A stretch of 64,000 nucleotides of DNA from Lepidodermella squamata. Its lineage: Eukaryota; Animalia; Gastrotricha. Positions 1 to 64,000 of the stretch are shown in pieces. Position 1 is the stretch's first letter. Every line of letters begins with the position of its first letter. The notes beneath the pieces were generated by a model. It made no database searches. It had not been told where the DNA came from and was given only the letters and a program-made list of their open reading frames with translations. The stretch is from NCBI GenBank assembly GCA_047495785.1, contig JBLDXI010000004.1:1302001-1366000 (forward strand), read 5' to 3'. The position numbers and the translations under genes are program-made.

Positions 1-397
1 CGGGAAGAGTTGGATGAATGGCAAATGTTCAAGTTTGAAGTAATCTTTTGCGCAGAGAGGGCTGATTAAGTTTATATCAATTCCTTAAATGAACCGAATC
101 CGAAAGCAACGCCTTTGCGGGCTATTTTTTAAGGTGGGCTGTGCTCTTGTTCCTACCTACCAGTAATTTATTCACCGCGGCATCATTATCTCTCTGTCGT
201 GCTGGTTGTTCGATATTTCTGTCTCATTTCTCGTTCGCGTTGTAAAACACCTCTGAGATTTGTAATTTGTACGTGGCCGAGTTATCAACGATGTGGAAGA
301 GGTTATTTCAACCTTCAGTTCAAACTCTGCCATATAACTCTAGTCATAAATAAATTGTATTATCCATCTTCTTGTTCGGGCAAGTTAATTTTTCTAA

Positions 398-1274
398 TCA
401 TTCTTTTAAGGTGACATGATTCCACGGAATTACTTTGATTAGAATACAAAAAATATTTAAGGCGGTTTCTAGGGATCGTCGAGCCTCCTCGGCAGTAGGC
501 GGTTGCACTGCGGCAGCTTCTTCGGTCGCGTTCGAGGCGAACTCGTATTCCTCGCGTACGACTTCGACGACGCTGTTGATAGAGTTTTCGTCTTGAATCG
601 AGTCTTCGGCCGCCACCTCAACATCAGCATTGAGCCACGCCAATGTCGCGGCCTCGTTATCGGCCATAGGGAAAAGCGCGCCGATGGCCAAAGGGAGTCG
701 GTCAAGCCCGTCGTTTCCGTCCTGACCGTCCTGACCTTGTTCTAACAGTTCTTCACCAACGATGCTTTCGATGATGGGGTTCGCCTGGTCTGCGAAACAC
801 TGGCCCAAAGTTTTGTCCCAGCATTTCGTATTGGTGGCCGAATTTTTCAAGAGGTTGAAAGCTTCGCCGATCAATTCGCATGCGTCCTTGAGGCTTAGTA
901 ATTTGAACCTGGCCCAGAAAGTGGTGAAGCTGGGCTCCTCGTCCTCGCCAATCAGGTGATCCATCAGCAACCGGCGGTAATCGGCTTTGAACTTGGCGAT
1001 GGAACCGCCGTCCAATGGCTGGGCGATGCTGGTAGTGTTCGGAGGCAGGAAAAGGCATTTGATGTTGCCAGCAGGTGTTGACAGGCTTTCAACAAGACAA
1101 ACAAAAGGAAGTTATGACGGAACAGATACATACCTTCATACGCGAAACCGTCGCGGGATCAACGTTAAGCTCGTTTGCCGGCTGCATCCTGTTTTTCTCC
1201 CCACTTCTCAATGCCTGCATAGCTGTAACCTGAGTCTTCAAATTAATGCTTCTTCCTCGTGCCATTAGATACAA
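398..1274 (-). mobile_element. Internally deleted pogo/Tigger-like (CENP-B HTH + DDE_1) transposase remnant
   Basis: 1089-1274 encodes an HTH_psq-like N-terminus (…ELNVDPATVSRMK). It joins across a short intron-like gap, out of frame, to the DDE_1 C-terminal motif FLPPNTTSIAQPLDGGSIAKFKADYRR and an acidic tail (398-1015). The central HTH and DDE portions are missing. Confidence 0.8.
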
Positions 1275-2688
1275 CAGATTTCGGGGCTTGTGTCACGCTC
1301 ATGATTTCCAAAAAATTCAAAAAAATTTGGTATAGGTATTTATTGTAAAATCTAAAAGCGAAAGAAGCCGATAGCTAGCCATTTTAATTCATAAAACGAA
1401 TCTGCAAACAACAAACCAGACTTTCAAATAGAAAAATTTTGGCAGAGCCTTCGGCCGCCCCTCGGGATGTTGCAATATTCAAAGTCAAAATTAAAAATTA
1501 AAAATGAGGAATTAGTATCCGGAAACCTGTAGTCGAGGTCGTCAAGTAGATCTGAGGGACGTTTTGGCATAATTCAACATGAAACTCGTTACAGGTAATC
1601 AGAGGAAAAATCATAAGTAAAATTGAAACACATGAAAATTGATTTAAAAAAACATATTTTAATAGCTGCATTAAAAGAAAGAAGAATGAGTAGGTTATTC
1701 CGATAATTTCAATGATTGCGCAACACGATAACTGGGTCAGACAGACAATTCGAAGTTAAAAAAATCGAAAAAATCTACACATCTATAAATTTCCTTGCAA
1801 AATAAATCATCTTCAGTTTCATTCGGCCCAAAAATGTCTTCATCCAGCTGTCTAAGGGCCGCTAACAGCCTTCAAGTGAACTCTGGTCTATGTAAGATTG
1901 GTTTATGAGCGAGTAAGGTGATATAAGAATTCGGAATAGCTTATTAAATGACAAATAATCATCATATGTAATTTTTAAGCTGGCCCACGAGCTGCAAAAA
2001 TCGCAAATTATTGATTACTTCATAAACTACATAAAATCATTGCCATTTTTTTCATAGCCTGCTCGTATTTCTATAACTCCTGAATAACTGTGAAGAGGTG
2101 GTTAGTAATTTCTACAATTAATGTTAGAAGACGAGAGAAACAACATTTCAAACGTAGTAATAACAGGCAAAACTTGGGCAATTGTGGAAGAATGAAAAAA
2201 CACGAACTGCGGGAAAGAAAGTTCTAATTTTATCACTGTTGCGTAACTGCATTTTTTGAGACGACTTCACGCAGTGATCATTCAGCAAAGTGTTTATCGT
2301 CCACTCCGATGGAACTGAAAACAACTTGAAACACGTGTCATTGGGTTGGCAAGAACGCTATTTTTTCCCATTTTCACACATAAATTTTTTAATTCATCGG
2401 AGAATTATTTTTTAATTAATTAAAAAATTACAACTAATTTATTTTGGTTATACGACAAGCGACAAGTGAGCCCAAGACAAAATAATCCCGACAAAATAGC
2501 CACGACAAAATAGACCGGACTGGCTATCCCAAAAACAAAATAGCCCGTGACAATTCGTCCCGAATAAAAATTATTTTTCTCCGCGACAATTCATTCGCGA
2601 CTTTTTGGCCCGAAATATTAATTAATCCAGCGACAATTAAACACGCGACATTCTAACACACGACTCATTAGCGCGATAACACTGCTTA

Positions 2689-3074
2689 CTGTATATCTAC
2701 TAATTTTCGGTGGTCATCAATTTTCGGTTTTGGAGATTTCGGACCTGTACTTTTAATTTCGGTGGATTTGAATTCGGTTCGAGAGTAGATCCTGAGAAAA
2801 AGATTCGAAATTAGTCACATAAAAATTGATTTCAGTGCTTCGATTCAGTGCGTCAATATCTGCTGCTTGCAATATCCTTACTACCTAAAATTGCAGGTAA
2901 CACAATTTTGTCACATTTTACCCTACTTTACCATGATAAAGCTGTATCGTAGAAAAGAAAAATAAATTGGCCGAATATATTTTCGGTGATTTTGAATTCG
3001 GGGTTTCCCCAAAAACACCGAATTCAAAGATCAAACCGAAAATTAGTGACCACCGAAAATTAGTAGATATACAG
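2689..3074. mobile_element. Tc1/mariner-pogo-type MITE
   Basis: TIRs CTGTATATCTACTAATTTTCGGTGGTCA… at both ends, flanked by TA. Confidence 0.85.
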
Positions 3075-3182
3075 TATTTGCCGCCAAGCCGAGCGATATC
3101 GCATCCAACCGGAGACTCGCCTAATGAACCCCCTCGAACAATTTCGCGCCTGAATATCAGCCTGAAGTATCAGCTAAAATAT

Positions 3183-6100
3183 ATATTTAAAATTATTTTT
3201 TCCACCATGCCAACTCACTTTGACGTAGTGCCGACCGTGGCACATCTTTTAAACAATATTGTGGGTGCTAAAAAATCAATTTGACATGGTCCGCTGACCC
3301 TGGTTCGCCAACTTCCGTGTAGGGCCGTATATTGAAGTTGGCGAACCAAGTGTCAGCGAACCAAAATGACACTATCTGAAAATGTGTGCCAAGACTTGAC
3401 CATTCCAAGAATATATCATGTCACATTAGTTGACCCTTTTAATTATGTGCTAAGATGAAGGAACAAGCTTTATTTAAAGCAACTAATTTAATAAAGTGCT
3501 GGGCGAATCAAGTTAGTTTTTAGGTTCGATAGACTGGTAATGCTGGGAATGGAAGTAGACGTAGAGTAGCGGCTTCAATCCGAGATGCTGCTCGCCATGC
3601 ATCCACGTGTTACCGTCAGCGTGGTGGAGCTCCACGGAAACCTGGAAGAGCTCACAGCAAGCTGCGATTGCCTCTTCCCCGGCCCAGAAGCCAACTTGGC
3701 GTAGATTTTCGACTAAATGGCACATTTTTCGGTCAGAAATTGGAAAGGTACAAATTTAGAACTCACGGTAGCGCTCCATTTCCTCGACCATATCCTCCGG
3801 ATCGTCTTCAGGGCTATGGCAAACGTCGCGAGCGCGAACGCCCGCCATGAAATCGAAGAGTTTAACGCGGTTAGCGAGATAATATTCGTAGACTTTTTGT
3901 CGCAACGTGACATGAGTCTCGTGAATGTCGGCCTTTCGCAGTTGATGTGCCAGGGACCAAAAAATACAGTCACCCAGCCCAGGAATTCTATAAACGACGA
4001 AGTTTTCAAGGCCAGCTGGCTTTCGACCTCGTTGCTTCACGATTTCATCGAGATTTTGCGGGCTGTACGAATCGTCAACTTTGAGCCTATATTAGCAATA
4101 TAACACTTTAATTAGCCGAGATAACTTGAAAAGTCAGACTAACAGCTTTGCAGAAATGGCCTCTTCAGATGTGGCTTTAGCAGGCCGACCACGACGTTTA
4201 GCAGGGCGAATCGGAGGGCTTGGCTCCGACGGAACAGGCTGAACAGGCGGAAACGTAGCCTACGCGAAAAATAGCAATGAAATGATAAGACTGAAGTTTG
4301 CTTCGTGAAACTTGCCTCGTTAGTAGATGGACGATGAGGAATCTGTTAAAAACAGATCGGGGCTGACAGAGGAAACGGCGGCGATAGGCACTTTCGTCTT
4401 CGGGTAATAGAGAGGTACGTTTCGACCAATGGACGGTTTCCACTTGCCCTCAAGGCTTTCGATGGCTCTCCGTTTGTTGGCAGTCTTAACTGCTTTGCTA
4501 ATTAGTCGCTTCGCCAGTTTCTTCGAAAGCTTCGCGTCATTGTACGCCTCCATGAGTTTGCCCTTCGCTGCTTCCTTGACTTCTCGAACAACTTGGGCAG
4601 GTTGTAGCCACCGTTTGTTCCGCAGCCAGCTTTTGAAGTTCTTGATAAGAGACTCCGTACCAGCCTGGCTAACACGACCAGTCTTGGACGTAGGAAAGCA
4701 TGCCATAATGAATCCGGCAGACCATAGCGGAAATAATGCGAAGAACTGCGGCTTTTTGAGCAATATTTCAATCGCTGGAAGGCAAAAAACCTCGTTCTTC
4801 GGTCCATTTTTGTTGTTGATAGTTGAAGCATGACTGACGAAGATCTTGTCCTTGCAGCGAGCGAATTGCCGGGAGAACGGAGACTTTTTCGCATAGCTTT
4901 CCTTGAACCCTTCGTACTCAGCATTTTCGTCATCATTCTCTTCCTACATTTCCTCTTCAACCAATGCTTCAACGTCAGGAAAACTTGAATCGTCACCTGA
5001 TCGCTTTTTGTCCCACCATGAGTCATCAAGGAAAGAACGAGCATCTTTTACTGCCGAACTTTCGTGCGAAGCTGCCAGCACAATCACCATTTTCTTCCAA
5101 ATTTGGAATACCTCGGTTCGAGAAGTCGCAGCCTGCAGCGATCCAAAACACTTCAGGATGAAGCGTTTGGCGGCTTTTGACACGCCTTTCGCATTGAGCA
5201 GCCGCGATAAGTCCTTACACAAGTGATTCAAACAGAAGAAAATAGCGGTGAAAAAGAACTGGACCGAGATAGAATCTTCTTTAAAAAACTGGTAGCACTG
5301 GCTCAAATAGCGTTCGATAGGCTTTTTCAAGAAGGACAAGATGCCGTTTAACTCCGCGAAGCAGCAGTCAATCGAGAAAGCTCGTGGTTTTCGGGCCGTA
5401 GGATGAATCATCCGCAACTCGGCCCACCAGAAATCGAGGAATTCCGCAATTCTGCAGCCTCGATGGTCGGCTGAGAACATTTCTCCGATGGGATATTTTA
5501 TTGTCTCGCCAAGAGCGTTCATCAAAACCAGGACGTAGTAATATACTCGCTTCTTCGTTCGACGATCAGCTGGGCAGATTCCACCTGTTGCATCGATAGA
5601 CACCAACGAGAATCCGCGAGCACGCGCGCCAAAATAAGGGTGAAGTGATAGCCTGTACCACAGGAACATTCCGAGCGGTCGTAACTGTTGACAATGAAAT
5701 GCTAGTGAAAATGAACAGCTAAAAGTAAGGTTTCTACTCACGATCGATTTCTGCAGATACCGATCATCATCTGGAAGATTCGCCTCCTCGTCATCCAATA
5801 GATGCAAATCGATGTAGGGATCTTCATGTTGCCGGGTACCTATTAAAAAATCAATTTAGATAACTCGACAATGGAAAGAAACAACTTACCCAATCGGTTC
5901 ATAGTTGAGTGCAACTTCTGTAGCACCGGTTTGCTCGGCACTCGATCTTCATCACCTTTGGCGGCATTCAACAGCTGGCTGTGATAAAAATCAGCCGATT
6001 TGCTTCTCAACTCGGCTGTGGCCTTCACACGGTCCTGATGCTGCAACTTTCCCGGTCGCTTTGCTGCGTGCCCGGTGTGAACACCTATACAAATACAAAT

Positions 6101-7153
6101 AGCAGGTCATATGCCATAAACATTTGCAAATATTAGGCTATCATCAGCTATCTGGAACTTACCTGAAGGAGTAAAGTTGACAGTGAGGCAACCATCAAGA
6201 CTTCGTGAATATCACAGCTAAGTTTGAAAGACAAACAATCCTTTTTGCTGCAGTTGGCCGTAGCTGTCATCATCCCGCTTTCGTTGATGACGTGCGAGCC
6301 GAATTTCAAAGAGCTGGCACACGTCGGGAACTCGGGAACTTTCTCAGCCGCGTTTCGCAATTCAGTTGTCCAACCATCATCCCATTTCCAACGCTTACGC
6401 TGGCCACCCTTCTGAATTGGGACGAACGGATGGACCCCAGCCACCCGAACCTTGATCGCCGAGTCGAGCTCGTCATCATCATTCGAGCTCGTCGCCTTGT
6501 AGGGAAGCTTGTCTTTGCTGCGGCGCCAGTATTCGCAGGCCCGATGCCGGTTGTTGTAGGAATTGTGCCGGTACAATCGCAGTGCCACTTCGCCCCAAAT
6601 AGAATTCTTTTGCCGCCCTAATGCAAACTTGAGTCATTTAAGAGCAGAACAATGAGATTCAATAAACTTACAAGACCATGAGATGTCATCTGGAGCCTTG
6701 TCTAACAAGTCTTTGCAAATTTGTAGAGCCATTGCAATGAAAATTAGATGAAATGAGTATCAGCAGAGAGTTGGCTGGAAAAAGCCGCCAGCAGAAAGGC
6801 GCCATAATGTTAGGTTCAACCTTTGGAACTTCAGACATTCACGTGCAGCTATAAACGCGTGTGATGACAATTTTTACACAGATGATGCTCTTAGTTATCT
6901 AACGTAACAGCAGTGTCACATTGCACTTCCTAAAACATTAAGTCTTGGCACACATTTTCAGATAGTGTCATGGTGGTTCGCTGACACTTGGTTCGCCAAC
7001 TTCAATATACGGCCCTACACGGAAGTTGGCGAACCAGGGTCAGCGGACCATGTCAAATTGATTTTTTAGCACCCAAAATATTGTTTAAAAGATGTGCCAC
7101 GGTCGGCACTACGTCAAAGTAAGTTGGCATGGTGGAAAAATAATTTTAAATAT
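3183..7153 (-). mobile_element. Mutator-like (NOF-FB/Rehavkus-type) DNA transposon with ~215-bp TIRs
   Basis: 3183-3397 and 6940-7153 are near-perfect inverted repeats containing internal GGTTCGC/GCCAACTT motifs and enclose a multi-exon transposase. The left TIR appears shorter than the right. No TSD resolved. Confidence 0.8.
3513..6732 (-). CDS. Multi-exon NOF/MULE-type DDE transposase fused to an AT-hook and C-terminal OTU-like cysteine protease domain
   Basis: Transposase motifs: SIDATG…YYYVL…PIGEMFSADH…FSIDCCFAEL and LFPLWS…SQAGTESLIKNFK. AT-hook KRRGRPAK. OTU triad motifs IPGLGDCIFWSLA / WAGEEAIAA / QHYQSI, joined by a phase-1 intron (~3711-3764). The exact 5' exon is uncertain. Confidence 0.7.
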
Positions 7154-9569
7154 GGTTCGCTAAGGTCCGAAAGTATTGGACCGCCAACTTCAGACACGTG
7201 CTTAATTGATGTTTCTAACAGAATGAGTGAGCATTTCTAAAAATAGAAGCAAATAATTTACGCTCAGGGTGCGAAGTACAGGGGTGCTGGGGTGTCGCGA
7301 CACCCCAGCTCGGTCTGGCGGGAGAAAATGTTAAAATTTAATTGTGTGTGAGTTGTGAAATCCATTATAGAAACCAAAGTAATTAGAGAACACTCATTGT
7401 GAGGACGATGGATGCCGAGTTTTTAAGCAATTTCCGGCTATTCCTGACACTAAAATCGCCAAAAATATCGTCATCGAAAGCTCGCTGCGCTCGCCTCCGG
7501 GTCTAAGGTTGTATAGGGGATTATGCAACGGTGGCTAATTCAAGGTTCGACTATCGACCCTACTTGTAGTTGCATAGAAACCATTTATTTGAACAATGCT
7601 CCGCATCATCTCACTTATATAATTGCCTTGCCATTTTTTATGAGATTTCAGACCCTCCTTCGGGGTGAATTTTAAAAAATTTCCCGCTTCGCTCGTATGT
7701 ATGGCCTAAATTACTGGTAATGTTCAGATATGCAGCACTTTATTCTCAATCCTGTCAGTTCCAGCATTGCTTATCAGCGTCTTGAATTGATTGTTACCGA
7801 AATGGAATTTGTCGAAGACAAGATCGTACATCTTTCTCAATTTTTGGATTTCGAGCTGTAAGATAGCAGATAAATTTCAGGGCGGTACGGCGACAAAACA
7901 GCAACTTCGCAGAACAGCAAATGCGGCAAAACAGCAGATTTTATATTTTGCGACAAAACAGCAAAAACTTACAATGCAAAAGATGCATCCAGCATGGCTA
8001 ATGGATCTGGCGCAATCTATGGCTAAGAACATGACATCCGATTTAGATCCCGTGATCTTCATGCAGGATCAGTGAACTTCAATTGCATGCAAAAAATTAA
8101 TTAATCTGCATTAATTAATCTTCTCATTATTATCCTTTTTTCTGCCATTATCCTTTTTTCTGCCATTCACTTAATACACCAGAAAAAATATCACCCTAAT
8201 TTATCTACCAAAAGCATGACTTTAGTTTCGGTATCTGAATTCATGGGAAAAAAAGTTGGAAACAAATTGGTGGGCCCTAACTTATATTCAAATATTCTTG
8301 AAGTGCTCAATTCCTGCCCCCAATTTATAATCGTCGCATTTACACTAGACTACCCATAATTATCCAAGTTAATTACTTTCACTGTTACGCAATTAACGGC
8401 TTACGAGTCACGCTGTATTTGAAAATTCAATTGAAATTAGTTTGGGCTCCTGCTTGGACAATAAAATGGAACGCTCAACGAAACCCACTAAAATAATTAG
8501 AATATCTCGAAACTATCAATATTTTCTCTTTTTTTTTAATTTTCCAGGTATTTTTCCGAATTACAATGCAGGCTGTCTTGCAACTGCGACAGTGACGCGA
8601 TTCGTTGCATAATTCATTTAAGGAGGATTTTCGCAACATTTAAGAATTGTTATAATTGCGAAATCGATCATTTATATTTACCAGAGAATTTTATGGTTCA
8701 CGTGCCAGGCAACGATGTGATCGCAAAATTGCGATTAACTGATGCCGCAAAGTTTTAGTTTAAAACCGCCTTGCAGTGACTACGGAACAGGGCTCATAAA
8801 AAATTCAAACAAAAATAAAAACAGCGCTCATTTGAGTTAAAGTAAGAATGATGACGCAACAGCCAAAGTAATTAACATCGATAATTACGAAGTAGCTCGT
8901 GTAAATGCGACGAATAATATTGGAAACTGTAACAATTAAAAACTAGGAAATTACGAAATAACGAGAAACTCTAGAAACTCAGAACGCCGCGTTGATTGCG
9001 CAACAACTCTCACGTTGAAACAATTTCGGAATAAAATTTAATCTTATGCACACTGAAATTTTTCGAGGCGAAGTTTTAGCATTTTAGCACAAGTTCCATA
9101 ATCTATATATTCTTCTGATATGGCATACTTTGCTGTTGATGCGGCGATAGCCGACTGTTCGGAGCTGGAGCCCGACGATAAACAGTCGTTGGTCAGCCGC
9201 ATGAAAGGTTTTATTGTTATTTTTTCAGTTTTTTCCGACTAAATCCAAAATCCACAATGGATTCCAGAGCCAAACTTTGGATCAAACTACTGAAGCGAGC
9301 CGATTAAAGATGTATCATGAACCCATGGCGATTCCATTGCAAGGAAATTTTCAAAAAATTTTAAATGATTTAATAAATATATTTAAGTTTTTTGAAAATG
9401 ACTGCCGGAAGGTAAAATTAATTATACCATTTTAGTTATTTTTCCCTCTCATTAATTAATCAAATTGTCGAATATTATCGAAAATAATTTAAGGCCACTC
9501 TGACGATTAAATTGGCAGTAGCCTTCTGGAAATTGTACTCTGGAAATTTTATCCCCCTTAAAGAATACA

Positions 9570-10210
9570 ATACAGAAATTTGAACTATAATTTTCAGAAA
9601 AATTCAACAAATTCCATTAATAGTTTTCAAGTATGTCTCTTATTAATGGGATTAAAAAGTCTGGAGAAATTTGTTCCAACCGAGTAAAATACCGAAAATA
9701 ACCGAACCAGTTACCATCGGGGTTTTCCCCGGTAGAAATTTTTTATTTTTTTTCAGTTAAATCACGGATAAGAGATGTCTATATACGATTGCTACCGTAG
9801 TTTTTCCGTGGCACTACGGTAAAACTACGGAAAAACTACAGCAAGTACTACGATAGAACTACGGAAAAAAAAGTTGCGGAACTATTTTCTAATTTGGTAA
9901 CTCTTTGTAGGAAATTCAAATAATTTTTTCAAATTTACCCTATACCGAGAGAAAAGTCTGACTTTTCTCTGCGATTCAACTGAAGAAATGAAAAATTTAC
10001 CTGAGAAAACCGGTAAAATCCCTACGGTAACTGGTTCGGTAATTTTCGGTATTTTACCCCGTTGGACAAAATTTCTCCAGATTTTTTAATTCTTTTTACA
10101 ACTGGCATACTTGATTACCATTGCCGTAATTTTTGAATTTTTCTAAATATTTTCTGGCCGTTAGATTTGAATTGGTCTCTCATTTTAGAGTTTCTGAACC
10201 ATTTTCTGTG
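9570..10210. mobile_element. Foldback MITE (long imperfect inverted repeat)
   Basis: TCTGGAGAAATTTGTTCCAACCGAGTAAAATACCGAAAAT… (~9660) is inverted at ~10020-10085, with internal CTACGG repeats. Boundaries are approximate. Confidence 0.6.
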
Positions 10211-10796
10211 TATTTTCTTTGCTTGCGGTATTCATGGGACACGCTGTAATATGTAATATTCTCTCGGGAGGTTACTTTTAAAAAATTAGGTGAATTTCAT
10301 TCAAATTTTTTAATTAAAGAATAGTTGCTAAACTTCTAGTACATAAGTGTACTAAAATTCTAGGTAGTCATTGTACTAAACTTTTGTATGGCAATTCACA
10401 GAAATAGTTGACCTTTCGACATCAGCCAATCGGGTTGTAGCGCTAAGTAATAAGAGCCTGAATAACATTTCACCAACAATATTTTCAGAATTTTTGATCA
10501 AGGAAACTCCGCTATGATTAATGAGGTTTTAACAAGTGTTTTTTCTCTTTTCAGTCAAGCCCGAGCTGCGGAAAATCATTCTAGATGGGAAACAAGAGTG
10601 TATTGACGATATTATGCTCGTGTTCTATAAAATCGCGAGACAGCAGACCGACGGATATAAGGCACGCGATTATGAGATTACGCAATCAAACCTCAAAAAG
10701 TAAAAAATAAATCGCCGGCAACTTGTGCTTTGTGCTTCTACTGAACAATTGCGAATAGAAAGCGTAAAGCGTGCGTCAACCTATATTTTGCACTAT

Positions 10797-10830
10797 TATA
10801 TAAGGTGCTGCCATCCAAATTTTCATTCAT
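10797..10830 (+). promoter_or_regulatory. Putative TATA + initiator (TCATT) core promoter of lectin-family copy 1
   Basis: TATATAA at 10797 lies ~26 nt before TTTTCATTCA. The TTTTCATTCA element recurs upstream of copy 5 (~34180) and, on the minus strand, copy 7 (~61895). Confidence 0.45.
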
Positions 10831-10971
10831 TAAATTTTTCACTAAAAATTGTGAACTTTTTTTTGCAAATTCCATTTAATTTTTTTGTCAAGTTTCGGGC
10901 GATCAAATGGTTGCGTATCACGTAGCTATGCTGGTGGCTCTGCTGATGCTAGTGTCAAGCGATGTTGCTTT

Positions 10972-11910
10972 CAGAGTTTTGGTCTGGTCTTTCTAAAGTA
11001 TACCAAACCTATACCAATACCAATACCAATACCGGTCCGAGACCGGTTTGGCCGTAATAAAGGTGATGGTATGGTCTACGGTATAGCTTAAGGCGGTCTG
11101 GTATGGTCTTCCGATGTCGGTATTTGCAAAAAAATCGAAAAGCGCTTCAGCAAGCGATGTAATCCACCTGGCACAACGTGGCGTCTTTGCAGTACACGCT
11201 ACTAGTCAGGTTAAAACGCACATATGTATATTCGCAACAACATGTATATTATTCCAAAGATAAAAATTATTCTGATCATACCGTGCTATACCAAATAATT
11301 GCGCGCGCGTTGAAACATCAACTATCTAACGCTGCGGAATTTTGAAAAACAAATTAGATATTCTGAATCAGCGCAAAAAGTTGGTCTAGAGTGCATGATT
11401 GCGCATGCTTATATTCCAAATTAGGAAAGATATAGAGGAATGAAAAATGCTACTTTTGTGAGCGCGGGCGCGCGTGCACGTCGAAATCAACGCTCACGCG
11501 CATGTGCGCGCGACATCCTTTCAGTACAAGGTGCGCAGTTGTGAGCGGCAAGGCCGCGCGCGGTCAGTCACACGCACACACACACGCGCGCGCCGCGCTC
11601 CGTTCATATTTGCCTCTCAATTTCTTACTCATTTTGACAGATAATTGTGCGCAAATTTGCAAACTAGCCTAACTTTTTGCGCTGATTCGAAATATCTAAT
11701 TTGTTTTTCAAAATTCCGCAGCGTTAAAAAGTTGATGTTTCAACGCGCGCGCAATTATTTGGTATAGGTTTTTGGTATTGGTATTGGTATTGGTATTGGT
11801 ATTTGCCTCTTCGAAACGTAACGATAGCGGTAGTTGGTATAGCACACATTTTTATCTGGTATGGTAGTGGTTTGGTCTTTACTTTTAAATTTGAAAAGAC
11901 CAAAACTCTG
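10972..11910. mobile_element. hAT-type non-autonomous element in exon 1 of copy 1
   Basis: TIR CAGAGTTTTGGTCT, 8-bp TSD GTTGCTTT (10964-10971 and 11911-11918), subterminal ATACCA repeats. Confidence 0.9.
11291..11762. mobile_element. MITE nested in the hAT element
   Basis: Long TIRs CCAAATAATTGCGCGCGCGTTGAAACATCAAC…, flanked by TATA on both sides. Confidence 0.85.
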
Positions 11911-14838
11911 GTTGCTTTAAGTGAAGCGAAGAACTCGGTTCGTTGTTTTTCGCAGTTCAGCAACCGATTTAAAAGCTGCGTACCAGCTTCCGCTGGCTGC
12001 AATCCACTCACCGAATATCAGGTTTTTCTCTCTGCGATTTCTTTGAACAGCCTTAGTTGATATGCTTATCTATCTATCGATAGCTGGGCTCCATCTTGCG
12101 AACAACCGGGAGCTGCAACACAGGGGTCTGTTCTAAAATCCTTCCTGCGAAAATTCATGTCTAATATTGGTCCTTTTCATCAATAGAATGCACGGATGTG
12201 CTACAAATACGAGGCTCTTACTCCGTTTTGCGTACCTGGCAACGTTGGCTGTAACAACCCAGGTGATATGAATGTGAGCATCGTTTCATTAACCAATAAT
12301 CAAACTTTACACTTTACAATCAAACCTAAAATTCCACTGTTATTGTTGTTATATATTTTTTAATTTGCCGCAGACATTCTGGTTTGACAATCAGAAGGCG
12401 ACGCTGAGCTTGGGATTCAACCTCAACGAATGCGAGAAAAAGAAAGCTGCATTCGAGGTGAGAAATTCAAGAGACTTGGCCATTTCGCATTTCGTACTGT
12501 TCTTCATTTTTGTATCATTTCAGACTTCAAAATTCAGGCGCTGCACCTCGAGCAACGTCACCAAGACTTGTTTTCCCGATCCGTATTCCTGCCCAAACAA
12601 CTGGGTAAGTCATTTTCGCCATCGTGGGCGTCGTATTTTTGAGTCTCGGTTCGCCTATAGATTTCTGGATCAACTTTGTATCCCGGTCTCGTGTCATGCA
12701 TCAATGGAACAGGTTTGTGAATTTGATTTATTTTATCGGAGTATGAGGATGTGAGAATATATCGCATATTCACTAGTATAATTAACAAATGAAAGCAACA
12801 AATTCTTTGTCACTCGGAGAAATTTTACCATAATGTAGACGAAACCGTTGTTTGAGGGTTAGAAAATCAGGTAATATTAAGCAATTTTGATATTTTTAGC
12901 GGGCATGATTCGCAGATTACCAATGAAGGAAGTGCCACAAAAAGAAGCCTTGCGCAATTTGAATTATTGGTTGCCATTGTGAAGTTCCATCGGTCTATAG
13001 AGTTTGCTAATAAAAGTCGGGTATATTTCGCAATCCAGTACCCCTAACGAGCTCGGTACCTGGCTTTGAAAAAAAATGAGACTTCTCAGATAGAATTTAA
13101 ATCACCAAAGTCATTTTCCAGTGGGAAAAGGATGAAGTCGCTATGTTTTCCTGTTTTCAGTCACGGTCCCTGTAAGCGAGAAGCCGCACATCCGCTGCTT
13201 CGACTTGAGACGCAATTTCGGCGTCACAATTTTTTCTCAGCACTCGAAAAAATCGGGCTTTTATTCGAGGCTTTTTTTATCTTGGAGATAATATTATTCA
13301 AATAAATTCGGTATTTCAAAAGCTGCGTCCTGGTAAGTCTCATGGAAAGGCGCTATGTTTTCGTGTTTTTCGATCACGGTCCCTGTGAGCGAGAAGCCGC
13401 ACGTCCGCTGTTTCGACTCGGCAACGGGCAAATTCAACAACTGCCTGCCACAAAGCACTGGCTGCTTGGCTAACAATGAAACTCAGCAATATTCGACTAA
13501 TGTGTTCATCAACTATAGAAGTTGCCTGCTCGGGGTTAGTTCATTTACTCGCGTTTTATGCCTAACTTTGTATATATGAACAGAACGCGGTTTCATGCAA
13601 AGGTTCGTCCAACCGAAGTTCATGCTACGCAGCCTGCCCTCGAGACCTAACGCAGGTGAAACTTGGCTATTTAAAACTCGCGGATCAAAGTTTCTACGGG
13701 TGATTCTAAAACAGGTTAAGCTCTTCTCGGACTTGCAATCCTTTCAGCTAAACCACGGCAAGTGCATCACTGAGATATCGCCCACGGTAAGTTCGAACTC
13801 ACTTTCTCGCAATCACGAATGTCGCCGGCTATAGTCGCAAGTTCAATAGAAATTACATTTTATGGCATTGAGCCTAGTTCAAGCATTGATGGTAGAAGAA
13901 TAAGGCGATCAGTTCAGCTTCAAGGTTTCCCGGCTTCATTCACACAGCCAGATGAAAGGAAAGCCGTATTCCTTGCTTATCATTGATGTTCTGATAGTTT
14001 TAAATTTTTCAATTCTAAAAACTGAGAGATCTCTAAAAAGAATGATAGTCTCGTGGGACATTTCAGTCAAAGGCGTTTTATTCACAAAATTACGGTATAT
14101 TTTTCAAGAATTATTTTGTTTTTGATTAATGGAAAATCAGCAAAACAACTACATTAATTTTGCGAGTTTAACTGGAGGGAGAGAGGGACGTGTGGTGAGG
14201 GAGTTATCACCTGGCTTTAAGACTTTAAAAATCGAGAGAATATTGAATGTTACTTACTGTGCCATGCAAATTTTAGCCGGCTGCGTATTTTCGCTGCGTC
14301 GACAACAGCAATGGAACAGCTTCTTGCACCACTTCGTCTACAGGCTGCAATGCGGCAACTCAGCTTCGAATTCCGGCAAATGTGGTCTATCCGGACGAGA
14401 ACACTTGCAAGAATGCGACCAAGAAGTACTCGGTGGTGGCTTATTCGGGTGCCAGAGCTGACAGCGCGGCAAAATGCGCCGCAGTCAATGCTACGCTGGC
14501 GACAATTAGGTCAGACGCTGAGCTGGCTGCTGCGAGAAAAGCGGCAACGGCGGCGGGTTCTGATTCTTATTGGATTGCCCTAACTCGGCAAAATGGCGTA
14601 TTTAAATGGGATGATGGATCAAGTTTCACTTTCGTCACATCGCAGTGGAATTCTGTTGCTGCCGGCTGTGTTTCTCTCAAGTACGCCCTCGCCCTTGTTG
14701 ATGAAGTCCCAGCCGATGGATATTACTATAACTCTATTGAGTGTGCATCTCATTCAGCCGCAATCTTATGCGAGTCGTTTTAGTTGTACACTTTTCGGTC
14801 TTTCTTCTGCGCTATGCCTTGTAACTTGTAACTTGTGT

Positions 14839-15443
14839 GTGTCGTAGACAATGGTGAAATATTGGCCAATAACACATTGAAGTCATCTAAATTGAAATAT
14901 CACCATAGCCAGCATAAACTATCGTGAAATCGCACCTGTTGCGCAAAGTTGTCAATTGTGCGGCACTTATACGGTCATGGACTGGATCATGGACGTCGAA
15001 CGTGAAACGTCACCGTCACTCTCATGCGCACAGATTAAGCTATCGCTAAATATCACCATGGATAGTAATTATCGGGAAAAATCATTTCTTCTTGAATTTA
15101 GCCATCGAGTAATTTGATAAAAGTAAAATAAAGTGACATTTCACGATAGACAGCTCCAGTCCATGATCATAATAGTGTCGAACAGGTGACACGAATAGAG
15201 CGAAGTAGGACCGTGGAACTGGTTGGTATAACGAAAATCGACATAAGCGCAGGGTCCCTTTGGTCTTTGGGTGAGCTCACCGTACGATAGGGATGATCCC
15301 TACCATCCCTGGCGGTACTTCGCTCTCTAACTTTGTGACGACTTTGTGCGACAGGTGATATTTCACGATAGCTTATAATGGCTATCGTGATATTTCAAAA
15401 TAAATTACTCCAATGGTGTTATACTCCACTATAGCCTACGACA
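14839..15443. mobile_element. MITE with TGTCG termini and ~120-bp imperfect TIRs
   Basis: TGTCGTAG…GAAATATCACCATAGCC…CTATCGTGAAAT is inverted at 15335-15443. The element is absent from the equivalent 3' flank of other copies. Confidence 0.6.
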
Positions 15444-15937
15444 TTTATGCCACTAATAATATTTGGGGAGATCTTCTCTTCTGATCCGTGAACAACTGCT
15501 TCACCGAGTATTTAGAATAAAGCGATACATTTCAAGACAAGAGGATTTGTTAATCGGTAACAATAATTCCCACATGCCAATAGGTAAATTTTGCCATGGA
15601 GAAACAAACGTTTTTTCTATGAAGCAGCGTCCGCACTGGTTCGAATTTCACAACATTCGCGAAACTAGTTAATACGCGGTTAAAAGCACAAATGTAATTT
15701 TCTAAATCTTTAAGCCCAACGCCTTTGATGCTGTTCTAGGGGCGTAACATCAAAAAAAGATATTTTCATCCCTGGCAGCTCGGGGGTCCACCTGGAAACG
15801 TACCTGGACACGTCGGCTGTAACAACCCGGGTGATATGAATGTGAGCCTCGTTTCACTAACCAATCATATACAATAAAACATCAAATTGCATTGCTATAT
15901 TGTTATTATATTTTTCATTTTTTTAATATGCCGCATA

Positions 15938-16033
15938 CCGTAGTTACCGAAATAGAAGCCTAGGCGGCAACCCTTTGTCAGCACTTTGATGTTCTTTGTA
16001 GTGCCGCCCAGGCTTGTATTTCGGTAACTACGG
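15938..16033. mobile_element. Short TA-flanked MITE
   Basis: TIR CCGTAGTTACCGAAATA…, TA on both sides. Confidence 0.8.
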
Positions 16034-16506
16034 TAATTTGCCACAGACTTTCTGGTTCGACAATCAGAATGCGACGTTGAGCTTGAAATACAACCTCAAC
16101 GAATGTGAGAAAAAGAAAGCGGCATTCGAGGTGAGAATTCAGGAAACCTGGTCTTTACGGAATATGCTTTACATTTATATCCTTCCAGACTTCGAAATTC
16201 AGGCGCTGTACGTCGAACAATGTCATCAATACTTGTGTTTGTGTTCCAGATCCGTATTCCTGCCCCAACAACTGGGTGTGTAATTTGCACCGTCACGGGT
16301 CCGTTTTTATTCTCGGCTTGGTTTCGCCTCCAGGTTACTGAAACTGTGTATCCGAATCTTGCGTCTTGCACCAATGGAACAGGTTTGTGGGTTTAGATCA
16401 AGATACTGTTTCAACAATTAAACAAAACGAAATTATTTCCGATCGGGAATTAGAGAGTCCCGAACAGTGCATTGATTTAATTTATTGACTTGATTTACCG
16501 CTTTAA

Positions 16507-16887
16507 CCCTTAGCCGCCGGCGCAATGACGTGTTAACTCGAGCATCTTTCAGAAAATCCCAGAAAATCAAGAAGAGGCTAAAATCAAATTCTGAGTCGGC
16601 ACAAAGTCTTACATTTAGCCTTAGATTGAAAGCCGAACCTCTTTACCTAGGTTGCCGTTGCTATGACGTGTTAACGCGTTTTCATGCCGTGTTAACAAGT
16701 CATTTAAAAATTGTCTCACTATTTTCGACCTGGTCAGAATGGCTTTGAAATTTTCGGGGAGTGCTTGTTTCTTGCTATTGATTTATCATAATTTACGACG
16801 TAACAATGGGTTCGATAGCCCAAATCCTCCGACCACGGTGAATTTTCTCCGGAATTAACGCGTGTACACGTCTTCGGCGGCTAAGGG
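16507..16887. mobile_element. piggyBac-type MITE
   Basis: TTAA|CCCTTAGCCGCCG … CGGCGGCTAAGGG|TTAA. The paralogous intron in copy 5 (~35641) shows the empty site. Confidence 0.9.
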
Positions 16888-16972
16888 TTAATAAGGGACC
16901 TCCTCGAATCGATCAAAGTCAATCATTGTCCCGTTGTTCGTGTTCTGTTCCAATCTTTTAATTTCCCAATTC

Positions 16973-17359
16973 AGTATCTCTAATAAGCTCGATAGCGGGG
17001 TAACAGCGCATTTTAGAAAAAATGCAAGCCTTCCCAAGACTCCAGATCCAATCAGTCGTTGTTCTGCGGAATTGAATTCAAATCGAAAGCTGTAGATTCG
17101 AAAATCCACGTTTTACGGTGGATCTTTGAGTAACCATTTGGACTAAACAGAAACTTTGAAGATTGCTAACCAGTAGACGAGCCAATGTCCAAATGGTTAA
17201 TCAAAAATCCACCGTAAAACGTGGATTTTCGAATCTACAGCTTTCGATTTGAATTCAATTCCGCAGAACGCAGCGACTGATTGGATCTGGAGTCTTGGGA
17301 AGGCTTGCATTTTTTCCAAAATGCGCTGTTACCCCGCTATCGAGCTTATTAGAGATACT
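16973..17359. mobile_element. Foldback element (~170-bp arms, short spacer)
   Basis: AGTATCTCTAATAAGCTCGATAGCGGGG…CCATTTGGAC and its reverse complement. A shorter related copy lies at ~36120-36270. Confidence 0.8.
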
Positions 17360-17848
17360 TCTAGCTTTCGATATCCTTCTAAGGACAGTCGCTTTGTCCA
17401 CATTTAAACAGTCCGACGTCATTTTTAAGCCTTGCATGATAATGATGGAGATTCATTTTTTCGTGTTTCTAAGTCACGGTCCCTGTAAGCGAGAAGCCGC
17501 ACATCCGCTGTATCGACTCGATAACTGGCAAATTCAACGGCTGCCCCGCACAAAGCACTGCTGCTTGGCTAACAATGAAATATTCGACTAATTTGTTCAT
17601 AATGGAAAATGCCTTGAAACTGCACTCAACCGAGACCAACACGGACTTGAACCCTTCAACACGCACCGAAAAAGAAACGGGGACGTGACACGTTCCATCG
17701 CACCACAAGGCGTGTCGCAATAGAAAATATCGAAAACAACAACAGCAACAACGCACCGTCATTCACCATTCATTGGATAAACTTTTTACACAATTTTACA
17801 CATATCGTGAATTTTCAGCTGATTTTTTTCCAAGGCTCATTCGATCAA

Positions 17849-20481
17849 ATGGTTTCGTATCACTGTGCTCTGCTGATAACCCTATTGCTGGCGTCATGTG
17901 GCACAGCATCGGGCAAAGAGTTGAACTGGGTTCGCTGCTTCTCGCAGCTCAGCAACCGATTCACCAACTGCGTACCAGCTGCCAATGGCTGTAATCCACT
18001 CAACGAATACCAGGTTTACACCTATTTACTTGCATGGGTGCAGTAACTTGATGATTGTTGAATTTTTCACCAACTAGTGGGGCGGCATTTTTCGAACAAC
18101 TGGCGTCTGCAACACTGGCGTTAGTTTTACTCTTCAGTTTGTTGTTTGTTAATTAATTCCCCTGTTTTTCCGATAGAATGCCCGAATGTGCTACAAATAC
18201 GCGGCTCTTACCCCGTTTTGCGTACCTGGTAACATTGGCTGTAACAACCCGGGTGATATGAATGTTAGCCTCGTTCTATTTTTTGAATGTCTCTAAATAA
18301 AAAAAAATTCTGCTCTTCTCACATCGTTGAATTAATACGACTTTTGTATTTCAGACTTTCTGGTTCAACGATCAGAATGCGACGTTGAGTTTAAAATACA
18401 ACCTCAACGAATGTGAGAAGCAACGAGCTGCTTTCGATGTAATAACTTCCAAACCTCTGTTGACAGTGCTCATGATTAATTTTTGTTCAACCATCGTAGA
18501 AATTGTCAAAATTCCGGCGCTGCACCTCGAATAACGTCATCAAAACGTGTGTTCCGGATCCGTTCACTTGCCCTGAAAATTGGGTTAGTTTTGTTGAATT
18601 TTCCTATTCAAAAATTACTCAATTGAATTACTCATTTATTCCTCTTCTAGATCACTGAATCGACATTTACTCAGATTTAACGTCGTGCATCAACACCACG
18701 CGTGAGTCAAATATTAAAATCGGTTATTTGAAAAGACTAAGATAACATTTCAATCTAAATATGGAATGAGGGACCTTAATTTGTCGACAAGTTAAATGGT
18801 CAGCGAATTGTATTTCCGTTAAATCAAATTTATCAATGATTGTAAGAAAATACCGAGATTTTCATTCCTGCATTACAAAATTTGATGAACTATTGGGACA
18901 ACTGTTAATTAACGCCGAAAAATTTCGCAGCAGGAAAATGAAATTAACACGAGTGGTGTTTTTCAATCGCAGAGTCTGTTCCGATCAGCGAGAAGCCGCA
19001 CATCCGCTGTTTTGATTCGACAACAAGCAAATTCACAAACTGCCGACCTCAAAGCACTGGCTGCTTGGCTAACGCTGAAACTCAGCAATATTCGACTGAT
19101 GTGTTCATCAACTATCAAAGCTGCCTGCTCGGAGTGAGTCTTTTCTAATTTACTCGCATTTGATGTCTATAATATTATTTTTCAACAGAACGCGGTTTCA
19201 TGCAAACATCCGCCTAAACGAAGTTCATGCTATGCAGCCTGCCCTCGAGACCTAACCCAGGTGAAACTTGGTTATTGAAAACTCGCGGATCAATTATTTT
19301 ATGTGTGTGATTCTCAAACAGGTTAAGCTCTTCTCGGACTCGCAATCTTTTCAACTGAACTACGACAAGTGCATCGATGAGATATCGCACAAGGTGAGTT
19401 CTCATTAACTTGTTTTAAATCAAGAATGCCGCCAGCTAGTTGAAAGTTCAATTTAAAGTACATAGGGCCTAGTTTAAGCATGCGTTTGATGGTAGAGCAA
19501 CAAGGCGATCAGTTTAGCTTCAAGATTTCCCGGCTTCATTCGGACAATCCGATGAAAGGAAAGCCGTATTCCATGCTTACCGTGGATGTTCAAATACCTG
19601 TTAAATTTTCAATTCCTAAAACTTAAAGATCTCAAAAAAGAATGGGATAGTCTCTTGGGACGTAATTTCAATGTTTTCGGGCCCTACCGTTTCAACTAAA
19701 CTGCGCTGCTTAACGCGATGGCGTTTTATTCACAAAAATGCGGCAATTTGAATAGAAATATTATTATTTTTTGATTAATTGAAATCAGCAGCAAAAACGT
19801 ATGATTCATTTTACGAGACTAACGGGAGGGAAAGAGGGACGTGGCGTGAGGGAGCACTCAATTATCATTTATTCTATTATTTCTATCATTTTAAACAAAA
19901 AATCGAGATAAAAAGTGTGACTCACTGTCCCATGTAAATTTTAGCCGGCTGCGTATTTCCGCTGCGTCGACAACAGCGATGGCGCTGTTCATTGCGTCAC
20001 CGAGTCGACAGGCTGCAATGCGGCAACTCAGCTTCGAATTCCAGCTAATGTGGTCTATCCGGACGAGAACACTTGCAACAATGCGACCAAGAAGTACACG
20101 GCGGTGGTTTCTTATGGACTCAGAGCTAATCTCATGCCCAAATGCGCCGAGATAAATGCTACATTTGCCACGATTAGGTCTGACGCTGAGCTAGCCGCCG
20201 CTAGGCTCGCGCTCCAGCAGGCTAGCTCTGCACTAGGTTCCACGGTTTATACGGCATTGGTCGCTCTCAGTCGGCAAAACGGCATACTCAAATGGGATGA
20301 CGGATCGAGCTTCACTTACGTCGAAACGCAATGGGCTATGGTTCCATCTGATGATGGGTGTCCACGCTTAGTTTACTATACTAAAGGTTCACATAACCTT
20401 CCATCAGACGGTTATTACTATTTGTTAGATGATTGTGATAATACCTTTTCATACGGTATCTTGTGCGAGTATTTTGAGTGA
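17849..20481 (+). pseudogene. Cys-module/C-type lectin gene copy 3 (one 1-nt frameshift in exon 6; possibly functional if the indel is an assembly error)
   Basis: All 10 exons have GT-AG sites. Exon 6 reads ACA TTT ACT CAG ATT TAA; adding one T restores ITESTFYSDLTSCINTT. Terminal exon 19945-20481 is intact. Confidence 0.75.
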
Positions 20482-21067
20482 AGCTATTGAGCCTTTTTCT
20501 GATAATTTCTCGCGAGATGTTTCGCGACGAAGTTAAGGTGAATAATTGTATGTGATAAAAAGGAGAGATAATTGATCTGACTAATAGATAATTCCGCCGT
20601 GCGTTTAGAAATAAAGTGTGTGTGAAGTAATAGTGAAACATGTATGCTCTTCTACGGGGCACTTTGATGACTCTGATTACGCTCAGTAATTTTGATGATT
20701 ATGGTATCGCTGTGGTACACTTTTCTTTTGAACAATTCCTTGTGAGATTGTCGTAAGAAGCCGAAGTAAAATGATAATATTTGGAGAGATTATATTCTTC
20801 TCACACGTCAACAATTGCTTCACCGAGCATTTAGAATCAAGTCGGTCAGCTATCAAGACGACAAGATGCGTTAACCGGTATAGCAATTGTTATATTAAGG
20901 GTGCTGAGAATTAAGGAATCTTAACGGTGCTAAGGGCAGAAACGAGATTCCGGCCCGCTGAAAATGCCCGAGGGTGGCGATTACATTGCGATTACATTGC
21001 TGATAACTGCAATGAAACATCGAAGAATTCGCGTTTGAGAGTGCGTTTGAGAGCGCGTTTGAGTTTG

Positions 21068-21309
21068 CAGTGTGCGACTTTCAGGGGGGGATGGGATCCC
21101 CCTCCAGCTCGACCGGGCCAGACAACAAAATGAGAATTTATCCCACTGTTTTGTTAATTTTGAAAGGTTCTGGGGCGTGTTTTAGTGGAAAATCTCAAAA
21201 ATGTTCTCGCTTCGCTCGGTTAGTAGCCCAAATGACTCGTCATTTTGGCAAATACAGCAAACAATTTTTTTCCATCACTGGGAGCTCGCGGATCGAAGAT
21301 CGCACCCTG
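21068..21309. mobile_element. hAT MITE family A (copy)
   Basis: CAGTGTGCGACTTTC…GATCGCACCCTG. Same family as 45410-45648, with partial copies at ~53850-54023, ~62100-62310 and ~31170-31208. Confidence 0.75.
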
Positions 21310-21323
21310 TTTGAGACTATTGG

Positions 21324-21769
21324 AACAGTGCAAAATTCCAGGAAACGATTCGCCGAATAAGCTGATCAACGAGTTTCGGAGGAAAATCTCTGTGCGAAGC
21401 GACTGCATTGGGATTATTTGGCTATGATCCTGACCAGCTTGAAGAACCGATTTGAATCGCGCCAGTTCACGGTAGACGCCAGTTTTTAAGTAAATCACTG
21501 CACGGCGCATGTCAAATATCCAGAACTGACTATTTTGATTGTTTATAAGCTCATCTCACACACACAGTTTAAGCGTTCAATTAAAATGGTTTTTGTTAAA
21601 ATGATTTCTTTGGTTCTAATTTTGCTTAGCTATAGTTTAATCCCTTAATGGAGTCGTCCAGTAATTCAGTGATTCGGATTTCAACAGAAATAAAAAAAAG
21701 ATCAACCTTAAACACGTGGACGGGCGGAAACCCATTTTCCATTGAAGCAAAAAATTACCAACCACGTGC
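21324..21769 (+). repeat. 446-bp direct repeat, left copy (flanks LINE)
   Basis: Appears identical to 23115-23560 (offset 1791). Confidence 0.95.
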
Positions 21770-23114
21770 ACTTATGCCGATGACGCTGCAAACTGGGCAT
21801 GGGGGCCCCATTATGAGCAATGTGTTTCGCGGCTTCAGTCTCGCTTACGTTCGACAGAAACCTGGTGTGCTAGATGGCGACTTGACCTCAACCCGACAAA
21901 GTGTGAGTGTATTATAATCGGTCATCATGGCGCCTCCTCCCCCTCCGTCCTATTGTCTATTGGTGGCGTGCGAATCCCGCAAGTGAAAGAGGTTAAGTAC
22001 CTCGGAATCACATTGACTTCGAAACTCTCGTGGGAGAGTCATCTTGATCGGCTATCAGCGAAAATCAAACCCCGAGCTGCATGCTTACGCGGCATCGCCG
22101 CACGAAAAGTTGTCCCTAGTGACCTCTGCGTTCGTTTTAGCAAAGTCCTCATCGAAAGTGTCCTTACCTACGGCTCACCAGCCTGGTATTGTCTACCCAA
22201 GTCGTCCGAGCTACGTCTGTTCGGCTTCCAGGCCCACGGCTTGAAAGCTGCATTGGATCTGCCTATCGAGTGCGACCCTTTCGGTGTTGTCGTCGAAGCT
22301 GGCGTGGAAGCAATCAGCGACGTATTTAAGCATCAACTGATGCGGTACGCCATCAGGTGCCTCAACGCAAATAACGGGATGAAGGATTATATATCCTACG
22401 TTGCCAGCTTCCAGCCTGACGCCTTCGGCCTCCGAATGCTGGAGAAGCACTGTCCAGCATGGCACTTGCGTGACTGCATTAGTGCCCCGGCTAAGCCCTG
22501 CCGCCTCATCACCGACATTTTCCCTAAAAACTAATGTGAGCCTGTGGTTTCCTGTATTTCCTTTAGGTGCCCTTGCGATCCTCGCCCTTCTGAGCCCCTC
22601 TCGAGCCAGCCCGATTAATACGTAAGCTTACCGTTTAATAAATTGATCTCTGCCTTGCCTTACAGAGCCCTGAGCCTGAGCCTGAGTCGTCATGAGCCTG
22701 ACCTTGAGCCTTGAGCCTTTCGGAACCTGAGCCTTGTCTGATGAGCTGGAATAGCCCTGCCTGTAAGCCCTTAATTATTGCCGTTAACCACCTTCGATAA
22801 TTTTCAGCCCTACTCAATTTGCGCAACGAGCCCGAACCCTCGATCGACTTTTCTACCTTTCTACAAAAACGCACAAAAAGCCAACAAAAATCGACAAAAA
22901 AAAAAATCGACAAAAAAATACAAAAAAAAAAAAAAAAAAAAAAAATAATAACATAAAACTCGAAACTATGAACTGCCTATGATAATGTTCAATTTATAAA
23001 TGCTACGAGCCCTAGATAGCATGGGGGCAATATATTTTCATGCTCTAATGCCACTCATATGTGCCTATAGCGCCGGCCGGCGGAGGGCCTATATAAATAA
23101 AACTACGACATGCT
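21770..23114 (+). mobile_element. 5'-truncated non-LTR retrotransposon (RT C-terminal half + 3' UTR)
   Basis: The open frame from 21770 reads TYADDAA…WRLDLNPTKC…KYLGITLTSKLSWESHL…LTYGSPAW to a stop at 22534. An A-rich tract lies at ~22896-22945. Confidence 0.9.
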
Positions 23115-23560
23115 AACAGTGCAAAATTCCAGGAAACGATTCGCCGAATAAGCTGATCAACGAGTTTCGGAGGAAAATCTCTGTGCGAAGCGACTGCATT
23201 GGGATTATTTGGCTATGATCCTGACCAGCTTGAAGAACCGATTTGAATCGCGCCAGTTCACGGTAGACGCCAGTTTTTAAGTAAATCACTGCACGGCGCA
23301 TGTCAAATATCCAGAACTGACTATTTTGATTGTTTATAAGCTCATCTCACACACACAGTTTAAGCGTTCAATTAAAATGGTTTTTGTTAAAATGATTTCT
23401 TTGGTTCTAATTTTGCTTAGCTATAGTTTAATCCCTTAATGGAGTCGTCCAGTAATTCAGTGATTCGGATTTCAACAGAAATAAAAAAAAGATCAACCTT
23501 AAACACGTGGACGGGCGGAAACCCATTTTCCATTGAAGCAAAAAATTACCAACCACGTGC
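23115..23560 (+). repeat. 446-bp direct repeat, right copy
   Basis: Appears identical to 21324-21769. Confidence 0.95.
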
Positions 23561-24675
23561 GAACAAGAAGTTGATTGATTTTCATCAAAGTCACGCCGCA
23601 TCGGCCAAGATCGACAGGATACTACAACCTTTTAAATAACATAAAATTCGCGAATGTTTGTGTGGAGATCACAGATTCTCGTGAATGAGGACGCAAACAA
23701 GTTACTGAGACACGAGGTTCGGCACCTGAATTTCTAACATCGCCCGGTTTCCTGTGATCTTCATGCAAGAGCAGTGAACTTCAACCGACTTAATCGTTAC
23801 GAATTACGATAAATGTAAATGTAATGCATTAACCTACGGAAAAAGAGGGTCGCGCTCCCTTACACGACCCCCAATTTTAGAAGCCCTGCATTATAGATAT
23901 GGATTAATAGTAATGTCTACATGGAATTTAAGTGGTCCTTGCGGTTAAAATTCTCATGGTAACTTACATTTAATCCTTAGATATTGTCAGGTTTTTACAA
24001 CGTCCCAGGTGATAAAATTTATGTAAAGCATGCGGCTAAAACTTAATTTAATTTATTCAAATTGTTAATAAAAATATTCTTGTATTTTATTTTATTGTCA
24101 GTAATTATTGTTTCAGCTTAACAATTATTTTCCTTCACACTTCTCCATGTTTCGTTCAAAGTTCAGATTTGTTACTGCTCAACGGGCGTTTTCGATGAGT
24201 GCTCGCGCGTTACAATTTTCTAACTATGGTTTTCTGCTTGGTTCGGGTCATGTTAATCTACTGAGTATTTCGCACTTGTTTCACGCTTACCGATACGTTG
24301 AAAGGGAGAAGTGCTATCGAATACTTGGCTCATTTTAGTTGTAGATCAATTTTGACTTTCTGCGCTGGCTTGTTATCTGCGGCTTGCAATACGGGTTGGC
24401 TGGTTTGTCTCCTCCTAAATTTAGTATGCTGTCCTTGAAGCTTCAACTTGTCATGTATATGCACGAACAGTTTAGGCTTTTGCTAGTCTATAGCACTAGC
24501 GACTATGTTTTTCAAGGTCTTGGCATCTCTTACAGCTAGCTCGAGTTGATTTTTAGCTTTCTTCCATTACTTACTTCCTTAGATGTTTTGATTACCATGA
24601 ATCTGGCTGAATTTGTTAGCGACATGCTTTCCTACCTTTTCAATCTGCTAACCTCTGATAATTTCCTTTTTCTAG

Positions 24676-25599
24676 ATGGATCGTGAAGGGTGCACGAGAA
24701 CGCTGTTTTTTCCGAAACCGTCTGACGATGACGTCGAAGAAGTTAATAGAAAAATTGATATATTTAATATGGACGTCGAAATATATCAGCAAGTTCTTAC
24801 AGAAGTTAAAAATTATATAAATCATCGGTATGATTTCTTTTGATTATTCCGCATTTGATGTTCTTAACTTCTTTTTATTTTCATTCTTTAGCCTACCGAA
24901 GGTAACAGACGAATACGAAAGCGGGGGTTTGAGCAAGATCACGCAGTATATTGATGCGCTGCCTCCACTCAAGATCCAGCCCTTTAATCATGCTACTCAG
25001 AGAGCTGGTCAAGAATTGGAAGATGATCAAGTGGATGAGGAGACAGTAGCTGAGGTTAGTACGCGCAATTTGACTTTTCACCCGTTTGATTAAAGGGGTT
25101 TTTTCTTAATTTTTAGACGGTGACTGGAGAGAAACGACCTATCCTTACAGATGATGAAGTAGTAGATTACATATTTTCGGACATTCGTAGAGAAACCCAT
25201 GTAGATCCCATAACTCAGCATGATCTTGAAGGTTTAGATAATTTGAAAGATCTTTTCAGTTTTGCAGAGCCTATAATATCTGCGTTTAAAAATACTGCGT
25301 CGGAAATGCTTGTTAGAACATATGAGATAGGAAAGATCTTTTATCGCGCTAAAACTTTGTATAAAAAAATGCGAAAATCTTCTCATGGTTTCTTACCATA
25401 TCTAAGCAATAAAACTAAGTTCTCGAAGCCATATATAGGTAAGATAATCAAATTTTATGTTGGATTCAAAGCATATCCTCGTCTTCTTTTCTGTAACATA
25501 CCTCTAAATGAAATGATGCGATTGCAAAATAGAGTATTATCTTTAGTTGATAAATTTGAAGAAAAATATTCAAATTTACCTCCCTATGATGATAAGTAA
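24676..25599 (+). CDS. Three-exon hypothetical protein (~265 aa), possibly mobile-element/viral derived
   Basis: MDREGCTRT…NHR | LPKVTD…VAE | TVTGEKRP…YDDK* splices in frame with GT-AG introns (phases 2 and 0). The C-terminal helical domain reads YEIGKIF…FLPYL…SKPYIGKIIKFY…YPRLLFCNIP. Confidence 0.55.
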
Positions 25600-26302
25600 C
25601 ACATAGATAAATCAAGAATAATGAAATGTTTACCTTTCCGTGACTCTCATTGTTTCATTCTCTCGCCGTTTTCGTGCCTCTGTATAACGTATGTGTTAAT
25701 AATATATGATACGAAATGAGTCAAGGCTCGTTCACCCATGAACAACTTTCTTTTTCGACCTAATATCTTCAGTTTTCGATCTCTGATTGATAATAGACTA
25801 TGAATGCGCCGAGTGTGATAATAGATGATGCATCCGACTCGATACATTGCTTTCTGCCTCAATGAAAATATGATATTAATTATTAATTGATATATGATAT
25901 TAATGTTTGTTTTTGGTTGTGGGTTTAAAATAAAATGGAATGGGTTAACAGAAACTTTTGCTCCTTTATTACCTGTGTTGTTCTCATGGTAACATTGAAT
26001 TCTTGAAACCGAGAAAAAATGCTTCAGCTTTTAATAATAATGGACAGTTAATTCATCGGAAATGGAAATCAGCTCAACTCATTTCCACTGATTGGGCATC
26101 GAATACTCCCCCATTACACTGAAATTGTTTCCTCATTCGCGAACGTGCAACTGTCATAGCTCATCTTCCCAGTAATTTCAAACACACTAAATATTCGTTC
26201 AAAACGTCCTTGAAATATTTTGCCAATTTCCATGGTCAGGCTCGAATTGCCAAAAAGGGCGTAAGCCGTCGAGTGGCCCAGCTACGGCAATTCCTATCTG
26301 CT

Positions 26303-28181
26303 ATCAACTATCAAAGCTGCCTGCTCGGAGTAAGTCTCTTCTAATTTACCCGCATTTGATGTCTATTATTTCGTGTTTGAACAGAACGCGGTTTCGTGCA
26401 AAGATTCGTCTAACCGAAGTTCATGCTACGCAGCCTGCCCTCGAGACCTAACTCAGGTGAAACTTTAAAAACTCACGAATAAATGTTTCTATGGGCATGA
26501 TTCTAAAACAGGTTAAACTCTTCTAGGACTCGCTATCTTTTCAGCTGAACCACGGCAAGTGCATCGATGAGATAACGCCCAAGGTGAGTTCGCATTAACT
26601 CGAATTCACAAATGTCGCTAGCTAGTTCAACTGAAATGACATCTTATGGCATATGGCCTAGTTTGAGCCGTGGTCATAAAGTCATTATCCCCTGCTATAT
26701 GCTGCTATATGATCTGCCATAGGGAACCCAAGAATTAGATGGAGGACAGTCGTACTCCATGCTTACCATTAATGTTCACATAGTATCCCCGGCTTTATAA
26801 ATTTCAATGCCTATAAACTGAAAGTATAGGAAAGGGACAAACAATTATGATTCATTTTGCGAGTTTAACTGGAGGAAGAACGGAACGTACGTGTCATGAA
26901 TGAACACTGTATTATCACCTAACTGTATTTCTGTTTTCTTTTTCCGGTGAATTTCCTTAGTAAGATTTACTTCAATTAGGCTAGCGGAAGCTTCACCCTA
27001 GCGAAAGAGTCCAAATATTTTAGCCCGTCATTATACCGTTTCCGGTTTTAAAGAGGGAGAAGGCAGGCACAGATGGAAAATTGATCCTTACCCACTCCCA
27101 CAGTTGAAAATTTTGCTTTTTCCGAAGAATTCATAATCATCTATCGAGCTAACAATCATGCGCCATTCATCTTTTTCAGGAGATGCGAGTTCAGCTAATT
27201 GTAAATCAGCTTGATTTTGGTTTCAAATTTATTTTCAAATTCTATTGTATTCAGCCTATTTTCTTGGACTTTCGAGATGTTCCAGGATTCACAGGCGTAA
27301 ATGATGGTGTAGGTGTAGGAGCTAGGAGCTTTAATTTTGTTGATATGGAAACCGGATTCTTGTTGCACATAAACTTATTCATAGCCACCAGTGGTGGCGT
27401 ATTCGGGGCTGGTAGTTGGCTGGTAGTTAGCTTGGAAATCTTAAAGTCCATATTCCAACCAACAATAAAAAACGAATACATACTTGTTATTAAGAAATAT
27501 CACCTAAACTGAAATAAATTAATTCATATCGCTGTGTCTTGAAGACAATTTTACTAAGAACCATGTAACGCAGACCACCAGTCAATCTCCTCTCTCTCTC
27601 TCTGTAGTGCTTATTTTTGAGATCAAATAAAATCGAGAGAACATAAAATGTTACTTACATGCATATTTTAGCCGGCTGCGTATTTCCGCTGCGTCGACAA
27701 CAGCGATGGAACAGTTCATTGCGTCACGGCGTCGACAGGCTGCAATGCGGCTACTCAGCTTCGAATTCCGGCTAATGTGGTCTATGCGGACGAGAACACT
27801 TGCAAGAGTGCGACCAAGAAGTACACGGCGGTGGCTTATAGGGGTAACAGAGCTGACAGCGCGCCGAAATGCCCCGAAATCAATGCTACGTTGGCGACGA
27901 TTAGATCAGACGCTGAGCTCGCTGCGGCTAAACAAGCGATAACGCTGGCCAAATCTGCTGACCCTGCCTGGATCGCTCTAACTAGGAAAAACGGCGTGTT
28001 TCAATGGGATGATGGTTCGAGTTTCACTTTCGTCGAAACGCAGTGGGCTGATGTTAATGACGGCTGTGTTAAACTCCAGTTTTTCACCACCTCTCTGCAT
28101 GATGTCCCAGCCGATGGTTATTACTATACTTCCGTTGTGTGTGAAGCCTACGCTGCCTCAGTGTTATGCGAGTCGTTTTAG
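26303..28181 (+). pseudogene. Cys-module/C-type lectin gene copy 4 (3' half only)
   Basis: Begins mid exon 7. Exon 9 has TCG>TAG at 26524-26526. Terminal exon 27672-28181 (module + CTLD) is intact. Confidence 0.8.
27200..27460 (-). mobile_element. Degenerate RTE-like LINE fragment in intron
   Basis: Frameshifted ISTKLKLL…IIYACESWNISKVQENRLN, which resembles the RTE RT thumb motif LYGCETW. Confidence 0.55.
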
Positions 28182-28797
28182 TGGGACATTTTCTGTCTTT
28201 CTTCGGTGCGATGCCTTGTGAGATTGTCGTAAGAAGCCGAAGTAGAACTAAAATGATAATAATTGGAGAGATCATTCTTCTGATGTCTGATACGTGAACA
28301 ACTGCTTCACCGAGCATTTGAAATAAAACCATGCATTTCAAGACGACAAGATTCGTTAACTGGTAACAATAATTCCCACATGACCAAAGTTAAATTTTGC
28401 CAAGGAGACCCCATAGATCACTTCGTTCCCCATGGGTGTCTATGCTACACTCTAAAGATGTATTCACTTTATTTTTGCCCGATAAACCAATACGCGAGAA
28501 TAAAGCCTTACATCGACGCCTAAAGAGGTACACTGTTACACTATGTCTGGAAGTCGAAAGAAGACATTGACTCTTCGAAAGGGCCATATTTCAAAAGGTC
28601 AGTTATTAAATCAATCGAATTTCTAATGCTTTATTTTCTTCCTGCTTTTAGGCTAGGCCAGGACTTGGCTTTGATCTAAATTGCTGCGGACCCGCTCTTT
28701 TACGAAATTGCTTTGAAAGCACACCCTGAATCCCCCAATTCTTCTGAAGTCAATACGCAATAATTCAATTTGGTTGGAAAATGATATCGATTTTGCA

Positions 28798-30549
28798 GGC
28801 GAAGGGCCGGTTGGTGAGTAGATTGTGATGCAGCTAATGGAGCCATACTTGGATCAGGGTCACTGGCTTTATACTGATAATTGGTATACGGCGATGCGTC
28901 TGGCCGAAACGCTTCTTAACCGGCAAACACATCTCACTGGCACGATAAAAGCTAAGCGCGTCGGCAATCCCGAGTCAGTTATCCAGTCGGATGTCAAGAA
29001 AGGTAATTTTTAATAATTAAATACTTCGGGGAATTTAATTTTAAACTTTATAGGTGAACTTAAATGTCAGCAAAACGCCAACGGCGTAAGCGTCATGAAG
29101 TATAAGGACAAACGCATTGTCCACATGCTGAGCACTTGCCACTCGCCTACGTTGAAGGCAACAGGGAAGAAATGCCGGGACGGTACCGACCAAATGAAGC
29201 CATCGTGCATCATCGCCTACAACTCGGCAAAATGTGGCATTGACAAATCTGATCAAATGAGGTCGTACAATTCGCCACTTCGCAAAACGAAGCATTGGAC
29301 TCGCCGGTTGATGATGGAACTAACTTTGAATACAAGCGTAGTAAATGCCTGGATCATTTTTAACGAGGTAATATTTTTTATTTCGTTTTCCTCGTTTTTT
29401 ATTATTGTTTTGGTCAAGGTCATGGCGCAATCGAAACCGGGATTCAAAATACCGTTACGCCGATTTCGAGAGGAAATTTTGATGGAGCTTTTCAAAATTA
29501 AGCCTTTCGTTGAAGATTTTCCTGATAACGATGACGACTCGTTTGATGTGGACAATTTGGAAACAATACTTAATGACATTGAAACTACGCCAACGCCGAA
29601 ACCGACTCTCCAGCAGCCGCCAACTGCTCCCCGCAAGCAAGTATTCGATTGTGCCTGTACTGGCGCTTGCAATTGCGCTACCTTCTTCGAGTCAACATCG
29701 CCGGAACACTCCGACCAGCCTATCTCGGTCGCGCCAACGACAGGTTTCTCAACACCAGTAGCAATTTCAAACGTTCGCGATTCGGCAGAAGATTCTGCTC
29801 AGTCGGACATGTCTTTCGAGATCACTGATGAGGTTGCGAATCTAGTCGATAACGCAGTCGAAGACGGTCGCAAACGGAAAAGGCGCGCGAATTTCGCAAA
29901 GCCGGCCGAGGTTTCTGAGGGTAAACAGCATTATCTAGGAGAAGATGAGGTGGAAAAACGTACTGATTGCACCCGCTGCAAGAAAGTGGCGAAGAAACGG
30001 CAGCAGACTAAATATTTTTGCGCTACTTGCATCCTGCCTATGTGCTTGAAATGTTTCATCAAACACCAGCGCGAATAACTTTTTTCCTTCCTCTTGTTTT
30101 CTCTTGTCTTGAAAACGGCGTTTTCCGTCTTTTTGGATTTTTTCCTATCATAGGGCATTTCGTCTAAAAATAAACCGACTTATGATTATTACACTTTGAA
30201 ACATGGCGCATTTTATAGTGCCAAAATAAAAAATTTGGTTTGTTTCCAAAATCGATAATCGATAATCGATAATCGAAAATCAGTGATTTCTTCGGGAAGG
30301 AAAGAGTATTAAGTGATTTTGACTTCAGATTTGGGTTCTACGGGTGTTACTTGGTCTTGGTGAAGCACCAACGGATTTTTTAGAAGCACGGGTCTCGTGC
30401 AAAAAAATCGCAAAAAAGCAACACCCCCGCATACTCACATATGAGTATACGGCGATATCCTGCTAATTTGAGGCTACTCATATGTGAGTATATGGCTATA
30501 TTCTGCCAATTCGAGAATACTCACCTATGAGTATATGGCCGTTAAAGTG
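28798..30549 (+). mobile_element. 5'-truncated piggyBac (PGBD4-like) transposon with introns
   Basis: Motifs LYTDNWYT…GTIK, YNSAKCGIDKSDQ, and a C-terminal Cys-rich domain CTRC…TKYFCATCILPMCLKCFIKH (stop 30078). The right end is …GGCCGTTAAAGTG|TTAA with three TACTCANATATGAGTA-like subterminal palindromes. An in-frame TAG lies upstream at ~28820. Confidence 0.9.
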
Positions 30550-30717
30550 TTAAAATCCGCCCTGATTTAAAAGTTATGGAATCTAACAAAATAGCATAGC
30601 ACAAATCAGAGACTCGCATTAACCAATCACCTGAATATGAGCGTGGTATAGAAGGTCATGTGAACGGTGACAAAAATCAGGTAACAGCTTCAGATAGCAG
30701 TCTGTCTCTATGTAAAA

Positions 30718-31429
30718 CAGTGGTTCTCAAACCCTGGCACGCGTGCCAATCGGGAAAATTGATCGGCATGCGTGCCAAAACTGGCACGCAGAGGGTTTTG
30801 ACTACGTGCGTTCCAAAACTAAGAAGAACCGTTCTATTCTCATTTTAAGAGGTGTTTGGACGTATTTTTGGGGGAAATGCCTAAAAATTTCCTCGCTTCG
30901 CTCGTTTAATTTTTTGGAATTTCAATTTCCTAATCTTCACAAATGCATTGTGCATTGTGCAGCGTGTAACTTTACGTGGGGACTTCGTACCCTTCCCCCT
31001 TCATCTCGGATAGACAGGACAAGAAAATTAGAAATTAGCCTGCGTAAATTTTCGTCGATTTCTTCAATTTTGTTGGGTTTTGGAGCACGTATCAGCAGTA
31101 AATTTTCAAAATATTTTCGCTCCGCTCCGTTTTTGTTTGAAATCCCTAGTCTTCTGGGTAAACAAGTTTTCCATCCCTGGCAGCTCCAGGATCCAAGATC
31201 GCACCCTGGCATTATGAAATTTCTTCCATTCTTTTAGCTTGATAACCAATAGAAAATCAATAAAAAAATAAACTGTCTTAGCGTCTTAACAAAATCACCA
31301 CACATTCCCAATTTTGCAACACAGTGAGTAGGGGAACTATGGTATTTGCTGACAAATCTTGGAATGGCACGCGAGACCCTTGGCGTGCCACTTTTCTTGC
31401 ACAGCCTCGAAAAAGTTTCAGAACCACTG
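30718..31429. mobile_element. hAT non-autonomous element
   Basis: TIR CAGTGGTTCT, 8-bp TSD ATGTAAAA on both sides. Confidence 0.9.
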
Positions 31430-31643
31430 ATGTAAAACACGTGTTAGTTTATGTCAAACCATCAAATCATGTATTCACATACTACTCGAAGGTCTACAGT
31501 AACAAGGCGGAGCCGGGGATGATGAATTATCTACTGACCAATCTCCCCTTGTAGTCGTTACCTGCGATATCAAACGGGCTATTGGCTGATTTCAGAGTTT
31601 AGTTTCCAGCCTGATTTGACCGGTTCCGGAGACTTACATTCCC

Positions 31644-32084
31644 CATGTGACGTAGATAGGACGCCGCACTAAGAGGTTTTCGGACACGAAAAACTGAAGT
31701 CAGACTAATAAGGAGCAAAGTTCACCGTTTCAAATTTAATGAGATGAATCATGTCATTATTTTCCACCCCAATTTTTCTTGTGATATTTTTGTTGACTTT
31801 TGATCAAATTTTGAGCAGATGCCGCCATCCATCATTTGAATTCATCTTCAAAGATGCATCTCATCTCGGAAATCGCGCCAAAAACACTACTTTTTGCGAT
31901 CTTTAGAACTTGAACTAATTAATTTTAAATTTTAAAATTTTAATTATAAAACGAATTCGAATGAAGCCCCGTCATTTTGAATTTTCACGCTGCAAATTAT
32001 TCTGAATATTCATGAGCTAAAAAGTGAACTCGTCATTTGGTCAACCGGCGTGCTCTGAGTGCGGCGTCCTATCTACGTCACATG
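31644..32084. mobile_element. hAT-like MITE
   Basis: TIR CATGTGACGTAGATAGGACGCCGCACT, flanks ACATTCCC / ACTTTCCC (8-bp TSD with 1 mismatch). Confidence 0.8.
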
Positions 32085-32139
32085 ACTTTCCCGAGTCCCG
32101 TTGTCAATGACTTTCTATAAGACCTTTTCTTTGTATGAA

Positions 32140-32600
32140 TTTCACTGCAATAAATATTTAGCGCACTTACTACTTGGGATATATCCGATATACATTCAGC
32201 CGATGATACCATCTGGATACCTGCTGCATTTTCGAAAGAGAGAGATACCGATTTATTGGTGGTCTGCGTTACATAATTCTTGGTAACATTGCCTTTAAGA
32301 CACAGAGATATGAATTAATTAACTTCAGTATAGGTGATATTTCTTAATAATAAGTATTGGTTATTTATCGTTGGTTGGAATATAGATGGTGGTGAAGAAT
32401 TCGAATACTGTCCTTGAGGGCCTGTGAAGCGATATCGATGGCTGTGCCGGCGTTGATTCCATAGTCGCGCAGAAGTTTTACGGCTTCTGTTGTCAGGGAT
32501 CCGCGGGCACCGATGTATAGTCCATGTACTTCTATTGAATCTAGGTTGTATGCTAGCCTCAATGTGATTTTCAGTTTTTGACTTGTTTTCATGTGGCCTA
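32140..32600 (-). mobile_element. 3' end of an R2/NeSL-type (RLE endonuclease) non-LTR retrotransposon
   Basis: IEVHGLYIGARGSL…IASQALKDSIRI matches the GARG C-terminal motif of restriction-like endonuclease LINEs, followed by a UTR. Confidence 0.65.
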
Positions 32601-33256
32601 CCGCTTATGCAGCCACATCCTACGGAATTTCGGGAAAATCCAATGCTGTTTTCGACGTTATGAAAAAACGTCAAGCTCGCCGTAGCACTAGAAAGTGCAC
32701 TCGCCGTAGCTCTGCCGTAGCGCTGCCGTATTTGTGTTATTTTTGTGCTACCATTTTCGTATAATGTTGAAAGTGCACTCTAAGCATTGATAGCGCACTT
32801 TAAACATTGCAATTATACCTCAACGCTCAAGCAAATTTAATCCGCATTTAAAGTTTACTTTCAACTTCCAACGCCTGTATATAGAGTAAAATTGACAAGC
32901 AAACCAGTCACCCCCCCCCCCCCCCCCCCCTAACCTACTGGGGCATTTGGCTCAGATAGCCGCGCCGATCGGACCAATCAAGTGCGGTCCCTACAGCGTC
33001 ACTGCAATTGTGAAATCACAGACGACGGATCAGGCGACGGGATCATCAGATTGCCAAGTGGGACCAGCTTATACCGCCCAGCCCATCTCACCAGGCCCCT
33101 GAACCACCCACCACCTTGGGATCCCAACTAACCCATAGGCTAGAAATTCAGTTTATGTGTGACATAGGCGGGCCCGGAATGTACTTCTAATCTCGCATTT
33201 CAGTTGCCATTGCGTTGAGACGAAAGTGTGACTCGATCCGTCATCCTATTTGAATA

Positions 33257-33715
33257 CCGTATTTTATCGAATAGTATCCAACCTCAAATAATAGCCCCCT
33301 CGAATAATAGCCACAAAAATTCATCCAAATATTGGGCCCAAAGGTTAATAATAGCCCACCTCGAATAATAGCCACATTCAATATAGTAATAACAATAGTT
33401 CTAGTATGATCAGCTCATGTAGAAAGAATGGGGGAGGTGGCTAGCGTGCCTCAAGAAAATTGAGACGTAGAGAAGAGAAAGTGCAACAACGAGGAAGATA
33501 ACTACAGTGCATTTAAGCTTAATTACAGCGACAAAGAGGAATATATTCAAGCTAAAAATGAGCAAGAATGTCTGTTGAAGTGATGATTTGACGTTTTACG
33601 ATAAATAATAGCCTGCCTTGAATAAAAGCCCCCTCGAATAATAGCCCGATTTTTTTCACCACTTTTCGAGTTCGGAAAAAAATAATATCCCAGGATACTA
33701 TTAGATAAAATACGG
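33257..33715. mobile_element. Tc2/pogo-type MITE
   Basis: TA|CCGTATTTTATC … GATAAAATACGG|TA with repeated CTCGAATAATAGCC. Confidence 0.85.
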
Positions 33716-34258
33716 TATGCCGTTTTGTTGGGTGAGAGCGACCCATGCAGAAAGAATCTGCCAACCTGCTGGAGCTCTTGCCCAGCTGCGACTAAGCTGC
33801 GACCGTGGAAAAGTCTATATACAACACGGAAATTCGCGAGATGTTTTTGGCAGACTGTGAGACGCCGAACGATACAAACACGGCAAGTTGAGCAGTTTAG
33901 CAAGTTGAGTTATACGTATAATGTGGCGTATCCGGCTTCTACCAATTTTAATGTCACATAATTCGAAAAAATCCTGAGAGCTGACTTGATCTCTGAAAAT
34001 GATCTCAGTGCACTCAGGCACGCGATTGATGCGATTACGCAATCACACTTCACTAAGTGTGGGCCGACTTGAAATAAAACACCGACAAGCAAAAACGCGT
34101 TATTTTATTGAAGGCAATACACAGTAAAAAGCGTGCCTCAATCCACTTTTTGCGCTTAAATACGGCTTCGCCATTCACATTTTCATTCACTCAAATTTTC
34201 TCTACAAATTTCGAACTTTTTTAGCGAATTAAACTTTGGCTACGTTCCGGGCGATAAA

Positions 34259-37200
34259 ATGGCTGCTTATCTCTTTGCTATGCTGCTGGCCCTAATGTTA
34301 TCTTCAAGCGATGTTGCTTTCGGTAAGGAGAAGAACTGGGTTCGCTGCTTCTCGCAGTTCAGCAACCGATTCACCAGCTGTGTGCCAGCTGCCGATGGCT
34401 GTAATCCACTCACCGAATATCAGGTTTTTCTACTCAATGTTATCTTCGAAGAAAACGATTGATTAAAATGTTTCTCATCAATAGTTGGGCTCAATTTTTC
34501 GAACAACGGGTGAATGCAACACTGGGGTATGTCAACTTTTCTGCTAAGTCTTTTTTTAATATTGCCATGTTTTTTCTCAATAGAATGCCAGGATGTGCTA
34601 CAAATACGAGGCTCTTACTCCGTTCTGCGTACCTGGCAACGTCGGCTGTAACAACCCGGGTGATATGAATGTAAGCCTCATTCCATTTTGTGAAGTCTCT
34701 AAATCAAAATAATATTTTTCTGTTTTTTCTCATCTTTGAGGTAATATGATTTTTGTATTTCAGACGTTCTGGTTTAACGATCAGACTGCGGCGCTGAGCT
34801 TGAAATTCAACCTCAACGAATGTGAGAAAAAGATAGCTGCATTCGAGGTAAGATTTCCGGAAACTTGACCGTCACGGAATATTTTTCACGTTTGTTTTAT
34901 TCCAGACTTCGAAATTCAGGCGCTGTACGTCGAACAACGTCATCAAGACTTGCGTTCCGGATCCGTTTTCTTGCCCCAACAACTGGGTGCGTCATTTGGG
35001 CCGTCATTGGTGTCGTATTTTTTATTCTCGTCTTCGTTTCGCCTACAGGTTACTGAATCAACTGTGTATCCGAATCTTGCGTCTTGCACCAATGGAACAG
35101 GTTTGTGGGTTTGATGTACTTATTTGTGAAAAAATATGTTAAACAAATCGGGCAGTTATACGTGGGGGTAATTATTGGAGGTAGGAATTTCTAAGAAATT
35201 ACAAATGTTTAGATTACAAAAATTTATAAGTTTTAGCCAGTGAGGTTTGCGGATTACCAATGAAGGCATTGCACCGAAAAGGATCCTTTAGCTTGGACTA
35301 TTGTGTGCTAGTAATTTTTCAAATCAGAAACGGAATTTCCTGTTATCTCTCCGAGGCCTCTCGAGCTGGTTTCTTGACATTTTCACATTTCCCCTTGCTT
35401 GAAAAATTGTTGAAGGTAGGGGTTAATTTAGTTATAGGGTGTTTAATTTTGGACGCCTCGCTAGCTCAGTTGGAAAGGCACAGACATTTCGCTCTCGTCA
35501 AGATACTGTTTCAAGAATATATAAAATTGAAATTATTTTCGACCGGCATAGAGAATGTAGTACTACGTTCTCTATGTCGACCGGGAATTAGGGAGTCCCA
35601 AACAGGGAGTTTTGTTATTTTATTTATTCAATTTATTTCTTTAACCAGGGACCTTCTTGATTCGATAATAGCCAATCATTGTCCCGCACTAGGAAAAAAA
35701 CTAGGTTTATTAGCTGATTTTTAGCTCGGAGCAAAAACTGAGACGTCAATTGTCAATTTTCGCATGCTGATTAGAGGGACATATGAGGGTTTATTAGCCT
35801 ATCCCAGCCCTGACCCGAGCTAATTAGCTTGTCTTTCATTGTGAGACTAAATAAAGCAGTTGTCAGACAATGAAAATCTAGCTTATTAGCTAGCAAAGGC
35901 TATTAAAACCCTCCTATGTCCCTCTAATCAGCTGTGTTTTCGCATGTAAATTGACGTCTCAGTTTTGGCTCCGAGCTAAAAATCAGCTAAAAAAAACTTG
36001 TTTTTTTCCTAGTGCGTATTTCGTGTTCTATTCCAATATTTCAATTCCCCTAAAATGAAGAAGACATTTTTGCCTCCAAATATTTCTATCGGTTTATAAA
36101 ATTCATAAAAGATTCATCGTGTCGTTTTTCTGCGGAAATGAATTGAAATCGAAAGCTGATGGATCGAAAATCCACGTTTTGCGGTGGATCTTTGATGAAC
36201 CATTTGGACTACACAGAAAGCCAGTGTTCAAATGGTTAATCATAGATCCACCGTAAAACGTGGATTCTTCAGCTTTCTATTTCCCTCCCAGGACAATTTT
36301 GAGCTTTGTCCAATTTTGAACAGTCTGACTTTTTCAAGTCTTGCATTGATTGAGGTTTTATGTTTTCGTGTTGTTCAGTCACGGTCCCTGTGAGCGAGAA
36401 GCCGCACATCCGCTGTTTCGACTCGACAACTGGCAAATTCAACGCCTGCCGACCACAAAGCACTGGCTGCTCGGCTAACAATGAAACTCAGCGATATTCG
36501 ACTAATGTGTTCATCAACTATCAAAGCTGCCTGCTCGGAGTAAGTCTCTTCTCATTTACCCGCATTTGATGTCTATAATTTCATTTTTGAACAGAACGCG
36601 GTTTCGTGCAAAGATTCGTCTAACCGAAGTTCATGCTACGCCGCCTGCCCTCGAGACCTAACTCAGGTGAAACTTTAAAAACTCACGAATAAATGTTTCT
36701 ATGGGCATGATTCTAAAACAGGTTAAACTCTTCTCGGACTCGCAATCTTTTCAGCTGAACCACGGCAAGTGCATCGATGAGATAACGCCCAAGGTGAGTT
36801 CGCATTAACTCTGAATCCCGAATGTCGCTAGCTAGTCGCAAGTTCAACTGAAATTATATTTTATGGCATACGGCCTAGTTTGAGCTTTTGGTTTGATGGT
36901 ATAGCAATAAGGCAATCAGTTAAGCTTCATCGGCTTCAATCGGACAATCGATGCAAGAAGAGCCGTGTTCCAGCATGCTTAACGTGGATGTTCATATAGC
37001 TTTTAAATTTTCAATTCCCAAAAACTGTAAGATCTGTAAAAAGAATGGGATAGTCCCCTGGTACATTTCAATATTTTCAATCAATTTTTAGAAGTTATTT
37101 ATTTTTTGATTAATTGAAAATCAACAACAACAAAAAATATGATTCATTTTGTGGGTCTAACGGGAGGGAAAGAGGGGCGTGGCGTGAGGGGCGTCACCAG

Positions 37201-37788
37201 GCTTTATTACTATCACTTGAAACTTGGACAAAATCGAGATGACAAAAAATGTTACCTACTGTCTCCTGTCAATTTTAGCCGGCTGGGTATTTCCGCTGCG
37301 TCGACAACAGCGATGGCGCTGTTCACTGCGTCACGGCGTCGGCAGGCTGCAATGCGGCAACCCAGCTTCGAATTCCGGCTAATGTGGTCTATCCGGACGA
37401 GAACACTTGCAAGAATGCGACCAAAAAGTACACGGTGGTGGCTAATATTGGTTACAGAGCTGACAGCATGGCTAAATGCGTCGAAGTCAATGCTACGTTG
37501 GCGACGATTAGATCAGACGCTGAGCTCGCTGCGGCTAAACAAGCGCTGACGGCGGCGAGGGCGGGTGACGCTTGGATTGCTCTCAATCAGCAAAATTTAG
37601 GCGAATACAGATGGGATGATGGATCTAGTTTCACTTACGTCGCATCGCAGTGGAGAGAGGGTTCCGGCAACTGTGCTGCAATCCTATATTATCGTGCGCC
37701 TTCGGGGGCAGTCCCACCCGAAGGTTATTACTATAAAATCTTTTCTTGCCAAGTCAAATTAACCGGTGTCTTATGCGAGTCGTTTTAG
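34259..37788 (+). CDS. Secreted protein: signal peptide + six 4-Cys modules + C-terminal C-type lectin domain (copy 5, intact, ~440 aa, 10 exons)
   Basis: All exons splice in frame (exon 1 34259-34423, terminal exon 37279-37788). CTLD signature C…LATIRS…E…WIAL…WDDGS…C…C…LCE. Confidence 0.85.
35687..36014. mobile_element. CMC (CACTA/Mirage-like) MITE
   Basis: Long TIRs beginning CACTAGGAAAAAAA, 2-bp TSD CG. Absent from the paralogous intron in copy 2. Confidence 0.8.
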
Positions 37789-37975
37789 TGGTACACTTTT
37801 CTTCCGAACAACGCCTTGTGAGATTGTCGTAAGAAGTCGAAGTAAATTAATACTTTTCGGGGAGATTACATTCTTTTGACACGTGACAAGTAGATTGATT
37901 TTCATCAATGGCCAAGATCGACGAGCTACTAAAACTTTAAACTGTTAAACTGTTCGAATGAGAAGGCGTTTTGAA

Positions 37976-38773
37976 ATGAGCTTGTTTGTTATTATTAGCG
38001 CGTTTATTGTACATCATCCCGACGTTTCGACTGCAATCTTAACGGTCATTTTCAAGGGTTATTCGAATTTGCCGTTAGATTGTTCAATTCATAGAGAATA
38101 GAGTTACCAGAGATGAAACTCCTATTGGAAACTAGAAGTTTTAATTCTTTAGCCGATTTCGTAAAATTTCATTATGGCGGATCTTTTTCAAACTCGCGCA
38201 TGCATGTTTACATGTAAAAAATGGTGTTTTTCCATGCGCTATACCCACTATCCCCCATCATGGAATTTAGATTTTTTTATTTTAATCGAAGGGGATCGGT
38301 TTCATCTACAACCAGTTCAAAGGAATCCGTACGGAAATGAACGGTTTTGACGCCATAGCGGTTTTCCCGAAGGTCACTTTTTGGGGGTTCAAAAATAGGT
38401 GTTTTCGGCTTGACCTCACGGCCACATCCTTGATCGGACTATCGCTTTCTTTCGTTGAAATGATAGAACTGAGTCCATATTATCACCATGTGAAATGATT
38501 TGTTTACTAAAGCCACAGTTCGATTGCCTTGTGCAAGAAATGCTTGTAATTAAGGAGAAAAAACCATCCATTAATACTCAAAAAGATTCCATTCGCGCTA
38601 AGCTATTTACTAACTAAAAAATCCACCTTAATTCGGTATCTAAGAAATTTACAGCTTTGAATAATTGAACAATCTAACTGCTAATTCGAATAACCCTTGA
38701 AAATGACTGTTAAGATTGCAGTCGAAACGTCGGGATGTACAATAAACGCGCTAATAATAACAAACAAGCTCAT
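37976..38773. mobile_element. Penelope-like inverted-repeat element with hammerhead-like motif in both arms
   Basis: ~115-bp inverted arms containing CCCTTGAAAATGACTG-TTAAGATTG-CAGTCGAAACGTCGGG. TTAAACTGTTAAA is repeated at 37937 and 38775. Confidence 0.55.
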
Positions 38774-38938
38774 GTTAAACTGTTAAAACTATTAAATAGC
38801 ATACAATTCGCGAATAATTATTTGGATGTCGCAGATTCACGTGAATGAGGACGCAAACAAAAATGACTGAAACTGGCAATTGTCGACATAGACTGATTCC
38901 GATCCCGTTCGATCATGCAAGATCCTGAAATTTAGATG

Positions 38939-39140
38939 CACGGTGACGCCGAAATTGCGTCGCAAAATAAAATCTAACAACAGAGCAGCCTCCAGAAATA
39001 GGTCTTTCAGGCTGAATTTTTGTATTCGAGGAGGGTTTGGTAAATGAGGACGGTAGGCGAAAAATTAGCCGGTTTTGCTGCAAGAGCGACAAGTTTTGAT
39101 TTTTAGATTTTTCTTGAGACGCAATTTCGGCGTCACTATG
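38939..39140. mobile_element. Short MITE (GTGACGCCGAAATTGCGTC TIR)
   Basis: Inverted copies at ~38943 and ~39117-39136. The same end also occurs at ~13208. Confidence 0.6.
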
Positions 39141-39314
39141 TGAAAAATTAATATCTCTCAGCGGAACCAAAGCCGTAACATGCCAAGAGTCATTTGTTGA
39201 ATAATTTACGAATTTCAAGCTAGGAAGGAGTTCTGAAATTCCTACCTAATATTCTTAACAATCTTGAATTTCCCGAAATAATATATTATTTATGGCTCAT
39301 TTCGGTCTTTAAAT

Positions 39315-40248
39315 GGTGTGCCGACAAATGAGTACCGCAACACTTAAGCCCCGTCACTTGCGCCCCGACAAATGAGCCCAAAAACACTTGCGCCCCGTTT
39401 TAAAAACGACACTTGAGTACGCGACTTTTGAGCCCAAATTAAAATATTCAGGGGCGACATTTGCACACACGACAGATGCGCCCAGCGACACTTGAGTTCA
39501 GCCCGCGACATTTGCGCCCTATTTATCTGCGACATTTGCGCCCAGATATACCGTATTTGTGCCTATAGCAGCCCGGGCTACTAAAATTTCAACCTAGAAA
39601 TTTTGAAATTTTTTTGATATCTTTGATATTATTTGTTTGCCTTCGCATAATTTAAAATAGCTCCCGAACCAAGAGGAAAAATGTGATGCGGTTTTTACCA
39701 GGCGATAGATCTGAGAGCGCGGTAAACTTAAGAGCTTTGGATTCGTGAGAGAAAACAGGTGAAAACGACTTTGGTTGAAAATTTCCATTTTTGAATGCTA
39801 TTTTGGGGTCCACAACCCGCAGAACCCAATCGCTGGTTATTTCCCCAACTTCCATTGATGGGTAACGCTAACGAAAACCGCTATGATAGAGATAGAGATA
39901 GCATAACTTAATGGAAGTTGGGAAAATAACCAGCGATTGGGTTCTGCGGGTTGTGGACCCCAAAATAGCATTCAAAAATGGAAATGGTCATTACATTTGC
40001 GACCTGTACTCCTTTCCCGTTATTTCTATCTATTTATTTAACTTCGGCGACAGTTGAGCCCTGGGCGCAAGTGTTCCAGGACGCAAGTGTCGTCAGCTCG
40101 GGCGCAAGTTGAAATAAATTTATTATTTTTATAAATGGGCGCAAGTGTCGTCGGGCGCAAGTTAAAGCTGGGCGCAAATGTCGATACTCAATTGTCGGGG
40201 CGCAAGTGTCGCGGCGCAAGTGTCGCGGTACTCAAATGTCAGGCGACC
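39315..40248. mobile_element. Non-autonomous Mutator-like element with subterminal GACA(C/T)TTGCGCCC arrays and a nested hairpin
   Basis: Imperfect TIRs GGTGTGCCGACAAATGAGTACCGC / GGTCGCCTGACATTTGAGTACCGC, 8-bp TSD CTTTAAAT, and an internal ~75-bp-arm hairpin at 39781-39985. Confidence 0.7.
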
Positions 40249-40700
40249 CTTTAAATTATTCTATTTTTTTCAATTATATTCCATATAAATATTATTTTTA
40301 TAATAAAATGCAGAGGAATCCCCTGAAACTTAATGTGTATCACGCGTAATTGCATCCAATAAATCGATCACCGATTATCGTTTTGAAAAATCGAAAATCG
40401 GTCTCAGGAAAGCAGCATCACCAAGCTTTCTATTGCTATCTATACAGATTTTGTTATCGGAATATCTTTTAGCGGAACCAAATTTATGGTGAGCGGGACC
40501 TAATTTGCTTTTTGCATAACCAAAGTCGAAATATGCCAAAATTCATTTTTTGAATATTTCTACGAAATTTAGGCTAAGGATGAATTTTGAACTGAACACT
40601 TCGTCTTATAGAGAATGTTGCGCTGAATTCACTGGTGAATTTTCTAGAATTATTGTGACCAATCTTGACCTGCAAGAAATGTCAAAAAACCTATTTCAGG

Positions 40701-42420
40701 GAGTAATATCAAATCATCGGAACATTAAATACTTTTATCGTGCTAGTTTTGTCTTAAACCATCGGAACCATCGGAATATTTATTTTACCCATTGAAACCA
40801 ATTAATTCATCGGAATAACACATTTATTCACCGGAAAAACACATTTTCTCATCGGAAACACAGTGATACGTTATTCTACGTTGCGGCTGTTGCCACGGCC
40901 TCGACGACTTGAGGATTCGTCAACCGAAATAGATGTAGCCACAAGTCCGCGACTGCGGCCACGCCTCGGCTCAATACTAGCTACAACAGTGGCCGGTTCA
41001 TTAGATTGAGAAGAAGCAGGTTCCTCCGACTGAACTCGAGCAATAGCAGCACCGCCCCTGCCCCGCTTGCCACGAGTAGCTACAACAGCTACTGGTTGAA
41101 CGGGAGCCACAGCTGAGCCACGTCCGCGGCCACCACGGGTTACAGCAACACCCGAAGTCGGCTGAACAGGAGCTACAACAGCACCACGGCCACCCCGGCC
41201 TCCACGGCTTGGAGCTGGTGCCAACTGAGCAGCAGCAACTGAGGCACCTCGACCCCGACCACGCCCGGTACAACGAGCTCTAGAGCGGCCACCCCGCCCA
41301 CGACTAGAAGAGCCACGGCCACGGTTAACACCGCCTGCTTGATCAACTGGCTCGGCTAAAGCAAGAGCTGGACCATGTCGAGGGGGTCGACCCGGGTTAC
41401 CTCTCAGAACAAGAGGTATCGACTGAAGAGTGTCAGGAATCTGCTTCAGCTCCAGCTCATGAGCCAAGGCGATGGCGTGAATGCAGGGAATCTTTTTTGA
41501 CCCTACCCGACATGTACAGGTGATTGTGGCGCCGTTGCTGGTAGTCAAACAACAGAAATCAAGAGAGCACTCGAACTGCGCCAAACTTGCCCAATTCAAC
41601 ACCTGTTTCAAATTTGAAACCTGGCGTTCCGTAATGCCGGTGGAGGCCAGTTGTCGAGTAATGAACTTGGGGCCGTAGTTGATATGGTCGGCCACGTACT
41701 GCCGAATTTCGTCAGTTATACGCGCCTTACCGGGAGGATGTTTGTGCTCGCCGCCGCAAGAGAAAACTGCCATATCGCCAGGTGACCAGGTCAATGTACC
41801 CTTTCTCGGACAATCTTTGGCGTCAGATTTCTTCCTGCAACATGTATAGTAACAGGTAATCTTATGCTTGGATCGCTTGGTGGAGTCGATCCAAACGTCA
41901 CCCTTATACCGGACCCTGATGTAGTCTTTGACCTTTTCGAAGGACCAACCAGGTGGCAGAGTTTCGAAGGTGTCGAACTCGAATGGCTTCTCCTGTACAA
42001 CAAAGTCCTGGTCGTCTGGCACGATGTCAGGGTCGTCATCTTCGTCGTAAGTAGGCTCATCACGGGAAATTTCTTCATAATGGTCTTCTTGTTCATCAAA
42101 TACAGCCTCATCGTCAGAAGCATAAAACTGTTGGAGAAACTCCATAATTGAAAAAGCGAGGAAAAATCGAGGAATGATTCTAATAGGGTTTTCAATTTTT
42201 AAGGTGGAAAAATAACACGTGTTCCGATGAAATAATTCGCGTGTTCCGATGAAATAATACGCGTGTTCCGATGAAATAATACGCGTGTTCCGAAAGATAA
42301 TGATTCTTTCATATTCCGACGGTTTAAGATAGCTTTTCATGAAATAATGCATTTCCGATGGTTTAAGATGAAAGTGGCACGATAAAAGTATTTAATGTTC
42401 CGATGAAAAGATGTGGACCC
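40701..42420 (-). mobile_element. Internally deleted MULE, itself inserted in an older GGAACCAAATTT-family element
   Basis: TIRs rich in CATCGGAA repeats, 8-bp TSD ATTTCAGG (40693-40700 and 42421-42428). Confidence 0.8.
40871..42145 (-). CDS. MULE-derived 424-aa protein: acidic N-terminus, WRKY/FLYWCH-like zinc finger, SWIM finger, RGG-rich tail; no DDE core
   Basis: YYTCCRKKSDAKDCPRKG…GEHKH, then CTCRVGSKKIPCIHAIA, then RGNPGRPPR and many RGRG/RGG repeats, all in one uninterrupted ORF from MEFLQQF. Confidence 0.7.
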   Translation of the reverse strand: MEFLQQFYASDDEAVFDEQEDHYEEISRDEPTYDEDDDPDIVPDDQDFVVQEKPFEFDTFETLPPGWSFEKVKDYIRVRYKGDVWIDSTKRSKHKITCYYTCCRKKSDAKDCPRKGTLTWSPGDMAVFSCGGEHKHPPGKARITDEIRQYVADHINYGPKFITRQLASTGITERQVSNLKQVLNWASLAQFECSLDFCCLTTSNGATITCTCRVGSKKIPCIHAIALAHELELKQIPDTLQSIPLVLRGNPGRPPRHGPALALAEPVDQAGGVNRGRGSSSRGRGGRSRARCTGRGRGRGASVAAAQLAPAPSRGGRGGRGAVVAPVQPTSGVAVTRGGRGRGSAVAPVQPVAVVATRGKRGRGGAAIARVQSEEPASSQSNEPATVVASIEPRRGRSRGLVATSISVDESSSRRGRGNSRNVE

Positions 42421-42662
42421 ATTTCAGGCTACTAGAAAATTCCAAAATTTGGTTCCGCTAACGTAAATTTGGTTCCGCTGACAGGAGGACCCTTTTGTTA
42501 TATCGAAAATATCGACAATAATATCTCTACACTTGGTCATAACCAATTTTTAAATGCTGAAAAATTGTACGTGAAACGTGAATTACTCTCATTGAAGAGT
42601 TGACAGGCGATTTTATAGCTTCGACGAGGCCCACGTTTTAATTGATAACTAACAGAGATAAC

Positions 42663-43994
42663 ATGGTAATAAATCGATTTGGGTCACGCCAACGCAGACG
42701 GTGTGACCTGATTTATATTACGAGTATTCGATGTTGTGCGTGCGTTTTATTACCAAAGCATCGCCACATATTATTACTATTATTGTTATCTTACTTGAGA
42801 ATCGCGTTTTAATGTGGGGCACATTCAAATATTTTTATTATTTTTATACAGAATTTAATTTTTCGAAAATTTTAAATGTCACTTGTTACTCTGCTGGTCA
42901 AGGTGCAAATTTTGATAGAAGTTTTCCTTAAAATTTCTAAATTTATTTTAAATCACAGCAACTTTTGGATTGCATGACCAGGGCTGATTTGCAGACTCTG
43001 TTGACGAATCACTTCAATTATTCGGCGACGAATCTCGCGCCGAAAAAGAAGAGCGAACTGCGCGACTGCGTCGACCGCGCCATTGCCGACCTCGAAAGCG
43101 GCTATGAAAACGAACAGCTGTTGAATAGCATCGTCGAAATCGGCAGGTAACATTCTTTTTTTTCTCGAGGAAATTGTTGACCAAAAATTGTTGAATTTAT
43201 TTTCAGGTACAAAAATATTGCTAAAGAAATGTGAGTTTTCGCGATCAATTATCGATTCACAATTTTAATTTTCATGATAAATTTTAGGAAAAGAACCGCG
43301 GCAACGTCCGGTGAGCCAGTTTATAAGGGACCTGTTTCTATTCGGAAACGGAAATCGGTAATTTTTAACAAATTTATTAAATATTTTTTCGATTTTTTGA
43401 GATTTTTTAAAATGTTTAATCTTCTTCCTATTTTCGCAGATTTTTTTGCCAAGTGACGAAGGGACTAATAGTAAATCTGATGAGCTTGTTACTTCGGAGT
43501 GCTCGTCATCCTCAAATTTGCCGGCTTTTCATTCCAATTATCGATTTCGAGAACGTCAAAGTTCGAAGAAAATCGCTAGAAAATCGCGATATTTTCTCCG
43601 CGAAACAATCACAACACCGGCTAATCGGTTCTTCTTCACTCCTTCCGAAGGCGTAAGTTGGAAAATATTCGATTCCCAGATTCGATGAAATCAAATAATT
43701 GTTTCCTGTCAAAAAAATTCATTATTCTAATTTCTGTGTACCCGATTTTTTTTAACTTAGGATAAGACTTGAAAAAAACATTAATAATTTCAATCTGAAA
43801 AATTATCCTGCTCTAAATTCAGGTTTTTGCTAAGAAAAATTCGATCAATTTGAAAATTCAAATTTTTTTGTAATTTTGAAATTTATTTTTTATAGACGAT
43901 CGGATCAGTGTTCGATAGTACTACGGTGTTCGACCAGAGCAGCGGCGATGTGTACCTGCCGTCGATCGATGTTGAATCCACGTCAACTTATTAA
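42663..43994 (+). CDS. Small multi-exon hypothetical protein (~200 aa) with SAP-like N-terminal helical motif and basic NLS-like stretch
   Basis: Exons QLLDCMTRADLQTLL…KKSELRD…GR | YKNIAKEM | KRTAA…RKRKS | IFLPSD…SEG | TIGSV…STY* splice with consistent phases. The start (ATG|GT at 42663) is inferred. Confidence 0.55.
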
Positions 43995-44369
43995 ACTTTC
44001 AAGCCTCTTTTTTTCGTTCGATTTATTTCAATAACGAAAATGTAACAGCAATTTATCTGATAGCTTTAAACAATTTATTAATGACTCTGAAATAAAACAC
44101 CTTTAAACTGGCATTTCGATGTAAAAAAATGTTGCTCTTTCAATCTTGTCAATTGCTTTCTACTTGAAATATCCGGTTACAAGGCAGGCTGTTGCTTTCA
44201 ATGTAGCTAATCGGCTATTAGCGGCGATTGAATTTTCTATCCGCATACATTTTGTGTCCAGGGTCTTGAGATTACTGTCACTCGATATTCAGTTTATTTC
44301 ACGTGTAACCATTTTTAAAACTACATTTTCTGCCAAAAAATGTACAAGTTATTTTTCATTTTTTTAACG

Positions 44370-46082
44370 ATGCTATTGAACGACGTGATATGCGATGAGC
44401 CGACATCAACGCAAGCGGGAAAATCCAGGCAAAAATCACAGGTCAAAGGTAAGTCATTTCTGATACAGGAAAAAATTATACCTTGAAAATTGAAGAATAA
44501 TATTATCTGATTTTTTTTGAGATAAGATATTTGTCGTGGGCGCTAGTGAAATTTGGGCGTATTACGTAATACGCCTAGGTGTGTATCGAATACAGAAACG
44601 CCTAGGCGCGATATGTAATATGAGTGATAACTAGGCGCCAGTCGAAATTGCCAATGGCGCCAGGCGCTAGCGGTGATATTGAGGTTTATTCGCTTTACGC
44701 CTAGGCGCTATGCGAATAGCATGAAAGACGACCGCTAATTAATATTTCGTGCTAAATTTTTACCGTGATTTTAATGGCATCTGGTATCAAGATTTTCTCA
44801 GAAGCAATTGAAATCTCCCAAAAAACGCCGAAAAACTTTAATTTCATGAGTTGAGCTCAAATGGTCCGCATTAGATCTGATTTTACACTAGATGAATGAA
44901 CTCTTGCCGCCTTTATAGGTAGTAAATGAGTGTCCCGTGCCGGTTTGCGCAAGGATCATCTTCCAAGTTGTAGAGGCTATGGGTTTGATGTTGATTGATG
45001 TTGATTGCGCCTTTATTGCTTGCTCTCGAAATAAAAATTTTAGAGATTTTAAGGTGTATTTCGATAATCGACTGGCGCCTAGGCGTATTAAGGTATATCA
45101 TTAACGCCTAGGCGTATTCGGTGATATTGTCAAGTCTTAGTCGCGAGCGCGCATATTCGCTGGCGCCTAGGCCCTAGGCGTATTCCGAATACGCCATTTT
45201 CGACTGGCGCATGCGACAGATTTTTAGCGTTATAATACATTTTTCGAAATTCGGAAAATTTCAGAAATCTTTGAAAAATGATTATTCCCGAAATCGGGAA
45301 AGGTCAATCATTAAACTGAATTTTTTTTAGGGTTTTATCCAATGTTCCAATTATTTTTCAAAAAAAATTCGAATTTCTTTTTTTCGTAATTTATATGAAT
45401 TTTTATGAACAGGGTGCGATCTTCGATCCCGGAGCTGCCGGGGATGGAAAATTTTTTTTTGCTGTATTTGCCAAAATGACTGGTCATTTTGACTTATAAC
45501 CGAGCGAATTTAGAAAATTTCTTACTAAAACATGCTCCACAACCTCACAAAATTAACAAAACAGTGGGATAAATTCTCATTTTGTTGTCTGGCCCGGCCG
45601 AGCTGGGGGGGATGATCCCCCCCATCCCCCCCTGAAAGTCGCACACTGTTTATGAAACCTTGAGTGTTATTAGAAATATTTCTTCGATTATCCTTTATTT
45701 GATTATTTAAATAATTTTCGAGATTTTTTTAATATTATTAGAAATTGTTCTAGGACTGTTTAATATCACTTTTTCAAAATCCCAATTCTAATTTTCAGAT
45801 TCGATACGGCTTAAATTGCTGAGAGAGGCCTTTGATAGTTATTTTTCGCAACATGGAACCGCGATTGGAATTGACTCGAAAATCATCGAACAACAGCAGC
45901 AGGGTGTCTACAAGTTGGCTGCTTTACCGCGATTGGCTCGGCTGATCAAGCGGTTCGATCGAGCGGAACGGCACAGTCGATACGTGGCGTGTCTCAAGCG
46001 GTACGGCCTCAATAAAACGGCTAGGTTAACGCTGTTACTCGTTCAGCGATGCAGCCGCGAATCGGCAAATCGAATTTTCTAA
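44370..46082 (+). CDS. Two-exon hypothetical basic protein (~120 aa)
   Basis: MLLNDVICDEP…QVK joins by a phase-1 intron (GTAAGT…TTTCAG) to DSIRLKLLREAF…NRIF*. Confidence 0.45.
44532..45218. mobile_element. MITE with TGTCG termini and many CGCCTAGGCG palindromic repeats
   Basis: TGTCGTGGGCGC … GCGCATGCGACA ends, with repeated CCTAGGCG near both ends. Confidence 0.65.
45410..45648. mobile_element. hAT MITE family A (full copy)
   Basis: Ends CAGGGTGCGA / TCGCACACTG, 8-bp TSD TTTATGAA. Confidence 0.9.
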
Positions 46083-46295
46083 TGATTTAATCATTTTCAA
46101 TATTTTCGAGATGAATAAAAAAAATGATGTGTTATTTCTAGAATGTTTTGAATTGTTACTTTTTCCCACGAGCGGTAATCAGTCGCGTGCTGTCAACGTG
46201 GCGCGGCCAGGAAAAATAATTTTCATGAATCAAAAAAAAATCGGATTTTATTGAGAGGTATTTTTCAATTCAATTTGTTCAAATTTTTATTTAGA

Positions 46296-49200
46296 ATGAT
46301 TAGAGTAGCCGTGCTAATTTGTGCGGTATTTATTACTGGCTCGTATGCTCCGCCTCCAACTCCGCTATTCGTAATTTCGTGGTTTTAATTTAATTAAGTT
46401 TTATTTTCAATTATTCCAGGATGCTCCAACTAAAGCTGTTTTGAAACAAATCAATGATCACCTGAGTGATGCTCATGGTTTAGCTAAGGTGAGTCGAAAT
46501 CATTGAATTTAAAAAAAAATCTTGAAATTTCGAATTTTTAAAAATTTAAAAAATTCCATATAATTTCAAAAGAATTCGTAAAAATTAAAAAAAAAGTTAA
46601 AAAATTTCAACAATGGCATTTTCATGTAATTTTCAATTTTCAAAATAGAAGACGTAAATCGGTTTGAATGGGAATTTATAGAGAATTAAATCGAACAAAT
46701 ATCATAAAATCATAAAATTCAATAAGGCTTGAAATTATAATTTTTTCAATTTTCATGCCATCAAAATTGTCGTTCTACTTCAAGTTGACGAATAATTTTC
46801 ACCTCTGTTTTTCGATTGCAGAATGCTGATTTTGCGTCGACGCAAGTTATCGATTTTACCGCCAATCAAATGGTGCCGATTTTCAGCCAGCAACAGGCCG
46901 CTATGATTTACAACTACCTGCTGAACCCGAACGGTTTCACAGCGCCGGCTGACAGTGTGGTCCAAAAATGGGACAGTCCCATCTTCTACAAATTAGACGC
47001 TAGCGTGCCAGGTAGAAAATTCGCTGTAAAAAATTCCATGAACAATTCATTTTCATTTTGAAATATTTGAAATTGAATTTTTGAAATTTTATCCGATTTA
47101 AATTTGTATTTTTCTTTAATATAGCCAGCCCGGACGGTGCTAAAATTGCCAATATTTTGACTGCTTTCGCTGATGCGACGGGTGTTGCGTTTCAAGAATG
47201 GCAAGGGGCGCCCAGCGGTAACGGCATCATCATCGAAAAATCAGACAGGTATGTATAAGCTTGTTTCGCGCGGTTTTAATGAATATTCAAGCGTGAATTT
47301 TTGCTGCCAGTGATTACGCGTTTTACGGCAAAATAGCGACCGCCGAGCCGCAGAAAATCTCCTACAGCGACGTGAAAAATGTCCTGCTCGGCCTTCTCAT
47401 CACTTTCGGCTTTGTGAGTTTCAAAAACTCTTACGAAATATTCTCGAAATATTTTTTTAATTTTACAAAAATTTAAAATAAATAGGATAATATTATTTGA
47501 ATTATGCCATTTGACAACCGAAACAAATCGGGAGAAACGGGTGAAAAACCGAAAATTACCGAGCCTACTACCATCAAATTTCTCGGGTTCTCTCAAGCAA
47601 AAACTTTGGTTTAATGATAAGAGATTCAATCAAAATAACGCAGATCCCAAGACAATTTTTTTATTCGATATAAATTCAAAAATTTGTTTTTGAAAATATC
47701 GAATTTAGAAATTTAGAAATTTCATTTTTTTCAAAATTTTATCTCGCTGATGAAATTTTAATTTTTTTTATACAGCCCCCTGAACATACCCGAATCGATC
47801 GCGATTACTCTATCACCGTTAATTGGGCCGCCATTGCCTGGTGAGTGATTGAACAATTTGAAATCTCATTTCAATTTTAATTCAATTTTCTAAATTTTTC
47901 AGGGATTATCGATTTTTATTCGCAATTATTCCGTGGCGCGATACGCGAGCTTCGGTGCCGTTTGATTTCGCTTCCGCCTCGTTGTTCAACCCGCATTCGT
48001 TTTCGAACGACATTTTCCTGCGCGCTTTTCTGCCGAAAGATATGCGCGATCTGGCGACAATTGCCTCGAACAAGTACGAACTGTCGCTCGAGGACAAGAA
48101 ACGGCTGTACATCCTGCAATGGGGTGAGTAGCCCAAACCAATACAGATGATATTATTCGAACAATTTAATACTTGGTTATTCCAAGTTCAGAATTCCTAT
48201 AATTCTCCGAAAAACCGGAATACTTTCGTGAATTATATGCTTACATTTTTGAGTAATTGAAAAAAATTCCACAGAGAAAAGCTAATTTTTCAGCGAATTT
48301 CTTCACCTTGGAAATTGGTCGAATTTTATAGCGGAAAATCAATTTATTTATCAGCTGAATCTAAACTTTTTTTTCTAATTTTACATTGCCCAAAATTGTT
48401 AAAAAATAATATAATAAAAGAGGAAAGTAAAGTTCCAAATTTCGATAAATGTGAGCGGCTTTAACCATTAATTTTGTTAATGCAAAATCCAGACCAAAAT
48501 CAGAAGAGAAAGGAAAAATTTTCAGGTGAAACCCAAATTAACCTTGGTCTCATTAAAATTAGAGGTTCCCGAGAAATTTGCGGGATGTTCTTCTGATCTT
48601 GAAATTTCCATGGAAACGTTTTATGCCTTTCTCTGATTTCACCAATGTTTTCGAAAAAAATTCTGTGAAAACTCAGGAAAATGGTCCGGTATTTTTCGGT
48701 TTGTTCCCAATTTTTCCATATCAACAGCCGCTTTTACGCTAGAACGTAAGTATGAACTGTAATTAGAATGTGCAGCATTAATTAAGACAGAAAATTGAGA
48801 TTTTATGCAGGTGAGAGAAATTTCGATTTTTTATGGGCTTTTTTTCGAAACAGTCAAAGTTGTTATATGATTGATCGGCAGAATTTCCAATAAATCCCCT
48901 GCAAATTCAGCATAAAATTCTGTACAAGACGCATTCATCACCATAAAATTCATTCTGTGCCTGAATTTCGTAGAATTATCCGAAAAGCGACCTTTCGCTT
49001 ACCTAAAATTAGGTTCCGCAACAGGAAAATTTGGTTCCATTTGGTAATATATTTTTTTTAATATTTGTTTATTTATTGATAAAAATTAACCAAAAATTAC
49101 AAATCAATCGAATAATTTATTTTTGGGAATAATAATGTTTTCATTAATCGGTTATTGATTTGTACAAAATTAATTTATAGGCTCATTGTGCTCATCGACC

Positions 49201-52144
49201 ACGCCGTCATGCTTGAACGGCGGCTTCCCCGTGCCAGCCGCCAACGCCCCCGGCAGCCCAACCTGCAGCCGATGCGTCTGCCCCAGCGGCCTATCAGGCG
49301 CCGATTGTTCAACGATCGGCGCCGCCCCATCGCCGTGCAACCAAAACCTCGTCGATATCCCGCCTTGCAAACGCGTCTCCTTCGCCTTGCCGACGTACTC
49401 GAGCGGCGACGCGTGCACCCGGCGCTACCGAACCGCCGGCAATGGCTTCATCCTCGGCTTCGACGGGCGCCCAGGCCTGAGGTGCGGCGCCCTGAATAAC
49501 GACCTGGCTTGCGAGGACTACATCGAGGTGAGAGCAGTGGCGGCGGATGGCAAGCTCGGGCCGGCGAGGCGGTTTTGCGCGTGCGGCGTCACGGCTGGCC
49601 GCGTTGCGACCATCGACACGAATGAGGTCATCGTCACGTTCCAGAGCCGAGCGGCGACCCCGGGAACGCGCGGCTTCAAGCTCAACATCTACGCCACTTG
49701 CCAGGTAAAAATTTTGAAACAAAAATCAGAGAATTGATGCTGATTTATTTTTTAATTAATTTTTCTATTTGGATGAAAATTGAAAAAATTCTGAGAAAAT
49801 TTGAATTAATCTCACCCTCAACTTTGAATTTTTAAATTTTTAAAATTTACAAAATTGGAATTTTGATTTCTGAAAAAATTAATGAACTAAAAATTTCGTT
49901 TGGTTTGAAGCTCCGAAAATTCTGAACTTCGAATCGAACCTTGGGGGATTAAACATTCCCGACAGTTTGCCTAGTAGTAATTTCCAAAAAATTAATTATA
50001 AAATATTAGGGATTTTACTCAATATTTTAAAAATTGGTACTGATTTTAGAATCGGAATTTTCGAACTCTAAATTTGAATGAGCCTGTGTAGAAATGCCTG
50101 GAAAATTATTTTCTGAAATTTTGAAATATAGCTTTGGACCTAACCTCTGGACCTAACCTTTAATAAAATAGTTCATGGGGTGAATTATCAATCGCTTGTC
50201 TCAACGATGCGATTGTTCCATTGTCTGAAAATCCTAAAAATGTTCATAATATTTTCAAATTTTCGAATTCGGAAAAATGAAATTTTGAATTTGCAGGAAA
50301 ACAAGAAAAATTAACTGTCTTTTATAAAATTTAAATTTTTTTTTAATTTTCAATTTCCGAGAAATGGATGTTTTCCCGTGAATTCCTTATATAATTATAT
50401 TTTTTTATGGGAATTATTCTTCTAAATATGAATTTCGGCTAAAGAATATTTCACGCTCGTGTAGGGTGTTTCGGCTACGCACTACTCGAACCGGTGCCGC
50501 ATCACGCCATCCGGCTACGACTACATCGGCATTAAAAGTGTCGCTGAGAACAACAAGACGTGCATGCCGTGGCCGCCGGGCATCATCGACGACGAGCTCA
50601 ACTACCCGATGGGCGATCGCCAGGCGTCGAAACACTACTGCCGCAACCCGTACCGCCAGCAGTCGGAGCCCTTCTGCTACACGGCGGCGTCTTACATCGA
50701 AACAGCCCAGTGCAATCCGATCCCGCATTGCCGTAAGCTAAACTCCTCATTGATATCGCCCAAAAGAAATGGGAATATCTTTTAGCGGAACCAAATTTGC
50801 TGTATCGGAACCAAATATGCTGTAGCGGAACCAAATTGGCTTTTTGCGGAACCAAACTCTAAATATGCCAAGAGTCATTTTTTGAATATTTCTAAGAATT
50901 ACCTTTTGGCTGAGAAACAAACATTTTCAAAGATTTTTCAATTGAAAGTGAAATTTTCAGAAAAATTGAGAACATGTCAAAAAAACAAGGAAATTGAAAT
51001 AAAATTGAAAAATCAACACATTTCAGAAATCAAAAATTTAAGTGCAATTTATTTTACACTTTTTCAAAATTTCAAAATGTAAAAAGTTAAAAAGTTAAAA
51101 ATTAAAAAAATGAAAACAAAATTGCGAAAATTCCCATCTAAATCGCTGGTGATGATAACTGTGTCACAAGGCAACCTGATTGTTAAATCAGGCAGTCCCC
51201 ATTTGTAAAACATGTTTATCTCCCTTTACAATTTTATTTCAATTTAGAACAGAAGTTTTTGTATTTGAAAATGCTGAAATTTTCTCAAAGTGAAATTTTG
51301 ATCAGTTCCCAATCCTAAATTTATGAAATATCGGGAATCAAGCGATTTCCAGCTCCTGGACAACCGTTGCTAAGGTGTTTGCGTCAATAATTTATTGTTG
51401 ATAACCCGCAAGAAATACGAATGATTTTTCAGACTCGAGCGTTCGATGCAACCGGCGCAACGGCGACTTCAAAGCCTGTCGTGAATACAAGCCGAACGAG
51501 CCGAATTTCGGCTGCCACCCGGACGAATCCACGGTATGAAAAAAGGCACCATGAATGCGTTTAAATTTCCAAATCTTATCGTTAAACGCAGTTGACGCCA
51601 CTTCGCGTATTCCCGGACCCAGATTCGTGCAATATTAACGTAATTTCAGGCCTCTTTTGATATAGCACTGATGTCAACAATTTGGTTTAGGGTGTGAAAA
51701 TGTGCTACGACTTTGACAGCTCGACGATCAAGTGCGTTGAAACGTTCCGCCAATGCCCTGCCCCTACCAGAAAGGTTCGCGCCCAAATTCCAGCCTTCAG
51801 TTGAATCTTCTCATTTTTGTGAAACTGAAATCAGATCGGCCACATCAGCTTGTACAAGCGATTCGAGAAGAACATGCGTTTCTGTAAGATGGGCAAGGTA
51901 AGATTCCTGATCTTTTGGCACATTGGTGATTCGACCCGATGTGTAGGTTCCGCACTTCCGCTGTGTCACCTATGCTGATCCGAATTCTTTCAAAGCCTGC
52001 CGACCTGTTAGCGTTGGATGCCGCAAAAACGTCGAGGTAAGCAGCAACTGTGACCATTTGCACAAATATACTCCCGCAATTATTTTCTAGTATTCGGTTG
52101 GCGAGTACGAAGATCTAACCAGTTGCATTCCAGAGTGGCTATAA
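46296..52144 (+). CDS. Secreted astacin-like pseudoprotease: signal/pro, dead M12A domain, EGF, CUB-like, kringle, three 4-Cys modules (15 exons)
   Basis: In-frame splicing from MIRVAVLICAVF… to …SCIPEWL*. Astacin context W..PIFY, EHTRIDRD, PFDF.S, LS..D. EGF CLNGGF…CSRCVCPSGLSGADC. CUB-like C.DYIEV…RFC…GFKL. Kringle YIGIKS…CMPW…HYCRNP…PFCYT. Confidence 0.8.
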
Positions 52145-53384
52145 AGCGACAGCTTCGACTCGAGCCATTGATTTCTCTCTCATGCGATTCTTGAAATTCA
52201 ACTATTTATTTTTCTCGCTTTTTCTGGCGGCAAGGCTCATGCTTTGAAAATTTAATAATCGAATATATTTATTTGAGTAAATTGGAAAATGAATCATTAA
52301 ATAAATTGGTCGTAATTCGTAATCTTGCTGAATATCAAGCTAAATATTCAGCTAGATAACGAAAAAGCTAACAGCGAACCAAGTCTTATTTTGGTCTTTT
52401 TGATTCAATGAAAGAACCAACAGCCCTCGTGGCATTATCGACGAGCACAGGAAATATAATGGCGTTATATTTGAATCTTGGTTCACTCAGAAAATGAATG
52501 GCTGATCAGTTAGTAACCAGAATATTTTACATATTTCCAGGATTTTCATGAAAAATGAAAAAATGAAACAATCGAGCAGTGATCACCTCGTCATAGCAGC
52601 GAGTATACCATTATTCAAAAGTGAATTTTTCAGTTTATCATAGAAACTGTTGTATTACACAGGGATGGATGGTGCCCATGATGCAAACTTGAGGCCGGTA
52701 GAAGAATTTCTATTAAATTGGACATAGGAGACGGATGATTTGAAATTCGAAAATGAGATTGATGGACCTTCATTCTTTGATAATTTATTCCAAATTGAGA
52801 TTCACAGAAATTCATTAATTTCGTAAAATATCGAAACTTTACTTCAGTTTTCCGGGTCGACTTGAAAAAGACGAGCAGTGATCATCTGATACCAATTGGT
52901 TCATTTAGATTTACCCTTAGAAGGTCAAAATTCAAGATATCAATTCATTCTGCCAACTGCTGAAGCCCTCTAGCTCATCAGAAACCTTTCACTATTTTTA
53001 TGATTTCATGATGATACACGTTCAAATAAGACCTTTGATCTATGAATCTTATTGTTTTGACAATATTCACAGATTGTTTTCTGGAGTTCAGCCGTTAATA
53101 AAATATCATTTTCATGACACGCATTCGTAGTAACATTTCGAAGCACAACAAAGAACAAACGAGGATAAATCGCGAAGGGCCCTCTATCAGAGCGGCCTTC
53201 TTCTACCACAGATTCGGTCGACGGTGGCGGAGATAAGCAGATCTGATTTCAAGGCAATCAGCGATTCATAACATCCATAACATGTCCAATGATGAAAATT
53301 GAAGATATGCAGGCTGAGCAAACGATTTGCGTACATTTTCTTCTGCTCCACATCGCCGATCCCGAACGAAAATTCATACATTAT

Positions 53385-53620
53385 TCTTCGGGTCTTTTTG
53401 CCATCAATTTGAAATATCCCAACAATCCCTAAACAAAGTCGGAAAAAATAACAAAAAACCCTTAAATACTTCCCTGAATTTTGACCTCGAAAGCCTCTGA
53501 CATTTCTAAAGCTTTCAGGGTATTTTTCAGGGTTTTTTCCGGCTTTGTTCAGGGATTTTTGGGATATTTCAAATTAATGCCAAAAGGCCCGGAGAATATT
53601 GTAAGAATTTTCGTTCGGGA
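53385..53620. repeat. Imperfect inverted repeat (old MITE)
   Basis: TTTGAAATATCCCAACAATCCCTAAACAAAG… is inverted at ~53540-53575. Confidence 0.5.
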
Positions 53621-54349
53621 TTAATGATCGCTAAAACGCGGCGTTCAAGCTCGAAGTGCCTTGGACTATAAATTACAAGCCAAGTGAATACAATTTAACT
53701 ATAAAGACCACCGACCGACAGAAAGTGCAGTGATAGGAATGAGAGAATTTGTGTTTCAATAATTCGAAAAAATTTCAACAAAAATTGGCTCGACCATTGA
53801 TCGCTATAATGCGGCGTTCAAGCTCGAAGTGCCTTGGACCGCAAATTTCACCCCCCCCCCCCCCTTAAGCTCGGCCGGGCGAACAACAAAATGAGAATTT
53901 ATCCCACTGTTTCGTTAATTTTGAGAGGTTGTTTGGAGGCGTGTTTTAGTGAAAAATCTTCAATATTAGTCATTTTGAAAAAGACAGGAAACAAAAGTTA
54001 GCCATCCCTAGCAGCTCCAGGATCTAACGCTCGCTGAGTTGAAGACAATTTTTGTCGCAAATCGGGTCACCTTCCGAGATAGCATTTGTTTGAACGAGCG
54101 AATTAGGACGAGACAATGTGTTGCCAATTATTGTATAGCTGAAACGCGCTGGTTGAATAATCACTCGTTTATCTCGGAAATGCCTGTTTGATAATTGGGC
54201 AATCTGGACAATGTTATTGTCCAACTCGAAATTAGGACGAAAAATGTTAGTTTCAGGAAAATCGATGTCGAAACACGCAGTATCCCTAGTTTTCATTTCA
54301 TTTTGAAGCATTATTTCGAGTTTATTCCAAGTTGAATTCGCGCATTAAA

Positions 54350-57300
54350 ATGACCGGTTCTTATTTTGTTCTTCTGGCACTTACGCTGGCGTCGATCGAC
54401 GTGGCTTGGGGCGCGCAGCCGTTGAACTGGGTTCGCTGCTTCTCGCAGTTCAGCAACCGATTCACCAACTGCGTACCAGCCGCCGATGGCTGTAATCCTC
54501 TCACCGATTATCAGGTTTTTCTTCTCAATTTTAGTTTTCTTCGAAGAGCTGAGTAATTGAAATATTTCTCTATCGACAGCTGGGCTCAAGCTTACGAACA
54601 ACCGGCAGTTGCAACACCGGGGTCTGTTAAGATTACCAGTAAATCTATTTTCAATTTTGGTCTGTTTTGGTCATCTATATAGAATGCCAGGATGTGCTAC
54701 AAATACGTGGCTCTTACCCCGTTTTGCGTACCTGGTAACGTTGGTTGCAACAACCCTGGTGATATGAATGTAAGCCCCATCACCCAATTATTTGGAATTA
54801 AGCATCAAACTAAAATTATTACTGTTGTTGTGATATATTGTTTCGAATATTCGCCTTAGATGTTCTGGTTCGACAATCAGAATGCGACGCTGAGCCTGAA
54901 ATACAATCTCAACGAATGCGAGAAAAAGAAAGCTGCATTCGAGGTGATGCATTCAGGAAACTTTGCCCCTCTGCTGATTATGCGTTACACCTGTATCGTT
55001 ACAGACTTCGAAATTCAGGCGCTGCACATCGAACAACGTCACCATGACTTGTGTCCCAGACCCGTACTCCTGCCCCAACAACTGGGTGGGCGATTTTAAA
55101 AGGTTGATGTGTTCCTGTTTGACGCTGATTCTTGTTTTCTAGGCCACTGAATCGACTTTGTATTTAAATCTTGCGGCATGTACCAATGGAGCAGGTTCGT
55201 AAAGACCAGACTCGATTTTCGAAAACTGGAAACAGAATAATTCATCCAGTACAATTGCTATTATTTTCCGTTTGTCATCTCAGTCACAGTTCCAGTCAGC
55301 GAAAAGCCGCACATTCGGTGCTTCGATTCTGCCACCAAAAGGTTCAACGACTGCCGACCGCAAAGCTCGGGATGTTTCGCTAGCAATGAAACTCAGCAAT
55401 TCTCGACCAAAGTTTACATCAACCGTGCAGCTTGCATGCTAGGAGTAATTATTTAGTCATTTTCGTTACAGCAATAAATGCGCTTGTTTTGACAGAATGC
55501 TGTTTCATGCAAGGATTCATCCAATCGAACGTCTTGCTACGCGATTTGTCCTCAAGATCAATCTCAGGTAACCTCTCAATGAAAATCACATTTTTTCTGG
55601 TATCTACTGTTTTTCATCAACAGGTTAAGCTGTTCTCGGACTTGGGCAACTTCCAGTTGAATCACAACAAATGTATCACGGACATAACCCCGGTGGTGAG
55701 TTCTCATCGAAGCTTTCAGCCCTATGGTGTGTGCAGCTATCGTTTCACTTCCTTATAACTTATTCTTGATTGCCCGATTTGACTGCGATTACTCTTGTCC
55801 AGAAGTGGAAATAACAGGGGACCTTCAGGAAGCGCCCACCCTCTAAACGAACTCGGGGTTCCAGATCGGAGGAAAGTATATTTCTCCATGGCTAGCCAAT
55901 AGAGAGTTCCCCTATTGATTCGTCAATTGAAATGCGTAAACTGGGCTAATTAGAGGGACACAGGCTGGGTTATAAGCCTATCCTAGATAATTAGCTATTT
56001 TCATTTTCCCTAATTCCAATTCTCGGAATGTTTCAATTGCTCGAAGCTATGTCAACGTCGATGTGAATAAGGCTGAAATCTGAAATTTTGGAAGTATTTC
56101 CCCCATTACTAAGAATAACATTTTTCTTAGGAACAACTATAATCCGATCGTAGACTTTTATTCTTCGCGCGGCAAAGCACAATTGACCGAAAATAAGTGA
56201 TGCGGGGTTTGGCGCATTTTCCGTCTTTTCCAGCCATATTCCCAGCTGATGGCTGAAGGTTGCTTTGAAAGGGAAGATTCTGGGATTTCTGGATGTTTTA
56301 AGTCGGTTTTTCTTGAGGATTTTCAAACTTCAGATTCCTAGGAGGCTCCCATCCACCTCAAGAGACGGCAGACCCAGAAGTGACGGCGAAAAGGCTTATC
56401 GCTCCATAGGTTGACGTGGAAACACTGGCTTCATTCCATTCACATTTTGTTGAGCATATCGCAAGATTCCTCACCTCAGATCAGTGCTTTGAATTTGATT
56501 TGATTTGATTTGATTCAGACCCTGTTTTCACTTATTTAGATTTGAAATGATTGATTTACGTGGGGAAGCATTTTGATTTGATTGATTTTGATTTAACTTT
56601 GGAAATGCAATAAAAAAACTTGACATGTACTGTGAAAATGAAATTTGTCTTCATTTTTGCAAACATTTGCTCTAGAGAGGGATGGTAGTTCCTAATTTGT
56701 GCCATTTTATCAATTGCCTGAATTTTCATAGCCCCCAACTTGGTGAAAACCCTGATTTTTCCCGATTTATTGTGATTCATCGCTGTCGATGATTTGATTT
56801 GATTGATTTAGTCCCGTAGAAGTGGGACAATGATTGATTTTGATTGATTTGAGGAGTTCCATGATTTAAGCTGTAACTCATATGAAATCAAATTCAAAGA
56901 GCTCAGCCTCAGATTCAAGATCTGCACAAATTCTACCTTAACCTTAACTTTGAAGCCGATTTTCTCAGCAACCCTGATAGCTATCGACCTCTGTTTGATA
57001 TCGTTCGACTCCTCGTTCATCGATCTTGAAACGGCATCAAAATTTCACGACGATGTCTAAAATATCGCCAAACCCCGCTTTTCACTTATTCCCGGTCAAT
57101 TTATCTATATAACATAACCACAACATAAGTTGTATAACATACCGTATTTCTCGAAAATATACACCGGGGTATATTTGTGATTGAACCAACACATTTTTAG
57201 GGTTGTAATCGGGGTGGGGGATATTTTCGAGGTGCGGTATATTTATGATCCATCAACAATTTTCAGAAATGTGGTAAATACTGCTAACAATAATTTCGTT

Positions 57301-58244
57301 TTACTGGACCAAAGCGTGAAAAAGAAGGATTACTTAAGCAGTTCTGGAGGTTTTATCAGTTAGTTGTAGTTCTATACGATCGGAACATACGATATCAGCC
57401 ATGAAATCAGTAACATAGAAGACATTTTTCGAAAAGAATTGAACGTGAAATTCAAAATGGACCTCCCCAACTTCGCCCTTCGTGCCTCCATTGAGTTATC
57501 ACTGGCAATCTTATGCCCAGCCCAAGCTAAGCAACAGGCTGATGGGGTGCGTATTTCGTTTTTTTAGTAAAATGATACGGCGCTTTGGTTTTTTTAATAA
57601 CATGGGGTAGAATTTCGAGGTGCGGTATATTTATGATCAAACGGTAAGTTTTATAGGGTTGTATTCGGGGTGGGGAATATTTTCGAGGTGCGGTATATTT
57701 TCGAGAAATACGGTAGGTTGATAATTGATAAGAAATTTCTTGATAGACCACTTACCATCGATGTCTGCAAACTGCCGACAGTTCAGTATCCTGCCGACTG
57801 AGCTCGAGCGGCTGTGATGCCAACACGGAGAGACGATTTCCAGCAAATGTTACGTTCAGCGGCGAATCGCAGTGTCAAAACGCTAAAAGGACTCTGTTTG
57901 TGTATAGTAGCGCCGGCATTAATTTCAATCATTCAGCTGCAGCCGCAAAGTGCTTGGAACTGGGCGGCGCCTTGGCAACTGTTAAAATGGCTACAGACCT
58001 GTCCCGCATGATCAGCATGTTACCTAACGACCCCAGTGTCGTTGCCTGGGTGGGTCTTGCGCCAGAGTCCGGCGTCCTTAAATGGTCGGACGGTTCGGCT
58101 GTCACATACCAATCAAATCTGTTTTATATGCCGTTGAATAATGATAAATGTGGCGTGATTTATATCGGCATTCGTTTGATGATTTTCTATGCTTGCAACA
58201 CTATTAATGTCCCTTACGCAATATGCGAAACCTATGTTGAATGA
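54350..58244 (+). CDS. Secreted Cys-module/C-type lectin protein copy 6 (intact, divergent lectin)
   Basis: Signal peptide MTGSYFVLLALTLASIDVAWG, 9 module exons in frame, and terminal exon 57747-58244 TTYHRCLQ…KCLELGGALATVK…AWVGL…WSDGS…CETYVE*. Confidence 0.8.
57142..57713. mobile_element. Tc2/pogo-type MITE
   Basis: TA|CCGTATTTCTCGAAAATATA … TATATTTTCGAGAAATACGG|TA with repeated TTTCGAGGTGCGGTATAT. Confidence 0.85.
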
Positions 58245-58467
58245 GTGTTAAGGCATTGGGGGTGCCGTGAACTTTTGAAATGGCTGTTAAATAATTGATG
58301 ATACGTTAAGAGTTGAGAGCTGTAGCAGCATAATAAAAATAGAATGAATCGGGCTTCCCCAATTTCTTTTTCAGCGTTTTCGAAAACAAGATTTGATTTA
58401 TGAAATGGTGCAACAAATGCTCAGTTCACGCAACTCCGATTATTGAAGAATGACGAAATCATTTTTT

Positions 58468-58494
58468 GATCATCATCATCATCATCATCATCAT
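58468..58494. repeat. (CAT)n microsatellite
   Basis: About 8 CAT units. Confidence 0.9.
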
Positions 58495-58694
58495 GTGGTT
58501 TTGTGGTGACCATCGCGTCATTTTCGCGATGGTGAGGCGTACAGAAGTTTTAACGACGGCGAGAGCGAGTAGTCAAGTAGATTCCGTTCCCAGCGACCTG
58601 TAGGCCAAAAATTCGCGAATAAAGGCCCTCCATTTTGACCTGTCTTGGGCTGTATTTTCAAAAATTTCCCAATTTAGGTATTTTTCGTTGTCAA

Positions 58695-59080
58695 TACATA
58701 TGTTGTACGCCTATAGGGTATTTAAGCCTTTAGGGTATGAGCATTGTATTTAACCAAAATAAAGGCCAAACCGTGATGGTGACTATCGATCATCATATAT
58801 TGCTGTAATCGATCGATTGCTGTAATAAAGGGCTATCGATTGGTGCCAAATCGAATTCCGCGCGGAAAATTTGGAAATATGTTTCTTACCTTCAAAAATA
58901 AAAAAATGCGGAAAATTCGCGTTTTTTGGCCAAAACTTTTGGCCAAAAGACGATCGATATATGATGATCGATAGTCACCATCACGGTTTGGCCGCTATGA
59001 CAGTTTAAAATATTGCTTATCCCGTATAGGCTTAAGCCTATACCGTATAAGCTTAGATCCTCTATAGGCGTACAACACAT
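58695..59080. mobile_element. Foldback MITE
   Basis: GGCCAAACCGTGATGGTGACTATCGATCATCATATAT and TGTTGTACGCCTATAG are both present in inverted orientation. Confidence 0.7.
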
Positions 59081-59134
59081 ACTTACAAAATTTTTAAAAT
59101 TTTCCAAATGTTAAGCTTTTAATAGACTCTGAGT

Positions 59135-59460
59135 GTTGCAGTAGTCCCATCCTATTTTAGGCCTGCCTGTACTCCTTTGCCATTGCTTGTCTGGCGGTGT
59201 CCACTGGTATACCTGTTTTACCAGGCTATCGTCCTCCATTCTAATTAATATGTTAGGCTAATATGTGGCCTAAAAATCTAAGGCGATAATGTTCGACTTG
59301 CGCGGACATAGGTTCAATCCCCTCGCACAGCTTCCTATAACTTCCTCACTTCTTACTTTATCCAAGATTGAAATGTTTGCTATTAACCTGAGCCATCTCA
59401 TTTTTTTTAAATACCATGTTTTATTTGGATTCCAGCCCGCGATTGTATAAAGCCATAGCA
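59135..59460 (-). mobile_element. Degenerate RTE LINE 3' fragment
   Basis: MRWLRLIANISILDKVRSEEV…GHI…RMEDDSLVKQVYQW…STGRPKIGW, typical of the RTE C-terminus. Confidence 0.7.
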
Positions 59461-60451
59461 ATTTGTTGCTGATCTAATTTTTATTAAATTTTTATTAAAA
59501 TTAGCTGCATATACCTACAGTCTACCTCATGTCAAGCAGAAATTAATTAATTTGTTGCCACAGGAAAACGCTAATGAATTCGATGGGTTTCAGTCACGTG
59601 ACCCGTTTTTACCCGAATACCCATTACCTGAGCGTTTCGCCACACCCGAACTTTTTCAATGGCATATTAGAGTCATTTCATTTCTCAATTCTTAATAATT
59701 TTATTCAACTCTTTACACCTGGGGCGGATTCTACCTACTAAACGGCCCTCGTTCTTCTAGCGTCCGATGTTAAGGGTATTTCAGTATTTTTGATAGAAAG
59801 ACTAGTATTTGAACCCATTTGCGCATTACACGTCATATGAAGCAGGATATTTCTGTATTAAATCTTAGTAAAAGCAGTGCTCCGGGGAAAGAGGAAAACG
59901 ACTACCTGTTTTCTTGGAAAATTTTCGAATTTTGCGAAAAAGCGCAAGGGTCCCCCTAATGATGTGCTCATTTTAGGCCGATTTACCCCCTGAAAGCGGG
60001 TCCAAGTCGGCCTCTGAGTAAAATTAACGCGAAAACGGCTCAATTAATTTGCCCTGACTATTGAACATGCACGGAATTAATTTTTAATTTTTGCTGACAT
60101 TTGTGCTGGAAATAGCCTAAAAGATTTCTCCGAAAGGAATATGATACAACATTTTTCACCGAGGAAATCGCCATTCATGCGCAATAAATATTTATATCCA
60201 TGGGTTGTAACGGATCAATCGTGGTGTACAATTGTTGTATTCAAGTTGAACATCTGTAATCTGCAAGCCGTCCTAATAAGACTGGTACCTAGCCATGGAA
60301 TCAGTAACTCTAATTGAGAAAGCTGGGTGGCAAAGAGTCATTTCGACCAGAAGTCATTATAATCTTTATTCTCTTCGATCAGTATACTTGCTCTTGATCG
60401 CAAAATAATCTCGTATCACACCTCACATATAATCTCAACTCATAGTTACGT

Positions 60452-61816
60452 TTATATTAAGCTATCCACGCATGCATCATGATTGGCTTGATAGTTCTGG
60501 TACGTCGAGTACAGCGTCTCCTGTGAATTTTCAACAAAGATTTTCGAAAGCTATGGCGACTTGGTACTCATCTGTATTACCTGAGTTGATTCGCCAATGC
60601 ACGATCCTTGACAAAATTCCACGTCAGATTGGTCTTTACACTTCACAGCTTTCTGTAACGAAATTACGTCAGCAATTCAATTTTACGAAAGTGAAAACAA
60701 AACTCACCCCAGTGAGGCACAAGTCGCGGTTTCCGTAAATGTAGACCCAATGGTTTCGAGTCTCGCCAGCCTGGCAGCCGGAGCTTTGAGGCCGGCAGTC
60801 GGCAAATTTCAAAGTCCCAGAATTGAAGCAACGAACGTGCGGCTTCTCGCTGTCCGGAAGTGAGACTGCAAAATTCGGGAAAAATAGTAGAAAAAATTCA
60901 TCAAAATTTGAAAGCAACCCACTCTGTCCGTTGGTGCACGATGCAAGATTATCGTAAACAGTTGTCTCAGTGGTCTGAAAATAAATCAGAAAATAAAGAG
61001 AGACATGCGATAATTATGGGCCAAACCCAGCTGTTCGGGCATGTATACGGGGTTGGCACGCAGCTTTTAAGGGTGCCGGCCGAAGTGCATTGCCTGAATG
61101 GTAAATTCTGGAAGTAAAAGCAGAACAATCTGTCATAATGTCTCCACGGAGCCTGGATGAAACGCCCACCGCAAATGATCCCTTTTTCCTCTCGCATAGG
61201 TTGAGGTTGAAAACTAGGCTCAGCGTTGCAGGTCGGTTGAATGTGAAAAGCTGAAAAAAATCAGAAATTACTTAAGCAAGAAATAAAAAATAAATTAAAA
61301 TTTTAGGTATTTTAGATTTTAGATTTCATAACTCATCAAATATCGAAAAGCCTGAATTCGAAAAATTTAAAATTTTGAGTTTGAATTTAACTCGGGTTGG
61401 AAATAGGCGCTGCGTACCGTTATTTCGTTGGCGGCGCATTGATCGAGCCCTGAAACACATCGCGGGCTGAGCACGTCATACTTGTAGCAAATTTTGGCAG
61501 TCTGAAATTCAAAAATTCAGTTCACCATTTTGTATCAAATTAACAAGTAGCTTACCCCACGGTAGCAGGAACCCTTAGCTGGGAAAACTGGACCGCTCTG
61601 AAAATTGGATAAATTGAGGCAAAATTATTTATAATTACGAAAATCTACCTGGTATTCGCTCAATTGATCGCAGGTCTCAGAAGCTCTGATGCACCTTGAG
61701 AATCGGCCGTTGATCTGGGAGAAGCAGCGATGCCAGTTTTTTTCCTTCTTACTCGATGCCAGGTCGATGCGAGTAAGCATCAGCGCGAACAGCATAGTCC
61801 ACATAACGCCAGCCAT
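60452..61816 (-). CDS. Secreted lectin-less Cys-module protein copy 7 (9 exons, five modules)
   Basis: MAGVMWTMLFALML…NWHRCFSQINGRFSRC; exons 2-8 are homologous to the family. Exon 9 ETLYSTYQNYQANHDACVDSLI ends in TAA (60452-60454) where other copies have a splice donor. Confidence 0.8.
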
Positions 61817-62504
61817 TTCCAGTGAAATTGAACAGCAATATAGAAAATGCGTGTAAAATAAATCAAGTTTTTTGTTCGAAAAAATTTCGAATGAATGAAA
61901 ATATAGAATTTTTTCAGCGATTTAAACAGCGGTGACGTGTCTGATTCTTTGTACGGCACGCGACCATTTTGCTTCTAGAATCAAAACATTTGAAAAAAAT
62001 AATAGGTTAAAGGAGGTAAAATTTCTAATTATTTTTCACTACATCGATGTTATCATAACTAACAATCGGAATTTTCAGGCATTTTCGCACTGAAATAATC
62101 AGGTTGCGATCTTGAGTCCTGGAGCTGTCAGGGATGGAGCAATTTTAGTTGCTGTATTTCCCAAACTGACCAGTGGTTTTAACCAGAAAACGAGCGAAGC
62201 GAGGAAATTTTGAAGATTTTCGATGAAACACGCTCCAAAACCTGTCATAATTAACGAAACAGCGGGCTAATTTATCATTTTCTTGCCCGGTCTGGCCGAG
62301 CTAGGGGCTAAGGATTCCTCATTTCCATATTAACAGAGCTGTTAAGGCGCACCCATCCTTATTTGACACCTTTCGATGATTGGCTGATACCCAAATACAA
62401 GCCTTTCACACCTCTTTGTCGCCACATTGATGTTCCTTGTAAAGCTGCCTGGGTTTGTATTTGGGAATTCACGGTAGTTAAGTTACCACAGCCGCCTGAA
62501 AATG

Positions 62505-62935
62505 CTTTCCCAGCACGTCGGCCCAAGGGCTTATTTGGCCCGAGCACGGGGGTCAACAACAGGAACCAGCGCTATTGTTCAGCGCCAGCCGGGCTCGGGC
62601 CGCCGGGTTCGGGCTGAGACTTGATAAAGTTATCGGATATGGCGTTGGTTGTAGGATGACCCAAGCACGGTGGCCCGATTCCAGATGCCCGAGCTCGGCT
62701 GTCCGAGTTCGGCGCTGAACAATAGCGCTGGTTCCTGTTGTTGACCCCCGTGCTCGGGCCAAGCCCTTGGCCGGCCCGTGTGCGGTGAAGCGTGATTCTA
62801 TCGAATTTGTTAAATCTCCAGTAAACGTCGCATACTGGCACGTTACAGACTGGCCTGAGCGGGAAGTGCTGTTACCCGGTGGCATATGGGCCGAAATCGG
62901 GCTCGGGGCTCGGGCCCCAACAGTTGAGCCAGCCT
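62505..62935. mobile_element. GC-rich MITE-like element with GGCCC/GGGCC repeats
   Basis: 50-bp inverted pair at 62537-62587 / 62711-62761. Boundaries are approximate. Confidence 0.55.
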
Positions 62936-62949
62936 TTTCAGAAAGAGCC

Positions 62950-63005
62950 GTTTCTCACTCTGTTTATTTCCCGAAATATTTCGGGAAATAAACAGAGTGA
63001 GAAAC
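62950..63005. repeat. Perfect 56-bp spacerless palindrome
   Basis: GTTTCTCACTCTGTTTATTTCCCGAAAT|ATTTCGGGAAATAAACAGAGTGAGAAAC. Confidence 0.95.
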
Positions 63006-63307
63006 TCAAACGCCGATGTTCGGTAGTTTTCGGCATTTAACTCGGTTTGAGATCAACATTTCTCCGGATTTTTACTCGGAATCTCATCAAGTTGAACACT
63101 TCGATGGCTATTCTCATTTTCTGGCCAGGAGATGATAGCTTCGCCTGCGAAATTTAAGAGTTTCTAAGCCCTTTGTTTGCGTTTCTGTATGCTACTAGTG
63201 TTGGCGGTGCGGAAGCATACACCAGCAACTGACTTCTTTATTCATGAGTTCAAAATAAGAGTCATTTCATCATCGTCTTTCCTAATCTGAACCAGTATGT
63301 TTCAGCA

Positions 63308-63989
63308 TCACGGCAAACAAGATCCGCGTGACGAATGGCTGCCCGATGTCAACTGCAATTGAAACAAAAAACAGAATTTGAAATTTGAAAATTGTTGGCG
63401 ATCGAAATAGCACGACCTCATTGGCGGCGCATCCTGCTGATATTGGCCGGCAAATTTTAAACTTGTTCGTCGTTTTGTCCATGCAGCGAACGTGCGGCTG
63501 TAAAATTATAGTGAAACGTCACAGTTTCAATTAAAAATGGTGATATCAAATTTTCAAGAAATTTTCAGAAAAATGTGAATTTTCAAAAAATACCAAAAAT
63601 GTGAATTTTCAAAAAATTTCGAAAAAATGTGAATTATCAAACAATTTCTAAAAGAATTGAAATTTTCAAATAATCTCCAAAAATATATAAATTTTCAAAA
63701 TATTTAAAAAAGATCCAAAAAATTGAACTTCCAAAAAATTACCAAAAAATATTTGATTTTTCAAATAATTTCATAAAATATTAGAATTTTAAAATATTTC
63801 CAAAAATATTTAAATTTTCAAAATATCCCAAATAAAATGTTAAATTATTATTGTCTCGATATTGAGAAAATTGATTGATTCATTTTATATAAGTTGAAAA
63901 AAACGTTACTGGCGTTTTACCTGAGCCTCGCGGTTGCGGCACTCGTTGTGATTTTTGCGGAAGCTGTTCGAATTGCGAAAAACGTCACT
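63308..63989 (-). CDS. 3' end of a further Cys-module gene (copy 8; continues beyond the window)
   Basis: Exons SDVFRNSNSFRKNHNECRNREAQ | PHVRCMDKTTNKFKICRPISAGCAANE | LTSGSHSSRGSCLP* with phase-0 GT-AG introns. Confidence 0.75.
63545..63850. repeat. Degenerate ~23-bp AT-rich intronic minisatellite
   Basis: Repeats of AAAAATGTGAATTTTCAAAAAATT-like units. Confidence 0.7.
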
Positions 63990-64000
63990 CTGTTTGGGGA

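Follow-up and report, generated by a model that had tools for sequence, protein, structure and literature searches.

A four-cysteine module in lectin-like, module-only and astacin-like secreted proteins of one gastrotrich gene cluster

The gene cluster

The window analysed here, a 64,000-nucleotide stretch of the Lepidodermella squamata genome, contains a cluster of genes that encode strings of a small four-cysteine module (Table 1). We built five gene models by hand, inferring the splicing from the sequence; all 49 of their introns are GT-AG and most are 49–67 nt long. In the hand-spliced models, genes C, D, E and the astacin-like gene have a reading frame that is open from end to end; A, B and G are broken. 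The modules of the lectin genes sit internally, extending from the signal peptide to the lectin domain. The astacin-like gene encodes, in this order, a signal peptide, an astacin-like domain without zinc ligands, an EGF domain, a CUB domain, a kringle and three modules. No transmembrane stretch was found in the module proteins. An in-frame read-through from the astacin-like gene into gene D was considered and rejected, as inspection by eye yielded no donor/acceptor pair of matching phase.

Table 1. Module-bearing genes and gene parts, in window coordinates
Feature	Position	Strand	Content	Remarks
Gene A	10907–14783	+	signal peptide, six modules, C-type lectin-like domain	Lectin_C 6e-10
5' remnant of a lectin-type gene	15791–17601	+	modules 2–3, start of module 4	ends where fragment G resumes
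Gene B	17849–20481	+	signal peptide, six modules, lectin-like domain	Lectin_C E 0.019, under cut-off
Fragment G	26303–28181	+	end of module 4, modules 5–6, lectin-like domain	
Gene C	34259–37788	+	signal peptide, modules 1–6, non-canonical C-type lectin-like domain	intact, 10 exons, 441 aa; Lectin_C 1e-10
Gene C, module 4	36402–36539	+	single exon	AlphaFold pLDDT 91.9
Gene C, module 6	37282–37419	+	single exon	AlphaFold pLDDT 92.3
Astacin-like gene	46296–52144	+	see text	intact, 15 exons, 692 aa; Kringle 2e-10
Astacin tail triplet	51433–52144	+	exons 51433–51533, 51592–51639, 51691–51774, 51835–51897, 51947–52036, 52091–52144	phase-1 intron directly 5'
Gene D	54350–58244	+	signal peptide, six modules, more distant lectin-like domain	intact, 10 exons, 437 aa
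Gene E	60452–61816	-	signal peptide and five modules only	intact, 9 exons, 268 aa
3' end of gene F	63308–63989	-	last exon of one module, terminal module	remainder beyond window

Gene A is probably a pseudogene, since its exon 1 is split by an insert of ~950 nt (10974–11925) and no AG precedes exon 7 (13374). The insert, which lies in the signal-peptide exon, has inverted-repeat-like ends and ATACCA/TTGGTA runs, and looks like a non-autonomous DNA element. Upstream of the full exon 7, a short copy of the start of this exon (13160–13205) has an intact acceptor; that of the full exon is lost. Gene B carries a one-base frameshift in exon 6 (18651–18701), and exon 9 of fragment G is interrupted by a stop codon near 26524. 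As the 5' remnant breaks off in exon 7 and G resumes at 26303, one gene seems to be split by 8.7 kb. This interval inside exon 7 (17601–26303) holds the whole of gene B, a piece of a LINE-like reverse transcriptase and other DNA, and appears to be a nested duplication or an assembly effect.

The same interval contains further features. The reverse transcriptase fragment (21746–22531, minus strand, RVT_1 8e-6) is flanked by a 446-nt direct repeat with 100% identity (21324–21769 and 23115–23560), which is either a recent duplication or an amplification artefact. At 24900–25600 there is an AT-rich, spliced-looking frame, with ~160 aa in 25117–25596 and no Pfam match. Elsewhere in the window we found a DDE_1 transposase piece (401–1111); an element (3183–7153) with 215-nt inverted ends (3183–3397 and 6940–7153, 98% identical) that enclose several long frames, none with a Pfam match; a piggyBac-like transposase with apparent introns (28650–30075, DDE_Tnp_1_7 3e-10); and, on the minus strand between gene C and the astacin-like gene, a run of 506 codons free of stops and carrying a SWIM finger (40874–42391), probably a Mutator-like transposon. 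The region between F and E (62500–62950) is GC-rich and has internal near-repeats.

The module

From the spliced models we extracted 35 complete modules of ~45 residues with four cysteines each, which agrees with the unit and the roughly 35 copies reported in a first-pass annotation of this DNA, all of whose cited peptides we located in the window at the expected places. The spacing proposed there, RC-x(7-11)-C-x(3-11)-C-x(~15-25)-C, describes the first two intervals well: C1–C2 spans 8–11 residues, and C2–C3 is 6 in 28 of the 35 modules, 3 in six and 11 in one. The third interval is slightly wider (15–26), and an arginine directly precedes C1 in only 22 of 35. Besides the four cysteines, the residues kept across module positions are a glycine before C3, a proline at C2+2 and an Asn/Asp helix cap at C4-4, all of which look structural in role. 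No aromatic or charge pattern common to all positions was found; the aromatics, 3–7 per module in C and E, are position-specific.

The division of each unit into a 3-Cys and a 1-Cys exon by phase-0 introns was likewise seen only in part. Positions 1, 2, 3 and 5 and the astacin tail are split in this way, positions 4 and 6 are unsplit, and both the intron that leads into module 4 and the one that leads into the astacin tail are in phase 1, not 0. Across the modules of the lectin genes and of E, no intron other than that of module 4 is in phase 1, position 3 ending in that phase.

Search for relatives and predicted fold

For 18 module exons, including the complete modules 4 and 6, no Pfam family was obtained at E ≤10, and EGF, ShKT, TIL, WAP, Kunitz, CBM14, clip, FN2, Kazal and the worm DUF modules reached no family score. 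The first six of these are the domains whose spacing the first-pass annotation had set apart from that of the module. FN2 and clip domains, suggested by the cysteine spacing, were rejected, having neither a Pfam match nor a counterpart among the shape matches. PDB sequences gave chance matches only (e.g. PTPN22), a search of 1.84 billion representatives no relative (three matches were unrelated repeat proteins), metagenome contigs no module relative, and the ESM Atlas none either (features 0.75, shapes TM ≤0.54). The sequence-database matches did not include even the organism's own proteins. Word-indexed searches were also blank, which carries little weight, since they reach only targets of 0.55–1.75 times the query's length and failed even with the lectin and CUB exons. 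The module, which had been called lineage-specific, is thus unnamed and apparently lineage-restricted, the restriction being likely on these searches.

AlphaFold predicted the same fold for modules 4 and 6 of gene C, whose mutual identity is 24%, with the high confidence given in Table 1. It combines a β-hairpin with a pair of short strands and a helix at the C-terminus, and two disulfides presumably close it. Foldseek gave no match at E 0.001. The nearest shapes were MbtH-like proteins, with a putatively similar topology to the predicted one over 40–41 of 46 residues at an identity of 5–18%. Against MbtH, hhalign gave a probability of 0.4% with a narrow, YbdZ-centred profile, within the scores of column shuffles, and the module lacks the MbtH sequence signature with its conserved tryptophans. 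BRK, L9-type, vault and small phage domains score close to the MbtH-like shapes, so the module's shape is a common one. MbtH-like proteins are, moreover, bacterial and cytoplasmic, without the four-Cys pattern and without a sequence link to the module. With identity this low, a profile score at shuffle level and a shape this common, it is barely credible that the module reached this genome by gene transfer from bacteria and is a domesticated MbtH-like protein.

Kunitz/BPTI domains share with the predicted module fold a hairpin, a short strand, a C-terminal helix with the final cysteine, and an extracellular setting. They have six cysteines, a P1 loop and a C14–C38 bond. Each unit of the module has four cysteines, not six, and the structural overlap starts at residue 18–20. 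An origin of the module by truncation of a Kunitz domain, with protease binding or inhibition retained, is very improbable.

Homology among the copies and a proposed triplet

To compare the copies we built an HMM from the lectin genes only and obtained significance from 300 shuffles with fixed cysteines. Module 3 of the astacin-like gene scored 30.8 bits (0/300), module 1 8.7 bits (1/300) and module 2 9.3 bits (4/300); F scored 29.1 bits (0/300) and the first four modules of E 19–41 bits. The first-pass annotation had proposed that the astacin tail is made of the lectin-gene unit, and had named a failure of this tail to score with a lectin-gene HMM as evidence to the contrary. The tail does score, with modules 1 and 2 passing weakly. 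An exon-shuffled module common to three architectures, as envisaged there, is supported by these scores together with the gene models.

In cross-position scoring, positions 1, 3, 4 and 6 recognise one another and positions 2 and 5 are outliers. Position 5 resembles the others only marginally (leave-out score 2.6 bits, 50/500 shuffles), and the score of position 2 is weak as well (33/500). The best match of astacin module 2 is position 2 (16.8 bits, all others ≤5.9). In the tree, positions 2 and 5 cluster with astacin module 2, with weak support (50/91), and astacin modules 1 and 3 and F fall with position 4; the last module of F (63308–63497, minus strand) is nearest to astacin module 3 (97/92). 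In an order test, arrangements with the middle module in the centre were mostly the best-scoring. Further, module 4 and the astacin tail, the putative triplet starts, each have a phase-1 intron directly 5', and extracellular domains that are shuffled usually take the form of a cassette between introns of this phase. Against a triplet speak the long branches of the tree and some out-of-register orders, which outscore the in-register ones when compared with modules 4–6. With moderate confidence, we take the shuffled unit to be an outer-middle-outer triplet.

The lectin-like heads

Lectin_C scores are above cut-off in A, C, D and G, and below it in B. The classical motifs of calcium-dependent C-type lectins (EPN or QPD, WND) are absent from C and D and from a five-sequence alignment; the head is probably calcium-independent. 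Among A–D, modules at positions 1–5 are 65–93% identical, with a pN/pS of 0.22–0.31 in the module exons. In contrast, the lectin loop region of A, B, C and G has 37% identity and a pN/pS of 0.8, in an uncertain alignment, vs 88% identity in the adjoining module. The picture of divergent lectin tips on conserved modules therefore stands. As far as these comparisons go, the pattern shows fast divergence, not proven positive selection.

We give about an even chance to the reading that the modules form an arm presenting variable heads, the three classes being architectures of one mosaic family. The unit would be an extracellular domain of ~45 residues, copies of which travel between genes as triplet cassettes. 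Two triplets in the lectin genes would make a conserved arm with the fast-diverging head at its end; we infer both the packing of the triplet and the role of the arm. The secreted protein would most likely bind microbial or substrate surfaces, its putative ligands, through the head, and the arm would lend it reach and stability and might also fix it weakly to the surface coat of the animal itself. Within the family, the dead astacin-EGF-CUB-kringle protein would be an architecture without a head, and the module-only protein the arm alone. The internal position of the modules and their conservation beside a diverging loop region favour this reading. Against an arm speaks the astacin copy, which ends in modules with nothing to carry, as does the conservation of gene E, which has no head at all.

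The astacin-like gene

Pfam Astacin matched a single exon only (E 0.098, positions 130–182). Kinship to astacins is also suggested by positional motifs recognised by eye, with a DRD motif after the zinc site, and by the EGF-CUB exon, which scored 0.93/0.90 to astacin-EGF-CUB clusters in an atlas search; that these clusters are from nematodes is probably due to sampling. Active astacins have the motif HEXXHXXGXXH and a Met-turn reading SIMHY (PMC9848320). The astacin-like domain does not have this signature: HExxH is absent, the first two zinc histidines and the glutamate are replaced, the Met-turn reads SASLF and all cysteines are lost. The kringle is firm, with 41.2 bits against a Pfam cut-off of 34.3. 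The protein would be a clear pseudo-astacin in Gastrotricha, a group in which a 2023 review found no astacin (PMC9848320).

Modules without a head

Gene E has 49% identity to C and aligns position by position with lectin modules 1–5, and thus resembles a lectin gene minus its last exon. No module-6 or lectin exon was found downstream of it, and an AATAAA lies 81 nt past its stop. Its pN/pS is 0.47, with pS near saturation. Judged by these values, gene E is old and selectively constrained, and its modules would do something without a head. The module-only class of the first-pass annotation rests on E; F, whose 5' part is outside the window, may be another astacin-type gene, as its last module is closest to astacin module 3.

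Since genes with modules alone have been maintained, two other explanations are still candidates. The modules could be weak ligand-binding units for a glycan, a matrix component or a microbial protein, with strings of them acting as multivalent adhesins to which the head or the dead protease adds a second specificity. The existence of gene E and the position-specific aromatics fit this, and tandem cysteine-rich repeats often give avidity (PMC6262176). We nevertheless judge it unlikely, as no binding motif is common to all positions, the diversification is in the head, not in the modules, and chitin- and glycan-binding Pfam families were unmatched.

Similarly unlikely, in our view, is the docking or polymerising role proposed in the first-pass annotation. 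Triplets would here bind one another in trans, and the lectins, the pseudoprotease and adaptors made of modules alone would come together in a single complex for recognition or adhesion, perhaps comparable to mannan-binding lectin and its CUB-EGF partners. Selection on the module-only gene, the terminal position of the astacin tail, the clustering of the genes and the nearness in shape to MbtH-like proteins, which are protein-binding adaptors, would all suit docking. Yet clustering is a consequence of tandem duplication, charge complementarity between the classes is not consistent, and a common small fold shows no function. The fullest form of this proposal is less probable still: a phylum-restricted, disulfide-locked domain of MbtH-like shape would be a self-recognising docking unit, through which variable lectins, adaptors and dead astacin-kringle scaffolds form a combinatorial surface complex. 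If self-docking were true, it would amount to a non-proteolytic counterpart of the lectin pathway with an origin of its own, or to a new glue.

We conclude that the domain is real and undescribed, and that it occurs within a familiar kind of mosaic secreted family; a co-assembly system is conjecture. Its extracellular fold is predicted with confidence, its copies probably move as a triplet cassette, and it comes from a phylum in which secreted proteins seem to have received hardly any study. If it serves as an arm for variable heads, it would be a fresh instance of familiar domain shuffling; if it docks proteins together, it would offer a new route to a diversified coat for recognition or adhesion.

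Comparison with known systems

In domain order and the DRD motif, the astacin-like protein corresponds to astacin-EGF-CUB proteases (nematode NAS type, blastula protease 10-like; PMC9848320), from which it differs in the loss of the zinc motif, Met-turn and catalytic-domain cysteines and in the kringle and module triplet that follow. Gene E, with a signal peptide and tandem cysteine-rich domains, is built like secreted cysteine-rich repeat proteins (SCREPs), a descriptive class, not a family (PMC6262176); the domain type in gene E belongs to no named family.

The lectin head on a conserved arm recalls selectins and collectins, although collagen, coiled neck, Sushi repeats, membrane anchor and calcium motifs are absent here. 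In both, the head stands on a repeated stalk, and mannan-binding lectin has MASP and MAp19 as partners; a CUB-EGF protein is also encoded near the lectin genes described here.

C. elegans has 283 clec genes, and some members of invertebrate C-type lectin-like families bind bacteria (PMC8051790). The present genes resemble the mosaic CTLD families of the clec type in being secreted, expanded and diverging, with tandem birth and death. The partner domains of clec proteins are CUB, vWA or PAN/CW, whereas here the partner is an unnamed four-Cys triplet.

Follow-up and report, generated by a model that had tools for sequence, protein, structure and literature searches.

A predicted astacin pseudoprotease with EGF-like, CUB and kringle domains and three 4-Cys modules in the gastrotrich Lepidodermella squamata

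The closest described systems are the astacin-EGF-CUB proteins of nematodes and spiralians, namely those of Caenorhabditis elegans NAS subgroups III and V (e.g. DPY-31/NAS-35; subgroup definitions in PMC2824743) and the dpy-31-like proteins of annelids and molluscs. In the gene described here, a predicted signal peptide, a prosegment-like region and the astacin, EGF and CUB domains follow one another as they do in these proteins. However, these proteins are active and continue with TSP1 or with nothing, whereas here a dead site is followed by a kringle and 4-Cys modules. The kringle is listed among the domains accompanying astacins (PMC9848320). Within the metzincin clan, zinc ligands and general base have also been lost in the ADAM pseudopeptidases (ADAM11, ADAM22, ADAM23 and unc-71), which act via protein-protein interactions, as pseudo-metallopeptidases generally do (PMC11266112). 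Unlike the present protein, they belong to M12B and are anchored in the membrane, and as a rule they still have the Met-turn. No pseudo-astacin is listed in the 2024 review of inactive metallopeptidases (PMC11266112).

The window analysed is a stretch of 64,000 nt from L. squamata, and all positions are counted from its first nucleotide. A single gene of 15 exons lies on the + strand at 46296-52144. Its 2079-nt coding sequence specifies 692 amino acids and a stop, with no internal stop codon. The exon continuity claimed by a first-pass annotation is borne out, since all 15 exons are in frame and all 14 introns have canonical GT donors and AG acceptors. Exons have a GC content of 56% (68% at third codon positions, GC3) compared to 29% for introns. 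Short repeats occur in the long introns 7 and 9 and also flank a SWIM-ORF element at 40.4-42.5 kb; they contain no coding remnants. The mature protein has no unpaired cysteine, the astacin-like, EGF, CUB and kringle domains and the 4-Cys modules holding 0, 6, 8, 6 and 12 cysteines respectively. We consider it probable that the locus holds a single intact gene, that its product is secreted, soluble and rich in disulfides, and that this protein derives from an active astacin-EGF-CUB-kringle lineage and is now a pseudoprotease that most likely works by binding. Features of the 5′ half are as follows.

46296..46370, + strand: exon 1, start codon and signal peptide (first ATG of the open frame; Kyte-Doolittle maximum at residues 1-19)
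46420..46968, + strand: prosegment-like region, exon 2 and first part of exon 3 (MAFFT with ten active astacins; weakly aligned and tentative)
46969..48123, + strand: astacin-like (M12A) pseudo-catalytic domain, residues ~98-283, exons 3-7 (HMM, Pfam, blastp)
46822-47011, 47125-47248, 47311-47413, 47776-47840 and 47903-48123, + strand: exons 3-7
47387..47805 (47387-47413 and 47776-47805, intron 47414-47775), + strand: dead zinc-binding motif over the exon 5/6 junction
47973..47987, + strand: dead Met-turn, residues 233-237, SASLF for SxMHY (Met replaced by Ser235, Tyr by Phe237)

By inspection only, the hydrophobic core of the signal peptide spans approximately residues 4-13. No hydrophobic segment is found beyond the N-terminus in Kyte-Doolittle profiles of the protein, which is probably secreted. 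In the weak MAFFT alignment of the prosegment, the aspartate-switch position reads N-Q-M (Q64), and no basic activation site was found in this weakly aligned region ahead of W98.

The catalytic domain alone scored 52.8 bits against a local HMM built from 53 active astacin catalytic domains, compared to a maximum of 1.2 for shuffled sequences (n = 1000). The astacin-EGF-CUB stretch reached 103.8 bits, and blastp against the active open reading frame of metagenome contig L003 gave 67.8 bits at 27% identity over 280 residues. Pfam and database searches were run on single exons, the joined protein being compared only locally with fetched proteins. The Pfam Astacin profile (PF01400) aligned in register with exons 6 and 7 at 12.9 and 12.8 bits, below its cut-off of 22.5, and sequence searches of the PDB with exons 7 and 8 returned nothing useful. 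The domain diverges from active relatives by about 75%. Homology over the whole catalytic domain places it, at the sequence level, in the astacin family (MEROPS M12A, PF01400).

The first-pass annotation held that all three His ligands and the catalytic Glu were lost, and alignment to the active-astacin profile agrees: the first, second and third His are replaced by L179, I183 and P189, and the general base by G180. Residues 179-189 thus read L-G-x-x-I-x-x-G-x-x-P against HExxHxxGxxH in active astacins. G186, the family-specific E190 and R193-I-D-R-D197 (RxDRD) are kept. The motif was also described as being in exact register. This is true with respect to the downstream anchor GF...E..R.DRD but not upstream, where active astacins have 4 more residues ahead of the helix. 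Placing this 4-residue gap elsewhere still makes no His or Glu available. Alignments with active astacins likewise confirm the loss of the Met-turn, including its zinc-binding Tyr. Moreover, residues 97-283 contain no cysteine, as had been claimed, and both conserved disulfides (four Cys) are gone. The positions of the first two cysteines are occupied by G131 and D154, that of the third falls inside the gap, and at the fourth, where the alignment is ambiguous, there is no Cys either. The astacin cysteines have been lost as complete pairs. An alternative exon restoring HExxH, raised in the first-pass annotation, was not found: HExxH is absent from every frame at 44-54 kb, and there is no further astacin-like exon anywhere in the window.

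The astacin-like domain is followed by three domains encoded by exons 8 and 9.

49183..49314, + strand: EGF-like module with six cysteines, first part of exon 8 (exon 49181-49704)
49330..49701, + strand: CUB domain (PF00431), 8-cysteine variant (phmmer, AF2, Foldseek)
50465..50732, + strand: kringle with six cysteines, exon 9 (Pfam)

Of the domains named in the first-pass annotation, the kringle is above its Pfam threshold, while exon 8 has neither an EGF nor a CUB match in Pfam and these two were established by homology and fold searches. The cysteine pattern of the EGF-like module matches that of active astacin-EGF-CUB proteins column for column. Its Cys and Gly columns are near-invariant and common to 63 astacin EGF-CUB regions, and it carries the pattern C-x-C-P-x-G-x-x-G-x-x-C. 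An exhaustive phmmer search with exon 8 among 1.8 billion proteins gave 5 matches only, all at ≤45% identity, and these include CUB regions in P0003 and P0005, where Pfam recognises CUB (E = 1e-4). A word search with the same exon gave none, which carries little weight as it covers proteins of 96-304 aa only. Language-model look-alikes of the exon 8 CUB are CUB/astacin clusters. The AF2 model of the domain has a pLDDT of 87.4, and its top Foldseek matches in the PDB are all CUB domains (TSG-6, neuropilin, C1r/C1s, MASP and PCPE) with a probability of 1.0 and a TM by target of ≤0.70. On this evidence the domain is a CUB beta-sandwich with the canonical Cys pairs. The kringle (PF00051) scored 41.1 bits against a cut-off of 34.3, and sequence matches in the PDB are the kringles of HGF, plasminogen and ROR1/2 (best E = 2.6e-15). 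It reads NPYRQ for the canonical NPD-x-D and PFC for PWC, and it lacks the acids of a canonical lysine pocket.

The closest relatives are uncharacterised astacin-EGF-CUB-kringle genes on metagenome contigs L001 (three tandem genes), L003/L004 and L002 (Logan SRR23086389). Among named proteins, those that come closest to the active L003 are dpy-31-like proteins from annelids and molluscs and NAS proteins from nematodes. All four contigs have the 8-Cys CUB variant, with 35-36% identity to our gene over CUB-kringle and ~25-27% over the astacin domain where present; L002 contains EGF, CUB and kringle only. L001, L003 and L004 share the domain order up to the kringle but, unlike our gene, have an intact HE..H..G..HEH.RPDRD; SxMHY and the cysteines of the astacin domain are present as well in the L003 gene and in at least two genes of L001. 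A second kringle seems to follow in the L003 gene. The architecture had been called unusual. This does not hold as far as the kringle, since the same order occurs on L001, L003 and L004, but it does hold for the catalytic death and the 4-Cys tail, which on this comparison are the derived features of the gene.

The tail and the 3′ end comprise the following features.

51433..51639, + strand: 4-Cys module 1, exons 10 and 11 (module HMM, alignment)
51691..51897, + strand: 4-Cys module 2, exons 12 and 13 (module HMM, alignment)
51947..52144, + strand: 4-Cys module 3, exons 14 and 15, with TAA stop (module HMM, alignment)
52296..52305, + strand: candidate polyadenylation signal, overlapping ATTAAA/AATAAA, ~150 nt past the stop (from sequence only)

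The threefold 4-Cys module of the first-pass annotation is supported by HMM matches, by alignment and by a phase-0 intron after the third Cys in 3/3 modules, which are true repeats. The same module forms the stalk of neighbouring C-type lectin genes, and the first part of module 3 shares 48% identity with the last module in the stalk of these lectins. Pfam recognised none of the 4-Cys modules, including single-exon copies from the lectins. The predicted structure (pLDDT 84) had no match in the PDB by Foldseek (best E 2.7) and nothing convincing in the ESM Atlas, and a language-model search gave a score of 0.75. MbtH-like proteins were considered for the model and rejected (best VIA Z 4.9, within noise). 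By these sequence and model searches the module appears to be an orphan, matched by no known family or fold.

The shared stalk module also bears on the limits of the gene. An astacin-EGF-CUB-kringle unit might end soon after exon 9, exons 10-15 being a separate or remnant lectin-like gene. Read-through past exon 9 does meet a stop after 19 codons, exons 9 and 10 are separated by a 700-nt intron with a repeat insertion, the adjacent lectins use 4-Cys modules as stalk, and no metagenome relative has the tail. However, the end of exon 9 and the start of exon 10 are both in phase 1. Traced upstream, the frame of exon 10 meets a stop at 28 nt; it includes no ATG, and the intron contains no signal-peptide-like ORF. 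Downstream, exon 15 has its own stop followed by the candidate polyadenylation signal, and no C-type lectin-head remnant was found between it and the next lectin gene. Two joined transcription units are therefore unlikely.

We also consider it improbable that the locus is a young unexpressed pseudogene, i.e. a copy from a dead-astacin family that lost its function too recently to have acquired a stop or a frameshift. GC3 is lower in the 5′ half (0.45 in the N-terminus and 0.60 in the astacin-like part, against 0.85 in CUB and 0.83 in the kringle), and this could reflect weaker constraint there. Against decay, 2079 nt are open over 15 exons, none of the 28 splice dinucleotides is damaged, the 32 cysteines outside the astacin domain are all retained, and a candidate polyadenylation signal is present. 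In a simulation of neutral decay, the frame stayed free of stops with a probability of 0.02 at 5% substitutions per site and of 0.001 at 10%. Divergence of 5% by substitutions alone would thus close the frame with 98% probability, a figure that limits only how recent the loss could be. The first-pass annotation spoke of a maintained pseudoprotease; the second word is supported by astacin homology together with the absence of every zinc ligand, of the general base and of the Met-turn. Long-term maintenance is suggested indirectly by the open 15-exon frame, by the cysteines kept elsewhere and by the pairwise loss of those of the astacin domain. Finally, an enzyme with an unconventional metal site or mechanism, for instance one using E190 and the adjacent His191 left beside the old third-ligand position, is scarcely credible given that the three His ligands, the general-base Glu, the Met-turn and its Tyr are all missing together, that the aligned active-site helix holds no other His cluster, and that no metzincin is known to function without those residues (PMC9848320).

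We therefore return to a single intact gene for a pseudoprotease. Its ancestor would have been an active astacin-EGF-CUB-kringle protease, of which the descendant would keep the fold-defining sequence framework; the astacin fold and its cleft are probably retained. With no zinc site, general base, Met-turn or disulfides, the pseudo-catalytic domain is predicted to be unable to act as a metalloprotease, so that the protein would most likely work by binding. Extracellular interaction surfaces may be offered by the former protease domain, the CUB, the kringle and the three orphan 4-Cys modules. Pseudoproteases are an established class, to which this gene adds one more case of an enzyme turned binding protein. 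It is a clean case: the zinc ligands, the general base, the Met-turn and both disulfides have gone while the rest of a protein of 692 residues, 15 exons and 32 cysteines is preserved. Active relatives with an EGF-CUB-kringle body are available for comparison and could indicate which part of the astacin fold survives the loss of catalysis. The gene also provides a handle on the orphan module common to the adjacent lectins.

The link between the pseudoprotease and these lectins consists of the common 4-Cys module and adjacency, nothing else, and a functional link, such as the scaffold, decoy or trap role proposed in the first-pass annotation, is speculation. It is conceivable, though we give it little credence, that the dead astacin belongs, together with the C-type lectins around it, to a single secreted system of recognition. 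The 4-Cys module, as lectin stalk and pseudoprotease tail, would then serve for docking or oligomerisation and would tether a non-catalytic CUB/kringle adaptor to diversifying lectin heads. Such a system, in an animal lineage that has hardly been studied, would have evolved independently as a counterpart of complexes of the lectin/MASP/MAp44 type. MAp44 and MAp19 serve as a working analogy only. They are CUB-EGF-containing, non-proteolytic partners of collectin-type lectins, but in their case the serine-protease domain is omitted by alternative splicing, and the protease parts are non-homologous. The fold matches of exon 8 include MAp44 and MASP CUB-EGF structures.

The dead-astacin gene occupies 46296-52144 on the plus strand as one gene of 15 exons.

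Exons of the dead-astacin gene
46296-46370, plus, exon 1
46420-46488, plus, exon 2
46822-47011, plus, exon 3
47125-47248, plus, exon 4
47311-47413, plus, exon 5
47776-47840, plus, exon 6
47903-48123, plus, exon 7
49181-49704, plus, exon 8, EGF and CUB
50465-50732, plus, exon 9, kringle
51433-51533, plus, exon 10, four-cysteine (4-Cys) tail
51592-51639, plus, exon 11, 4-Cys tail
51691-51774, plus, exon 12, 4-Cys tail
51835-51897, plus, exon 13, 4-Cys tail
51947-52036, plus, exon 14, 4-Cys tail
52091-52144, plus, exon 15, 4-Cys tail with TAA stop

As the first-pass annotation had claimed, all 15 exons are in frame: their phases match, every intron is GT...AG with a pyrimidine-rich tract before the AG, and the 2079-nt coding sequence gives 692 residues and TAA without an internal stop. 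G+C content is 56% in exons (GC3 68%) compared to 29% in introns; that of the window is 41%. ATTAAA and AATAAA occur as a pair some 150 nt 3′ of the stop codon. Since the N-terminus is the sole strongly hydrophobic segment of the protein, the product is, by inspection, predicted to be secreted and soluble.

Pfam was run on single exons, and the joined protein was compared locally with fetched proteins. Exons 6 and 7 gave sub-threshold matches to Pfam Astacin, in the correct order and register (exon 6 with 12.9 bits over positions 95-112 of the profile, exon 7 with 12.8 bits over positions 130-182). Residues 81-290 scored 52.8 bits against a catalytic-domain profile of 53 active astacins, compared to a mean of -5.5 and a maximum of 1.2 for 1000 shuffles of the same residues, and residues 89-492 scored 103.8 bits against an astacin-EGF-CUB profile. 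With blastp, the protein matched the active relative encoded on contig L003 at 67.8 bits (27% identity over 280 residues). The positions of the three zinc-binding His are occupied by L179, I183 and P189 in the alignments, and that of the general-base Glu by G180. The glycine of the motif (G186) is retained, as are E190, the family-specific Glu, and RxDRD (R193-D197). The Met-turn SxMHY reads SASLF (residues 233-237), no Cys occurs within residues 97-283, and the conserved astacin Cys positions 1 and 2 hold G131 and D154. The dead zinc motif, lost Met-turn and missing domain cysteines noticed at first reading are thus all borne out. The stretch directly before the active-site helix is 4 residues shorter than in active enzymes; placement of this gap varies by aligner, and none of the placements supplies the His or Glu. 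The zinc-blocking Asp position of the prosegment tentatively appears to read Gln64, and a basic activation site appears absent before W98, the alignment being weak in both places. At the aligned prosegment position, nematode astacins carry the aspartate switch EGD-I/V; four annelid and metagenome astacins (P0008, P0009, P0010 and P0015) read D/E-G-C, with Cys at the expected zinc-blocking Asp site in the alignment.

The alternative exon envisaged in the first-pass annotation, one restoring HExxH, was found neither in six frames of 44-54 kb, where the only HExxH is an off-frame string broken by a stop, nor by tblastn of four active astacin queries against the window, which returned the modelled exons as the only astacin-like segments.

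The kringle of exon 9 exceeds the Pfam cut-off (41.1 bits versus 34.3) and matches HGF, plasminogen and ROR kringles among PDB sequences (best E = 2.6e-15). A canonical lysine pocket is unlikely, because NPYRQ and PFC stand at the usual NPD-x-D and PWC positions. Pfam gave no match on exon 8, which holds the EGF and CUB region. When 1.8 billion representatives were searched exhaustively by phmmer with exon 8, five proteins were returned: two active astacins, whose EGF-CUB regions aligned to exon 8 and in which Pfam calls CUB at exactly the aligned position, and three CUB-kringle fragments. Iterated locally from exon 8, jackhmmer had gathered the EGF-CUB regions of about 70 astacins at convergence. 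Moreover, the AlphaFold2 model of exon 8 built from the jackhmmer-derived alignment (pLDDT 87.4) gave Foldseek matches in the PDB that were all CUB domains (probability 1.0, TM by target ≤0.70), and the language-model look-alikes of exon 8 were nematode EGF/CUB/astacin clusters. The CUB is an 8-Cys variant, compared with 0 Cys in the astacin-like domain, 6 each in the EGF and kringle, and 12 in the tail.

Residues 548-692 consist of three copies of the 4-Cys module, each encoded by two exons with a phase-0 intron a few residues past the third Cys. The module is also repeated several times per gene in neighbouring genes that end with C-type lectin domains.

Genes with the 4-Cys module in the window
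11700-14800, module gene
17400-20500, module gene
27777-28181, module gene
34100-37800, module gene
54200-58250, module gene
63520-60670, minus, locus with modules only

Five of these genes carry a C-type lectin domain, and four of the five copies pass the Pfam Lectin_C cut-off (32-43 bits); the copy at 20050 is below threshold. Pairwise identity between lectin heads is 30-61%. Some module copies in the lectin genes are single-exon, and others appear to break soon after the third Cys, at about the split point of the tail modules. Over its first part, tail module 3 shares 48% identity with the last stalk module of the lectins. No Pfam family matched the module; a model of one lectin copy (pLDDT 84.3) forms a β-hairpin and a short helix, and neither the PDB nor the ESM Atlas gave a convincing match. 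The interval from exon 15 to the next lectin gene contains no lectin-domain remnant. Degradation is suggested for at least one copy of the module (17476-17655), which is without its last cysteines. The original observation (gene model, dead active site, EGF, CUB, kringle and 4-Cys domains) was confirmed.

The three CUB-kringle fragments originate from metagenome or Logan contigs bearing short-intron eukaryotic genes of the order astacin-EGF-CUB(8 Cys)-kringle: three in tandem on L001, one each on L003 and L004, and a fragment on L002. All four contigs are 35-36% identical to the dead-astacin gene over CUB-kringle. They have this order in common with it; however, the zinc motif lost here is intact in L001, L003 and L004 (HE..H..G..HEH.RPDRD), and SxMHY is also present in the gene on L003 and in two or more of those on L001. 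The 4-Cys tail is found in none of the L001-L004 genes. The named proteins that come closest to the L003 enzyme are the 'dpy-31-like' astacins of annelids and molluscs and the NAS astacins of nematodes. Of 120 relatives listed, the active P0125 is the only other protein in which astacin is combined with a kringle. Kringle and C-type lectin figure among the domains of astacin architectures in a review (PMC9848320) deliberately restricted to sequences with intact motifs. Because active relatives share its order, the body of the architecture predates the catalytic loss, the loss and the 4-Cys tail being derived. The architecture described as unusual is therefore distinctive in its tail, and its astacin-EGF-CUB-kringle order is not unique. 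The tandem L001 genes lie at 79-7523 of a 7.7-kb metagenome scaffold (ENA ERZ23486764); genes 2 and 3 have intact zinc motifs, and gene 1, cut by the contig end, keeps its Met-turn. Beside the active L003 gene, a separate 424-aa ORF (4155-5429) encodes a signal peptide, a low-complexity stretch rich in Gln and Thr, and a pair of kringles.

Protein searches with exon 8 for closer relatives of the dead astacin found nothing nearer than 45% identity. When random substitutions of intron-like composition were simulated, the frame stayed open with a probability of 0.02 once divergence had reached 5%, and of 0.001 at 10%. The astacin-like domain stands at about 75% divergence from the closest active relatives, and a dozen of its defining residues are gone. 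This argues, indirectly, that most of its divergence must have arisen with the frame under selection. The astacin cysteines are gone as complete pairs and 32/32 others are kept, as expected of a protein still folding in the secretory pathway. However, GC3 is 0.45 in the signal/prosegment and 0.60 in the astacin-like part, below the 0.83-0.85 of CUB and kringle (tail 0.66), which may reflect weaker 5′ constraint and leaves a recent pseudogene in contention, against which stand the open 2079-nt frame, already improbable at 5% substitution, and the 32 cysteines.

The earlier interpretation is supported in part. Its pseudoprotease reading holds, with all zinc His, the general base and the Met-turn lost and no rescue exon: the gene represents an astacin-family pseudoprotease with an orphan tail module. 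Its product is probably a non-catalytic, secreted binding protein, a role that pseudo-metallopeptidases generally have; ADAM11, ADAM22, ADAM23 and unc-71 act via protein-protein contacts (PMC11266112). The dead astacin is more extreme than these, which usually keep the Met-turn. Given the shared 4-Cys module and adjacency, a lectin-associated adaptor role is conceivable.

The window also holds mobile-element remnants.

Mobile-element remnants
21361-21486 and 23152-23277, duplicated segment pair
21953-22534, plus, unassigned 193-aa ORF
29095-30078, plus, piggyBac-type transposase C-terminus (DDE_Tnp_1_7)
40871-42352, minus, 493-aa ORF with SWIM zinc finger and Arg/Gly-rich tail

Short repeats also lie in the long introns of the dead-astacin gene (intron 7, 48904-49038; intron 9, 50769-50900). 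They are 72-97% identical to sequences on the flanks of the SWIM-ORF element of 40.4-42.5 kb (40456-40629 and 42446-42484) and, in inverted orientation, to each other. These repeats look like small non-autonomous insertions.
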